Positions 1-64,000 of a stretch of DNA of 64,000 bases are shown piece by piece. The stretch is from Trichoplax adhaerens (Eukaryota; Animalia; Placozoa): assembly GCF_000150275.1 (NCBI RefSeq), contig NW_002060965.1:310001-374000 (forward strand), given 5' to 3'. The notes beneath the pieces are model-generated. The model worked only from the letters and a program-made list of their open reading frames with translations, searched no databases and was not told the DNA's origin. The stretch's first letter is position 1, and the number at the start of each line of letters is the position of its first letter. Made by a program: the position numbers and the translations under genes.

Positions 1-375
1 ACTTTGAATAAGTGCTTATACCGATTTCATTCATTCTGAAGCACGCAATATAACATAACGCTAGATAGCAATTATTAGAAAATGATACGAAAAGTTTAGT
101 AGAGTCTAATCTCATAAAGAATAGTATAAAATGAAACACATGATTGCACGTTCTGCTACTACCTTTGAACAAGTTTTGATAAGCTCTTAGACATGTTTTG
201 CCCTCTTTTAAGTAAAAGCGATCAATCGTTACCTATACAAAACATAAATGATATTTAATCGGCATTACTTGGTCCTATGATAAGCTTTAAACTTATTCAT
301 AGCAGAATGATCAAGTGAAATTGGAGTTTTCGATACTTAAATCTCTCAATTTTAATGATTAAACCTACATCTAAT

Positions 376-1210
376 ATTCTTCTATGCCTGACACAACCAG
401 AAAATACTTCTATAACGAAAATCTTGTCCACTTCGGCTAGTTCCTGTAGCAAATTGATAGAGTCAGAGCAGAAATAACACTTTATAGATGTATTGTATCA
501 TATTCTTGATGAAAGTCCGACATCAAACTATTTAACACCAAGGAGACAGATCGCCATTATCCCCATTTAACGAATTTTTACTATCATCAGCAACTTACCG
601 TATGTTCATCAAAATAATTAGTAGCATGCTCATCAACTCCTTCCAATCCAGGATTAAATGTGTCCAAAATATCGACTGTGTATTCCAAAAGAATCTTATG
701 ATTCATAATTACTTGAAATCAAAGTATACCGGTTGGTTTTCAATGTCGTTGGTAAATTCTTTTAGAGGAATGAACGCTTATTTTATGAATGCTTTAAATC
801 ATAAGAATAAATAAAATCAGCAATAAATTCTACTATGATTTTCAAAGCCGATTTTATTCAAAAAGGTAGAAAATATGTTGATGCGTAAATCAAGTTATGG
901 ATGGCAGACTTTCAAACAAGCTAACAGCTACTATATTTGTTTGAGGCAGTTATATAATTTGTTTAGGCGCTTTAACACCAGCCAATCGGTTGTAGCATCA
1001 ATTAAATGTATAGTAAACTCTTATAATATACGAAAGTATGTTTTGAAGGCAGGCTATTCACTTTTATATTCATTGGTCTACATATCACGTCACAATCATT
1101 CGGCTAAGACTTGAGTAATGGTCTAATGACGAAACGTTATTACCATAGCAACCATAATAACAAAATTGGCTATCAATTCTTCATCTATATTTTGTATGGC
1201 TTCTACTAAA
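376..1210 (-). pseudogene. Decayed exon-like fragments, possibly the 3' exons of another WD40-propeller paralog
   Basis: Minus-strand segments bounded by AG/GT (EAIQNIDEELIANFVIMVAM|gt; FTIHLIDATTDWLVLKRL; ...VDEHATNYFDEHT|gtaag; ELAEVDKIFVIEVFSGCVRHRRILD|gtagg), some with in-frame stops. Exon-size pattern loosely resembles the last exons of genes B/C; similarity is weak. Confidence 0.2.
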
Positions 1211-1405
1211 AATAATAACCTAATTTACATAGCAGGCTGTAGCCTTCATAGCCAACTAGACTTGCACTCAATTTACTAAAACATCATACGAAATAGTCTA
1301 TGAATCAAATTTATAGCTGGCTGATTATGGAAGCCCCACGAGCAAAGCGAGGCAGCAAACGTGAAACTAATATGCTATTAATTCCTCGCTTTATTTATTA
1401 TGAAC

Positions 1406-1993
1406 TGTCACAACCCTCACTTGTGGCAAAGGAAAGTAAAGAACTCTAGTGTAGTTACTTAAAACTTGGGCTATTTCTCCCAGTACTTTCAGTTTCAATG
1501 AGAGAAGTATTTGAGAACTCGATTTCTCGGCTGATCTCCACAGACAACTGACTAATTATTACACTATTCTTCACGATATGAGTCTTGCCGTTTCTTGAGC
1601 AATTACTTTCTTTATTCTACAAACACACGCGCTTAAATAGGTTTCTACAGTGAATTCCAATATTAACGAGTGAGAATTCATGCTTTACAAGTTACATTAA
1701 TTAGTATAATACCATTACTAAATATACATGTCGATATTCTCAGACTTAGATAGCTACAAGCTATCAGGTGTTAAGACGCTTAACCTTCGTCCATATACAG
1801 CTCAATTTTTAGAGATTAACACACCTTATAAACCTACAGTAAATTAACTGCTAACAACTTCTATTTTTCTCTCATTTCTACCATCCTATTATCAGCTACA
1901 AGCGCATTAAAACATAGCACATAACCTTATCTTATCTATTCATAAGCATTCATTAATTTACAGTTACTTAATTAGTAACGGCGTACCGTGACA
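1406..1993. mobile_element. Solo LTR (family 1), 588 bp
   Basis: Termini TGTCAC...GTGACA (perfect inverted ends) and 5-bp TSD TGAAC at 1401-1405 and 1994-1998. Homologous to ~29960-30540 (shared ttgtggcaaag, gagaactcgatttctc, gcttaaatag.ttctacagtgaattc). Confidence 0.85.
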
Positions 1994-1999
1994 TGAACA

Positions 2000-2334
2000 T
2001 GTCACACACCACTAGTGACAAAGTAGTCTACACACGCCAATCCTTGCGGAGAACGCCACTTACTAACTTAAAGAGGCGAGATTAGCTATATCACCAAATA
2101 ATTCAGTTCCAACGACCGAATACTATGGTATAATTATAGCGTCACAGATGATGTAGACGAGATAGTCAGAGATTTACTATCATTTATTACTGAAGGAATC
2201 TTGGCACCCAAGATTATAGTCTTTACAATTAAATATCAATTGAAAACTAGTTGACTATCCAACCGACTAACTAACTAAAAAGGAATCTTCAGGCACCAGC
2301 CTTTTATAGTCTCGTCAGAAACTCCTGGTTAACA
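2000..2334. mobile_element. Solo LTR, 335 bp, 6 bp downstream of the first
   Basis: Starts TGTCAC, ends TTAACA; 5-bp TSD GAACA at 1995-1999 and 2335-2339. Confidence 0.7.
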
Positions 2335-3703
2335 GAACAGAATAATTTAAGCTCCGCTAGGCAGTGAAACTATCCAGTATCTTCCAATAGCAATAGGCTG
2401 GAGCAATAAATATGGAAAATACTCAGGAAATTTTATTCTATCCTAATTAATCTTCCACAGACAAGCATTATTTTGCAAGTCTGAGCGTATTTTTAGTATC
2501 CATGTACGCTTGCTATTGAGTAGTTTGAGTACGAACAGGTTATTTGGTGTTATGCGATTACCGATTATTGATCAAAAGTTAAAGTCTGAAAGTAAAATCG
2601 CGTTGTGTTAAACTAATCTTGCGCAAATAAGCATCATTTCGCTAGCTTAATTACCGGTATATTTTTAGTATCCATGAATGCTCATCATTTAAATAGTTTG
2701 GGTAAGAATAGCTAATTACCTCAGTTCTATCAACACCAATTATGGTAAATTCGGTATGAAACCTTTAATATATGTAAGCGTTAGACTCAACTGCTGTATA
2801 GTAGTATTATATCAATATCGATCTAGCTCTAAATCAGCATAGAATATAGTCAGCTTTTGTACTTCTACGACTGTTTATTAAGCAAGCTTTTCAAAACATT
2901 CTATCAAATCGGATAACACGTAATTTTAATTTCAAGGCCAAAGTACAAAGAGCTCATGAATATTAAACTTATATTCGGTCATACTTATCCAGTGAAAAAT
3001 GCCAATCAAGTCACTAGATTCTACTACAATTACTGCCATTAAGAATAATATTCCTTTTTTTTTACCTAGTATAGTCTAATGAAACCATCATTACTATTTA
3101 TTTATTTAAATCATGCTCATCATCCGATCGCCTGAGCTTCGTCCATCAGCATGACGTCGAACATCATGTCGAATAATATTGGAGAAAAGACTTAGTCCAT
3201 ACGGTATGAAGTGATTATGTGAATGATACGAACTTTTAGCTAGTCTATTAAGTTACAGCAGCATACGAGTACAAATTTATTCCATAAATTTTCGTACTGT
3301 ATCTCGTAAATTATATCATAATCAATATGACAGAACGAATGATGCCAAGAAATGGCTATCCGGTAAAATTTAGAGCTAATAATTATCATCTAATATAAAT
3401 GGCGATTTCAAAGCCTTTTACGGATGAAGTGACATATTGGTACTGTGAAATCAATTTAATTCAAAGTATGCACTAATTTCAAGTATACGCTTTATATCAT
3501 GAAATAGTCCAGTCATACTGTCCTAAGGGGCATTCCATTAATTCTGATACGTATCAGAAACAGTAACATAAAAAATAATTTTCTTTTCTAATCATTGTAA
3601 AGGTACACATTTACTTTACTATGTAAGTAAGGGTACAGCTTTAATCTTAAATTTCACTGCTAGTATAGTTATCAATCTAACGAGCATAATATCTTAAATA
3701 AAG

Positions 3704-4669
3704 TTAGATAATTTCACACTGATTCTTTATGCGATATTGAACAGCATCAAGGCAAGATTGATGCCATGAGTAAAATAACAGGAATACAAATAGATGCCAA
3801 AACTGATGGCTGGAAGCTACATAATCGAATTTACCTGGAAATAAACGCTCAGGAAATTTAGTGACAAGAAATAAACAGCCCATTAAGCCATAAAATAGCA
3901 TATAGCTTGCACCAATTGTAAATTGACGAACAAATGTGGATGATATGCCGTCATGCAAGTAGATAAAATGAAATATTGGAACTAATGAAAATGCGACAAT
4001 AATAACAAAAACGACGGTCCTATTCATACGAAAATTTAAGTTTGAGATTTGAAACTGAATCCCTTTAGCATCTGAGCAAGCTAAATTATAAACAGAAGTC
4101 GATATTAGTAGTGTTGATACGATGACGTATATTAGTAACCAGTAGCGATGGCAATAGTAAGCAACATATAGCCCCGATACAAATCCACCGATAATTCCAA
4201 TACCTATGCCCCCAATATCCATCTTTAGCCACAATTGATTCATTCTCTCGGAGTGGCAATGAAATAGATGATATAAGGTACTTAGCAGCAATGTGGACAT
4301 ATAAAAAAGGCATGCAGAAGATATTACAATACGATCTGGCATACTTTGCAATGTCCATGGCACTACGTAGACATTATCGAAAACAAGTAAGTACACGAAA
4401 ATGAAAAAGCCAAGAAAATGACTCCAAATATTGATTGATTCATTCGAAAGTACGAATAAACTTTTGAGACAAGACTGATAAGATAAATTCACTCTATAGC
4501 CGCTGTATATATGAGGATTGAATTTTAGGAATGGCGGAACCTGAGAAATATTATACAGCTGAATTGATCCATGACATTCCTTCTTTTGATCACCAGAAAT
4601 AGATCGAAATCGAGAGCGGATTCGTGATCGACGAAATACAAAGGTTGTCATTGACCGAGAAAATGTCAT
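3704..4669 (-). CDS. PAQR3: PAQR3-like progestin/adipoQ receptor (HlyIII/CREST family), intronless, 321 aa
   Basis: PAQR motifs: P.FL.FNP.I..GYR, NESINIWSH (ExxxNxxxH), STLYHLFHCH (SxxxH), D..GI, FPERLFPGKFDY, SHQFWH (HxxxH); about 7 hydrophobic segments. Confidence 0.92.
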   Translation of the reverse strand: MTFSRSMTTFVFRRSRIRSRFRSISGDQKKECHGSIQLYNISQVPPFLKFNPHIYSGYRVNLSYQSCLKSLFVLSNESINIWSHFLGFFIFVYLLVFDNVYVVPWTLQSMPDRIVISSACLFYMSTLLLSTLYHLFHCHSERMNQLWLKMDIGGIGIGIIGGFVSGLYVAYYCHRYWLLIYVIVSTLLISTSVYNLACSDAKGIQFQISNLNFRMNRTVVFVIIVAFSLVPIFHFIYLHDGISSTFVRQFTIGASYMLFYGLMGCLFLVTKFPERLFPGKFDYVASSHQFWHLFVFLLFYSWHQSCLDAVQYRIKNQCEII

Positions 4670-7291
4670 CTTCTCTAAATTTCCTTTATACTTTTGAGCT
4701 CATCGTAGTTTCAAATGCTTAAGATATAGAGAGATGAATGTTTATCACTATTTAAAACCTGGAATCCGGTTCCAGTATCGCATACTGACTTACCCAGCCA
4801 GTAGCGAGTTTGTTTATGCATACTATAGACGCCACACCTCTCAAAATACTGTCGACTATATATAAATAATTTAAAACTAGCCGAAACAGAAGCATTAGTT
4901 TTCCATATTAAATTAATATTTATATCTTTTGTATATCTCCCTATACTTAAATGAATTATTTACTTATACAAAGGGCAGCCGTTATTTCTGGATTTACTGT
5001 GTATCCTAATTTAATTATAGCATACTTGATAATATTGTATATGGTATTTGATGTATTTCTGTTTTGATAAAATTTCTATAATATTAAAAGTTTAGGCTTC
5101 AATATTGAAATAAATTCACACACCTCTTGGACAGTCTAGCACCTATAAGTGTAATATTCATATTATCAACTTTCATATAACCTACCAAATATAGTTTCGC
5201 AAGTTTAATTGGTTACGCAGTAATATGTACCAGAATAAACGATACCTGTTGGTACCTTATGTCAGTAGATCTTATGCAAATAAAATTAAAAGCAAATTCA
5301 AAGATGAATCTAACAAACGCAGGAGAGTAGAATATAGCAGCAAATTCAGCATATAAAATCGATTGTATCTCAAAGAGATCTAGGTCGCTAACATGCATTT
5401 GAAAAAATAAATCGAGTTTATCCAACATTGTTATTGCATGGTGTTCTGTAACCCAAACAGAAGTCCATTAGTAGATCAGACGCGATAATATACACTATGG
5501 TGGCAAACAGATGGTACTCTGAAATTAATACGAAAATGTATTTTTTGCAGACTGCTTTATGAAATTTTATTAAAAATCTAATCAACAAATACAATCCGGT
5601 ATTAAATTGGAATTTCAAATACACATTGGACTAGTTTTACAATCTAACTTAGAAATGGTCTTTTAGCTGCTTCCATTTTTTATACCTAAACAGTGCCGCA
5701 TAGAGGTTTTATTAATATGCTGAGGGAGACTTCTAAACTAGCCTTATTGATAGATCTCACCAATCGAAGCTATCAAATGGCATTACTGCGATATTAATGC
5801 CCTTACATTGAGACTTAGAGTCAAAGAAATATTAATTTAAATCAGGAATAATACAGATTTACTGTAGGCAAAATTTTCTATAATACTACTAAAGATTTCA
5901 GCCTTTATTCCCACTCTATATTGCAAATTTTTCTTCCAATCTATACAATTTAAAAGACAGCATCTACAGTGTTTTAAAAGTCTTTTCCTGATGATTGGAT
6001 AATATATTTTGTCACTCTAAGACGTAAGTCATTTCCTTACATTTTATTTGAGGCGAAACCGTAAAAGATTCTTTTTGCAGATGGCCGTCGGGCAGCTTTA
6101 GATCAATCCTAATGACTCTTCATCTGTGATAAAAACTCTTTGAGTATCTTGTTCCGTTACTTAGAGCTATTTCGTAATCTTAGGCAGATCTCCACCTACG
6201 TATAATCTTTAAGTAATCATGCTAATCATCCTGGGATAAATTTTTAGTATCTTAAGGGCTATACTGATTCTCAAGAACACTAATTAGTAATCTTAGCCAG
6301 TCGATATTCAGAATTAATATCACATGTCTATCTTTTTATTTCACTATGTAAATAGCAGCGATCAGATGAGGACAGCTTCAATTAAGAATTTGACCGTGAC
6401 CTAGACAGCTACCACAATTTAACAATTCACTAACACCATTTGCTACAGAAAAAATGTACAAAACTCAAAAAGCTCCACAACTATGTCAGCACATAATGTA
6501 AACTATAATCTTGTTAAATAGCAGTAGATAATACTAATAAATAAGCCCTAAAAACTAAAAAAATACAAGAAATACATTCAAGATAGAGCAGATTTTTACC
6601 ACGAGAGTATACAATTCTCGTTTGAATGATCGAAATTTAGAAATTTTAAAACTCTAAACTCGCGATTTAAAGAGTGTTGACTAAGGAAATTAAGGAAAAT
6701 AGAAGCCTGTATAGCGTACAATATGTAACATTAGGAACCATCGAACAAAAATTACTAGATTTCCTGGCAGAATGATCAGAGTTAAAGCATCGTTACTAGT
6801 TAGCAATCCTAAACAAATCAAGAAATTCTGTGTAATATTTCCCCCTTAGCATTAACTAAACTGAATTGTTGGAGAATGGTTCTTCAAATTTTCAGTAATA
6901 ATTGTACAACATTCCGTAGTTGTAAAAATGCTATTACAGCACTACCAGCAGTTATTTTAATAAATTCAGCTATTAAGCATATACGCGAATAAAACGGTCA
7001 TTAAACCATTCAATATAGCCTTTAAGTGCGAGCAATTTATCAGGATCAGCTGAAACAATCACTAATATAGCTATTAACCGTATGAAAAATTCCTTAAAAC
7101 TATTTCATAGTAAGCAACAACATTTCTAAAAGGAATTATAAAATTGAATCTAAAATGCTATCCAGCAGCAAAATGATCTTCAATCTAAAGGAACTGATTT
7201 ACATAATGAAATCATCAATGGATTGGGTACAAATAATTGGACAATCCTCACTTGAATAGTTACAAAATTCGGAAAGCTAATTTTCAAGCTA

Positions 7292-8263
7292 TTAAGTACT
7301 GCACTGGTTCAGTATTCGAAAATGAACTGCGTCAATGCAAGAATGATGCCATGAATAAAAAAGAAAGAATACACATACATGCCAAAATTGATGACTGGAA
7401 GCTATATAATCGAATTTCCCAGGGAATAGACATTCTGGAAATTTAAAAATTAGAAAGAGACAGCCAAGTAAACCCCAACCAAGCATTATACCAGCACCGA
7501 ATGCAAATCTACGAACAAAAGCTACGGCAAATCCACCATTTATGTATATGAAATGACCAATAGGAATAAAAGCAAAGGCCACGACTAACATATAAGTGTA
7601 GATTCGATGAACAGTGAGTTTCATTTTACCAACTCTTACATTGATTACTTCATCCTTTGCTCGGGATAATACAAATGCTGATGTAGCAATAATTCCTACC
7701 GAAGCAATGCTATAGGTTAGCAATAATGCTTGATGACAATAGTAGGCTCCGTAAATGCCAGACAAAAATCCACCAATAATTCCTATCCCGATGCCGCGAA
7801 CATCAATTTTTAACCATTTGCAATAGCTTTCTTCAGAATGACAATGAAAGAGATGGAATAATGTACTCAACAATAAAGTGGACATGTAAAATAGAGAGGT
7901 TGAAGAAACCACAATTCTATCCATAAGATGCTGGAAAGTCCATGGAACAATATACATGTTGTCATAAACTAGCAAGTAGGCAAAAATAATAAAACCTAGT
8001 AAGTGGGTCCAAATATTGATCGTTTCATTGGATAAAACGAATAAGCTTTTGAGACAGGATTGATAGGATAGATGAACACGATAACCATCGATAATATAAG
8101 GATTGATTTGGAGAAATTCAGGCACTTGAGAAAAAGGATGTAGTGCTATAGCATCGTCTTTCCTCATGACGGTTTTACAAATAGTAGCAGTTTCAGTGAT
8201 TGGGCTTGCTTTATCATGATGACTGACTAATTGAGTTTCTCCCTTACTTCGACGCTTCGTCAT
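7292..8263 (-). CDS. PAQR3: PAQR3-like paralog, intronless, 323 aa
   Basis: Same motifs (NETINIWTH, STLFHLFHCH, FPGKFDY, SHQFWH); clear tandem paralog of 3704-4669. Confidence 0.92.
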   Translation of the reverse strand: MTKRRSKGETQLVSHHDKASPITETATICKTVMRKDDAIALHPFSQVPEFLQINPYIIDGYRVHLSYQSCLKSLFVLSNETINIWTHLLGFIIFAYLLVYDNMYIVPWTFQHLMDRIVVSSTSLFYMSTLLLSTLFHLFHCHSEESYCKWLKIDVRGIGIGIIGGFLSGIYGAYYCHQALLLTYSIASVGIIATSAFVLSRAKDEVINVRVGKMKLTVHRIYTYMLVVAFAFIPIGHFIYINGGFAVAFVRRFAFGAGIMLGWGLLGCLFLIFKFPECLFPGKFDYIASSHQFWHVCVFFLFYSWHHSCIDAVHFRILNQCST

Positions 8264-8553
8264 GATTAATAGTAATATTGATCCAAAACTAATTTCAACT
8301 TTGTTGACTACTACGCTCTAAGATGAAGCTTAACACTTGCATATGAAAAACAAAATAGTATTTAAAATGATTTAATCGAATCTCGATCCAACAGAGATAC
8401 AGTTACCAGTCTCGTGACTGAGATATCTAGCACCTTGTTAATTAATAATACTGCTAAAGATAATGCAATATACAAATTGCTATGGGTAAAGATGCTTTAA
8501 TCTAGAATGATGTCAGTAAAGATGCAGAACTGAATAATTTATTATAAATAACG

Positions 8554-8686
8554 TGATTGGGCCAGTTATAACTTTTAACCAATCAAGTATTAGGATAAAT
8601 CAGCCCATTTTAGATTATCTTTTCTCTGATATAAATCGACTATTCTGTACAAGGAGTCTGAATGGTCACCATCATGTGACGTCACA
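8554..8686. promoter_or_regulatory. Putative promoter elements: inverted CCAAT boxes plus a CRE palindrome
   Basis: TGATTGG (8554-8560), CCAATCA (8579-8585) and the 12-bp palindrome TGTGACGTCACA (8675-8686, contains CRE TGACGTCA), 290-420 bp upstream of the PAQR ATG at 8263. Confidence 0.4.
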
Positions 8687-8776
8687 AAGAACAACGTACT
8701 GTATTGAATAGAATACGATAAGCTAATGCTTCTTTTGTTCTTGATGGCGTTGAGGCTTTAATCATTTTAGATTAAA

Positions 8777-9768
8777 CTAGTACAAACTCACGTCGCTTTG
8801 CTGAAGGTTTACGATAATGTACCCATTTGTTAATAATTAACTGATAGTGTTACCATTCGACATTATATATATATATCCCGGTAATAGCTAGGCACTACTA
8901 AATTCTCAGCTATGCTAGTAGAATACTACTTTTTAATCATGTATTGACGGATGAAATGCTATATTAAGATTAGGGTTAGGTTAATGGTCCTTACACGTCG
9001 CTTTGCTAACGGTTTACGATAATGTACCCATTTGTTAATAATTAACAGATAGTGTTACCATTCGACATTATATATCTATCCCGGTAATAGCCAGGCACTA
9101 CTAAATTCACAGCTATGCTTGTAGAATACTACTTTTTAATAATGCATTGACGGATGAAATGCTATATTAAGATTACAGATTAGGGTTAGGTCAATGGTCC
9201 AAAGCACACGATGATAACTAATGTACGGTGATGGACATACAGTACAGTACCGTACCAAGTTAAGATTAGCATGTACAGTACTGTAAGATATCTACAGTGC
9301 AGTACAATGTCCTAAGTACTGTGGTCAATTCTATACCAATCATTACAATGTGTCTAAGGATCGCTTACGTGAGCAGGTAAAGCTTGCTCTGTCGATAGCA
9401 ACCGTTATAAGAAAATGTAACAATCAAAATGGCTATGTAGAAAACTCTATAAAGATTCTATGTTGATTCAATTTTCATCCCATTATTATATCAAATCAAA
9501 ATTGAAAGGCCCAGTAGCCACCCTCAGCAATATAGCAAATACTATTTTAAAAATCAGTACTCTGCAGAAATGGCTATCTTAGAGCTATTCGTTTTACATG
9601 AAGAAATCTTGATGTAAAAAGTACTGTAAGAATCTTATACTGACCTATTGAAATGAACCCATAATCACAGTCATCCAACTGTTAGTATAAATATCCCCGC
9701 GCTGCTCATTGAAATAAAGTGGGTGGGTGGGATTGCAATACATTGCATTATATTATTGGTATAGTAGA
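8777..9768 (-). mobile_element. Non-autonomous Helitron with a tandemly duplicated 3' segment
   Basis: Minus strand ends ...GCAAAGCGACGTGAGTTTGTACTAG|T (3' hairpin region + CTAG). 5' end A|TCTACTATACCAAT at 9768 (alternative TC end at 9732). No TSD; A^T insertion. ~205-bp direct duplication (8789-8990 / 8994-9200). Second copy at 28055-28760. Confidence 0.8.
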
Positions 9769-9870
9769 TTGGACGGGATATGGATTGCACCCGGGTACTC
9801 GAGTAATTTAAATGCTTGAGACATGTAAACGAAGTCTTATTTATATGTACTGTAGTTAAGCCTCTCTAGC

Positions 9871-12800
9871 ATGGCTAATCATCGAAAGAAAAGAGAATGG
9901 CCAGAAGATTTCCAGGATAGTCAAATCAGGATTGAAGGAAAAATTAAAAAGTTTATAACCACTTTTATTCAAGAGTTTAACAACAACTTGAATGATTTAT
10001 CTCAAGTACTGGATAGAGAAACTAAGTACAAGCCAGAAATAATTAGAAACAACGCTGCACAAATTTTCATTGACTTCCTAACCTTTATACGTTCGTTGCC
10101 TATTAAAACTCCGCTGGTTGATTTAGGAAAACTAACTTCAAATATAGAAAATTTGATTTTAATAATAAAGAAAAGGTATGATCGCAAGACAATTAAGAAA
10201 ATTATTAATGGTATATCTCCCAACAATGACCGCTCCGCATTAGGCATATCTATGATAGCTTGCGATCTCGTCAGGATCTACGAGCAACAACTATCCTTTA
10301 TTTCTAACTCAAGCGATTTTTACTACATTAAGAAATTTGCTAAGGATATGATCGCTGCTATCATCGTGTATATTTTGGATCAACCAGATAATCTACCGCA
10401 AGAAGCAGACAAAATGGCAAAATTTATTAGCCCATGCATTATGAATCCAAAAATTGTCAAGAAAAATTGGTTAGTTCAGATCGACTTTAAGATTTTCTTT
10501 ACAAATCTCATGTTTCTATATTATAATCGCTATCGTAGATAATCAGGCAAGTTACTCTTTACAATATTCTGCTAGTGTTTCAATAGTGTCAGGTCTTATA
10601 TCGGAATCCAGCTTTTAACTTAATGAACATATCTGACGATAGCAGACTCGAAACTAGAAAAGGCTATGTAAAGAAACGTAAATCTACTCAACTAGACCAA
10701 TCAAATCGTAATCTCGTAATGAGCTACATGGCCTATTGATATTTTATTTAGTAGAACTTTATCTTTCTAGGTTAAATGGATCAAGTTACAACTTCTTAAC
10801 AGCTGCTATCCTTCGTTATATTGATAAGACAACTGTAATCTATTCCCTAAATTCTTTTACAGCAAGCTCCCTTTAGCCAACTTACTTACATAGCTACAAT
10901 ATTTATTGCTGCGTCGTAAATATTTATCCTGATGCGGCAGGTACAGTATCTTAATTCCAAAGTAAATACAAATTTATAGGAGCCTCTTGTTAATCACCCC
11001 CAGACATTAACATTCTCGCACAACATGTCACTCTCTAAATTCTACCATTATCAATTACCACAATCAGCTACTTCCCTAATAAACGACGATTGCAACAGTT
11101 AAAAACAATAATTGGAAGAATAGCTCTACTTATTATCAAATTGCACGATAGTAGACTCAAAGCATAAAGACTAGTTAATGAATTAAGTCATACAAGTATG
11201 AACTGAGCTAAAATAATTAGGTAGATTATACAAGTTGAACAAAAAGTTGTCTGTTGGATAAAAGGTAGAGTGAGATCAGTTACATCACTACAGAAACAGC
11301 CGTTAGAAAGGCAGTTCTACCTATTACTAAGTTGAGGGGCAGCATTACTGGATCAACAAGGGTAACGAATACCTAATTTATATTATCTTCTCATACCACA
11401 ACCTTGGCGGTAATTCAATATCTTGTAGCTCAAGCATTAAACCACTAAACTATGAGATAGATAATTGCCCTTAACTTGATCTCAAAGAAATTTTTTAACT
11501 AAAATTATAAATGATTAATTACAAGTTTAATCTACTTAGATCCAATGTCTTGAATGATAGCTTTATAAATAAGATTACTTACAGAAGAGCGCAATTTCTA
11601 TAAGCGCTGATTGATATTAGGAATCCAAGATTAGCATTAAATAGAATTTGTTCACCAATTATATGATATACGTCTATATTGAAGAATGCGTACCGGAAGA
11701 CATGAATTATGAACTAACTTTATCCTACAATAACTAATTTTCAGTTTGTGTAATAAATTCTTTCACTCTCGTTGAAATGTACCAATTTGTGAACGTTACG
11801 CTAACTAGTCTTTCAAATTATAATCCTATTTGCAGCTATAGTATAAAAAAAGGAAGTCAATTAAAAATTGACTGGCAAGGAAACGAAAACCTTGAAAAGT
11901 TTATTCATTCGACTTAGTCGAAAGTTCTGGAATTACAATAGAAGAGGATAATTCGTACAAGTATTACGACTTACCTCGTCAAGGGAAAAATGCTCAGTAT
12001 GGCTTCCGACAATTATCCATCTTCAGACAGCAAGATATCGAAAAACAAGATGCTATTCGGTGCCTCAACGATATTACAAAGCAAATAAAGAGCAGTTCTC
12101 AACCACTGTACCAGTATCAAAGCAAATTAAGCAGGAATCTAGACATGCAATTCTTTATCCAATATGCTGAACAAGTTTTAGATGTAGTCAAACAGGATGA
12201 ATATAAAATCTCTGTTACGATCGATGACGATCAAATTAATGCAATCACAGCATTGATAACAGAGAATGTTTTCAATTTGATCAGTGATCTACTGAATAAG
12301 TTGAAGATTTCTTTGAAAGAAGTGTTTACGAACGAGATGGTAGAGAAAATTACCAAATGTCTAGATCTGATTACTAATGAAGAATTCGTGTTAACTTACT
12401 CAAACAAGCAGATTTTAGAGCATATGAATCAAAATCAAGAAACAATAATAAAAATGCTAAATGAAATTTTTGAAAATCAAAATAGAATGCAACAAGAGCT
12501 AGATAATTTAAATCAAAAGCGAGGAAATGGCATAGCTACACTTATACCTAGTCAACCCAAGGAGAATATATCACAAGATGGCGACTGTCTGGATGGCGTA
12601 GTCATGGACAGAACTCTTGAAGAAGGTGAAGGTGGGCAATCTTTACTTTTATGTATTATTCACTAAATAATCTCGATTGAGAATTAGTCCAGCACTTTAT
12701 ACAATATTCAGCTGAGGAGAATTACAGTCCAAAGTTTGTTGCACAACAGCAGCAATGATTATAATACATCTTAGATCGTTTTAGTGAGTCAGCAAATTAA

Positions 12801-14403
12801 AGGAATTTAAATGACAGCGATAGCATATTTGCATATACGATGGCTACTCTGCAACAGAACTAGAACGCATACCTTCATTCTACGTGAAAATAGTTTACCC
12901 TAATATTAAGAATTAAATTAAAAAACGAAATATTAATGTGCGAAGGTTTACATTAAAACGAAGTAATTTAGTAGACCGTAACTGATGATGTAACCAAGTA
13001 GAAGTGGGTATTACATGATGATAACGAACAATTCTATTCGAGAATTCATTAAAATAGTTTTCTCCTATCAGAAGAGTTATTACAATAATTTTAGAACTAT
13101 ACAGTATGCCTACTTGCTCGTTTGCATTAATACATCGCATTATAGTACATCGACAATTTATAAAAATTTTCATTTATCATCGCGAAGTGTACAACTTTTA
13201 AATGTCTTGACAAGCAGCTTTCATTCTAATACTTATGTTACAGGTGTTTCAAATCTTCATTAACCCGCACTTTTAGGCAAAAGATTACATCTTTTATAAG
13301 CGGCTTACAGAATTATACCTTTAAATAAGACGAATGTCGAAATACTTAGTGGCTCAATTGTTAATTTAAAATAAAATCATTGCAGCAGTTGCATCTCACC
13401 TTCATATATGTTTCTCATACGTAATTTTTTACGATAGAATAGCTATATTTTCATCTCGCTACCAATGTTATAAGTTTCGTAGCAATGACATATTACAAAC
13501 AGTAAGCAGATGTCTTCTATTCATGGATCTCCAAGTTAAAAATCATATCTCCTTATCTGTCATTGTAATGAGGCAGACTTTATCTTATTCTATATGAATT
13601 TATTAAATTACAATAAAGTTAGACCTGCAAAAACTTAAGATAAAAATCTACTTTTAGTACAATATTTAAAATGTTCATGCAAGCTAGCCTATAATAGCAG
13701 AACAGTAAAACAAGCGATACTACCTCTAAATTTCTACGATTTCTATCGCTAAATCAAATCAACGAACAAACAGTTTACTGACCAAGCTGTCTATAAATCA
13801 TAGTAGTTATGAATCTCTTCTACTTTTCTGGACTTAGATTACTCTCTAGCTGTCTCTTCTACCAAGAGACGTTAAGTTGGTTGATTGCAAGTTTACGTTA
13901 ACCTTGTAAAATAATACTAGGCAATAGTTAGTCCGGTTCTTTATGAAATCTAACGGTTTAAATCACTTTTTGAACGTAGTAACTTTCAGTCGTTTCTTTT
14001 CTACTTTATTAAAAAATTTACTTTATTTCTATCTTTACACAATATAAAGGATGGCTATTACTGAAATTCGAACGTTATTTGATTTATTCCTCTTGTAACC
14101 GATTGTCTTTCTTTTTTTGTCTAAGGTGCCCAACGAATCTTAGATTTAATTTCCAAAACTCAAATCTTGAATGACATCAAAGCTGTCAATTTAAAAGTGT
14201 TTTACGAATGTCTCGGCCTAAAGCATTTTAAAGTCAAAACAATCTTGAGCAGTAATCTAACAATAGGAGATAGACTAAAAAATATAATTAAAATTTGGTG
14301 CAACGAAAAACAAACCGAAGCAACAAAAAGAGTTCTCGTTGAAGCTTTGTCTAAAGTTGGATTAGATAAAGCAGCTGAATTGGTATCCAAGTCTCAGAAG
14401 TAA
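9871..14403 (+). CDS. Gene A: unknown N-terminal domain X + coiled coil + C-terminal Death domain (adaptor-like); 1-bp frameshift in exon 2 (pseudogene or assembly error)
   Basis: Exons 9871-10469, ~11836-12625, 14126-14403 (phases 2 and 1 compatible). Exons 1-2 are paralogous to gene B (WPEDF, ACDLVRIYEQQ, KKFA.DM, KKGS.L, YGFRQL). Last exon has a Death-domain pattern (LGL...V..I...L..II..W.....EAT...LVEAL..VGL..AAELV). Frameshift near 11900 versus the paralog. Confidence 0.7.
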
Positions 14404-15445
14404 ATATCAATGCAGCATATGCCTGCAGCTACAGCAAATCTGAATACCATTTGAATATTATCTCGCCTGAAAGCATAGACGTAGATCTTGATGGAATATC
14501 TATAATAAATGGTTGAAACAGTACTGCATACTAATTGCCAGAGCATATTAAATTCCTAGCGTGATAACGGCCTCAGGACGTCTTAATGAGCGATTCTATC
14601 TTCATGTCAACGGCATATAATACACAGTTTATAGGAATATTCATATGCATAATGTATGATGTAAGCTCATATTTAGAAATTGAAACAGTATTTGTCGTAC
14701 CATTTTATGGAAGAATATTTTGCAATCACTGATTATGCAAGTCGACAGAGTTTAAAGTTAGTCAGCTACGATACTTGTACTCGTATTAGTCAGTATTCCA
14801 TTTGAATATCCAACAAGACCAAGTATACAGTATTATGATCTGCGCGATTTTATGTAACTAATTACATAATTGTTCTACTATTTACCTTCTATTGATCTGC
14901 AATGCTGCGATTATCTTACTCATTACTTTAAATATCATAGTAGCAATCAACCATGTAATTTAGTCGATCTTATAATAGTGGTCTTACGTAGACAGACTAC
15001 GACAGGGGCTATTCAATATAATTATAAAAATAGCTATCTTTGGCAATTCCCGAAATTTAGTCCAATACTATGCTAGCCACGTTATATTCGGTGTAGTTCA
15101 TATAACAACCAAGCTATCAATTATTTCACAGCTTACAGCACAGTAAGGAAAAGAAAAATGCAATAAATTCCTTACCAATCAACCTGTCTTATAGTATAGG
15201 ATAACGATGTCATTAACATTAAATAAATTCATTTTATTTTTTATTATTCAACGATTTCATTCTTAGAAATACTTTTCGACTATTCCAATAGCAGGCATTA
15301 CTTAAAATAGTACAGATAGATAAAAGAATAGATAAATCTTCACTTTTAAGTATCACACATAAAAAAATTCTATTCAAGTACATAATAGAATAACTTTACT
15401 TAAAAGTTTGTCCTACATTTTATAGAGATTCAATAAATAAGCTAA

Positions 15446-15945
15446 TATTAATGAAATCGATTTAGAAAATAGAATATATCAATTTCAGGATCTAAAAGAA
15501 TTGAGCAAAGTCTTACGCCAAGCGTCATATGCCTAAAATTTGACAAATTTGTGCATATCTAGAATAAAATCTTAGTATTTAGCTCTAGGGAATTTAGATG
15601 AAGACATGAAATTTAAGCAAAGTGATGAAATACTTTCACTAGCAGAGAATTAAATTCGATTAGCAAGTTATTGTAACTGGAAAATTTCAAAGGAAATAAA
15701 AATTATATGGCAAGACTTGCTGTTATAGACTAGAAATAGTGAGAACCGAAAGAGTATAAGATTTACGAATCTGTCGCATCTGCACTTACTTCAAGTTGAT
15801 TTAAATAGATTGAATCTTAAAGGAATCGTTTTTAAAGTAAAGCATTGTGCAGTTTGTAGCAAATAAGAATATTACTTGCCTGAATAAAGGAATTGAATGG
15901 TTTCTCTCCAATATTTAAGCACTAAATTAATTTCTTTATCCAACA
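15446..15945 (+). pseudogene. Decayed leucine-rich-repeat-like coding relic
   Basis: One frame reads INEIDLENRIYQFQDLKELSKVL, LTNLCISRI, EILSLAEN*I, FTNLSHLHLLQVDLNRLNLKG with several stops; ends at a gtaagt donor. Confidence 0.3.
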
Positions 15946-16455
15946 GTAAGTAAGGTTATTAATAATCTATCTCAATATAAAAATCATTTAAATTAGTATC
16001 GTAATTTACTATTATTTACAGCATGTGCTATATCCTCTAACTTAGTATTATTATGAATACGCACGAATATCATCCTCCGGTACAACATAAGATAGCATAA
16101 CTGTATTGGTGATTGTTATCATACGAGAACTATATCTAGTTAGGTGATCTGACAAATCTGTAACTAATCAGTATCCGAAAGACTACATACTTATAATATT
16201 GCACATCGTGCAATCAGTCATGCAAGAATTGAGTGATTGAGAGGTTTTATTCATTCTAGTTTCTAGAGATACTCTTAAAGTTCTGAATAGTAAAGTTCTT
16301 GAGATATCTGTAGTGGAGTACATTAGTGATATATAACTTCTTAAATTGCTGAGAGTAATTCTAAATCTATTTCAATAGAAATTATTAAACGTAACTTATA
16401 AAGATTCCACAAGTATTGCTTCATCCCCGAGTCTTACAAGAGTACCTTCGTCAGG

Positions 16456-16456
<1 letters not shown>

Positions 16457-16486
<30 letters not shown>
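16457..16486. repeat. (TA)n microsatellite
   Basis: About 15 TA units; shorter tracts at ~48167-48186 and ~51177-51189. Confidence 0.9.
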
Positions 16487-16489
<3 letters not shown>

Positions 16490-18356
16490 ACATGTATTCA
16501 TTGAGGGCTGCAAATACAAAAACTAACTAAAGCTAAAGTTTCATAGTATTTCTTTAAAAATTTATTTACTTGTTCACGAAAAAATTATTGCACTGATTTG
16601 ATTTTGAATAAATATAGTTACATTATTACAATAACAAACAAAAGTAGCAGTTTATTTAGTCTTTTAATTCAATTAACCAATCAGTATCAATTTGGGGCAA
16701 GTCAATGATTTCTGAAATGAACTCCTGAGGGTTAAGTAAACTTATAGAAATTTTTGTTTCTTCACGTACGATATCAGTAATAGGATTATCTAGTAGTTAG
16801 CAATCACTGAATTAAACTGTGGAAAGCTATTCCAGCATTCAAAATATCACTATATCTTTTCACATTAATAACTTCTTTATGGGCCTTGATGTCATCCAAT
16901 ACCGCATGATATCTGATCCTTGAAGGAGAACACATTAAATTTCAAATATAGAAATGGAACCAGAAAAACAAATCAAGCCTACAAATTAAGTACCATTCAT
17001 AACATATCTGTAGATCACAATTTTATAAGCTAACCTATTGCCTTCAATAAAGACTAATAAACATCAATACTCTAGATTAACACCTAGCATAATGTATCAT
17101 ATAATATTATAAATCATAATCATAAACTCTAATCTAACTTTGATAAACCTTTAAAAATGGGGTGATATTTAATTTCCATAGGCATAGATTACATTTTTAG
17201 CATTTTTTGAATGGGTAATGTACTATTTTTTATTTGTATCAGCTTGCCAAATAATTTAGATTATCAATTTAATGAGGGGATTTCTTTCGAAACTGTAAAC
17301 AAGAATTTAAATAAAGATATACAATGGTTACAATTCTAACTGATTAGCTCTTGTAAATAGTTTATCCGTTCCAACATTACTTTTTTACAATAGTTTTTTT
17401 CATCATTGTATACCACTAGCTACATTAAAAATTTGTACTACGTACCAGATTTCTCGTCCTCTATTTCCATTCTTTTAAAGAACTAGTACTTGTTCAAAAG
17501 CTTTATTTTACAAAGAATCTAAAATCTCTTCCTTCCTTACTCGAAGAAAACTGATTTCACTTAAAAACAGTGAGAAATACTTCTTAGCCCTTTCTACTAT
17601 CAAACTTCTAGTCAGCGTAACTGGTCAAAAAAATACTGCCCTTTGTAAATAACTCAATATAACGATTTCTTTGTGATCTACCTTAACATAATATGAAATT
17701 GACCACAATATCAGGTTGGGTATTTAGATCGCTCCGTAGCTTCTTAATGTATTCTTAAATATAGGCATTTTTTTATTGGCTTAGTATAGAAATCTGTACT
17801 GAGTCTGTTTCAACTATACTCAAACACTGTTATTCTCAGTTATTTATAGTACACACAATTTTCGCAATTTCCAATCTATTGCAATTACATAATCTATCAT
17901 GGAATATGTGGTATCTAATACTACAATCCTGTTCTCCGCATGCGTTGCATATCAAAAGTTATAAATACTGATGATTTTTGTCTCCAATTTGTTAGTTTTA
18001 CCTGTCCATGTTAGTATCAACGCGCGCTGTAATTCGGTAGCTTACATGCTGATCTAGCAACTAACGCACTACATTTTACACAGTTACTATCTACAATAAA
18101 GTATCCATCTTTTCAATAAATCCCTAATATAATTCTGTGAATGGCTACTAAGTCCACATTTGCAGACTATTCGAACCCTACATTACACAAAGTAACAAAC
18201 AGAATACTGTAATTGTTAGCGATGCAAACTTAAAAAGCAAACAAGAAGCCGTCACAAGTCATCCGGAACCGTTCCCAGTAAAAACGACCTTGCAATTTAA
18301 AATTTATCTAAATTTTTCATTCAATTATAAGAATTTTAAGCCTTTCCTATATTACC

Positions 18357-21300
18357 ATGGCAAATCAACAAGAGGCTGGCAAATGGCCAGAAGATTTTGA
18401 TGACAGTCAATTCAAGAATGGATCAAAGATTAAACAATTTTTAATCACCTTCATTAAAAATTTTATCTCAGTGTTGCAAGAGATGTCTAATATGCTTGAA
18501 CTTCAAATTGAATTAAAGTCAGGGATAATTGCAGATTCTACATCACAATTTCTGGATGGTATTAAATCCTTTCTATTAGCAGTCTCGCATGATGGACTGT
18601 ATAATATAGCAAAGGGAAACGAAATAATACAAAGACTAATCGACGAAATTACCGAAAGGCGCGATCGTAAATTCATCAAAAAAATTATTGACCGTCTAAC
18701 TCCCAACAAAGATAGCATTAAATTAGCTATATCCATAATGGCTTGCGATCTTGTCAGAATCTATGAGCAGCAAATATCTATTATTTCTGGTTATAGCGAT
18801 AATTACTACGTTAAAAAATTTGCAAATGATATGGTCAAGGTGATCATCAGGTACATTTTAAATGAGGAAGATCGCCCACCGGAAAAGCCGACTGATATTG
18901 CGAAATTTGTTATCCCATGTCTTTTTAATCCTAATTTTGCCAAAAAAAAGTGGTTAGTTGAGATTTTATAGAATAATTTTATTTGTAAATCTCATATTGT
19001 TCTATAGCAACTTTAATTGATAAGTAGAGAAGATGGTTTTTAGTTGCCCATAGTGATTTCAGCTAATAATAAAAGTAATGCGTAGTAAAATTTCTACATA
19101 AATTTAAAGTCAGCACTCTGTAAGCTAGATTAGACATATCTATTTAATACAGTAATTGTAGATGATGGCTAGTATGATGAGACGGTGTGTACTAGTACTA
19201 ATAGTACTATGTTATCTACAGAATTGACTGTATATTAATAACTCAAAACTGAGTTGATGGATTGTGAACCAAAGGGTTATAAAATTTGTTCATTAAAATA
19301 AAGATACCTTTTTTAGCGAAATCACTGTTTAAACCCAATAGTAAAATAGTTCAATACTTTATCATTATTCTACTAGTATGAGCCAGCTCATCGCATTCCA
19401 TTTTATCTTAATGTTTTTTACCAAAATTATAAGCAATTATAACTTACACCTACTTGGATTAAATTTTTAGAATAATAACTAATATGAGATGCAGATAAAG
19501 GCAATATAAATGGATTGATGATGATATTTTATAACTTCACTATCATTCCACTAACTGATGAGCTAGCTAACTGTACTTCACTTAGCCTAGAGACTTTTTC
19601 AACTAAAATCATGCGTAATCTTAACTCTAATTTTACTTAGATCCTATGCATATAATGAGTTCCTTAATTAATAAAATTCACAATTTACATAGGTTAATGA
19701 TAGACATTAGTTATGTAAAACTACTTTCGAAAGGAATTTCTTACGTATTTCTTAGTGTATACCTACGCGCCGTAAATGGATTCTAAAAGCTCTTTGGTTG
19801 ACAAATACTCGTTTAAATTGCAGTTATTAAAATTAGCAATTGTCTAAAGTGAAGAAATTAGGTCACCACTTGTTCAACCCGAAAAGTATGATTTAATTAT
19901 AGCACGCCTGATGAAGAAAATTCCATTTTCTTACCATTAAGATAATAATTAAATGTGGCTAAGTAAGATCAGTCGGGTGAATTAATAAGTCTAGCTTCTA
20001 CGATAGCTATTCCATGTGATTCCAAAATCACATGAGTAAATTATACAGTAGTATAAATCTATATAACTGTCAGCTACATCTTTAAATGCATATGATACGA
20101 AGAAAGCAAGTACACCATTTATCGTATCAGCCATCATACTATTACTTATTAAACATAGCAGACTATTCTGCTTGCTAGTACTACTGTACTCATGCTGTAG
20201 CTGCCAATTATTGAATGACTAATATTTATACTGCAGGAAATATGCTAAGTGTCCACTACGATAATTAATTAACACATTGATGCTATTCATTCTTTTAGCC
20301 ATGTTTCATGGCAAAATCGTTTTAAAATGCTACAGCAAGTACTTTCATACCATAATCCTATTTTTAGGTTCAAAATAAAGAAGGGAAGTGAATTAGAAAT
20401 AGTCTTACAAGAAAATGGAAAGCTGAAAAAAATCAATTCACCAGATTTAATTATCAATACTGGAATTAGAGTAAAGGTGAATAATTCTTTTAAGTGCTAT
20501 GATCTAAGCCACGGTGGAAAAATTGCTCTATATGGCTTCCGACAGTTGTCCTTTTTCAGCATTGGCAACCATAAAGACATAGTGAACGGCATCAACGATA
20601 TTACGCATCAAATTAATATCAATGATCAATCATTATATCAGTATAAAAGCAAATTAAGCGGAAATCTAGATATGGAATCCTTTATTCATTATGCTGAACA
20701 GGTTCTAAATGTCGCCACACAGAAAGATCGATTTGAAATCACTGCTACGGTCAATGATGATCAAATCAATATAATTACCACATTATTAACAGAGGATATT
20801 TCAAATTTAATCAATGATAAAATGGATACGTTCAAAATCTACCTGAAAGAAGCGTTTGGGAAAGAAATGAAAGAGATGAAAGAGATACTAGAGAAGATTG
20901 CAAAGTATCAGGATTTGATTACAAATGAAAAATTCATTTTAACTAACTCAATTGAAGAGATTTCAAAGGCTTTTAACATTCATACTAAAAAGATGATAGA
21001 AAATCTAGAAAAAGCAGGAACTGAACGAAAGCAAATTTTAGCGCTTAATCTTAGAATAGAGCAAAAGTTAGATGGTTTAGTAAATCAAATACAGAGCAAT
21101 CCCACAGATGCATCAGGTCTTAATCAACCCAACCGGAATATATCACAAGAGAGCGACAGTAAGGATACCACAGTCATTAGCAAACCTCTTTTAAAAGGTG
21201 ATAAATATCTTCACTTTTATATAACAGCAATAATTGAAATAGATCATAGATCACACCAGTAAGTCAGCAAAATTAAATGAATTTAGCTGATAATCATATC

Positions 21301-24300
21301 ATATTTACGATGGTCACATTGCAACAGAACTGTAACACACGTCTTTATTCATGGGATAACAAATTACTCTAATTAGGATCTAAATTATCGAAAAATATAT
21401 GATATGGAATACTTTTTGCGATATACAGCATGAAGCACAGCCCACACATTTTCAATAATATCTAAGCTGTAGCAACCATAATTACAACAGGATTCATTAA
21501 AATAGTACTCGCATGTCACAAAAGAGAGTTACCAGCAAATTAAAACAATACGGTTTACCTATTTACTCGGTTGCATCACGTATTGTAGTACGTCGACAAT
21601 TTATAAAAATTTCAATTATCTTCATCAATAAAATCCAGATAAATCCATTAGCCGGATATCAAAACTTACTATATAGAGATACCTTCAAAGTATTACTCAT
21701 TAAATCGTACTTAAAACCTTAATCATGACCTACTTTTAACTTTAGATTTGCTAAAGAATTTTCCGATCGTACCGGACAGTCACTATATTCGTCGAGAAAA
21801 ATGGATAACTAAAATTTGTGATCAATTAAAGGAAATTGGCACGAATGGCGGTCAAGTTTTAATCTATGGTTCCCCAGGAATTGGTAAAACTGTAGCAGTT
21901 GCTCAAGCAGTAGAGCGAAGTGTAATTGAGCTAGGCCACTTTCAATCCTATAAAGCATATTGGCTAGATATAGGTACTGTTAGCCATTTTAAAAATAAGA
22001 CTTTTCTAAATTTATAGATAGTATTCTATAAAGTTTACAATGTATTATACAACATAATATTTAATGTATGAAATAAGACATAAATGTTGCATGCAATTTC
22101 CTTCAACTAGAACTTAAGCGCTCTGATAGGATACTTCGTTTTATTTGCTCCGAAAATAGAGACATAAATAACATTTTTAATATCTAGCTAACTAGAAACA
22201 CAAGTTTAAAGCTGCAGGTCCGGAAATATACCGTACTATCTAAAATTATAACGTATTATGCTATAGCTGCTGACAGTCACAGCTGCTTGCTATCACTGTA
22301 TTTCCTAAATCAAATTACAACAAGCTTTTACGTAATATACCATAAGTATAAAGACGCTAATAAGGAAAACATATATCTAAAGTGTTACAGTCGATATTAA
22401 GCCATTGGGTGAAAGCATAAAGAAACTTAAAACAAAGATTTTCTAGTTTTAGAACAAAGTACTGGCTCATAAATTCGTAAAGTGAATACGTTTTTGCTCG
22501 AGCAGGATTGGATTATTTCTGCGTAAGATCAGAAGTACCATTAATAGCATTCGTTCTAATAAACATATACCTCATTTAACATTTATTGGAGAAATTTGCT
22601 TATAGGATTAACGATAAATCCCTTCTTATCAGTTCTCTCATTATTAGAAAAAAATCTAAATTGACAACAAGATTATATTAGAAACTTGAAAGCATTGGTT
22701 AACAAATTTTTGCCACTATTAGCTGTAATGATTGAAGTTCATTACAGTATTTATGTATTAAATTAGCATATAGAACTTTGCCTATGCAAAGGCACAAATA
22801 TATATGTACTATCTCTGAGTTAGATCTGATCTGTTTAATAATAAATGTACGAGTATATAATTATAATAATTTTAATATTTAGGTAAAATAAATGAAGATC
22901 AGCTAGCAGAAAAGTTAAAAAGCTTGTATCAAATTCTTAGTGGTTCAAAAGTCTTTTCCAATGAATTGCCCAGCATTCTGGATAATATTAATAGACTCTT
23001 TGAAGGTAACAAACGAATTTCAGCTTAATACCAATTCTTAAATTTGACAAACAGCTATTGTAGCATTAATTTTCCCTTAAAAATATCAGAGAATAGAATA
23101 AAGTCATTACATAATCAATTATGTGGTAATTTAATCGTATTCTTATCGAATTATTCTAGAGGATAAGAAAGTAGGAAATAATCTATTTGTTTTTGATGAT
23201 ATTTGGCATCCTTCATATTATAATTATTTTAAATTTGCTAAAAAATCAATCGCTACATCAAGAGAAATTAATCCGAATAATAAATTGCAGCCCTCAATCG
23301 AAATATCGGTAAGCACATTTAAATATTACTTAATATTGTAGTTTAAATATTTTTTTATTCGTATTTCATTTTAAAGCAATAATTAATTTCATAATTAGAA
23401 TTAAAATTGAAAATATACGTATCAGAAATTTTACCCATCTCTCAATTAGCTAAGCTATATAGCACATTGAACGTGAATTTAGAATAAGGTATATTAACTA
23501 TATTTATAGGAAGGTTTTACCGATATTGAAGTTCGTGAGGTTTTTAAGAAATATGAAAAAATAGAGAATGCCGAAATTTGCAAAGAGGACCCGTGGATTG
23601 ATGATATAATTATAGCTTCCGGAGGCTTACCTTTAGCTATTGGCTTAATTGGCGGCCTTGGTTTAAGAACCAATGAGCAGTGGAAAAATGCTCTTAATTC
23701 CATCAGAGATGCGAAATGCCCCATAAAAATTCCAAATTATGAAAATAATCTATGGGGAACAGTGGAGTTAAGCATAAAAAATTTAGGTGAACATGAGCAA
23801 AAATTTCGGCAACTTGGTGCCTTTAAATACCCAAAAGTATCCATTGATTCTATTACATCATTATGGCAGTGTGAAAAAGAAGTAGGACAAAGTATTTTGA
23901 GGAAATTTCATAGTAAATCATTGCTAAAATCTTTAGATTACGAAAGGTAAGAGCTATACATTGCATGCCAACGTTCATAATTTAATTCCTAGAACGCTTC
24001 CATTTCCTGAATGTAATATTCTGCCAGTTCTTGATAGTAGCATAGTTGTGCCTATGACAGCAATACTGATTAGGAGGCATTAAAATCGCCTTCTATCACT
24101 TCATTTTAATCATTTGTAGTAGTAGCTCTGACAATGAAGTTGAAAGAGCTTTTATTGATCCTATATTAGTCTTTAATGTAATAAAGAATTGACCAAAAGA
24201 GTAGTTTGGCGTAGTACAAGACAGGCTCCATAATAAATTATTTACATCCCTTCTACAGGCACGTAGTTACTAATTCTTTCCTTAAAACAAAAAATCGTTG

Positions 24301-27300
24301 GTCTGTTCCTAGCCTTAGATAAGGCCTTAACATCAAGGATTAAAGTAGTTTTCTTAGACATAAATTAATGCATATTACAATCTAGAGTAGAGCAGATCAA
24401 TTTTTATATGTAGCTTTAGCGCGGTTACCTGCTAAATAGACTTGGCATTTGACAGGTAGTGTAGGTTTAAAATTCAAGAACTAATGTAGATCATTTTACA
24501 CATTTTCGATGGATGATGTCTACGCAATAATATCTGCTTTATTACCTAATTATAATCTAGACGTAAAAAGGCGTAGTAAGCTTGTAATTCATCTTTTCGA
24601 ATTCTAAGCATTAATAGTCTCAAACGAATCATTTTTTATTAATCTTCTCAATATTTTATACCATTTATAATCCATTTAATTAATAATTTATCATTTTTAA
24701 ATCCAGTATGGTGAAATTTAGCAATCGATAACAGATAAAATTACTTGATTATAAGTCATCCAATTAAGTATCGTAGCCATCAATAAGAACCAACTATATA
24801 TTCATAGTATATTTCTATAAATCGTGAAATATTCCAAAATCGATCTTTAAATATATATCTAAAAGTAACAAATATTAATGTCCAATGTATCTTCTTTTCT
24901 AATATATATTATCTCTTGGAATGGGGCTATGATTGGCATAAAGTGATAACTGCGATTTGCATAACATGATGCTAAGCCATCTTCAAGTGCTTAATAGCGA
25001 AGAACAAACTCAAGAAGCGTATGAACAATCTTTAAATAAAAAGTTATTCGAAGGCTATTTGTGGCGATGCAATGGAAAGTGGAGTCAGTATCCTGAAACC
25101 GATGTATATTTTTACCATAATATTATCGATCATGCTATAAAGGCAAATAATCATGAACTTTTAAAAAGTTTAATGAGCGATTTCTACTGGATGTCAGTCA
25201 AATTGAAAGTATTCCAGACAATTTATAAACTATGCATTGATATCGAGAAATATATCAAGTACTTAGCTTCCAGAAAAGAGGTAAATTCAACTAAACTATA
25301 ATCATTTCTTCCAAAAAGCGCTAAGAAAAGTGAGATAGTTTTAAACTAGAAACTAATAAAATAGCTTTCATTTCTAGCTGCTGACACAAGCTAAAAATCA
25401 TGTATGAATTATAAAACTGAGTTCTACACAAACCCTAACGTAAATGTATCACATTCTCTAATTACAGCACGGTAACATAAAATATAATATATAGATTTGA
25501 AGATATCAGATAACATATTTACCGAAAGAACGTGCTAAGCTATAATTCAACATAACAAAATATTACTTTAAATAGGCATCAATTAATTTTCCTTGTCCAT
25601 GAGTTACATATATGAAAGTATATTTAGGCGAATATAAAATGCGCTCATCGGTGTAATAACAAGTGTGAAAGCTATATGAATAAATTAAATGCTCATGATA
25701 GTACATAAATGTTTAATTTACTATCATACGTTTAACTTCCTTGGCTGCTTCAGGATAGAATTGGATAGTTTAATACTAGAAAGTATTGCAAAAGTATACA
25801 ATTCTAACTACTAACCCAAAATTGCAATGGAATTTTTAGGACAACGAAAATTACAAAATCTTACTTTCATTACTCCGTCAACATGAATACTATTTAGATT
25901 TAGAATCCAAGGACTTGGTTCAGTTTTTACTCATAATCGCATTTAACAACGACAGTACGTGGATTACTAACATGGCAACTACTCTAGCCAGTCAATGTTC
26001 TGAAAGCGGCAAATATTGGATGATAGCAGGGTAAGCAAAAGCTAATAATGGCTGATTTAAATAGCATCGTAATCATCAATAATATGATAGATGATTGAAA
26101 TACTAGCTAAAATTAGCCATGATCAGATTGATACACTGTATAGAAAAGCTTTGTGGAGGCAACTTAAAGGAAATTAGCCCCTGTTCTGGCAGTTTACTAA
26201 CTCAAATTCTTCGTCATACCAGCCACAATCCGGTATTAGTTCATTAGATAAATCGATTGCTCCTCATCACACAGGTCTTTCTAGAAGGACTTTGTAGAAT
26301 AGTCCATACTTACAAAGCGCATGACGACTTCACTTAATTAAAATCACTATAAATGCATAACATATAGACTACATTAATTCGTACAAGCGAAGCACCAACT
26401 GTGAAAACCAATATAGCATGTTATGTATTCAGAGAATTGAAGCAATTACGTCAAGCAAAACTAAGCAATTAATTATTTCAGTACGTAGCACTACCAAAAG
26501 ACAACAGACAGAAATCATGATAAATCAATGCAGCGTAAATATTTTATCTACCACACAAAACAAAATACAACGTTGTCATATAATTAGGATGTTAAATAAT
26601 TAGATTACAATCACAAATCATAGTAATGCCAAAATAAGCAGACAAAGAATAGAATCAAAAGCTTCATACTTTAACATTATACGCGCAATGGATTATATTA
26701 CCAATATAGCAAAATCGTAATTCAGCAAGTGCTAATGCAGTAATATTCTATAATTCTACAGTATACCATAGTTGCAGTATACAAAATCCTAGCATTATAG
26801 CGACATTTGTGCATCAAAATAGCACGTTATCCACTACAGTAGGCTACATAGCATATACCATCTCAGCCTAGGATAGTAATAAATGATTATAAATAACGAC
26901 ATGAGGATAGAAAGTCCTACTAAAACTGAACTTAATAGCGTACGTTTCTATATTAAAGCAGAAGACTATAGAAAGTGTCTGTTTTTGACAAATACAAGAA
27001 AAACTATCACTGATACAATATCACTATATTGCATATCAGTCGTTACTGTTGTGTTACTGTAAAAGAAATCGAATAAAAATTTAAAAATGAGATCATCATG
27101 ACCTACAGTAATAGAGTAACTATAGTACTGTAGATAGTATATGCAAAAGAATAGATCAAAATATGAAAATTTTACCATAGTATGTAACAAACAGAACTAA
27201 TTAGAGAGGTTATTATGGAATTGCTTTCATACAGCATAAAAGTATAGCAAGAATGAGCTAGCTATAAGCAAGAAAAAGTAATCAAAATACTTTCACTTCC

Positions 27301-30300
27301 ATGTTGAATATTTCAAATTAAACAAATCAGAATATCAATGTGGTACTGTTGATTCCTGAATTGTAATTAATAATGATACGGTAATAACCAAAACTTGCAT
27401 TTATAATGTCGATAGAGTGCACGCTAGTTTTTTCTCTTTTAATACTCGCAGCACTATTTACAAGTTGTGTTGGAGGCGATCATATCTACTACCTCTTTAA
27501 TAGACAATACCATGCTTAAGCAGGAAATGATAGCATAACTCTATATCCTTGTAATGTCTAGTACAATTAGCTATGATTATTACAATTCTAGATATAATCA
27601 AAGCAGAAAATTTTTAACAGAGCTATAAATCATAACGTCTTGTAGTAACCTGTTGTCACAAATTCAGCTTTATGATCGTCTAAACTTCGCTACCAGCCAC
27701 TTCAGGACTCCTACTAACTAAGAAGAGATACCGTGAGTTTGACTAACTACAGACTCACAAGTACTATGAGTGGCTGGAAGGTTGTTTAGCTTTATGAGTT
27801 TTATTCCAAAAGTACCTGAAAAGTATAGACCTTATTGTACAACAAAGAAATAGCAACTACGCGACGTAGTATCTGCTCGGCCTTATATACGATCCCCACA
27901 CGTAGGTGGTCCAAAATAGAGAAACAAGTTTTATATCATTTACTTGCATTGATATGAGAAATAAGACATAAATCATAATATGATTCAGTATATAGTCCAG
28001 TTATAAACAACATTAATTATTCGTAACATCTCAAGCTGGAGTAAATAAACAATACTAGTACAAACTCACGTCGCTTTGCTGACGGTTTACCGTAATGTAT
28101 CCATTTGTTAATAATTAACAGATAGTATTACCATTCGACATTATATATATCCCGGTAATAGCCAGGCACTACTATATTCACAGCTATGCTTGTAGAATAC
28201 TACTTTTCAATTATGCATTGACGGATGAAATGCTATATTAAGATTAGTTAATGGTCCAAAGCACATGATAACTAATGTACGGTGATGGCCATACCAAGTT
28301 AAGATTAGCAGGTACTGTAAGATATCTACAGTGTGGTACAATGTCCTTAGCACTGTGGTCAATTCTATACCAATCATTATAATGTGTTTAAAGAACGCTT
28401 GGGTATGCAAGAAAAGCTTGCTCTGTCGATAAGTGCTGTTATAAGAAAATGCAACAATCAAAACGGCAGTGTAGGAAACTCTATAAAGATTCTATGTTTA
28501 TTCAATTTTCATTAGAGTATTACTTCAAATCAAAATTGAAAGGCCCAGTGGCCACCCTTAGCGATATAAGGAATACCATTTTTAAAAATCAGTACTCTGC
28601 AGAAATTACTACCTTAGAGCTATTCGTTTTACATGAAGAAATCTGGAGCTAAAAGGTCCTGTAAGAATCTTATACTGATCTATTGAAATGAACCCATAAT
28701 CAGAGTCATCTAACAGTAGTATAAATACCCCCGCGCTGCTCGTTTCAAGGGAGGGTGGGATTGGTGCTAAGTTAAAACTAGCAGTGAACATCATCATCGT
28801 AAACGCAATTAATTCAGATTTCCATTAACATCTAATGTAATAAACAATTTTAGGAGGATGGAAAACTAATCCACAAAAATATAAACAGTTTTGGGAGAAC
28901 AACAAACTAATCTACAAAAGTAAGATGACAGCATCGCAACACCTGTTTATCTAACAAAAATTCTTGACATTAACTTCATTACTAAACCTTGATGCCTCGA
29001 TTACTGAGTTACTAATAACGAGTTATTTGTGAAAATGTCCACGTAAGAAATTAAGCTTAACAGTAGTAAGAGTGAAGATGGTGGTACGAAACCTGAGGGG
29101 ATTAGTGGTGTCAAAGATTTTACTTATTGGCGTTGGATAGGCAAATGCTATTAGTCGGTAATTTAGAGACGATAAATGAAACCCAAAGTGGGAATATAAG
29201 AAAAATTAAGTAATGAACGATTTAATGCGCCGCAATAGTGAGACGATTTACTAAGTAACTACCTCAGTATAGGGATAAAAATAGTACTTATAACGATTCT
29301 GGATGAAACTAAAGGCAAATGTGTTAACATCAACTAGACATACAAGGGAAGAAACAGTTACGTCTAACTGGATGGAATCCAAGACAATAGGCACGAGTCA
29401 ATCCGATACTATACCTCGCTATTGCGTCAGAGAAGATGGCTTGAGTATTATTAATGCACGAAAGATTACAGATGCAAAATTTGCCATCAAGGTAAGTCTT
29501 TTAAGCTCTTAAGAGGTAATAATTCATAAATATTCCTTACGTTATTTTCATAGGTATAATATTTCCAGCTATAGGTGTTGAATAATCTTCTTTCTATAAA
29601 ATATCATCAATCATTCAGATACAAGACTATGATACTGGAGAAATTAAATTTGACCTGCCAGTCTCCAAAAGAAATATTAAAGAAGTTAAAATTTCAGCAG
29701 ATGGAAATTGGCTTGCTTTCTTAATGCACATATCTCAGGTAATAAATGAGATGCAATTGAATAACTAGAACAACAGCAATTATACTGCAAATTAAATTCA
29801 GGACATTTTATGTTTTTGGTGTTATGGCACTCCAACTTGAATCTGAACATATAAGCAAATCGCCAAAATAAGCTATATAAGAATTACGGAGACTATTAAA
29901 GCCACTAGTTTTCAATATACGACAATGTCAGAGCAATAAAGCACTCATATGCTGCAGTTAGCGCTATCTTGTGGCAAAGAACTCCAGCGTAGATACAATA
30001 ACCGAAACTACTTTCCAGTATTTTTCAGTCTCTGTGCTAGTGACATATGAGAACTCGATTTCTCAGCTGTACTCTGTAGACAACTGATTAATTGCTATGT
30101 ATTTTCTTCTCGTTACAACCCCTGAACGCTTCTTAAGCAATTAATACTTTTATTTTATGACCACACTGGCTTAAATAGACTTCTACAGTGAATTCTAATG
30201 TCAATTAGCGTGAATACTTATTTTGCAATATTTTTCAAGTTATGCTGATAGATATCTAAAATTACTAAATAGATAGGTCGATATTTAGGAACTTAGGGTG

Positions 30301-33300
30301 TCGAAACGCTTGTCCTCCGTCCATATACGGTTCGATTATATTACTATAGACTAGTATACCCTTCAATCTACAGTACTGTACAGTGAATTAACTCGTAACA
30401 GTTTGTATTTTATATCATAATTCTACTAATAAAGCAGTAACTACACGCCTAGCTAAATTAAGTATGGCATATAACCTTGCTTAGACTGCTCTAAGGTATT
30501 CATTATTCATCAATTAATGATTACTTAACTAGTAACGTACTACTTTAATAGCAACATAAAATTATTTGCGTGATATACATGAAATGATATTAGCCATCAA
30601 TAGTTTGTAAGAATTTATCTGCTTTATTCATATAATGCATTAACAGAAGGTAAAATGACTGTCTTTTAGTTGATTTATCACATAACTGATCTCAGAAATT
30701 TGAAACTTGCATTATGGCATGTGCATTTATATTGTGACTGTTTGAGATTTTAGAATGGCATGACTGGCAGAAAAAACTCTGAATTAATTCAATAACCAAT
30801 AAATTAGAGATATAAATACCATGATTTCATAATTTTATAACATCAATTTATTACGATTATACAATTATGCTCGCCATCAAAATCGTCAATTTTAATTACT
30901 ATATAATTATGAAGACTGTTATCGGTCTAAATTTGAAAAATTAAAAACCTTATCTTACTAGCCACTTTCAGATCTTTCCTTCTCGACGTAGCCCTACTGA
31001 CTACAACTCAAAGTGCCGACGATTTGAGATTGTCAATATGTCAAAGTAATTACACGTCTACAGTCACCCACACGAGTAATACCATTGACTACTCTCTTTT
31101 AATGTGAGTGATTAACTAACTTACTAGCTACTTAGTCACCAACTAACTATGGAGAGATACTGTAAGCAAGACTAACAACTGCCTCACAAGTATAATAAGC
31201 GGCTGGTTCTAAGATTAGTTTATGAGCTTTTACTTCTGGTCATGCCACGAGAGTAGAGTACCTTGTCGTACACTAGAGAAGTATCAACTGAGCGATATAT
31301 TTTCTGCTCGGGCTTATATACAGTCGCCACATGTAGGTGGTGCAAAGTAAAGAAACACATATAATACAATTTACTCACTCATTATGAGAAACAGGATTAC
31401 AATTATTATATGACTCAGTACGACTCGAGTCAAGGTGTAAACAACATCAATCAATTATCACCATTATTAGCTAATTAACAACTAGAGGCTCAGCACCACT
31501 ATATTAATTAACAACATTAATTAATAGCAACTCTTACTGGTGCTAATGATTAATCTAGATTTTTCAATTAATACTTCAAGTAATAAATAATTTTATGGAG
31601 ACTAACAAACTTATTTACAAGATACGACGACTAGTATCGTAACATCTACTCACAAAATTGAAGAGTGAAGTCAAATCTTAGTCATAAAATAACTAATATA
31701 TATCGTAGATGATCCATTTAGCGAATTCAAATTTTGAGAATAAAAACAGCAATTATACTCGCATTTGATACATTTGGCATAAATGTAAACGGACAAGTTT
31801 AGACACGATTTATTTGAGATCTTGTGATTATGTTAGAAATATGGACATTAAAATCTATTAATTATAAATGGATGCAATCTATTGTGTTCGAATAAATACT
31901 AGGAATATTGAGATAAATATCGTAGCTATATAAAAAAGGCTGAAGAGATATTAAGAACAAACAGAAAGGTAGACGTAATAATGGTAAAAGTATTCACTTT
32001 GCAAAGAGCAAACAATCACTTCCAAAATTTTATATAAACTAGAGAAAAATATTGCTTTATTTTGACTTAAACAAATTAGAAATTCATGTAATGATTTTCG
32101 CTTAATTGCAGTTGTAAGTAATAGGATACTACTACGCAGTCATTGTAATTCACTTAAAGGAATTACGATACAGGCAGAATTACTGCTTCAACCAACGAAA
32201 CTACCGAAAAGTTACTCACAGAACTTTGAGTTTTTTAGTATTTGCTAGCTGGAACTAAACTTGAACTACTTTCTACTGAACTGAAGCACCTTTATACGCT
32301 ATACAAAGTAGTTGGTGGTATCAGACTATCAAATTACTATTCTACTCGTAAAGTATTCTAAATGAAACTATCAATTAAACACATATGATCAGATAAATTA
32401 TACTTCAGATTTCCGAATATTACTAAATTAATAACAACCATAATTGTTACTACCATTTAAATTTTTCGACGGTATATAATATATAACTATATAAAAATAC
32501 CAAAACAGATCAAAAGTTACAAATTAGAAGCTAGATCAAAATATTTGAGTTTATAAGTTATACTCGATAGCTAAGTAATATTATTTCTACTTTGTTTCAC
32601 GATCAAAATAAGCTATATGCTTTATCATAGTTATAGCATAAGTTATATGCGACTAAACGTATCACATAAGTTACGATCTAACATTGTATAATTTTTAACA
32701 CATTTATGCTACAGAATATTCCTAAGTTTTAACCCGAATTAAGAAGTCAGATTTAATATACTACGACACTAAGAAAAACCAACTGTAGTTAAACCATTTA
32801 AGTCTATTTTTTAAGGCTACAATACTTATTATAATACAAAACTTGATGAAGGATTTTAAAAATTAATCTTCATTACAAAAAGGTGATAAAAATTAGCCAC
32901 TTATCTATACAATTCTATACTCTGATTAATCTATGCAGATACTTAAACTATTATTACGTTCGAAAAGGTACATACATGGGAGGTCTATGACAAAAATGGC
33001 ATGAAGCGTCTGCAATTTAAAAAAGATGAAAATGTGACCCCAGACTGGAAATCCAATATATTAGAATTTCTCCCTTTAGAATTTATTCCTTTAAAAAATC
33101 AGCCCATAGTAGCGCAATTAATTACTGTGGATGGCAGAAAAGAACCTCTAGTAAGAAATACAATTTTCTGGTGTTTATTTTAATCAATCAGCGATAAGTT
33201 TAGATTACTTAATATCCGTAGCATTGACTTACATGCTTGAGAAGAATTGCAAATTATTTTTAATTAACAATATTTTTATGGATATGTGGAGGTCTGTTAA

Positions 33301-36300
33301 TCGAAGAAATCCTTTATTAATTAAATAGCTTTGGAAAATTCATGACTCGCAAATAGAATTCCGGCAGGAACTCAAGTTGCGTTCAATGTGGATAGAACGT
33401 ATTAAATTTGTATCCAACCTCAAAAGGAATGCCTATCGACCCTTACTTTGGGGCGAAGATATCATTGAAAATTTCCAGACTGATGACCAAAACAAGAAAC
33501 ACAACCATGAGTGCATTCCAAAATGCCGGATCATATTAGGAAATATATCAAAGAATCGCTCAACAAACGAGGCAGATCTACAGTCAAATTTAGCAAATTC
33601 CACAAGATTAATATTGCCATTGCACTTCCCTCGTAAAGGTAGTAAAAACACGACAGCATTCATAACCCTGTTACAGTTATAAATCATGTAGAGTCTCGGA
33701 CCGAGATTGCAAACTATTGAATATACATCTCAGTACTTTTATTAGCTAGATCTTGAATCATATAACAATATTTCCATACTAATATAATCTATTATCAAAA
33801 TCACAGCAGGACTTGACACAAATACTGAAGCAGGCGAGCGATTACGAAGTATCGACTATGTTTATAAGAAGAAACTGATTATCGTAAGATATAAGAAAGC
33901 GCTAGGATATCTACCAATTCAGCACCAACCTGGCGAACCAATGGACTTGACGGAAAAATATACAGACCAATTTAAATTAGTCTTCTTTAGTGAAGATAAC
34001 ATTGCAAGCATTGCTATCTCAGCAGATCAACAATTTATAGCAGTATTAATGTACTGGAAGATTGTTGTAAGTTTTATCAGCGATTTCGATAGATTACATT
34101 ATATGTATGCCTATCTACTCACCTTAGGTTCTTAATACTTGAACTTGTTCAAGCTATACAGCTCATGTTTGGACAACTTCTTTGCTTCGAATAGATAATT
34201 AAGCTCCAAAATGATAGCATTTGCTACTATGAAACCATCTATTGCGTAGAAAAAATTCACGATATCACATTCGTACCTGGCATGAGCGGCCTATTTGCTT
34301 ATGACAAAGTTTCTAAGCAACGTCTATATCGATTTACTATAAATGGTAATGATGTATATTGATCGCAATCTTTCATCAATAAACAAACTAATCCATTTCA
34401 TATTGTAATCTATAACTAGACAATGATGCTCAAATGCAAGAAGCCAAACTACCTCTCTTTGATCTGGAATCGGAAAAATTCATCAGAACTGATCACATCA
34501 TCATCGATACCAGCCATGTGTTTAGTGACAATGTCCCAGTGGCACTGCAATTAATTAAATATCAAAAGGAAAAATGTTGCTATTTAAAGGTTGTTTACTA
34601 AATAATTTGAAAATAATAGACAAATATCATTGTCATATCAAATATTTAAATGAATATAAATTCTTAAACATAAACTATGCAGATAATCTTATTGCTTCGC
34701 TTTAAATAATAAATTAGTCCATTTATTTTTGACTCAAGTTATTCGAAGGAGAAAATTTAGAGCAAACGCTAATGGGCAAACTTCAGCAGAATTATAATCG
34801 CTGTTTTTTACACGAAAATTATAAGTCAATTATCTTATTTCGAAATGATCTGTGCAAATCAGCCGACTGTTTAAATGAATTTAGACTCGAATCAGGATTA
34901 GGAACAGAACACTGGCATATTACCTTAGCTAAAATTTCAAATGTAAGTGAAGAATAGAGTACAGCAGTCATAAATGGAAACTAGCTGTCCAAAGCTATTT
35001 TACTTCAGCCTGGCAAAGCGAGGTTTCATATTTTCAGATTATGCACTAAATAAGAAAATTACTAAGGTACACGAAAAGGCAACTTTGCTTAATTTTTGAA
35101 TTGAATATCCATCTTGTTCGATATGATTCCATGTAGTACCGCTACCTTAACAAAATCTCCAACAATCAAGCAGACGAAAGGTTTATCAATTACTCTATGG
35201 CTTATGGCATAAACCCTAGCGATTATAATATACCTACACCTTATCAAATAGAAGATACTGAATTCAATGTACTGGCATCTAGATACAGAGAAAGCGATGA
35301 TATAATCATTTTCATAATAGAAATTAAGGTATTATTAATATTGATATTTCTCATCTTAACAGTTCTGTAGATATTTAATATTTCCCCATTCCTTCCATAC
35401 GATAATCGTTGTATACTAACCTCATTTTTTATTATTTTATTTCTCCTGTATTTAGTATATACAAAGGAATCATAGACTGATCATATTTACAGCTAATTGC
35501 CAAGACGAAACTAGTTCCATCTATTCTGATACCAAAGAAGCAAAGTACGAAAATATCCAGATCGTTTATTTCGATGACAATTGCTTAATTACTCATCAGC
35601 ATATCCAAGATAGTCAAAATACTTCGCAAAGCACCATTGATGTAAGTATTATTTTAATAAACTAAAATCTGCAATATGTCATACATCCTATTGATAAAAA
35701 TTTAGATACTGCAAACATCAATTCTACGTGTATACCCCCAATATTGAAATGCCATTTATCTTTACTTTTGATTATTCAAGATATACAAGCTAAATCAAAC
35801 AAATGACAATGAGAAACTATATAAATCTCACAAATATCAACGAGAAGATATAGGCGTCATCAGCAAACTAGTTATACATGGAAATGAACTGTCCGATGAA
35901 ATTGATGTCGATTTTTCGCCTTTTAAGGACGATCATGATATTTTAACAATAGATTTTGACCTTGAAGGCAACATCGATGATATTGTAAGTCCATTAATGT
36001 GTACGGAGCTTTAAAACTTTTTTAAATATATCTAAGAAATTACCGCAATCTAGCTTTTAAATGGATGTGTTAAACCATTTTTTCAATTAGCTTCAACAGC
36101 AATTTGAAAAGGAATATTCTCTTACTCACTGCACAGAATATTTCATCATCCAAAAAGAAAACGATATTCTGGTAAGGAATCATGTTCTTATAGCTATTCT
36201 TGTCTCAGATTTGGATCAATCGCTCATCAGACGTATTACCGGTGTTAACTTTTCCAGGTTTTAGCTGTAGCCAACAACATGACTAAAATTTTAACATACT

Positions 36301-36578
36301 GCTGTAGCAATGGGAAACACTATAATTTCGAATTTGTTCTGGATCTTAAAAAGATTAGCAACTTATGGTCTAGTCAGCGTTTAGCATTTATCAAAGATAA
36401 GAGTCAAATTCATATTTACGATAAATGCAAAATACAGTTATTGCAAGTTATACAATCACCTATTAATGATGAATATAGCGAAATATTAGGCAACGAGAAT
36501 CAATCATCGTTCATTTGTCGAACTAATGATCGTGAATACATTGTTTATAAAGCAATAGAGACGGTAAATCAAAGCTGA
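18357..36578 (+). CDS. Gene B: APAF1-like STAND ATPase with domain X + coiled coil + NB-ARC + divergent WD40-like beta-propeller, no CARD; about 21 exons, apparently intact
   Basis: Exons 18357-18952, 20368-21197, 21746-21973 (Walker A GSPGIGKT), 22883-23005, 23160-23308 (Walker B LFVFDDIW; sensor-1 IATSR), 23510-23946 (GGLPLAI; KSLL), ~24944-25280 (LHN at the MHD position; YFYHNIIDHA), 25840-26030, 29338-29491, 29619-29738 (VKISADGNWLAF), 32968-33150, 33329-33638, ~33807-34066 (IAISADQQFIAV), further short exons, and last exon 36258-36578. A stop-free, phase-consistent path can be traced. Confidence 0.85.
27654..28941. mobile_element. Solo LTR (family 2) interrupted by a Helitron
   Basis: TGTCAC...GCAACA with 5-bp TSD CCTGT (27649-27653, 28942-28946). 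Without the Helitron it is ~582 bp, matching the 583-bp homolog at 31062-31644 (tctgctcgg.cttatatac, ccaca.gtaggtggt). Confidence 0.8.
28055..28760 (-). mobile_element. Non-autonomous Helitron, second copy, nested in the solo LTR
   Basis: Collinear with 8777-9732 but lacks the internal duplication. 3' hairpin CGTC(A)GC-AAA-GCGACG then TGAGTTTGTACTAG; flanked by A (28054) and T (28761). Confidence 0.8.
29960..30556. mobile_element. Degenerate LTR, family 1
   Basis: Homologous over most of its length to 1406-1993; ends near GCAACA (30556); no TSD found and the left boundary is uncertain. Confidence 0.65.
31062..31644. mobile_element. Solo LTR, family 2
   Basis: AGTCAC (TGTCAC with one change)...GTAACA; 5-bp TSD TCTAC at 31057-31061 and 31645-31649; homologous to 27654-28941. 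Confidence 0.75.
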
Positions 36579-39090
36579 TGAAATTTCCTGTCCATAATAA
36601 TGTTAGAATACAAAATACGCTGACTTTTTTAGTATTTTATCTAGGCAGTTTTATATCTCGCAGCTATACATTGCATTATTTTTTTTAATCACTCAGCAAG
36701 AAATTGCTGATATTAAATTTCAGTTATTTTATAACGGCATATTTTCGGAGATAATGTGATACCTTAACAATATTTCGCTGGCCTTATTGATTTATTTTAT
36801 GTAGCTGAACTTACAGCAAAAGAATTTGCACTTTGTGATATTTTATAGATTGATAGTTTATTCTAGAAAAATGGGTATGCTAACAATAGCGTAATAACAA
36901 ATGCGCTGCCAGCCAGATTTATTGCGGCAGGTAAATTTGTTTTTCATAATATTCATCAATTGATATTTTTATGTAAGGAAAAGCGTGTACTATCGATAGC
37001 CTAATGACAAATGCGCTTCCAACCAGATTTGTAACTACCTCACCCAAATTTTACTCGTAAGAGCAGAAATTAGTAAGTAATTATCATTTTTATCCAATTA
37101 TATTATATTTCTTGTAGCTATACCGAGTAAATACATACGCAACTTTAAATAGGAGCCACAATGACGATATCATTAGATAGGCTTACATTAAATTCGCTAT
37201 CCATTCTTTATCTATCTTACTCTACCTATTGGTATAGATAACTGCATATTTTGATAATGTTATCTAATTATTTTGATTTATTTTTACGTAAACGCTTATA
37301 AATTAGCTGATTTTCTAATAAAATTACGATTTTTTATGCTTTAGTCTGACAAGAGAACTGTGTTACATTTATTACGAATTTCTAATAACAGGTAAATATT
37401 AGTGCTTAAAATCCTATCATAGGCTAATTGTGAGGTGGATAGGCCTGAATGTGGGTTCATGAAAGTTAAATGATCGTTTTAAATTCAGTTTGTAATAAGA
37501 AAGAACAAAATTAATTGCCGTAAAACCTCTGAACATAAGAGTAACAATTATTTCTATCTATAACAGTGATTATAAATAAAATCACTTGTTTGAAACAACC
37601 CTGGTATTTGGCTATCAATTTAGTAAAGGCAATAGACAAAAGAAACAAAATCATTCACTTTGAATCCCATTCATTTAATGATTTTTTCCCTTCGCTAATC
37701 TTATGATCACTCCTTTGATGAGAGACTACCCTTGTTCCTCCGCTTTCAACAAAGCATCTAGTCATAAAAATTAAATTTTAATACTAAGATATCCAAGGAA
37801 GCAGCATACAATTTATTATATGGCAATCTTTTAAACATTGAACTCTAAAATGTCAATTACTGGAAATTTCAATTAAATGACGTAACTTTAAATTAAAGAG
37901 TAGTCAGATAGATGTCAGCAAATATTATAACAATAAAAGCTAGTCAATTTTAGCTATTACTTGAAAACTTGCGTTACATTCTTATTAACCGCTCTTCAAT
38001 TTAATAACACTACTGATAGGTAGAAGAATAGATTAATTTACTTATTACAACGCATTAATGAATTCTATCTAATCATATAACACAATTAATTAACTCAAAA
38101 TGATGTTCTAAATTTTTGTAACATGGCAACATATATGAGTATACTAAAATTTATAGCACTAATACGGAGGATAGAATATACCAATCTCAGAACCTAAGAA
38201 ATTAAAATGGATTTACAAGCTAAAGGTTGTATTCCTTAGCATAGAATAAGTATGCCTTTAATAATTAGTAAATTTTACTTTTATATAGAATAAGATCATA
38301 CCATTCAGCTGCAGGGACTTCAAATGAGGATATAAATTTAAGGAATGTCATAGAATGCTTTCACTATCAGAGAATTCATTGAACTAACAAGATACAGTAA
38401 TTGAAGAAATTTGAAGCGAATATAGATAATATAGCTAGATATACTAATAGCATACCAGGAACAATGAGACCCGAAAGAGCATGGAATTGCGTATTTACTC
38501 TAAGTGCATTTGCTTTATGTTAATTTACATGGATGAAATGTTAAAGCAAACATTTCTAAAGAGAAACAGTGAACAGTTTGTGGTTTACATGAATAGTATC
38601 TACCTGGAAACAGGGATTATAAAGCTTCTCTACAATACTTACGCATTAATTTAATAGAGCTATGCAACAGTAAGTAAGGCTATTAATAATTACTAGGATT
38701 AAGTCTAACAGGTAAAAACTACAGTTAAACATAAGGATGAAGAAATCATTCAATCTTCTCAACCGAATTAGCCGTGCCAAAAATTATTACTGCATAATCT
38801 GTTTTATTATCAGATGTCACATTTATTTTATGGTCAAATCGACTTTTCCATTTACTTTCTATTGTTAAATTCCACTTGCGGTTAAAGACTACTACTCGTA
38901 CTTTGATGTTACTCAACGAAGTTTCTTTTTTATTCCAAAACGCCAAAGGTATCATTTCTACCATCAGTAGAGTGCTACTGACTAGTATGGAAAGAAATTG
39001 AAGTCATCCAAAGCCTCTAAGGCTTCATTGATATCTACCTTGTCTTCTACAATTAGTTTTTTCTTCGTTTGGAAACATGATGATCCTTTT

Positions 39091-42017
39091 TTAATCTAGT
39101 GGAAGAAATTGACACTTGGATCTTAGAAGTTCTACAGCTAGTAGCAAATGTTTGATATTATTCATGAATTTCTACTTGTATACTTGCATCAGTTCACCTA
39201 CTTGTTTATCCAGGATGCAATAAAATAGAAGTACAAGAAAATTCAGCAAGCAGTTTAAAGCAACAAAGACAAAACCACTAACAGTGTGATTGTACGAAAT
39301 GAAGTTGCAGAAAAATAACCATGTTAACAGAATAATAATCATCATGGTTGCAATCTCGTACTCTTGGACCCTCAATCTAATTCGTGAATATAATGTAAGA
39401 GCTTAGTAATAATCAATTTAGTAATCAAAATGTTCTTACCAATATCGATAAATATATAATTGCTATATCATAATTTACATACTTTCGAGCTCTATGCTCT
39501 TCAGCATTGAACGCGTGAAATTCTTTGCTATCTTCCCCGTCTTTACAACACCAATCTTTAATTTTTAATTCCTTCAATTCATCCTGAGTACTGTACATCA
39601 AGAATGGAAGAGAAATCTAGGTAATGTCAAGTTAATAATAGGTGATTAATTGTGTTAGCATTTCTGGTTAGTTTCTCAAAAGCAAAATAATACTTACTAC
39701 CACTATAGCTGGCAATGGAATCACAAAATAAAAGTTATTGATGCCATGCAGCCAACACCTGTTATAAATAAATAACAATGTTGCAGTTCTACTTCGTATC
39801 ATTACGAATTTTTATACAGTCATAATATTTTAGACATAATAGAAATGAAACAATTACAACAACTAGATAATTTAACTGACATATTTTGACCAAAAACTTT
39901 TAAAGTTGGGTGATATATCCATGGATCCACCAGCGAGGCAACAGTAATCGGTACGGTAGGAAGCACTGATATTAAGAAGAGGGAAATGATTAACGTCGTA
40001 AAAACGGCATACAATGTACTAATATTCGGGATTCCATTCCATCTAATGTCAGAAATTGATACATCAGCTCGATAGTATTAGTTATTGTCACTTATAAATT
40101 TAAATCTTGTTGAATCGTGATCTTACTCTATCCAAGGTCTAAACTAAATTAAGTCATAAATGACATGCGAGTATAATCATTTCTTTCTACGAGCAATTAC
40201 ATTGAAATTCTTGCCAATACGAATGGATGAATCTTACAAATACTGAATCACATTAAAGTTTAAATTAATTAAGAATCATATCTAGATAACATACTCCATC
40301 CAATAAGGAAGTAGGTAAAGATCCACATTCTGCTATCATTTGCATTCTTGTTCTTTCGGTGACGATATTGGTGAAGGCATTGAACAAACATGCACGTAAA
40401 ACAAGCCAGAATCATATAATGTAGAACTATGCCTTTAGCAATGCACAGTGGCTAATATCGATAGATAAAAAATTAACAAAAACATTAGTTCGACTTCTAT
40501 AATAACAGGAATTAAAATAACATTTAAGAGACCATTCTAACTTGAGGATAACGCAGGGAAATACGAAGATATTCAAATTACTTCCGAATACAGGCAAAAA
40601 TTAAAACTAATAAAACTATTTTTATTGCCAGTAAAGACTAAACTTCAACTTAAATTATAGTTCATTATGCGATATCTTACTTACAGATTTTTCTTTAGCT
40701 GGTAGAAATGGAATAACCACAGCAATCATCACATCGGTGAGAATGACTGCTATAGCTATATTACATCGAACTTTCCATTTCATTGTAAGCGAGACGCTAA
40801 GCATAAAATGTTGTCGTAAAAAAAATTGGTCATTTGGAAGAAATTATGCAGTTGCAAGCAAGCAATACATTCCTAACATGATTTGTATTCATTATTACGA
40901 TTACTTGCAATCGTTAATTATAGCCGATTTCAAAAAATTAAATCGTAAACACACAGTAATAATAGTATTGATTAATTGTTTATGCACGTCAAGGTATGGA
41001 AGATCACAATTGAACTGGTCACTAAGGTAAATGACGTTTAAAATACCCTGATCGTGATGGAGAGATTTGTAAGCATACTTTCATTCTTACAAGAATTTAC
41101 AACATTATGTATGATATCAATATCAATCTAGCTGGAATTAGATTAGATCAACTGTTGCACATAACATAATATCATATTCAGTTTGCTATTACTATTTAGA
41201 CTTACTATAACAAAATTATTAATACGAGTTGAATCTATAAAATATTTCTAAGCTAATTTTAATCGTGCAATTTAAAACTCATAAAATTAAAACTTCATGA
41301 TCAGTGTATGTGTATCAATATAATTATCGACGTTAAATTGCTGCCAGTCTTGTGCTGTTAAAATTATTTATTTCGCGAAGAAGCTAAACTCTCAACAAAA
41401 CCTACTAAGTTACTAAACTATTATAATGAAAATATTAATACCGGTATAATCGTTTAAATATTTCGAAGCTAATTCTAAACGTGTTATTTCAAATCCATAG
41501 AATTAAAAAATCCATGATCAGCGAAGATACGTCAATATTATATCGACCTTAAATTATAGCCAGTCTTATGCTGCTACTGTTAATCAATTCGTGAAGAAAG
41601 CTAAAAGCTCTCAATAAAATCTATAAGTTACCAGTCCTGATAGACTGCTAACTACGACTTGTAATAAATAATACTACCTTAATTAAGCTAAGGTGTTATA
41701 TCATGCAGAACTTCTCTATACAGAAACATAATTGCACAAATCACTTGTTTCTCAAATTAAATGCTTAAAATTAGCGGATTCGTATTATGTAATTACTAGA
41801 TGTAGTGTCATTAAAAAGAAATTATTAAATACCAATTGTTATTTTTTAACTCAAAATTATGGAATGCATTCTTTTACCTCGCTGCTATAACAAAGCCCCA
41901 AGTCAACAAAATAAAAGTAATGGAGATCCAACCCATAGCTATATTAAACCATTGAAATAATAATGGTTTCGAATTATAATTGATATCATACTTCTTCATA
42001 TTAGTTTCATTATTTTC
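39091..42017 (-). CDS. Adhesion/secretin-class (7tm_2-like) GPCR, multi-exon; N-terminal exons uncertain (may extend to ~44270)
   Basis: Spliced exons give TM1 WFNIAMGWISITFILLTWGF, TM2 KVRCNIAIAVILTDV, TM3 LCIAKGIVLHYMILACFTCMFVQCLHQY, TM4 YFLIGWMLPTVPI, ECL2 CWL, TM6 LLTWLF and TM7 LNCLLNFLVLLFYCILDKQV, all class-B/adhesion patterns. Upstream exon-like pieces at 43758-43971 and 44205-44269; the latter is signal-peptide-like but has an in-frame TAA. Confidence 0.75.
41221..41632. repeat. Diverged tandem duplication, two units of ~215 bp (intronic)
   Basis: aaatatttc.aagctaatt, catgatcag, atcgac.ttaaatt, gccagtctt.tgctg and aagctaaa..ctctcaa recur at ~217-bp spacing. Confidence 0.75.
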
Positions 42018-42397
42018 CTAAATTGAAGACATAAACCAATGGGCAAGTTATTAACTTTATTCTGAGTAAATAATAATTAAAAAGAATGATATTTTAGAAA
42101 TATTAAAGCTCGATCCTGTGAGCTTACCTTGACTTTATGACCTATATTTTAAAATAAAAAATGGTATCGCATTGTTAAACATTTACTTTTACGGACTTAA
42201 ACGCCTATAATTCTATTCTTTATACCTGTATTCTATTTAGTAAATTGGCAAAGTAGATGCAAAGTAAATCAAGACATATTTATTCCCTATTTGAATGTTT
42301 AATGATTTTGGACATTGTTCAATTTCATTCAATCTGATATAATAATTTATTGAGTTATATCCAAGCGTTTGATACTTTAGTACGTTCCAAAGGTAGG

Positions 42398-42565
42398 TAT
42401 GGAACCCTATCGGTTCTGAAGCTATAATATTATAGATTATTTGAAAGAAAGATAATACGATACTTTTGCAACTTCTAAATTTAGTTATGGTATCCTATCG
42501 GTACTAAAACTATAACATCATAGGTCATTTGAAAGAAAAAAGATACTAATTTTTTAATTCTTAGT
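42398..42565. repeat. Tandem repeat, two units of ~88 bp
   Basis: tatgg.a.cctatcggt.ct.aa.ctataa.at.atag...atttgaaagaaa at ~42398 and ~42486. Confidence 0.7.
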
Positions 42566-45500
42566 TTATTAGTGTAAAACACAGTTATCCAGTAGTACAA
42601 CTAAAATATAATTTCTTTAGAAAGCATGACTCGGTGATTATTGGCATCATTTCTGCGCCTACTAACGTACTCATACGTGAGTCTGCATCATTTTAAAGAT
42701 TTCTTGGCTAATTCAATTTTATTAGCGTGCAATTTGCCTTATTTAATTTACTATCCACGAAGTAAGTTAATTCCAATCTTCTGATTTATATTAACCGTCG
42801 ATTTCACATTGCGACATTATTCAAAAAGCATTAATTGCATTCCAAAAGTAAAACAACTATACTTGAAGTGAAGCAAAACATATTTTTAAAAGTTAGCCTT
42901 AATGAAGTAGTACAATACCGTATGAAGTTCGCCAGCACTGCTTAAGGGTTGATGCCTGCTCGTAGGTTTGACAGCAGATAATGTTATTTCCTATAAATTC
43001 TTTCAACACTTCCATTGCAGGTCTTATTGTTTGGGGCTAGAACAAAAAATATAAACATGTTGCATTTGCATATTATTCTATCCTACTCATGGTGATATTT
43101 ATTAACTAATTTAGATATATTCTTATAGTCATTTTAATCTCTCGTGATTTATACCTAATTAAATAATATATATAAGTTGTTAGCATAAATATAATCTTAA
43201 GAATATTCAGATTAAAATACAACCCATTCAATTATTAATACCTTTCGCTAATAATCCCACAACTTTTTACAGTAGAAAGTACTGATGACTATATTTCATC
43301 TAGAGCCTTGGTCTTACCTTACTACCGCAAGACGTTACGTTGGCGACTTTATAAGCAGCTTGATACAAACACTGTTAATCCAAAATGGATCAAATTAGGT
43401 GACTGATAAAATTATAGATCTGATACCGATTTAAGTTATAACTTTTACCTATCAATATAAACTATTATTAACCATATTAAACCTATTTTATTACAAAAAA
43501 CACAAACGCTACGTAAAATAATTTTGAACATTCATATCACAGGAAATGTAGCCGATAGATTCTTAGTAAACCGCCGATAAAATAGAGCAAAAGCCAATGT
43601 TTTGCGATATAAACTTGATTAAACATAAGCTAAATATTTATAATCTGGACTAAGAAAATCCTACTAAAGCTGCAATTTTTGATTAAAATACTTTGGAATT
43701 TTTTAAGGCTTGAAAAATATTTACGATCAAAAATGCTTTTAAATATATCGGCAAACCTGAGCTATCCAATGCCCATCATGTTCTAATTCTTGGAAAGTGG
43801 AAATAAAAACTTCATACAAACTCTCAATAATTCCAAGGACATCACTAACATAAACTGCTACTTTATGAGAAGATTCGAAAGCTTCCTGATAAAATTGACT
43901 CATCAAAATTTCATCGATATCCATAGAAGCCAGCAGTAAGTCGTATTCATCAAAGAAGCGAGAAAAATTCTGTAAAGAAAGACAACAAATCACAATAACT
44001 AAAGGCGATATTGGCTGTTGATAATAGTAGATCGCTATTGATGTAAAAAGAAAAAACTAGGCATTAGATCAGTAGCCCAAGCTTAAGCTAAGTAGGATGA
44101 TTAAATTGTGTATGAAATTTCAGAACGTTGAAACAAAGTGATTAATATGCTAATACTCAAAGTATTATTTGTTAAAAGTGACCATAACCGCACAAGAAAC
44201 TTACTCGACTCCAAGCAAGAAAAATAGTAGCAGTAAAAGTTAGCTATCACCGTTATTCAACTTTGACATTCGGTATTTTATGTCAATAGATGAATAAATG
44301 AATACGAAATAAAAAATTAAGTTGCTAGAAAGATAATAATAACATTCGTATTGATTTCTTCCCAAAGCTTTAGTGTATTTACATACAGGTTTACTTTAGT
44401 ATCTTAAATCGTTTTATAATTAATGTAATATGTTAAATAGAAAATAATCTATTATAAAATAGATGCTTTAAAATTTTCTGCTAAATTTTAGCCCTGCACC
44501 TATTCCCGAGTCATGAAAGCGAATGAAGTGGCTGTAAATTACTTTTATTATCCGCAAAATGACTTTCTTAGCTTAAAGAAGCTACTATATTTCAAGGCAT
44601 TATAAAAACTGCAACCCAAAATCTACGTCTCAACTCATAAAGAAAAACCTAAGTTTTATTACTAGTTGGCTTGTTTAAGTGTCGTATCATCTAAAGGATA
44701 ATAGGCTTTACGCTTCTTTAATGCATACTAACAGCAAGATTCTTGCTGAAATACATTAAATCACATATGGATAGGATAGTTAACAAACTGAAACATGGTA
44801 ATATCACAGTTCTTTGCTCCTGTACACTCTTACAAGTATATTTGAGAGCTAATTTGAAGTATTTAGATATCGTTTGAAAATATCTTGAGAATTACTTTAC
44901 CAATAATATTACTCGTTATATTGCTTCAATATATTACAAGCTTAAAATGAAACTTTCTGTCGCAACTATAAATGCATAGTTACAAGAAATATATAGCAAT
45001 AAAGTGTAAGGCTAGCAAAACTGTTGGCATAATTAATTTATGAAGCAGCTCATGACTATCTAATAATCCCAAAATAAGCTTTCTAATCTCCATGGCCATC
45101 GGTCTTTTTCACTAATGGCGACCAATAAATTTTAAATCAGACCATGAAGCTATATGAAATAGAAGTACTATTTATTATTTAATTACGATTGCCAATACAT
45201 GACCAATTAAATTTTGATTTTCCCTATTGTTAAATATGGATACCTCTCATACATGATGGCTATAGCGATAAATATTTGTCAAATTTAAAGACGAAAATAT
45301 GTACGAGTATTTGTTAAATCCCTTGTTAAGGACATTCTTTATTTTAATAAAAACAAAATCAAGGCCTATTGTAAATATATAATAGAAATTTTAGACGGTA
45401 GAATTATACCAGAAATGAAAAATTAATAGGCTTCTAAATAGTTTTAAAATGAGATCCCCATTCGTCTTTTCATAGAACAAATAAAACCCACAAAATCTAA

Positions 45501-46529
45501 TTTTGACATCACTTTGATACCAAAGGCTTTTAATTTGTCAAGTGACAATCAAACAGAAAGTATCCGGAATAATTTTAAAAGACGATGATTTATGTCACTC
45601 TATTTCTGGATACTGATGACTTTTGAATCAGACAGCAGATGTTACCAGGATAATAGACTTATATTTAATCTAATTAATTTTTTACTTATATGTTGCAATA
45701 AATAAATATTAAAATATATTACCACGATTACAGGCAGGCCGTCAAAGTTTATTTAAATGAATCTTTTCGATTAATCAACACAATTACGATAGCTATTTAT
45801 GGATATCTTTCCCAGAATATACTATTTCACTCTGAATAAGTTAGATCATTCGAAACTATTTTAATAAGACAAATAAACATTTCATCATATATTTATTGCT
45901 GAGAAAAAATGTGTAAGAGTTAAAATCACCTCACGTAGGGTGAATTTTCCCATTTCTATTGAAAAGATCTAATTTGGCTGCAGAGATCTGAAGTCTTTCA
46001 AATACAATCAGAGGCGTATCACTTAATTCATAAAATATTGCCTCCATCTTAACAAATTTATTAAATATTATATCTTTCGAATTTAAATAACTTTCTATAT
46101 TCTAGCAGTTTAGCTATCAAATCTTTCGTGCTTGAAATCTCGAAATCGCTCTCGATGTATTCTATACCACATGCACATAATTATCAAAAGCAGGGCATTT
46201 TATTCGAAAGCAGCTGTTACAAAAATTAGGCATAGAAAGTATAAGTATTCAGTAGCAATTCAAACCATTATTTAGACAAAAAATTACCGAAAATTAAATT
46301 TAAAACGAAAGAAGGTGAAAATGACTGTTCTCAGATATTTAGATCATTGTATGGTATTCCCAAGTATAAGTACTGGTAAATTATTAGCTAGACTAGTAAG
46401 ATGTGGCATGAAAGCATGAGACTATTTATTCAATACATGCAGGCCACTGTAAAACAAGTTATCCCATTATCTGACCGTTATGGTACTAAATTCAAGTACA
46501 AAAACTTCCAAATACCAAGCTTTACTTTC

Positions 46530-46975
46530 ATATAAAGCCTATCTATCTAAATTTTCTAATTACTAAAATTTAACAGGCCACTTAATATCGATATAAGTCT
46601 ACAGTAAATATTAGCACTCAGTTAAAAATAGTATGTCGTTAAAATGCGACAAGAATATTACAAAATCTTATTTTTTAACCTACAAACGAACCCTATCTAC
46701 GTAAATTTTTCTAATTATTAACTTTTAATCGACATTAAATACCAGCATAAGTCTATCGTCGATATTAGTGCGCACTTAGGTGCATATAGTTAAGATAAAA
46801 CAAGTACAGTATTAAGTCTTAATTTTCAAACTTCATATGTAGCCTAGCTATCTAAATTTTCTAATTATTACACTTAATATAACACTAAATAACGACATAA
46901 GTTTATAGGTCAATATTAGCACTCAGTTAAGGGTAGGATATTATTAAAATCTTAATTTATAAATCTATTCAAATT
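46530..46975. repeat. Satellite-like tandem repeat, three units of ~152 bp
   Basis: cta.cta..taaatttt(t)ctaatta, ataagt.ta and atattag.....ca.tta recur at ~46538, ~46691 and ~46843. Confidence 0.75.
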
Positions 46976-49900
46976 AACTAGCATGAGGTAATTGATGGAC
47001 GTGTAATGATTAAATCAAGACCTATAATCCAACTAAGTTGCATGATAAATTTATTTGGAGACTAAAATACCCGCTTTGAGTAATAGCTGATCGCAGGAGA
47101 TTTATCGGCTGATGGTTGAATAAAACTGTAATATAAGGTATATAAGATTTGCATATTATACACTAAACCATTTACAGTACGGTGCTTTTAAAAATTCTTG
47201 CATTAAGAAACTGATTTCTTAATTTTATGCTATTTATCCAAAGTTCAAGAAGCGTGTCATCTAGCAATAAAACTAAAATGAGGGTCAAATCATATATACC
47301 AGTTAAATATACCAAAATTTTAAAATATGATCATTTCTGTCACGCGGTTACCAGCAATTCTGATGTACTTTTCTTAGCGTATGATTTATTCATCTCTTTG
47401 TTAATAAAGCACATTCCTACTGTGAAACAGGCTATCTACCCGTAAGTTAGTTAACTAGAGGTATTTAATAATGCTAATATCTATCAAATTGGAATTAAAA
47501 TGTGGTCTTTAAGTTATTTTACCACTATTACTAAAACCTTCTCCTACAGATAGGCTCCATATAACTCATCACTTACAGCAATTCTAGCTTCAATCTGAGT
47601 AACTTCTGGACTGCGGCAGTGACAAAGATCAACATCAGAATTATTTAACCAACGCCTGATAAGACTCTGATTTGGTTGACAAGGCTGCTTGGATAAGCCA
47701 CATACTATTCAAAGCGGACAAAGCTATCATCACAATTTAATCCTATCCATTTTATATTTTAAAGTATAAAATATGCAATTTGGTAGAAGACTGTTACAAG
47801 TCAATCTGTTCTAAATTTATGAAGCTTTCATTTTACTATCTGCTTTAACCGATTACTATTTCATTTCCGATTATTTTTCCAGGTACACCTATTATAAAAA
47901 ATTTGCTATTTGAAAGAAATACAGAAAGTTCTTACCCGACACAAATACGCAACAGATACTCAACAGTATCCACCAGTCTATCTTCAAACTCTTAGCCATT
48001 TTAATCCTTTTTCGGAAAGAGCGGTGGAAAATAATTAGACTTGCAGGCTAATTTGAAGTAATATATTGCTTAGTTATACTAATTAAGGCAAAGAAGGAAT
48101 ACTTTTCTACGCTGGAATGAAGTATCTCAATGTGACAAAATGGGCAATCTAAAGAATCTGCATCCTATATATATATATATATATATTTATGTTCTAATTA
48201 GAGAATAATATAACGGAATTAGATCGCTTAATCTAATTAAAGCCAAAATAGAAAAGCTAGTTAGAATAAAGCGAAATAAACGTACGCATAGCTACAGTAT
48301 TCAATATGTTGAATGCAAATCAAAGCTTTGTTATTGCTATTCTTATTATTTGGCACGATGATTGCTTTAAGATGAAGGCAAAATTTTTTGATTAATAGTT
48401 TCAGTGAATATTCATAGCCGCGATTTATAGAGCCGATTAATTGAAGAGTATTGTATGAAATATTAAAATATAGATCCAATTCATTCTCTAAATGATGGAA
48501 AACCAAAATATCTTTCATATAAGCGATTTATTCTTAATTACTAATTCATTTCCTATCAAACAATTTTTACGAATGAAAATTCCTGTTTTTGTATTGCTTA
48601 CTACTTAATCTGCTAATTAAATTTACGATAAAAAATATATTAAATTATTAAACTCGTAATAAAAGCATATGTGCGTAGTGTAATAATTGTGACTATTTCG
48701 TTAGTTTAGACTTTGCTCTTAAGCTCCTGCTATTTGATTTAGTTTCTGCAGTTTCAGATTAATCTCAGTCTTCTAAATCCTAAACTGTTATATAATTAAA
48801 GCAATAATTTATATCGTAATGTTCTCAATATTTAAGCTACATTCTTTATTATAATCTATCGTAATCAACTCAATGAATAAAGTATACGGTAAATCATTGT
48901 ATCGCACATGATTAAGCTAATTGTTTGGGGTATATTTCATTCGAATCTCTAGCTGAAATACTTTGACAGCTAGCCCAACTCAGTTATTATTGAATACTCT
49001 GAGCTGCAAGACAATATTTGCTTTATTTTATTTCAGAATAAGTTAATATATTTGATTAAGCTATTACTACAAAGGTATCAAATTTCGCTATATGTGTTCT
49101 AATTGTTTACCTCCTCATAAAATGTGAAAAGAAGAGCAATTTTCCATAAAATCTTATGATCGAAACTATTGTGCGAAGCCTTGTAATCCTGCCTCACTGC
49201 AACAGTAAATCGTAACAGAATGATAGATGCAAATTAAATCAGCAGATCAATTTTTAAGTGACCGAAAAGCAAGTAATAAAAAATTCTATGATTTAATTCT
49301 CATGTTAACGACTAATAACAAATCAAGAATGTAACCGTCTCTGCCGGATTTTAATTAATAATCAATAAATAGCTAGAATAGAACTATTATCTGAAATAGT
49401 TGCTGCATTTTACCTCAACGACTGTTGGCGAGCCAATATATAAATTTCGACCCTTTATGAGACTGGATAGCATTGTTGCAATTACATATTATTATGACTT
49501 AATCTTGTCTATTAATAAAGGTTAATCGACTTTACAATTGATATAGGTACTGTAATTAGCCTATTATCCATTTTAAATTAAAGCTGAATCAAAAAAATTA
49601 GCCGCTACTTTTAATTATACGTAAGAAGTGTAAATAACATGAAACTTTAAATAGATTATTTCATCAAAAATGACATGCAAAGATCGACTAAAATTATGGA
49701 CTAGCGAAATGTTTTCGTTTAAGAATTTTGAAATAACTTGAATCATTTTCTTGCTACCACAGCAATTACACTAAAAATACCTTACATAAATTCTTTTAAC
49801 CTTTAACAAATCTAATAATTTATCAAATAGAACAAAGATGAATTTAATCAGCCCAATGGTTCAATAATTAGATAGCATAATATTTATCAATACACAGTAA

Positions 49901-51196
49901 AAGGTTTATAATGGAGCCTATACTTATTGTCAAGTTAGAAAAATCATGTCGAATAAATGGGTATTAATTAGTAGATAAGTAATAAAAGCAATATTATTGT
50001 CAACTAATTGATTGCTATTTTAATTAAGTTCACGTAGTTCATAATAGTACGAACATATAGCTTAGGAAAAGTTGTAGAATACACCATTAATAGTTTCTAA
50101 AAGTAATTTGTACGATGATAATAATTATTTAATTTCTAAATTTGAACGTATTTTATTTAAAGTAATAAATTTTATAGCACTCAAATAAACCTTGATCGCT
50201 AGCACCGAGTCCTACGTAAAATCATTAACTTTAGATCAAGTTTTATAAATAGAAAGGCTACAGAATAGGAATGTTAAAATTATATTCGCATAACTAATTA
50301 TAATGTTCATCCGTAAAAATGGTCTACAGTAATTTTAAATAATTTCTCTAATATTCTTCTCGCGAATCACTGCCTGCGATAGTACGGCCATAAGACAGGC
50401 TACTCTGCCTCATGTTGCATAGAGACTTTAATTCTGGTGGAATGGTTGTGATATATACCAATCACGAGATTCCAAATTTTAGAAAAATAAGGGCTTTATT
50501 CAATCTTATACAAAGATTAACTACATACAGCTCTACTCTAGCCGAATACTACTACTAAAGACAATAATCTAAAGTTGCATGCTTTTATACTTTCCGTAGC
50601 ATTCGCAGCTACAATCCGCGTGGCAACCTTTTACCTTATTTTACACATAGTTAAATTATTCTTAGTAAGACTATTCTACTGCGGACCATCATTAATCCAA
50701 TATGGATACGACTACAGTACTTACGTAGACATTATTCACACCAGCCAAAGTACAATGAATTAACCATATCCTAATATATGATTTACAGTTCTATTTTTAA
50801 CTGTAGCCTTATTAGTAATTCAACACCTTACTGTATATAGTCATCTGTACTCTAGCATAGAGTCTATATCACTACAGTCTATAGTTATAGCTACTAAATA
50901 TCTCTTAGGATAAATATCTACCGTATATTATACTAAACATGGCTAACAGTCTACAATCACAATACTAGTTACATTACAATGGTATTATGGTGCAAGTGGT
51001 AACATAGAAATTACTTGTACTCCTTTTGGCTGTACTTGTTACTGATATCATATTCAGTCTGTAGCAATTATCAATGTAGCATACCCATTTAATAATGAAA
51101 TATTCGTAACTACATCGGAAATGAAATTTTGCATTTGTAATATTGCAAAATGATTTAAAATCTAGCTCTACATAGATATATATATATATGTTTATG

Positions 51197-51735
51197 TGCC
51201 ACAATCACCCTTGCGACACAAGAAAAGAACTCAGTACTTATAATAAACTTTACGTTAATCCGTAAAACTACTTCTTCAGCCTATGGTATAGTAACTGGAA
51301 TCCTTGCGAAGTACTAACTCGCTCAGCACGCTATACGATATAAAACTATCACACAACTTAGCCTTAACCTGAAAATCACTTTTTATTGATCACAGTCCTT
51401 CTTATATACTCTTTCAGTAGTTATAAACATACTTACTATGCTACCAACATATTTCAATAACAAACATGTTATTATTACGATTAAATTATCAAATACGGAC
51501 ATTCGAGGCAATAAACAATTTCATACGTAAATCTACTTCGGCTGTAAGTCCTGTCAAGCTCCTATGTTCTCGATACTTACTTATAACATATTACAGTATC
51601 ATCATTATATCATAATAACTTAGGGTATCACTAACAACAATTCCTAAAGTAGTAGTTCATACTTCTTAAAAGTTGAAAACAAAATGTTATCATAAATTGC
51701 ACATCCATATTTAAGTTGTTTTGATGACTGTGACA
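51197..51735. mobile_element. Solo LTR, 539 bp
   Basis: TGCCAC...GTGACA termini; 5-bp TSD TTATG at 51192-51196 and 51736-51740. Confidence 0.7.
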
Positions 51736-52784
51736 TTATGAAATAGAATTTTTAAGGGCGAAATACCGGTATTATTGGATTTCTGACCCATGTACAATTG
51801 AGCATCTCACATTTATGTATGATATAGCTAAAGTGTCACATAAATAGCGCTTATTACGATAATTTGAGAAGATATGATAGTTCTGTTAACAGCAAATGAG
51901 GTAATGTAAGTACCTTATAAACACTGATACATTATAAATGAGGATTACCATAATATTCTAATCTTAAATACGATAAAACCACTGAATACAGTAAAAATAT
52001 AAAATAACGGTTGTCTTAGTTATGGACTTGAAAAAACAATTTGAAATCAATATACATTAATACTATATCACAGAAATCCTGCTACCTTACGTTAGATTAA
52101 TGAGCGATAGATAAAAAATTAACATCAAGAAAAGAAGCTTATAAGCATGCAATATTTATTGGCTATAATATCATTTGTGTACTACAATCAGTCAACCATT
52201 ACACTTGTATTATTATACAGTTAGGATAAATAATTTTAAATAAATAGAATCTATTTTGATTTTGAATAGCCCTATATTTTTCTTAATTATCACTAAAATC
52301 TTTGATGACGTAAGCTCCAAATGACTAAGTGAATTTAGACAATTTCCTAATACTATCTGGTAAAATGAGTCAGTAAAGCTTTTCTAACGTACGGATCTCT
52401 ATTAGTATTTCGTATTACTCAAATTTTTAATTCTTAAGATAGAAATTTTAATAATAAATTATTGTTAATACAGTAAACTCGGTCGCAAAATTAAATTTAA
52501 ATCCGCGCTATTCTAACAGATTTTTATTGTAATATAGTAATCTAATGGTTTGAATACTTAGCGAGGAATGTCATAGTTCTTGCTCGGATCTATAATAACT
52601 TGATTAAACTAAATGTTGGTTTCCTCTGTACGCTTGGCACGATTCCATTTTTTATCTAAACTACTTCGGATCTAACATTAAAATAAAAAATGGACTCAAA
52701 TTATTATTAATAAACGTTTGGACTCACTGCACAGCTTGAATACTATGATTGGTTACTAAAACAGTAGGCTCATGAGTGACTTAC

Positions 52785-54615
52785 TTAGTCGTCTCTTAAA
52801 TAATAAATGATGACAAGAAGAAGATGTAGTAAGGTATTTAATGTAATAAATAAAAACCGCTCGTAAAATGACGATAGGAAACAAAGCTGCAAAAGAATAA
52901 CCACTTAGCAGCCGCAGTAACCATAACGATAACGCCTTCATAAATTTTTTTTATATTTCCTAACAAGTATAAGACAAATACTTATAAAAAAACATGCATG
53001 TCCTATTCATAGGTAATTACAGTATTAATTATTAGAACCTGCTTTGAATCTTTGCTTTGTTCTTTGAAAGTCATCACTAAATTAGTGATAGGATCCTGAT
53101 GTGTTTTAGCGTTTGACAATATATAAGTTTCATGATGGCTATTAAATATTATGAAGAGAAATGAAATCTATTTTGCAAGAAAACCATAAAGCATTACGAT
53201 GAAATATTGACTCAAGCTGTAAAGGAGGTAAGAGATAAATTTCATTCACTACTATTAAATTTAAGCTATAGTTTCTACTCACTAGATATACCGTTAGAAT
53301 AATGGCTAACGGAATAAGAAAATATAAGTTGATGGTACCCTGCGATCCACAACTGTAACCAACATAAAAGTGAAACAATTAGATAAATAAAAATTGCTGT
53401 ATATAAGGTTAGCCAACAGAAATACCGGTAATTAAAAGATTAGAGTAAGCTCAATAATATAGCATAAATTTTCAGAACACGCTCTTATCATCGACGGTAT
53501 AAGATAATAGTAGTATTTATAAATTTTTATTTACATTTCTTTGCCAAAGACATTGATAATAGCGCTATAAATGCAAGATTTACTAAAATAGGCAATAACC
53601 ATCGGAACAGCAGGTATCACTAAAACAGTAATTAAGTTAGATTAGAAAATGATAATTTATATCTTGCTTAAATAAAAAGAGTAAAATTTATTTTTAATGG
53701 CGCTGCAAATATTAAATTTGACGATGAATTCATTTAAAATAAAGGATATTTAGTATGTTTAAAATTAGTATATACTCTGAATTCAATGCAATTAGGTTAT
53801 TTTTTGTTCGGATGCATTTTGCAAAGTTTGTACCTACGTCTGTGTAAGCGTAGCTATGTCGCAAGTATATTACAAATGCAATACTTAAGTATCATAGTAA
53901 TACTTGAAAATTCTCACTAATTAGATAAATCGAACTTACCCAATCTGATAATGATATATAGGAGTTTCCACCATCCATTATTGCCTATATGATGACCTTT
54001 TCGGTAGCAAAAACCATGAATGCAAGAGACAAACATACATGTAAAGTACGTTGTGACCAAATATTGTAACGCCATTCCTTTAGCCTTACATATCTATAGA
54101 TTTGATCAAAAACTTTTTAAAAGCCAATCAGCAGTAGAATGAATTTTTAACCTTTCACTTACTATATGACTTAAAATTTTCAAAATTAATCGTTTATAAT
54201 TTAGATTATGTGCCGTGTCAGCAATTTTAATGCTGCAATAGCATGAAAATGATAAAAGAGTAACGATCATAAGAGCTATTAACTGAGTATACAGAAAGGC
54301 TAGAAGCCGGCAAAAATTGAATAATTATGGTAATCATCACGTCAGTTAGTCCAAATGCTAGACTAAAATTGCTTCGCATCTTCCATTTCGCGCTATATGG
54401 TAAGCTTAAAGAATTATAAGTTGCCAGGTATTAATTTCAAGTGAAAGTATAGCAGATATTTTTAATTTATACAGGTAAATTTTGGAAATAACTTTCCTCA
54501 CCTTAACGTTAAATATATTCCCCAAACCACCAGAATACTCATTAAATTTATTCCACCCATGACAATATTAAAGTAATAAAATAACGATGAGCAAAGCAAT
54601 CGAATTTTATACTCT
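52785..54615 (-). pseudogene. Adhesion-type 7TM GPCR paralog, pseudogene
   Basis: Same exon structure as 39091-42017 (FNIVMGGINL; AKWKMRSNFSLAFGLTDVM; ICKAKGMALQY; IPAVPM; YFLIPL; WLFFCSFVSY). 1-bp deletion in the TM7 exon (~52850), TAA at 52785-52787 where the paralog has CAA, and CWL changed to CGS. Confidence 0.7.
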
Positions 54616-55427
54616 TGAATGATCCATTATAGTCCTTTAATGATTGCAATATGTAATATTAAGTATGCTTAATTAAAAGTGATTTGATTCTGTAAAATTT
54701 TGGTAAAATAAAGTTTTAGCTCCATCATTCGACTGAATACTTACATATAAATTATCTGCTATACAAGAAAGGGAATAAAATATGATAATGTTAATGATAG
54801 CCCTAAAATTCAAAAATCAACTTAATCAATTTTATAAGGTTGTGCTATAAATGCATTAACTAGAGCATCTAAAAAAGCTTAAATTTCCTTAAGTTTGTAA
54901 CTACTTGTTTTCTAATTCTTCGTATAATTTATACTTGGCCAATAATCGACAAAAAATGCTGGTAGCTGTAATTTTCAAATAGATGTTATTAAGCTACTTC
55001 CTTATAACAATCTCTAGTGTATTTCTAGTAATCGAGACAATCACTTGGCACAATATACCGCTAGTAAAGATAACGGGAAAATGATATGATATACGTGTAC
55101 CCTTTGCGCATGATCGTAACGGTTCTGTAGGAAGATTAGTAACAGACTAATAATTAATTTATAAAGGAATGGTAATTCAAGACATGATCTAGTCTTGCTA
55201 CAAGGAGCTCTATCTACAGTCTATAAGCTTAAACTGAAATGGAATGCAAAGTTAATTTCATCCCTTAAGCAATCGTTGACAGCATAAGGAGGCATTAGCA
55301 CCTATGGATAGATGTCTTAATCGGTGGAAAAGGAAGATATATTGGCATAGTCTACAATCAGCTCTTAATTAAGTTGATATCTTGGTTCTATTTACAAGCT
55401 ACGAAAGTGTGTAGAACTGGCTGCAAT

Positions 55428-58400
55428 ATGGGGTTGTCTTCTCAAGTTTTACAAGTTATCGATAAATACTATCAGAAATTAATTCATGAGATTCCATTAG
55501 CAGACCTCATTGATGACTTTGCAAGTAGGAATATTCTGTCAGAATATGAAGTCGAAGCATTTCATTTAGATTTACCGCCTATTGCAAAGCAATTTCAGCT
55601 GATAGCGATATTAAAACGCAAAGAGAGCTCTGATTTTTACCAGTTTTGTCAAGCCTTACAAAGCCATGCAACAGCATCCATTCGACAGTTAGGAGTAATG
55701 TTACAAAATGACAGTAATATAGTAGATTTGATAAGACAAGGTAATTTTGCAATAATTAAGGTGTAACTTTAACAGATGTATTAGTTAATTAGACTAAATA
55801 CTTAAATCAACCAACGCCTATAATGTAGTAAACTGTTTTAAATAAAGTCAAAATAGAGAATAGCATTCATAATCGATGTAACGCTAGAATGTTACCGGAA
55901 ATTGAAGCAATTTCCTAAATTATGTTCAGTTTTCTTTTTGTAACGTCCAATTTTTTTTTATCAAATGAATAGAGCAACTTAAAGATTCAACGTCCGGTAA
56001 GTAGTTAGAGACAGATCTTGCCTGTCAAGAATAAAGCTGTTGAAATGCAAGAATAATTATTTATTTCGACTGCAAATGCACCCAAGTACATAATGATTGA
56101 TTATTCAAAGTAGTAGCTTAGAATCTCAATAGAGACTGAATTTAATACCTGTTAAAGTACCAACTCTAATGACGCCACGTGCCAATATGTCTTGATCAGC
56201 ATTTCAATTATACTGCAGTTATGAAGTAATAACTTGTAGCGATTCAGAGATGCATAAGTAAAGCTGATATCATACTAAAAGCAGTTGCAGATAGAATGTG
56301 GAGTATCAATTCCGATCCAAACGAGCAAAAACCTTACTTTAAATGTGAACGGTAGTAATAAATTATTTTGTGGTATTGCCTAACTTAATTTCGTACTTAT
56401 GCCTTTACATCCTATAATTACAAGTAAAACTTTAGCAAGATTGTGTAGAATTTAATATAATAAAAATTTGCTATATCGTACTTAGTCCTGGTTCACCCTT
56501 TATAGCCTTACTCTTAAGATGCACAATTTTGCTCTAGAACGTCCACTTGATAGAACAGATCGTGGTCAAGCACCGTGTGTATGCAGTTTAGCACTATTCA
56601 CAATTACATAAACTTTTGTACAGTATTAGAAAATCTTTACAAGTCTTCTACCGCTACCCAATACGTATATTAAATGCTGTAGTAAATGAATAGAAGGCAA
56701 TTAATCCATAAGATTCTGTTTATCATTAGATTTTGACAGGATTTATAGTAACCCTATGGATTTACCATGTGAAAATATTACCGACAAAAATTTCCCCAAG
56801 TGGAAGATAACAGCGTAAGTTTGCTGAATGATGTCTAAATAAATTTCTATCATGCACCTATTGACTAAGCTTATTCCTAAACATGGCATAAAAACAGTTA
56901 TACTGATCGAAGAATTGCTGAAGATACCCGTCTATCATCTATGGCAATTGGAACAAGTAGGTGTGATGTTTCACCTAAATGCTATAAATCATCAGATGAA
57001 ATTTTAAAAATTATATCTAGCAACAACAACGCTACAAATGACGGTGAACTTGTGGTAAGATTAGTATTTTGATCCAATTCAACGTTACTTTAAAAGTGCT
57101 AAATTAAAGGTTTATGCGTACGATAAATTATCAGAAAATTCTGCCACTCAACCGCATGCTTTATACGGATTCCTTTTTACAGGTAACCGACTATCAAAGT
57201 ACTCAAACGACTTATAGACTGGAATTACCAAATATACTACTAAATCAAATATTAATATCATCGGACGGCAAATTTATAGCTTACTCCGTTGAAAGCGAAG
57301 ACAGTCAAGATCATTCCTCTAACCCAATTGATTCAGATAGTGATGAAGAAATCTATAATGTACGTTGAAATCTCATTTCCTTGATCATTCATTCAACTGT
57401 GGTACATACTTAGGAAATGAGCTAGATATATTTCAATGAAGAAGTATACAAAAATTTTTGATACATTCGTAAAATGACAAGAGCTGCATCTGCCCTAACA
57501 TTAGAAAGTAAAGAACTATTAGTTAATTTATCATTTTTCTTCATAGTTATTCTCAATAGTCCTTTACGACTCTGCAATACTCATACTAATATTAAAAACA
57601 CTTCAAAAACTAAATTTTACAACAAGTAATCTTTCAAATTATTTTGAAATATGCTCATTAATTGCTCATATGTCTTTCTTCCTATACGCAATAGATTAAA
57701 ATATAATCTTAACGCTAATAAAGTAGCAACAATAGGTCTTATCTAAAATATCCCTGTAATTAGATCGAAATGAAATCCGAAGAATGGAGAATTTATTGCA
57801 CCTGTACGAACCAGCAACTCCAGTTTATTCATCAAGATGGAAAGAAATCAATTTCCTTATTATGTCGTTTACTAGAAATTTACCCAGTAACATCCAGCTA
57901 TCCAATCTTGATGACGATATCATTGAATCAGCAAAATCTTAACGTAAGGAATACATAACTGTATGATAGACTGATATAGCCATATTCTTGCATTGGTCTG
58001 TATAAATCAACAAAAATTATGATAGATATCAAATATAATAAATATCAAGCTTTCTGCTAGACCTTAGTTTCTCAGCTTACTATAAAACAACTACGAATAT
58101 ATAATAATACTAAATCAAATTGAATCAAAATAATACCGTTTTAGGTAATTTCAAATATAACTGATCAAAATTAATAATAAAATATAGTAGATATCTGTCA
58201 ATATTGGTCCACAAAGTATCCACCTTAGCTTTATCCTATAATTAAGCAAATTTGAAAGTTGGATAATTTAAAATCAGATTAAATCAACATATGAGTATAC
58301 CAGCACGTGGATAATTTTAGAAATTAGTGATCATAATTCCGAATAACGTAAAGTTAATTCAAAGCATAATGCACTATTTTAGTCTTCTTCTTATCTAAGC

Positions 58401-61400
58401 AATTAAAAGCTTAGCAGCCTTACATTATTGCATTAATTTTAATCATTGTAGATTTGGGAAATACAAGATAAGAATATCAAGCAAACTCGACAGACCATTA
58501 TGGCTGCCCATTGCAAGATATTTGGATGTAGATTTATAGCTAATAGCAATAAAATTATCGTATGGTGGCCTATTGATAACCGAAATTTAATGCCGGCCGC
58601 GGAAGATTCTTCACTAAGCATTGAATCTTGCCAAATAGAAGTAATCTTAATCCTACGTAGAAACTTTTGCAGTAATCTACCCTTGATAAATTACGATATT
58701 AATTAAGTCATGCGATAATGATTTTACCAGATTTGGAATCTTAAAGACTGGCACCATCATCAATCATTTCAAGTCCTTTCCTCCATAAACTATTTAGATG
58801 ACAAAAATGGATTCGCCAAACCTAAAACGATAGATGACGGCAATTTATTAATGAAAGTCGAATATGTAGACCAGAATATTCCAATAATCGTACTAAAATA
58901 TGATAATTTACTAACCTATTTAGTGGTAGAAGATAATCAAACAAGCTTCATCGATTTTACTTCACAATTTACGACGTCGTTGCAGCTTTTACATAAATGT
59001 CATGATGCCCTTATCGAAAATCTAACCTTGTCCCATGATCATCGATTAATTGCATTCTCAACGAATTATGCCATTAATGTACGTTTGTAACACGTAATTC
59101 TAAGGTTTATGACATCTATTAAAGTGTGAAGGTTGCTTTTTTCTCATATTCACTTCCACAGCCTGATTGATACGTTACTTTTTAATTTATTCGCAAAGAA
59201 CAGATATTTAAGGTGGCTTGTGGAGGCATTCATTCCCATTTGACAATTGACACCATTGAAAATATATCAGAATTAATGTTTGTTCCAGATAGTAACCACT
59301 TGCTCACTTATAGCAATATTTTTAGCAATGTTTTATCTCGTTATGATATTACTGGTAAGGAAAAAATTATCATCACGTGGAATTACAATTTTTATATTCG
59401 GTAAATGTATATGAATTGAATCTCCATTTAGGAAAGCAGCATGGCTGGAAGAAAGGACTTAATCAACATAGTGGCAATTATGATCAGATAATCGTAGCTT
59501 CAAGTTGCACCTTTATAAATGGCATTCCTATTATTGCCTTATTAATAAGAAGTCATCCAAAGATTGATTATAAAGTATATGTAAGTTTCTTATAGGCTGA
59601 AATAAATCGAAGTCAAGTATATATTAAATCCGTTCTTTTATCTTATCAAATTTGCGATAAAATAATTATAGTTTGTGATCACTCAAAATACTTGAGGTAT
59701 TCTTTTTTACTATTATTGGCAGATTTATCAAGGCGAAACCCTGAAAGCTACTTCCAATTTTGCATTAGACCAAGAATATGACGACTGCTTCCTCTATAAT
59801 AATAATGACTCCATTAATCTTTACTACAGCCAGCATTGCGTAAATCAGCAAAGCTTAGAAGATAGTAAAAGTAAAGTTGAGCACCGGCACGTCAAAATCA
59901 AAGAGGCTAGTCAATAATCCTACTAGCTAACTTGAAAAATAAAAATGAATATTGATAATGTCACGATACCTATTTAGTTCCCTTATCGTACATCATAAGC
60001 CTACCATAGATTTTAGAAGTAAATTCAATTAATGCACCAATCCTCTGTTCAGTACGAGCGAAATCGATTCGATAGGAATAAATTAGAATTAACCAAGATC
60101 AAGAACTAAGTAACTTGAATATCCAACGATATAAAACTATATGATTCATTAAGTAAGAGATTAATTTGGTTCAAAAATCTCTGAGTTTTTATCGATCGTT
60201 TATAAACTAAATTAGTACATACTCAAACATAAGCTCAAGGATTATATCGACAATTTTTCAAACCTATAATTTGATGTTATCGCTCTATCTCAGATTAAGT
60301 GACAACTTAATGCATCACTAATAAATCACTAACATTTTTATTCTAATAGTTAACCGGATTGCAAACAAATCTACGTCAGAGAGGACAGTCTGAATTCAAA
60401 ATAAATACAGACTCCAATCAGTTATTAATACTCCAGTCAAGTTTTAGAGAATCTGATCAAACTTACCTATTTCTAATTTCAGCTCTGGTAAGTTAATATG
60501 AAACTATCATCAAGATAGCGCATTATTTGCCTTTTATTTAGTAAGATACTACTAAAAGACAATAAGATTTACTCTATTTCATTCTACTTTAGTTTGATGA
60601 TGACAGTGAACAGATCATTGTAGTTAAAATCAATTTTTCCCGTGAAGAAAAACATACAATCTATTTGGATGATACCGCAGCGCATCGATTTACTCAACTA
60701 ATTTACGCAGATTGTTACAATCTATTTATTCAACAAACGATCAGCGAAGGAGGCGATGAAAGTGTCATTAAAGTAAGCAAATATTAATAAGACGAATAAG
60801 ATTCTCCGAAATTTGAAGGTCTATCATGGGCCATAATCTTTAATTGCTGTACTTTTACTTCAGCATCAAATGAATCAATCTCATATGAGATATTATATCA
60901 AATTAGATTATTTGTATATTACTTTAACTATGTATATTCGCTTTAGTGGTACAAATTAGGTGATGGAATAACCTCAACACAATTGGTTAAATCTCACTAT
61001 TACAGCTCAATAGATGATGGAATAGCCTTTAAAATTACCATTCCTATTTCCAAGAGTGCAGATAGCATTAAAGTTAATTTATCACCACTGTATGTAGAGG
61101 ATCAAGATGAAATGATTAAAGAATGGGGGGAAAAAGAGGCTGATTTGTTTGTTAGTACGATAGAATTAATTGTATAATATTATGTTATTGAAATTGATTT
61201 ATGTGCCAGCTCATTTTTCAATACGATAGCACCATTACGTCTAAAGTATTCTCATAAATTCATCTCTAAGCTCAAGAATTGTCGGCGCTATGATCGTGAA
61301 CGCTTCTTGTTAAGCACAGAAAATGAATTTACGGTAACAACTCTACATTCACAGATAAATATTCTGATGTAAAAACAAATCAATTTTTTAGAGGACTGAT

Positions 61401-61712
61401 TAGTCCAATGTGTTGTTATAGATGTTTAACGGCCACCTCGTCCTGGTTATGAAAGGCTACGGCGAACAGACTCGAGAATTCACAGAATACTTTGAACTTA
61501 ATAGCTTGGAAAATTTAATCACATCGAAATACTTCATTATTGTGGATTGGATGAGTTACAAAATCTTAATCTATGATAATAAAACCCTTGCATTAATGCA
61601 GACTATTGAGGCACCAGCGATCAAACCTAAAACCATCATAGGCAATCAAGAGCAATCTCTTTTTATTTGTCAAACAGATAGCAAGCAATATTATATTATT
61701 AAGGCCTTATAA
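55428..61712 (+). CDS. Gene C: CARD + short linker + WD40-like propeller homologous to gene B, lacking NB-ARC
   Basis: Exon 55428-55740 is CARD-like (YYQKLIHEIPLADLIDDFASRNILSEYEVE...QLIAILKRK....FYQFCQAL). Downstream exons match gene B one by one (WKITA~WMIAG; SMAIGTSRCD~SKTIGTSQSD; ILISSDGKFIAY~VKISADGNWLAF; last exon IIGNQEQSLFICQTD~ILGNENQSSFICRTN). Only ~1 kb, with no Walker A/B, lies between CARD and propeller. One junction near 59905 is uncertain (possible GC donor). Confidence 0.75.
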
Positions 61713-63263
61713 AATTCAGCAAATTAGAGCTGATGTAGCATTTAATATTTATATATGAATAATCCTTTAATCGAGTTGAGCACCATGACCAATTGATCAC
61801 CGAATATGGATCATATTTATATATTGCATACTTTTAATATATACTTTAAGATCAGAATCAGATTTCATAGAGTCTTTTGTTAAATCTTTTAAATTCTGTA
61901 GTGACTTTTTTTTATATCGTATACATATTTATTCTATTGATATTATTATGAATATGCAACCTCTAAACAAACTAATGATTTAAGGAATTGGCAATAACAT
62001 TTAAGAAAATGCATCAGTAGAATCTCGTTTAATGCTAGCGTATTCTAAATCAGCATGAACAACCCATCCCCTCTGATTATAACGATGAAATAAATAGAAT
62101 AAGATAGAGCTTCAGATTTCGATATGTCACTACAGTGTATAGTAAAGTAGCGCTTAAAAGACGCGCTTGAGTAATTTAGAAAATAAATAAATTCTAATTT
62201 ATTCTTAATCAGTCATGGATTATTTTGCTTTGGTGTTGCAGCAATCTTAGATGTAATGTTGCATAATTGGTAATATTAAATTAAACGGACGGAAATCAAT
62301 TTCTCACTATATATCGAATATAGAGTAGCAGGAATTGAAATAGAATAACCTTGTCGCATTTGCATATTGTCATAGCTGATGGATTTAAATCAAATTACCA
62401 TCTTATCTGCCATTACAAATACTCGTATGCAATCTCTGCAGGCCATTGCCTATTCTTGAATAGTACTTTCAATCATTTTATCTGAACTTCGGTATGCAGA
62501 TTCCACACTTCAATCAAAAATTGATAGAGCAGATTAAAATCACTGTATACTTCCAATTCTGCGGCAGAATATCCCTAATATTGATTTAAATCATAGAGGC
62601 TATTGATCGTCAACTTTGGCTCAGTTCCCCATATGCACCTGACCGACAGTTACGAATTCGATCATGATGATAATATTACTCCTGTATATACCTAGAATTT
62701 AATTGATATCTCACCGGCAGATAATGCCCGCTTGCTCTTCAAGAAGGATCGAGCAATTTAGCGTAAAATAAATTCAACTTTAACAGAAGTTTAATAACCT
62801 ACAGGTTTGCATTAGGCAGCAAAAATCCATGGCAACTAAGCGGAAATAAAATACGCATGCGTATGCCACCATTGCTCTCCACGTCTCCAACTCTCCATGT
62901 CCCCTGTCCAGGTTCTACCTGAAGAAGTCGTCGGTCCTTTTATAACCTATAGTTCCACCATCGAGATGGAAATCAGGAATTAAAAATAAGTCAGGGGCCT
63001 AAGCATACAACCTAACTAAGTGATACAAGCCAAGAGAAGAACATTTTATACTTTATGCACCATAGCAAGCTTGAGTTTAGTCCAAGGTAGGTATGCAATG
63101 TCTATTCTAATAAGTCTTTGCAAAACAGCATCATGAATTTGTTTGTTTACTTTTTCGATGATAGTTCTTAAGCAACTCGGTTGTTCCAATAGAGTTCGGT
63201 AAAGAAATAATATTTTACCGCAGAGGTTGTCAAATTTTGAGGTATCCCTTGAGCAACTATCAG

Positions 63264-63873
63264 ATGGCATCATCAAGCTGGCTACAGCGAGGTAATAATC
63301 GTTTGCAAGGCTTGTTGCTAGATATATCTGGTGTTTTATACAATTCTGGCGTTTCTGGTGGTCAAGCAATTGATGGATCTGTAGAGGCTTTAGCAAGGTA
63401 TGAGTTCTAAAAAAAATTATCTGCTAGTTTCATACCCTTAACATTATGGAAAACTAGTAAGGCGGCTCATACTTAAACTTAATGCATAGCTTCCTTCCAT
63501 TGTGCAAAGCAAGCACGTATCATATTACAGTGTAATATTTGTCAAGAATTGCATCGGCTGGTGAAGTGTAACGCAATGTAGAATTAAGCATCAATCAAAT
63601 TCTGTGATATCTTAAACGAGTTGCATTATTCTCTAGAATACTCATGATTATTAATCTATAATTATAATTTATAATCATTTATCAGATTGAAGAAAGCACA
63701 TTTTCCCCTTAGATTGTGCACAAATGAATCTCAGTGTTCGATCGATACATTAGTTAAGAAATTACAACGTTTAGGATTTAATGTTCAGGAGGAAGATATC
63801 TATTCACCTATTAAAGCAGTTAAAAGTTTTTTGATAGAAAACTCACTACGCCCTCATTTGCTTGTACATCCAG
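63264..63873 (+). CDS. LHPP: LHPP (phospholysine phosphohistidine inorganic pyrophosphate phosphatase, HAD class IIA), exons 1-2; continues past the window
   Basis: Exon 63264-63397 MASSSWLQRGNNRLQGLLLDISGVLYNSGVSGGQAIDGSVEALAR; exon 63686-63873 LKKAHFPLRLCTNESQ...LQRLGF...LRPHLLVHP. LDISGVLY and CTNESQ are characteristic of LHPP. Confidence 0.9.
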
Positions 63874-64000
63874 GTAAGGCAATAATTGGCACCAATCTAG
63901 AATCAAGTATATTGAAATGCCATTAAATAAATTGTACTAATCCATTTTTATTTATCGTTTCCCCGAACGCTAACCCTTGTCTCTCCAATAAATTTAAATA

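What the first reader, a model, noticed from the sequence alone, without database searches (positions are those of the whole stretch)
9871..61712. Candidate 'split apoptosome' cluster: X-DD, X-NB-ARC-WD40 and CARD-WD40 genes
Seen: three same-strand genes share modules pairwise. A and B share domain X + coiled coil; B and C share the propeller with matching exon structure. B has the ATPase but no CARD, C has the CARD but no ATPase, A links X to a Death domain. Established: APAF1/CED-4/Dark are CARD-NB-ARC(-WD40), and NLR-type receptors often signal through bipartite homotypic adaptors (ASC, RAIDD, FADD). Inference: B is a receptor that oligomerises and recruits A through X-X contacts, relaying to Death-domain partners, while C is a CARD-bearing co-sensor or decoy. 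This would be an uncharacterised animal immune/cell-death module that uses a non-death-fold N-terminus.
Basis: partly seen in the sequence, partly recalled or inferred. Interest (0 to 1): 0.85.

Follow-up and report, generated by a model that had tools for sequence, protein, structure and literature searches.

The report
Placozoan Apaf-1-like shuffled gene cluster
Three neighbouring genes of the simple animal Trichoplax are real, domain-shuffled members of its expanded Apaf-1 cell-death family: one carries an undescribed helical head in place of the usual CARD, one joins that head to a Death domain, and one is a transcribed copy that has lost its ATPase. They do not look like two halves of one split machine.

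Summary
The window is Trichoplax adhaerens scaffold DNA.

- **Gene A** (TRIADDRAFT_61448) is head X + helical stalk + Death domain.
- **Gene B** (TRIADDRAFT_61449 plus unannotated downstream exons) is X + stalk + NB-ARC + APAF1_C + a roughly 700-aa tail.
- **Gene C** is CARD + the same kind of tail, with no ATPase.

RNA contigs from three studies give 15 splice joints for C. They define an open 943-aa frame that links the CARD exon to the tail.

X has no Pfam family and no PDB fold match. It has only 22 relatives among 1.84 billion representative proteins.

A is an exon-shuffled chimera. Its 3' 1.9 kb (intron, Death exon, flank) copies the 3' end of a nearby Death-domain adaptor gene. A carries a 1-nt frameshift in this assembly but is intact in Trichoplax sp. 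H2.

C's CARD and tail are closer to canonical CARD–NB-ARC–tail paralogs on other scaffolds than to B. C is therefore an ATPase-deleted Apaf-1 paralog, not B's missing half.

The adaptor role of A is plausible but untested. "WD40" is not supported by Pfam and rests only on position and language-model features.

The scan has already met this head module on other DNA of this genome. The placozoan Apaf-1 expansion is published (Kamm 2019).

The parts
9871..14403 (+). Gene A (TRIADDRAFT_61448): X head + helical stalk + Death domain. Exons are 9871-10469, 11836-about 12631 and 14126-14403.
   Evidence: P0003 maps here at 97-100% identity. The H2 ortholog P0027 (556 aa) uses these three exons.
9871..10469 (+). 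A exon 1: domain X (helical head)
   Evidence: It is 45% identical to B exon 1. It has no Pfam match. The donor TG|GTTAGT is shared with B.
11836..12631 (+). A exon 2: short beta-hairpin region plus long helices (stalk)
   Evidence: It is 45% identical to B exon 2. In the AF2 model of the H2 ortholog there are strands at 208-241 and helices at 303-431.
11893..11914 (+). Frameshift site in A of this assembly. An A-run is one base short relative to B's frame, which gives a TAG at 11912-11914.
   Evidence: Frame reading. In the three-way DNA alignment of H1 A, H2 A and H1 B, H2 has an in-frame 3-nt gap instead. The JGI model avoids the shift with a 47-nt mini-exon at 10894-10940 and another acceptor.
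13198..15062 (+). Segment of A copied from (or shared with) the 3' end of the adaptor gene D1. It comprises part of intron 2, the Death exon 14126-14403 and about 660 nt of 3' flank.
   Evidence: It is collinear with C1392:388763-386969(-) at 72-77% DNA identity. The Death exons are 65% identical in protein. Pfam Death E 2.9e-6.
18357..36578 (+). Gene B: X + stalk + NB-ARC + WHD/HD2 (APAF1_C) + tail. The first 774 aa are annotated as TRIADDRAFT_61449; the rest is inferred. The predicted length is about 1660 aa.
   Evidence: P0002 maps to 18357-23944. The splice chain 23946>24944-25280>25840-26030>29338 is phase-compatible with strong sites. The tail exons are collinear with C. The paralog P0026 C-terminus matches 36309-36500. 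There is no RNA proof of continuity.
18357..21197 (+). B exons 1-2 (18357-18958 and 20368-21197): X head and stalk
   Evidence: The AF2 model of exon 1 is all-helical, with pLDDT 66 and pTM 0.65.
21754..23946 (+). B NB-ARC exons (about 21754-21987, 22879-23019, 23147-23308 and 23510-23946), carrying Walker A, Walker B and GLPLA
   Evidence: Pfam NB-ARC on the exons and on P0002 at 2.9e-14. The motifs are visible in the open frames.
24944..26030 (+). B HD2 exons (24944-25280 and 25840-26030), which lie outside the annotated H1 and H2 900-aa models
   Evidence: Pfam APAF1_C 1.8e-8. In H2 this region is a separate 169-aa APAF1_C model.
29338..36578 (+). B tail exons (inferred): 29338-29491, 29619-29738, 32968-33150, 33839-34108, 34195-34345, 34441-34589, 34763-34946, 35174-35328, 35456-35641, 35781-35984, 36112-36171 and 36258-36578
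   Evidence: They give the best collinear matches to C exons and have the same phases and similar lengths. No Pfam match.
55428..61712 (+). Gene C: CARD + tail with no NB-ARC. It has 16 exons and an open frame of 943 aa.
   Evidence: Fifteen joints (14 GT-AG, one GC-AG) were seen in RNA contigs of runs X5, X6 and X15. One X6 contig links the CARD exon to tail exons. The frame was checked. Exons: 55428-55740, 55973-55996, 56730-56814, 56898-57054, 57183-57359, 57764-57943, 58452-58640, 58731-59078, 59204-59354, 59432-59580, 59723-59903, 60348-60487, 60593-60772, 60947-61150, 61271-61333 and 61422-61712.
55428..55740 (+). C exon 1: CARD
   Evidence: Pfam CARD 4.1e-5, 24.0 bits against a cut-off of 23.9. 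There are 56 CARD-like exon matches in the genome; the best are 33-38% identical and belong to canonical Apaf-1-like genes.
56730..56814 (+). C exon 3: remnant that corresponds to the very end of HD2 in canonical paralogs
   Evidence: It matches L033:6488-6559 (E 0.011) and L032:4454-4525 (E 0.12), at or just past the end of the HD2 match of P0026. This is weak evidence.
56898..61712 (+). C tail exons 4-16
   Evidence: They match the tails of the canonical paralogs L031, L032 and L033 exon by exon, with E down to 1e-18. P0008 residues 954-1042 match 56890-57287.
28054..28717 (+). Dispersed repeat (transposon-like) inside B's 3.3-kb intron. A second copy with an internal 205-nt duplication lies at 8776-9682, upstream of A.
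   Evidence: The first look gave 470 candidates genome-wide (40 scored), at 85-88% identity. It is not a duplicated promoter.

Best explanation
This is a birth-and-death, exon-shuffling corner of the placozoan Apaf-1-like (NB-ARC STAND ATPase) expansion, not one machine split into parts.

Gene B is a sensor-type Apaf-1 relative. Its CARD is replaced by a lineage-restricted module: a helical head X of about 200 aa, a short beta-hairpin, and a helical stalk of about 130 aa. It keeps the nucleotide-binding motifs, the HD2 domain and a long tail. By position the tail is the family's ligand-sensing, propeller-type region.

Gene A arose by joining two X-stalk exons to a DNA copy of the 3' end (intron, Death exon, flank) of a neighbouring Death-domain adaptor gene. 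Inferred: when B-type proteins oligomerise, their clustered heads or stalks recruit A by like-with-like contact. A's Death domain then engages the Death-domain adaptor network nearby, and through it CARD-bearing caspases. That is the logic of NLRP3-ASC or PIDD-RAIDD.

Gene C is a canonical CARD-type Apaf-1 paralog that lost every exon from the nucleotide-binding domain to most of HD2. It still makes a spliced mRNA with a 943-aa frame. Inferred: without the oligomerisation module it cannot build an apoptosome. It more likely acts as a decoy or modulator, titrating the ligand or the CARD partner of its canonical CARD-type relatives rather than serving B.

Shown: the architectures, the homologies, the origin of A's 3' end, the origin of C, and C's transcription. 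Inferred: B's continuity, all binding, and every function.
For: - Identity of the genes and organism.
- A/B shared module.
- Domains.
- X is rare. Only 22 hits at E<=1e-3 were found in 1.84 billion representatives; all the named ones are Trichoplax, and the rest are unnamed metagenome or run-assembly proteins.
- X is fused to NB-ARC-APAF1_C-tail in P0008, P0014 and P0026.
- X is fused to Death twice, with unrelated Death domains. A's Death domain is 29% identical to that of P0023 but 65% identical to that of neighbour D1.
- In the tree, {A, B, P0001} form a clade (support 99/98) nested among X-NB-ARC genes.
- A's 3' 1.9 kb is collinear with the 3' end of D1 at 72-77% DNA identity.
- A is intact in Trichoplax sp. 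H2.
- B's downstream exons are phase-compatible and collinear with the family.
- C's splice joints and open frame.
- C's nearest relatives are canonical CARD-NB-ARC-APAF1_C-tail genes.
- The published background is 39 NB-ARC genes in clusters, some lacking WD40 or CARD (PMC6321704).
Against: - A has a frameshift in this assembly. It may be a pseudogene in strain H1 or a sequencing error.
- Constraint cannot be shown. H1 and H2 differ by only 1 synonymous and 5 non-synonymous changes in A and by about 30 changes in B.
- Both the H1 and the H2 annotators broke B into separate models: 798 aa in H1; 900, 169 and 722 aa in H2. I have no RNA evidence that B is one transcript. A protein-database search for fragments bridging the break found nothing.
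- The A-beside-B arrangement does not recur at the second X-Death locus.
- No evidence for X-X contact was obtained (one search gave no answer).
- The tail is not recognisably WD40 by Pfam.
Confidence: 0.6

Rival explanations
1. Split apoptosome. B supplies the ATPase ring and C supplies the CARD. B and C co-assemble through their related tails or act as co-sensors, and A relays to Death-domain partners.
For: - The domain contents are complementary.
- The genes lie on the same strand within 52 kb.
- C is expressed with an intact frame.
Against: - C's CARD and tail derive from the canonical CARD-type lineage, not from B's. The last exon is 40-45% identical to paralogs on C1400, C1411 and C1414 and 34% identical to B.
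- Two 7TM receptor genes on the other strand lie between B and C.
- In solved apoptosomes the propellers bind ligand and do not mediate assembly (established knowledge of Apaf-1, Dark and CED-4). A shared tail therefore gives no known route to co-assembly.
Confidence: 0.08
2. Duplication debris. A and C are non-functional by-products of unequal crossing-over and deletion in a fast-turnover cluster. They are transcribed only incidentally.
For: - A is frameshifted in this assembly.
- A's dN/dS is about 1.2, though this rests on six changes.
- Transposon copies lie in and beside the genes.
- H2 has a 1.7-kb copy of B's 3' end inserted into a B intron, and a separate A/B hybrid contig joined at a dispersed repeat.
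Against: - C keeps 16 exons, 15 working splice sites and a 943-aa frame without a stop, although its protein has diverged to 30-47% identity from its nearest paralogs.
- A is intact in H2, where an in-frame gap sits at the same site.
- X-stalk has been joined to two unrelated Death domains. That recurrence points to a selected architecture.
Confidence: 0.2
3. X is an executioner rather than a recruitment domain. X would be a helical bundle on a stalk that damages membranes or otherwise kills once clustered, as do the CC domain of plant resistosomes, fungal HeLo and MLKL. B would then act directly, and A would be a Death-domain-controlled executioner.
For: - The head is all-helical, followed by long helices.
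- It occupies the N-terminal effector position of a STAND ATPase.
- An earlier scan note raised the same idea for a paralog (s1-739351, unverified).
Against: - No structural match to MLKL, HeLo or CC-type bundles. The best Foldseek E is 0.2-0.4 and the best VIA Z is 7.2, which is within background for helical models.
- The model confidence is only moderate.
- The sequence as read shows no hydrophobic or transmembrane character.
Confidence: 0.1

Closest known systems
Apaf-1 / Dark / CED-4 apoptosome ATPases (NB-ARC STAND family), including the placozoan expansion described by Kamm et al. 2019 (PMC6321704)
   Same: B has NB-ARC with Walker A and B, the GLPLA motif, the APAF1_C (HD2) domain and a long C-terminal tail in the propeller position. 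C has the family's CARD and tail. The genes lie in a cluster, as reported for Trichoplax sp. H2. The H2 ortholog of B (TrispH2_003549) is in that paper's list as 'NB-ARC' only.
   Different: - B has the X-stalk module where the CARD should be.
- C has no NB-ARC, WHD or most of HD2.
- The tail gives no WD40 Pfam match.
- Neither X nor the X-Death and CARD-tail architectures are described in that paper's main text. The one supplementary row I read lists TrispH2_003549 as NB-ARC only.
Bipartite homotypic adaptors: ASC (PYD-CARD), RAIDD/CRADD (CARD-DD), FADD (DED-DD)
   Same: A has two modules. One is shared with the neighbouring receptor-type ATPase. The other is a Death domain 65% identical to that of a nearby adaptor gene.
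   Different: The receptor-side module is not a death-fold domain. A long helical stalk lies between the modules. No binding has been shown. The gene is frameshifted in this assembly.
Apaf-1-like proteins with non-CARD heads, e.g. TIR-NB-ARC-WD40 of amphioxus (PMC2575513)
   Same: The N-terminal effector domain of an Apaf-1-type ATPase has been swapped by domain shuffling.
   Different: The new head here is not a known signalling domain. It is nearly confined to placozoans.
CARD-only and PYD-only decoy proteins (COPs, POPs)
   Same: C keeps the recruitment domain of a parent receptor but lacks the part needed for oligomerisation. This is the usual design of a dominant-negative regulator.
   Different: C also keeps the whole sensor tail of about 840 aa. 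It arose by internal exon loss, not by duplication of the CARD alone.
Fungal NLR/effector gene pairs such as NWD2/HET-S
   Same: A STAND ATPase and an adjacent gene share an N-terminal element. In that system the shared element transmits activation.
   Different: In fungi the shared element is a short amyloid motif. Here it is a folded module of about 450 aa, and there is no sign of amyloid signalling.

Membership tests
Apaf-1/CED-4 NB-ARC STAND ATPase (gene B) | NB-ARC nucleotide-binding domain with Walker A and Walker B | tested here: met
   Pfam NB-ARC on the exons and on the annotated product P0002 at 2.9e-14. GSPGIGKT and LFVFDD are read in the open frames.
Apaf-1/CED-4 NB-ARC STAND ATPase (gene B) | Apaf-1-type helical domain HD2 after the winged helix | tested here: met
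   Pfam APAF1_C at 34.9 bits (cut-off 22.8) on 24942-25298. Its joining to the NB-ARC exons is inferred from splice phases.
Apaf-1/CED-4 NB-ARC STAND ATPase (gene B) | N-terminal CARD | tested here: not met
   Exons 1-2 have no Pfam match. The model is a helical domain of about 180 residues with no death-fold match.
Apaf-1/CED-4 NB-ARC STAND ATPase (gene B) | Nucleotide-dependent ring assembly that activates a caspase | not testable with these tools
   This needs biochemistry or cryo-EM.
WD40 beta-propeller (tails of B and C) | WD40 or beta-propeller sequence signature | tested here: not met
   There is no WD40 or propeller Pfam hit on the tail exons tested: nine of C's, ten open frames of B, and ten of the canonical paralog L031. 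The only hit is a 0.065 match to a WDR19 propeller on B's last exon.
WD40 beta-propeller (tails of B and C) | Propeller fold | tested here: inconclusive
   For the tail of paralog P0026, the nearest Atlas clusters are WD40/ANAPC4_WD40 at 0.91-0.94. P0008 has weak propeller Pfam hits at about 1e-3. The spliced tails of B and C were not folded, because the joined step was left out.
Death domain (gene A) | Pfam Death match above the curated cut-off | tested here: met
   27.7 bits against 22.6. It is 65% identical to the Death exon of neighbour D1.
CARD (gene C) | Pfam CARD match above the curated cut-off | tested here: met
   24.0 bits against 23.9, so it only just passes. It is supported by 33-38% identity to the CARD exons of canonical Apaf-1-like genes.
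Bipartite homotypic adaptor (gene A) | One module homologous to the receptor's effector domain | tested here: met
   The X and stalk exons are 45% identical to B's.
Bipartite homotypic adaptor (gene A) | Physical like-with-like binding to receptor and to downstream partner | not testable with these tools
   The single complex prediction returned 'no answer', which is not evidence either way.
Death-fold superfamily (domain X) | Six-helix bundle of about 90 residues resembling CARD, DD, DED or PYD | tested here: not met
   No death-fold chain appears among the listed Foldseek or VIA matches. The models have moderate confidence (pLDDT 63-66), so this is not final.

The most novel reading that the evidence does not exclude
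X-stalk is a new, non-death-fold homotypic signalling module of an early-branching animal. Activated B-type Apaf-1-like rings would cluster it, recruit the X-Death adaptor A, and feed into Death-domain adaptors and CARD caspases. This would be a three-tier relay assembled by exon shuffling, with an ATPase-less CARD-tail protein (C) as a built-in brake on the canonical branch.
Probability: 0.2. Interest if true: 0.75.

Novelty: new variant of a known kind. Interest (0 to 1): 0.55.

Why it matters
Placozoans have a large, unexplained expansion of Apaf-1-type genes and no classical NOD-like or Toll-like receptors. This cluster shows in one place how that repertoire diversifies:

- a new head module replaces the CARD;
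- the same module is wired to a Death domain by a traceable DNA duplication;
- an ATPase-less derivative is still expressed.

If the head proves to be a homotypic recruitment domain, it would add a new domain class to animal cell-death and immune signalling. It would also give a simple system for asking how receptor-adaptor pairs originate. If it does not, the locus remains a well-documented example of exon shuffling and gene turnover in a known family.

Tried and rejected
**Hypotheses rejected**
- Repeat upstream of A (8776-9682) and inside B (28054-28717): I first suspected a duplicated promoter that would split B into two genes. It is a dispersed element (470 first-look candidates, 40 scored), so I rejected this.
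- The 4411-aa 'open frame' reported at an X match on C1372 is an assembly gap of Ns, not a giant gene.

**Searches that gave nothing**
- Complex prediction of X(B) with X(A): no answer (score 0.00, controls not run). It counts neither for nor against binding.
- Fold searches of the X model and of the full H2 ortholog of A. Nothing rose above background: Foldseek E >= 0.19 and VIA Z <= 7.2.
- ESM Atlas search on X gave no useful neighbour.
- PDB sequence search with paralog P0008 matched only the CED-4 NB-ARC.
- Profile search meant to find a full-length H2 ortholog of B returned only paralogs. The H2 contig itself shows B annotated in three pieces.
- Protein-database search for RNA-derived fragments bridging B's exon 23510-23944 to the next exon found none.
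- H1/H2 dN/dS has too few differences to be informative.
- An earlier scan note claims that the head module also heads NB-ARC/NACHT proteins of Rickettsiella-type bacteria. I did not reproduce it. There is no bacterial giant among the 22 profile hits, and no relative turned up in the bacterial/archaeal genome scan. My profile came from one sub-clade, so this is not a refutation.

- The spliced proteins of A, B and C were not sent to any search or folding tool. Searches were made exon by exon, by reference. The joined C model was used only in a local script to count length and stops.

Full report
**What the window is.** The window is G000:C1392:310001-374000 of a 105.6-Mb assembly in 1414 contigs. 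Proteins that map to it at 97-100% identity are named TRIADDRAFT_61448 and TRIADDRAFT_61449 of Trichoplax adhaerens. The DNA is about 31% G+C throughout.

**Checking the observation: genes A and B.**
- The first exons of A (9871-10539) and B (18357-18968) are 45% identical over 204 residues. The second exons are 45% identical over 260 residues.
- Both first exons end at the same TG|GTTAGT donor, and both second exons begin after a conserved acceptor.
- A's last exon matches Pfam Death at 27.7 bits.
- B's exons match NB-ARC and APAF1_C and carry Walker A (GSPGIGKT), Walker B (LFVFDD) and GLPLA.

**Checking the observation: gene C and the B/C tails.**
- C's first exon matches Pfam CARD just above the cut-off, 24.0 against 23.9 bits.
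- tblastx gives four collinear B/C matches.
- Exon by exon, the best-scoring open frame in B lies in collinear order for 12 of 14 C exons, with z-scores up to 14.7 against shuffled queries.
- B has GT-AG-bounded exons of the same phase and the same or nearly the same length.
No tail exon of B, C or a canonical paralog matches a WD40 or propeller Pfam model.

**Gene C is real and transcribed.**
- Several putative RNA runs from different studies hold 0.2-0.4 of the sampled words of the C stretch, about its exon fraction.
- I laid contigs of four runs on 55350-61349. Runs X5, X6 and X15 (three studies) gave 14 joints: 13 GT-AG and one GC-AG. A loose end matches the start of the last exon. One 1091-nt X6 contig joins the CARD exon to tail exons.
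- With these joints the gene has 16 exons and an open frame of 943 codons from the ATG at 55428 to the stop at 61710-61712, with no internal stop.
- Run X7 gave unspliced contigs and looks like DNA or pre-mRNA.
- The joined model was used only for this local frame count. It was not searched or folded.

**Where C comes from.**
- C's last exon is 40-45% identical to last exons on scaffolds C1414, C1411 and C1400, but only 34% identical to B's.
- C's CARD is 33-38% identical to CARD exons at those same three loci.
- I fetched the three loci. Each reads CARD exon, NB-ARC exons, APAF1_C exons, then tail exons that match C's exons 4-16 one for one.
- C's 85-nt exon 3 matches weakly at the very end of their HD2 region.
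- C is therefore a canonical CARD-type Apaf-1 paralog that lost the exons from the nucleotide-binding domain to most of HD2. It is not a CARD grafted onto a copy of B's tail. This removes the specific B-C complementarity that the 'split apoptosome' reading needs.
- In the loci I paired up by coordinates, the other CARD-to-tail genes span 8-13.5 kb and contain NB-ARC matches. C spans 6.3 kb.

**Gene B.**
- The H1 model (P0002, 798 aa) stops after the NB-ARC exons with a 24-residue terminal exon at 24118-24189.
- The H2 assembly annotates three separate models here: 900 aa, 169 aa (APAF1_C) and 722 aa.
- A strong donor at 23946 is phase-compatible with an acceptor at 24944. The chain then runs 25280 to 25840, and 26030 (phase 2) to 29338, which has the same entry phase as the homologous C exon.
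- All twelve inferred tail exons keep open frames with family-typical phases.
- Full-length paralogs of 1608-1678 aa have the architecture X, NB-ARC, APAF1_C, tail. The C-terminus of one of them aligns to B's last exon.
- I therefore read B as one gene of about 1660 codons. I put this at roughly 70%.

**Domain X.**
- A profile of five X sequences found only 22 proteins at E<=1e-3 among 1.84 billion representatives. Every hit that carries a name is from Trichoplax; the others are unnamed proteins from metagenome and sequencing-run assemblies. The two I looked up lie on low-GC contigs.
- The genome has nine X matches.
- X has no Pfam family and no Atlas neighbour.
- The AlphaFold model of B's exon 1 is all-helical, with pLDDT 66 and pTM 0.65.
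- The model of the intact H2 ortholog of A shows the head (22-200, best part pLDDT 80-93), a short beta-hairpin region (208-241), long helices (303-431), a disordered linker and the Death helices.
- Neither model has a PDB match above background, and no death-fold chain appears among the listed matches. With models of this quality this is 'no recognisable fold', not 'new fold'.

**Gene A is an exon-shuffled chimera.**
- Window 13198-15062 comprises the last part of intron 2, the Death exon and about 660 nt beyond the stop. It is collinear at 72-77% DNA identity with C1392:388763-386969 on the other strand.
- That region is the 3' end of a Death-domain adaptor gene, which starts about 13 kb beyond the window's end. 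An earlier first-reader note (s1-767954) flagged it.
- The two Death exons are 65% identical. Pfam supports Death in both adaptor genes there (21.1 and 54.4 bits). Their CARD-like N-termini gave only one weak match (E 0.022) and none in Pfam.
- The other X-stalk-Death gene (TRIADDRAFT_59578; its H2 ortholog RDD36911.1 has Pfam Death at 6e-11) has a Death domain only 29% identical to A's.
- In a tree of the X-stalk region, A, B and that gene form a well-supported clade (99/98) that is unresolved inside. It is nested among X-NB-ARC genes.
- So X-stalk has been combined with Death domains of two lineages, either by two fusions or by one fusion and an exon replacement. This recurrence is my main argument that the architecture is used and not accidental.

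**A's integrity.**
- If A uses the acceptor conserved with B, an A-run at about 11896-11900 is one base short of B's frame and a TAG follows at 11912-11914.
- The H2 ortholog (TrispH2_003548, 556 aa) has an in-frame 3-nt gap at this spot and reads through.
- The JGI model avoids the problem with a 47-nt mini-exon and another acceptor, which looks contrived.
- A is therefore intact in H2. In H1 it is either broken or mis-sequenced.
- H1 and H2 are too close for selection tests: 1 synonymous and 5 non-synonymous differences in A, and dN/dS of about 0.5 on about 30 differences in B.

**How it most likely works.**
- Shown: B has the parts of an active STAND ATPase with a non-CARD head. A shares that head and stalk and ends in a Death domain closely related to a neighbouring adaptor's. 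C has the CARD and sensor tail of the canonical lineage but no oligomerisation module.
- Inferred from the established behaviour of Apaf-1, NLRs and death-fold adaptors:
  - Ligand-triggered ring formation of B-type proteins clusters X-stalk.
  - A is recruited by like-with-like contact.
  - A's Death domain nucleates or joins Death-domain assemblies that lead to CARD caspases. Kamm et al. report two CARD-caspase genes in H2.
  - C cannot form a ring. It is best seen as a decoy or modulator of its canonical relatives, soaking up their ligand or their CARD partner.
- Alternatives are listed under rivals: debris, executioner head, and the original split-machine idea.
- The complex prediction for X(B) with X(A) returned no answer and is not used as evidence.

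**Comparison with what is known.**
- The placozoan Apaf-1 expansion is published. It reports 39 NB-ARC genes in H2, in clusters, with some models lacking WD40 or CARD (PMC6321704). Its supplementary table lists B's H2 ortholog as 'NB-ARC' with no repeat or effector domain.
- Non-CARD heads on Apaf-1-like proteins are known from amphioxus, as TIR-NB-ARC-WD40 (PMC2575513).
- No paper in the library mentions these locus tags.
- This scan has already met the same head-plus-stalk module on other DNA of this genome (notes s1-739351 and s1-751085). One of those notes claims bacterial relatives, which I could not reproduce.
- New here:
  - the adjacent receptor/adaptor pair sharing the module;
  - the DNA-level origin of the adaptor's Death exon;
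  - the second, independent Death partner;
  - the RNA-supported ATPase-less CARD-tail gene and its origin.

**Verdict.** The features are real and the locus is a new variant within a known family. The adaptor reading of A is reasonable but unproven. The 'split apoptosome' reading of B plus C is not supported. I score interest at 0.55.

Noticed in passing
window 3704-4669 (-) and 7292-8263 (-): Two tandem intronless paralogs of the HlyIII/PAQR family (Pfam 9e-38 and 2.5e-30), 70-76% identical in DNA. They are conserved in the same order in Trichoplax sp. H2.
   Followed up: partly
window about 39.1-41.0 kb (-) and 52.7-54.5 kb (-): Two similar multi-exon genes on the minus strand lie between B and C. 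One exon matches the secretin-type 7TM receptor family (7tm_2, 7.8e-5). The two copies look like tandem paralogs.
   Followed up: partly
window 8776-9682 and 28054-28717: A dispersed repeat of about 530-740 nt. The first look gave 470 candidates genome-wide (40 scored), at 85-88% identity. The copy upstream of A has an internal 205-nt tandem duplication.
   Followed up: yes
window 22401-22578 compared with L011:14086-15775 (Trichoplax sp. H2): H2 carries a 1.7-kb insertion in the B intron after the P-loop exon. The insertion is a 93.6% copy of B's own 3' end (window 36098-37788). The H2 gene model splices these copied exons into its 900-aa product.
   Followed up: partly
L040 (H2 contig NOWV01000733.1, 4141 nt): An A/B hybrid copy. 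Positions 1-1174 match A (window 12468-13667, 91%) and positions 1172-4141 match B (window 21414-24417, 95%). The two parts are joined at a dispersed repeat of about 105 nt. H1 has no third copy. It is either a diverged recombinant paralog in H2 or an assembly artefact.
   Followed up: partly
window 30010-33018: This block of B's large intron region differs by 5-6% between H1 and H2, against 0.5-1.8% in the flanking non-coding DNA. It may be a divergent haplotype or a conversion tract. The B counterpart of C's exon 6 could not be found here.
   Followed up: no
G000:C1404:1696788-1812293 (-): About ten CARD-like exons lie in a same-strand array around the second X-stalk-Death gene (C1404:1723770-1724381). 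It looks like a large death-fold gene cluster.
   Followed up: no
L037, L038, L039 (metagenome and run-assembly contigs, 30-35% G+C): Weak X-like domains (E about 1e-11) occur in unnamed proteins of 441-594 aa from unidentified low-GC organisms. In some of them X lies in mid-protein rather than at the N-terminus.
   Followed up: partly
window 63675-63923 (+) and L034/L035 beyond the window: A HAD-type hydrolase exon, a RING-finger gene and a glycosyltransferase-7 gene lie between C and the Death-domain adaptor pair.
   Followed up: no
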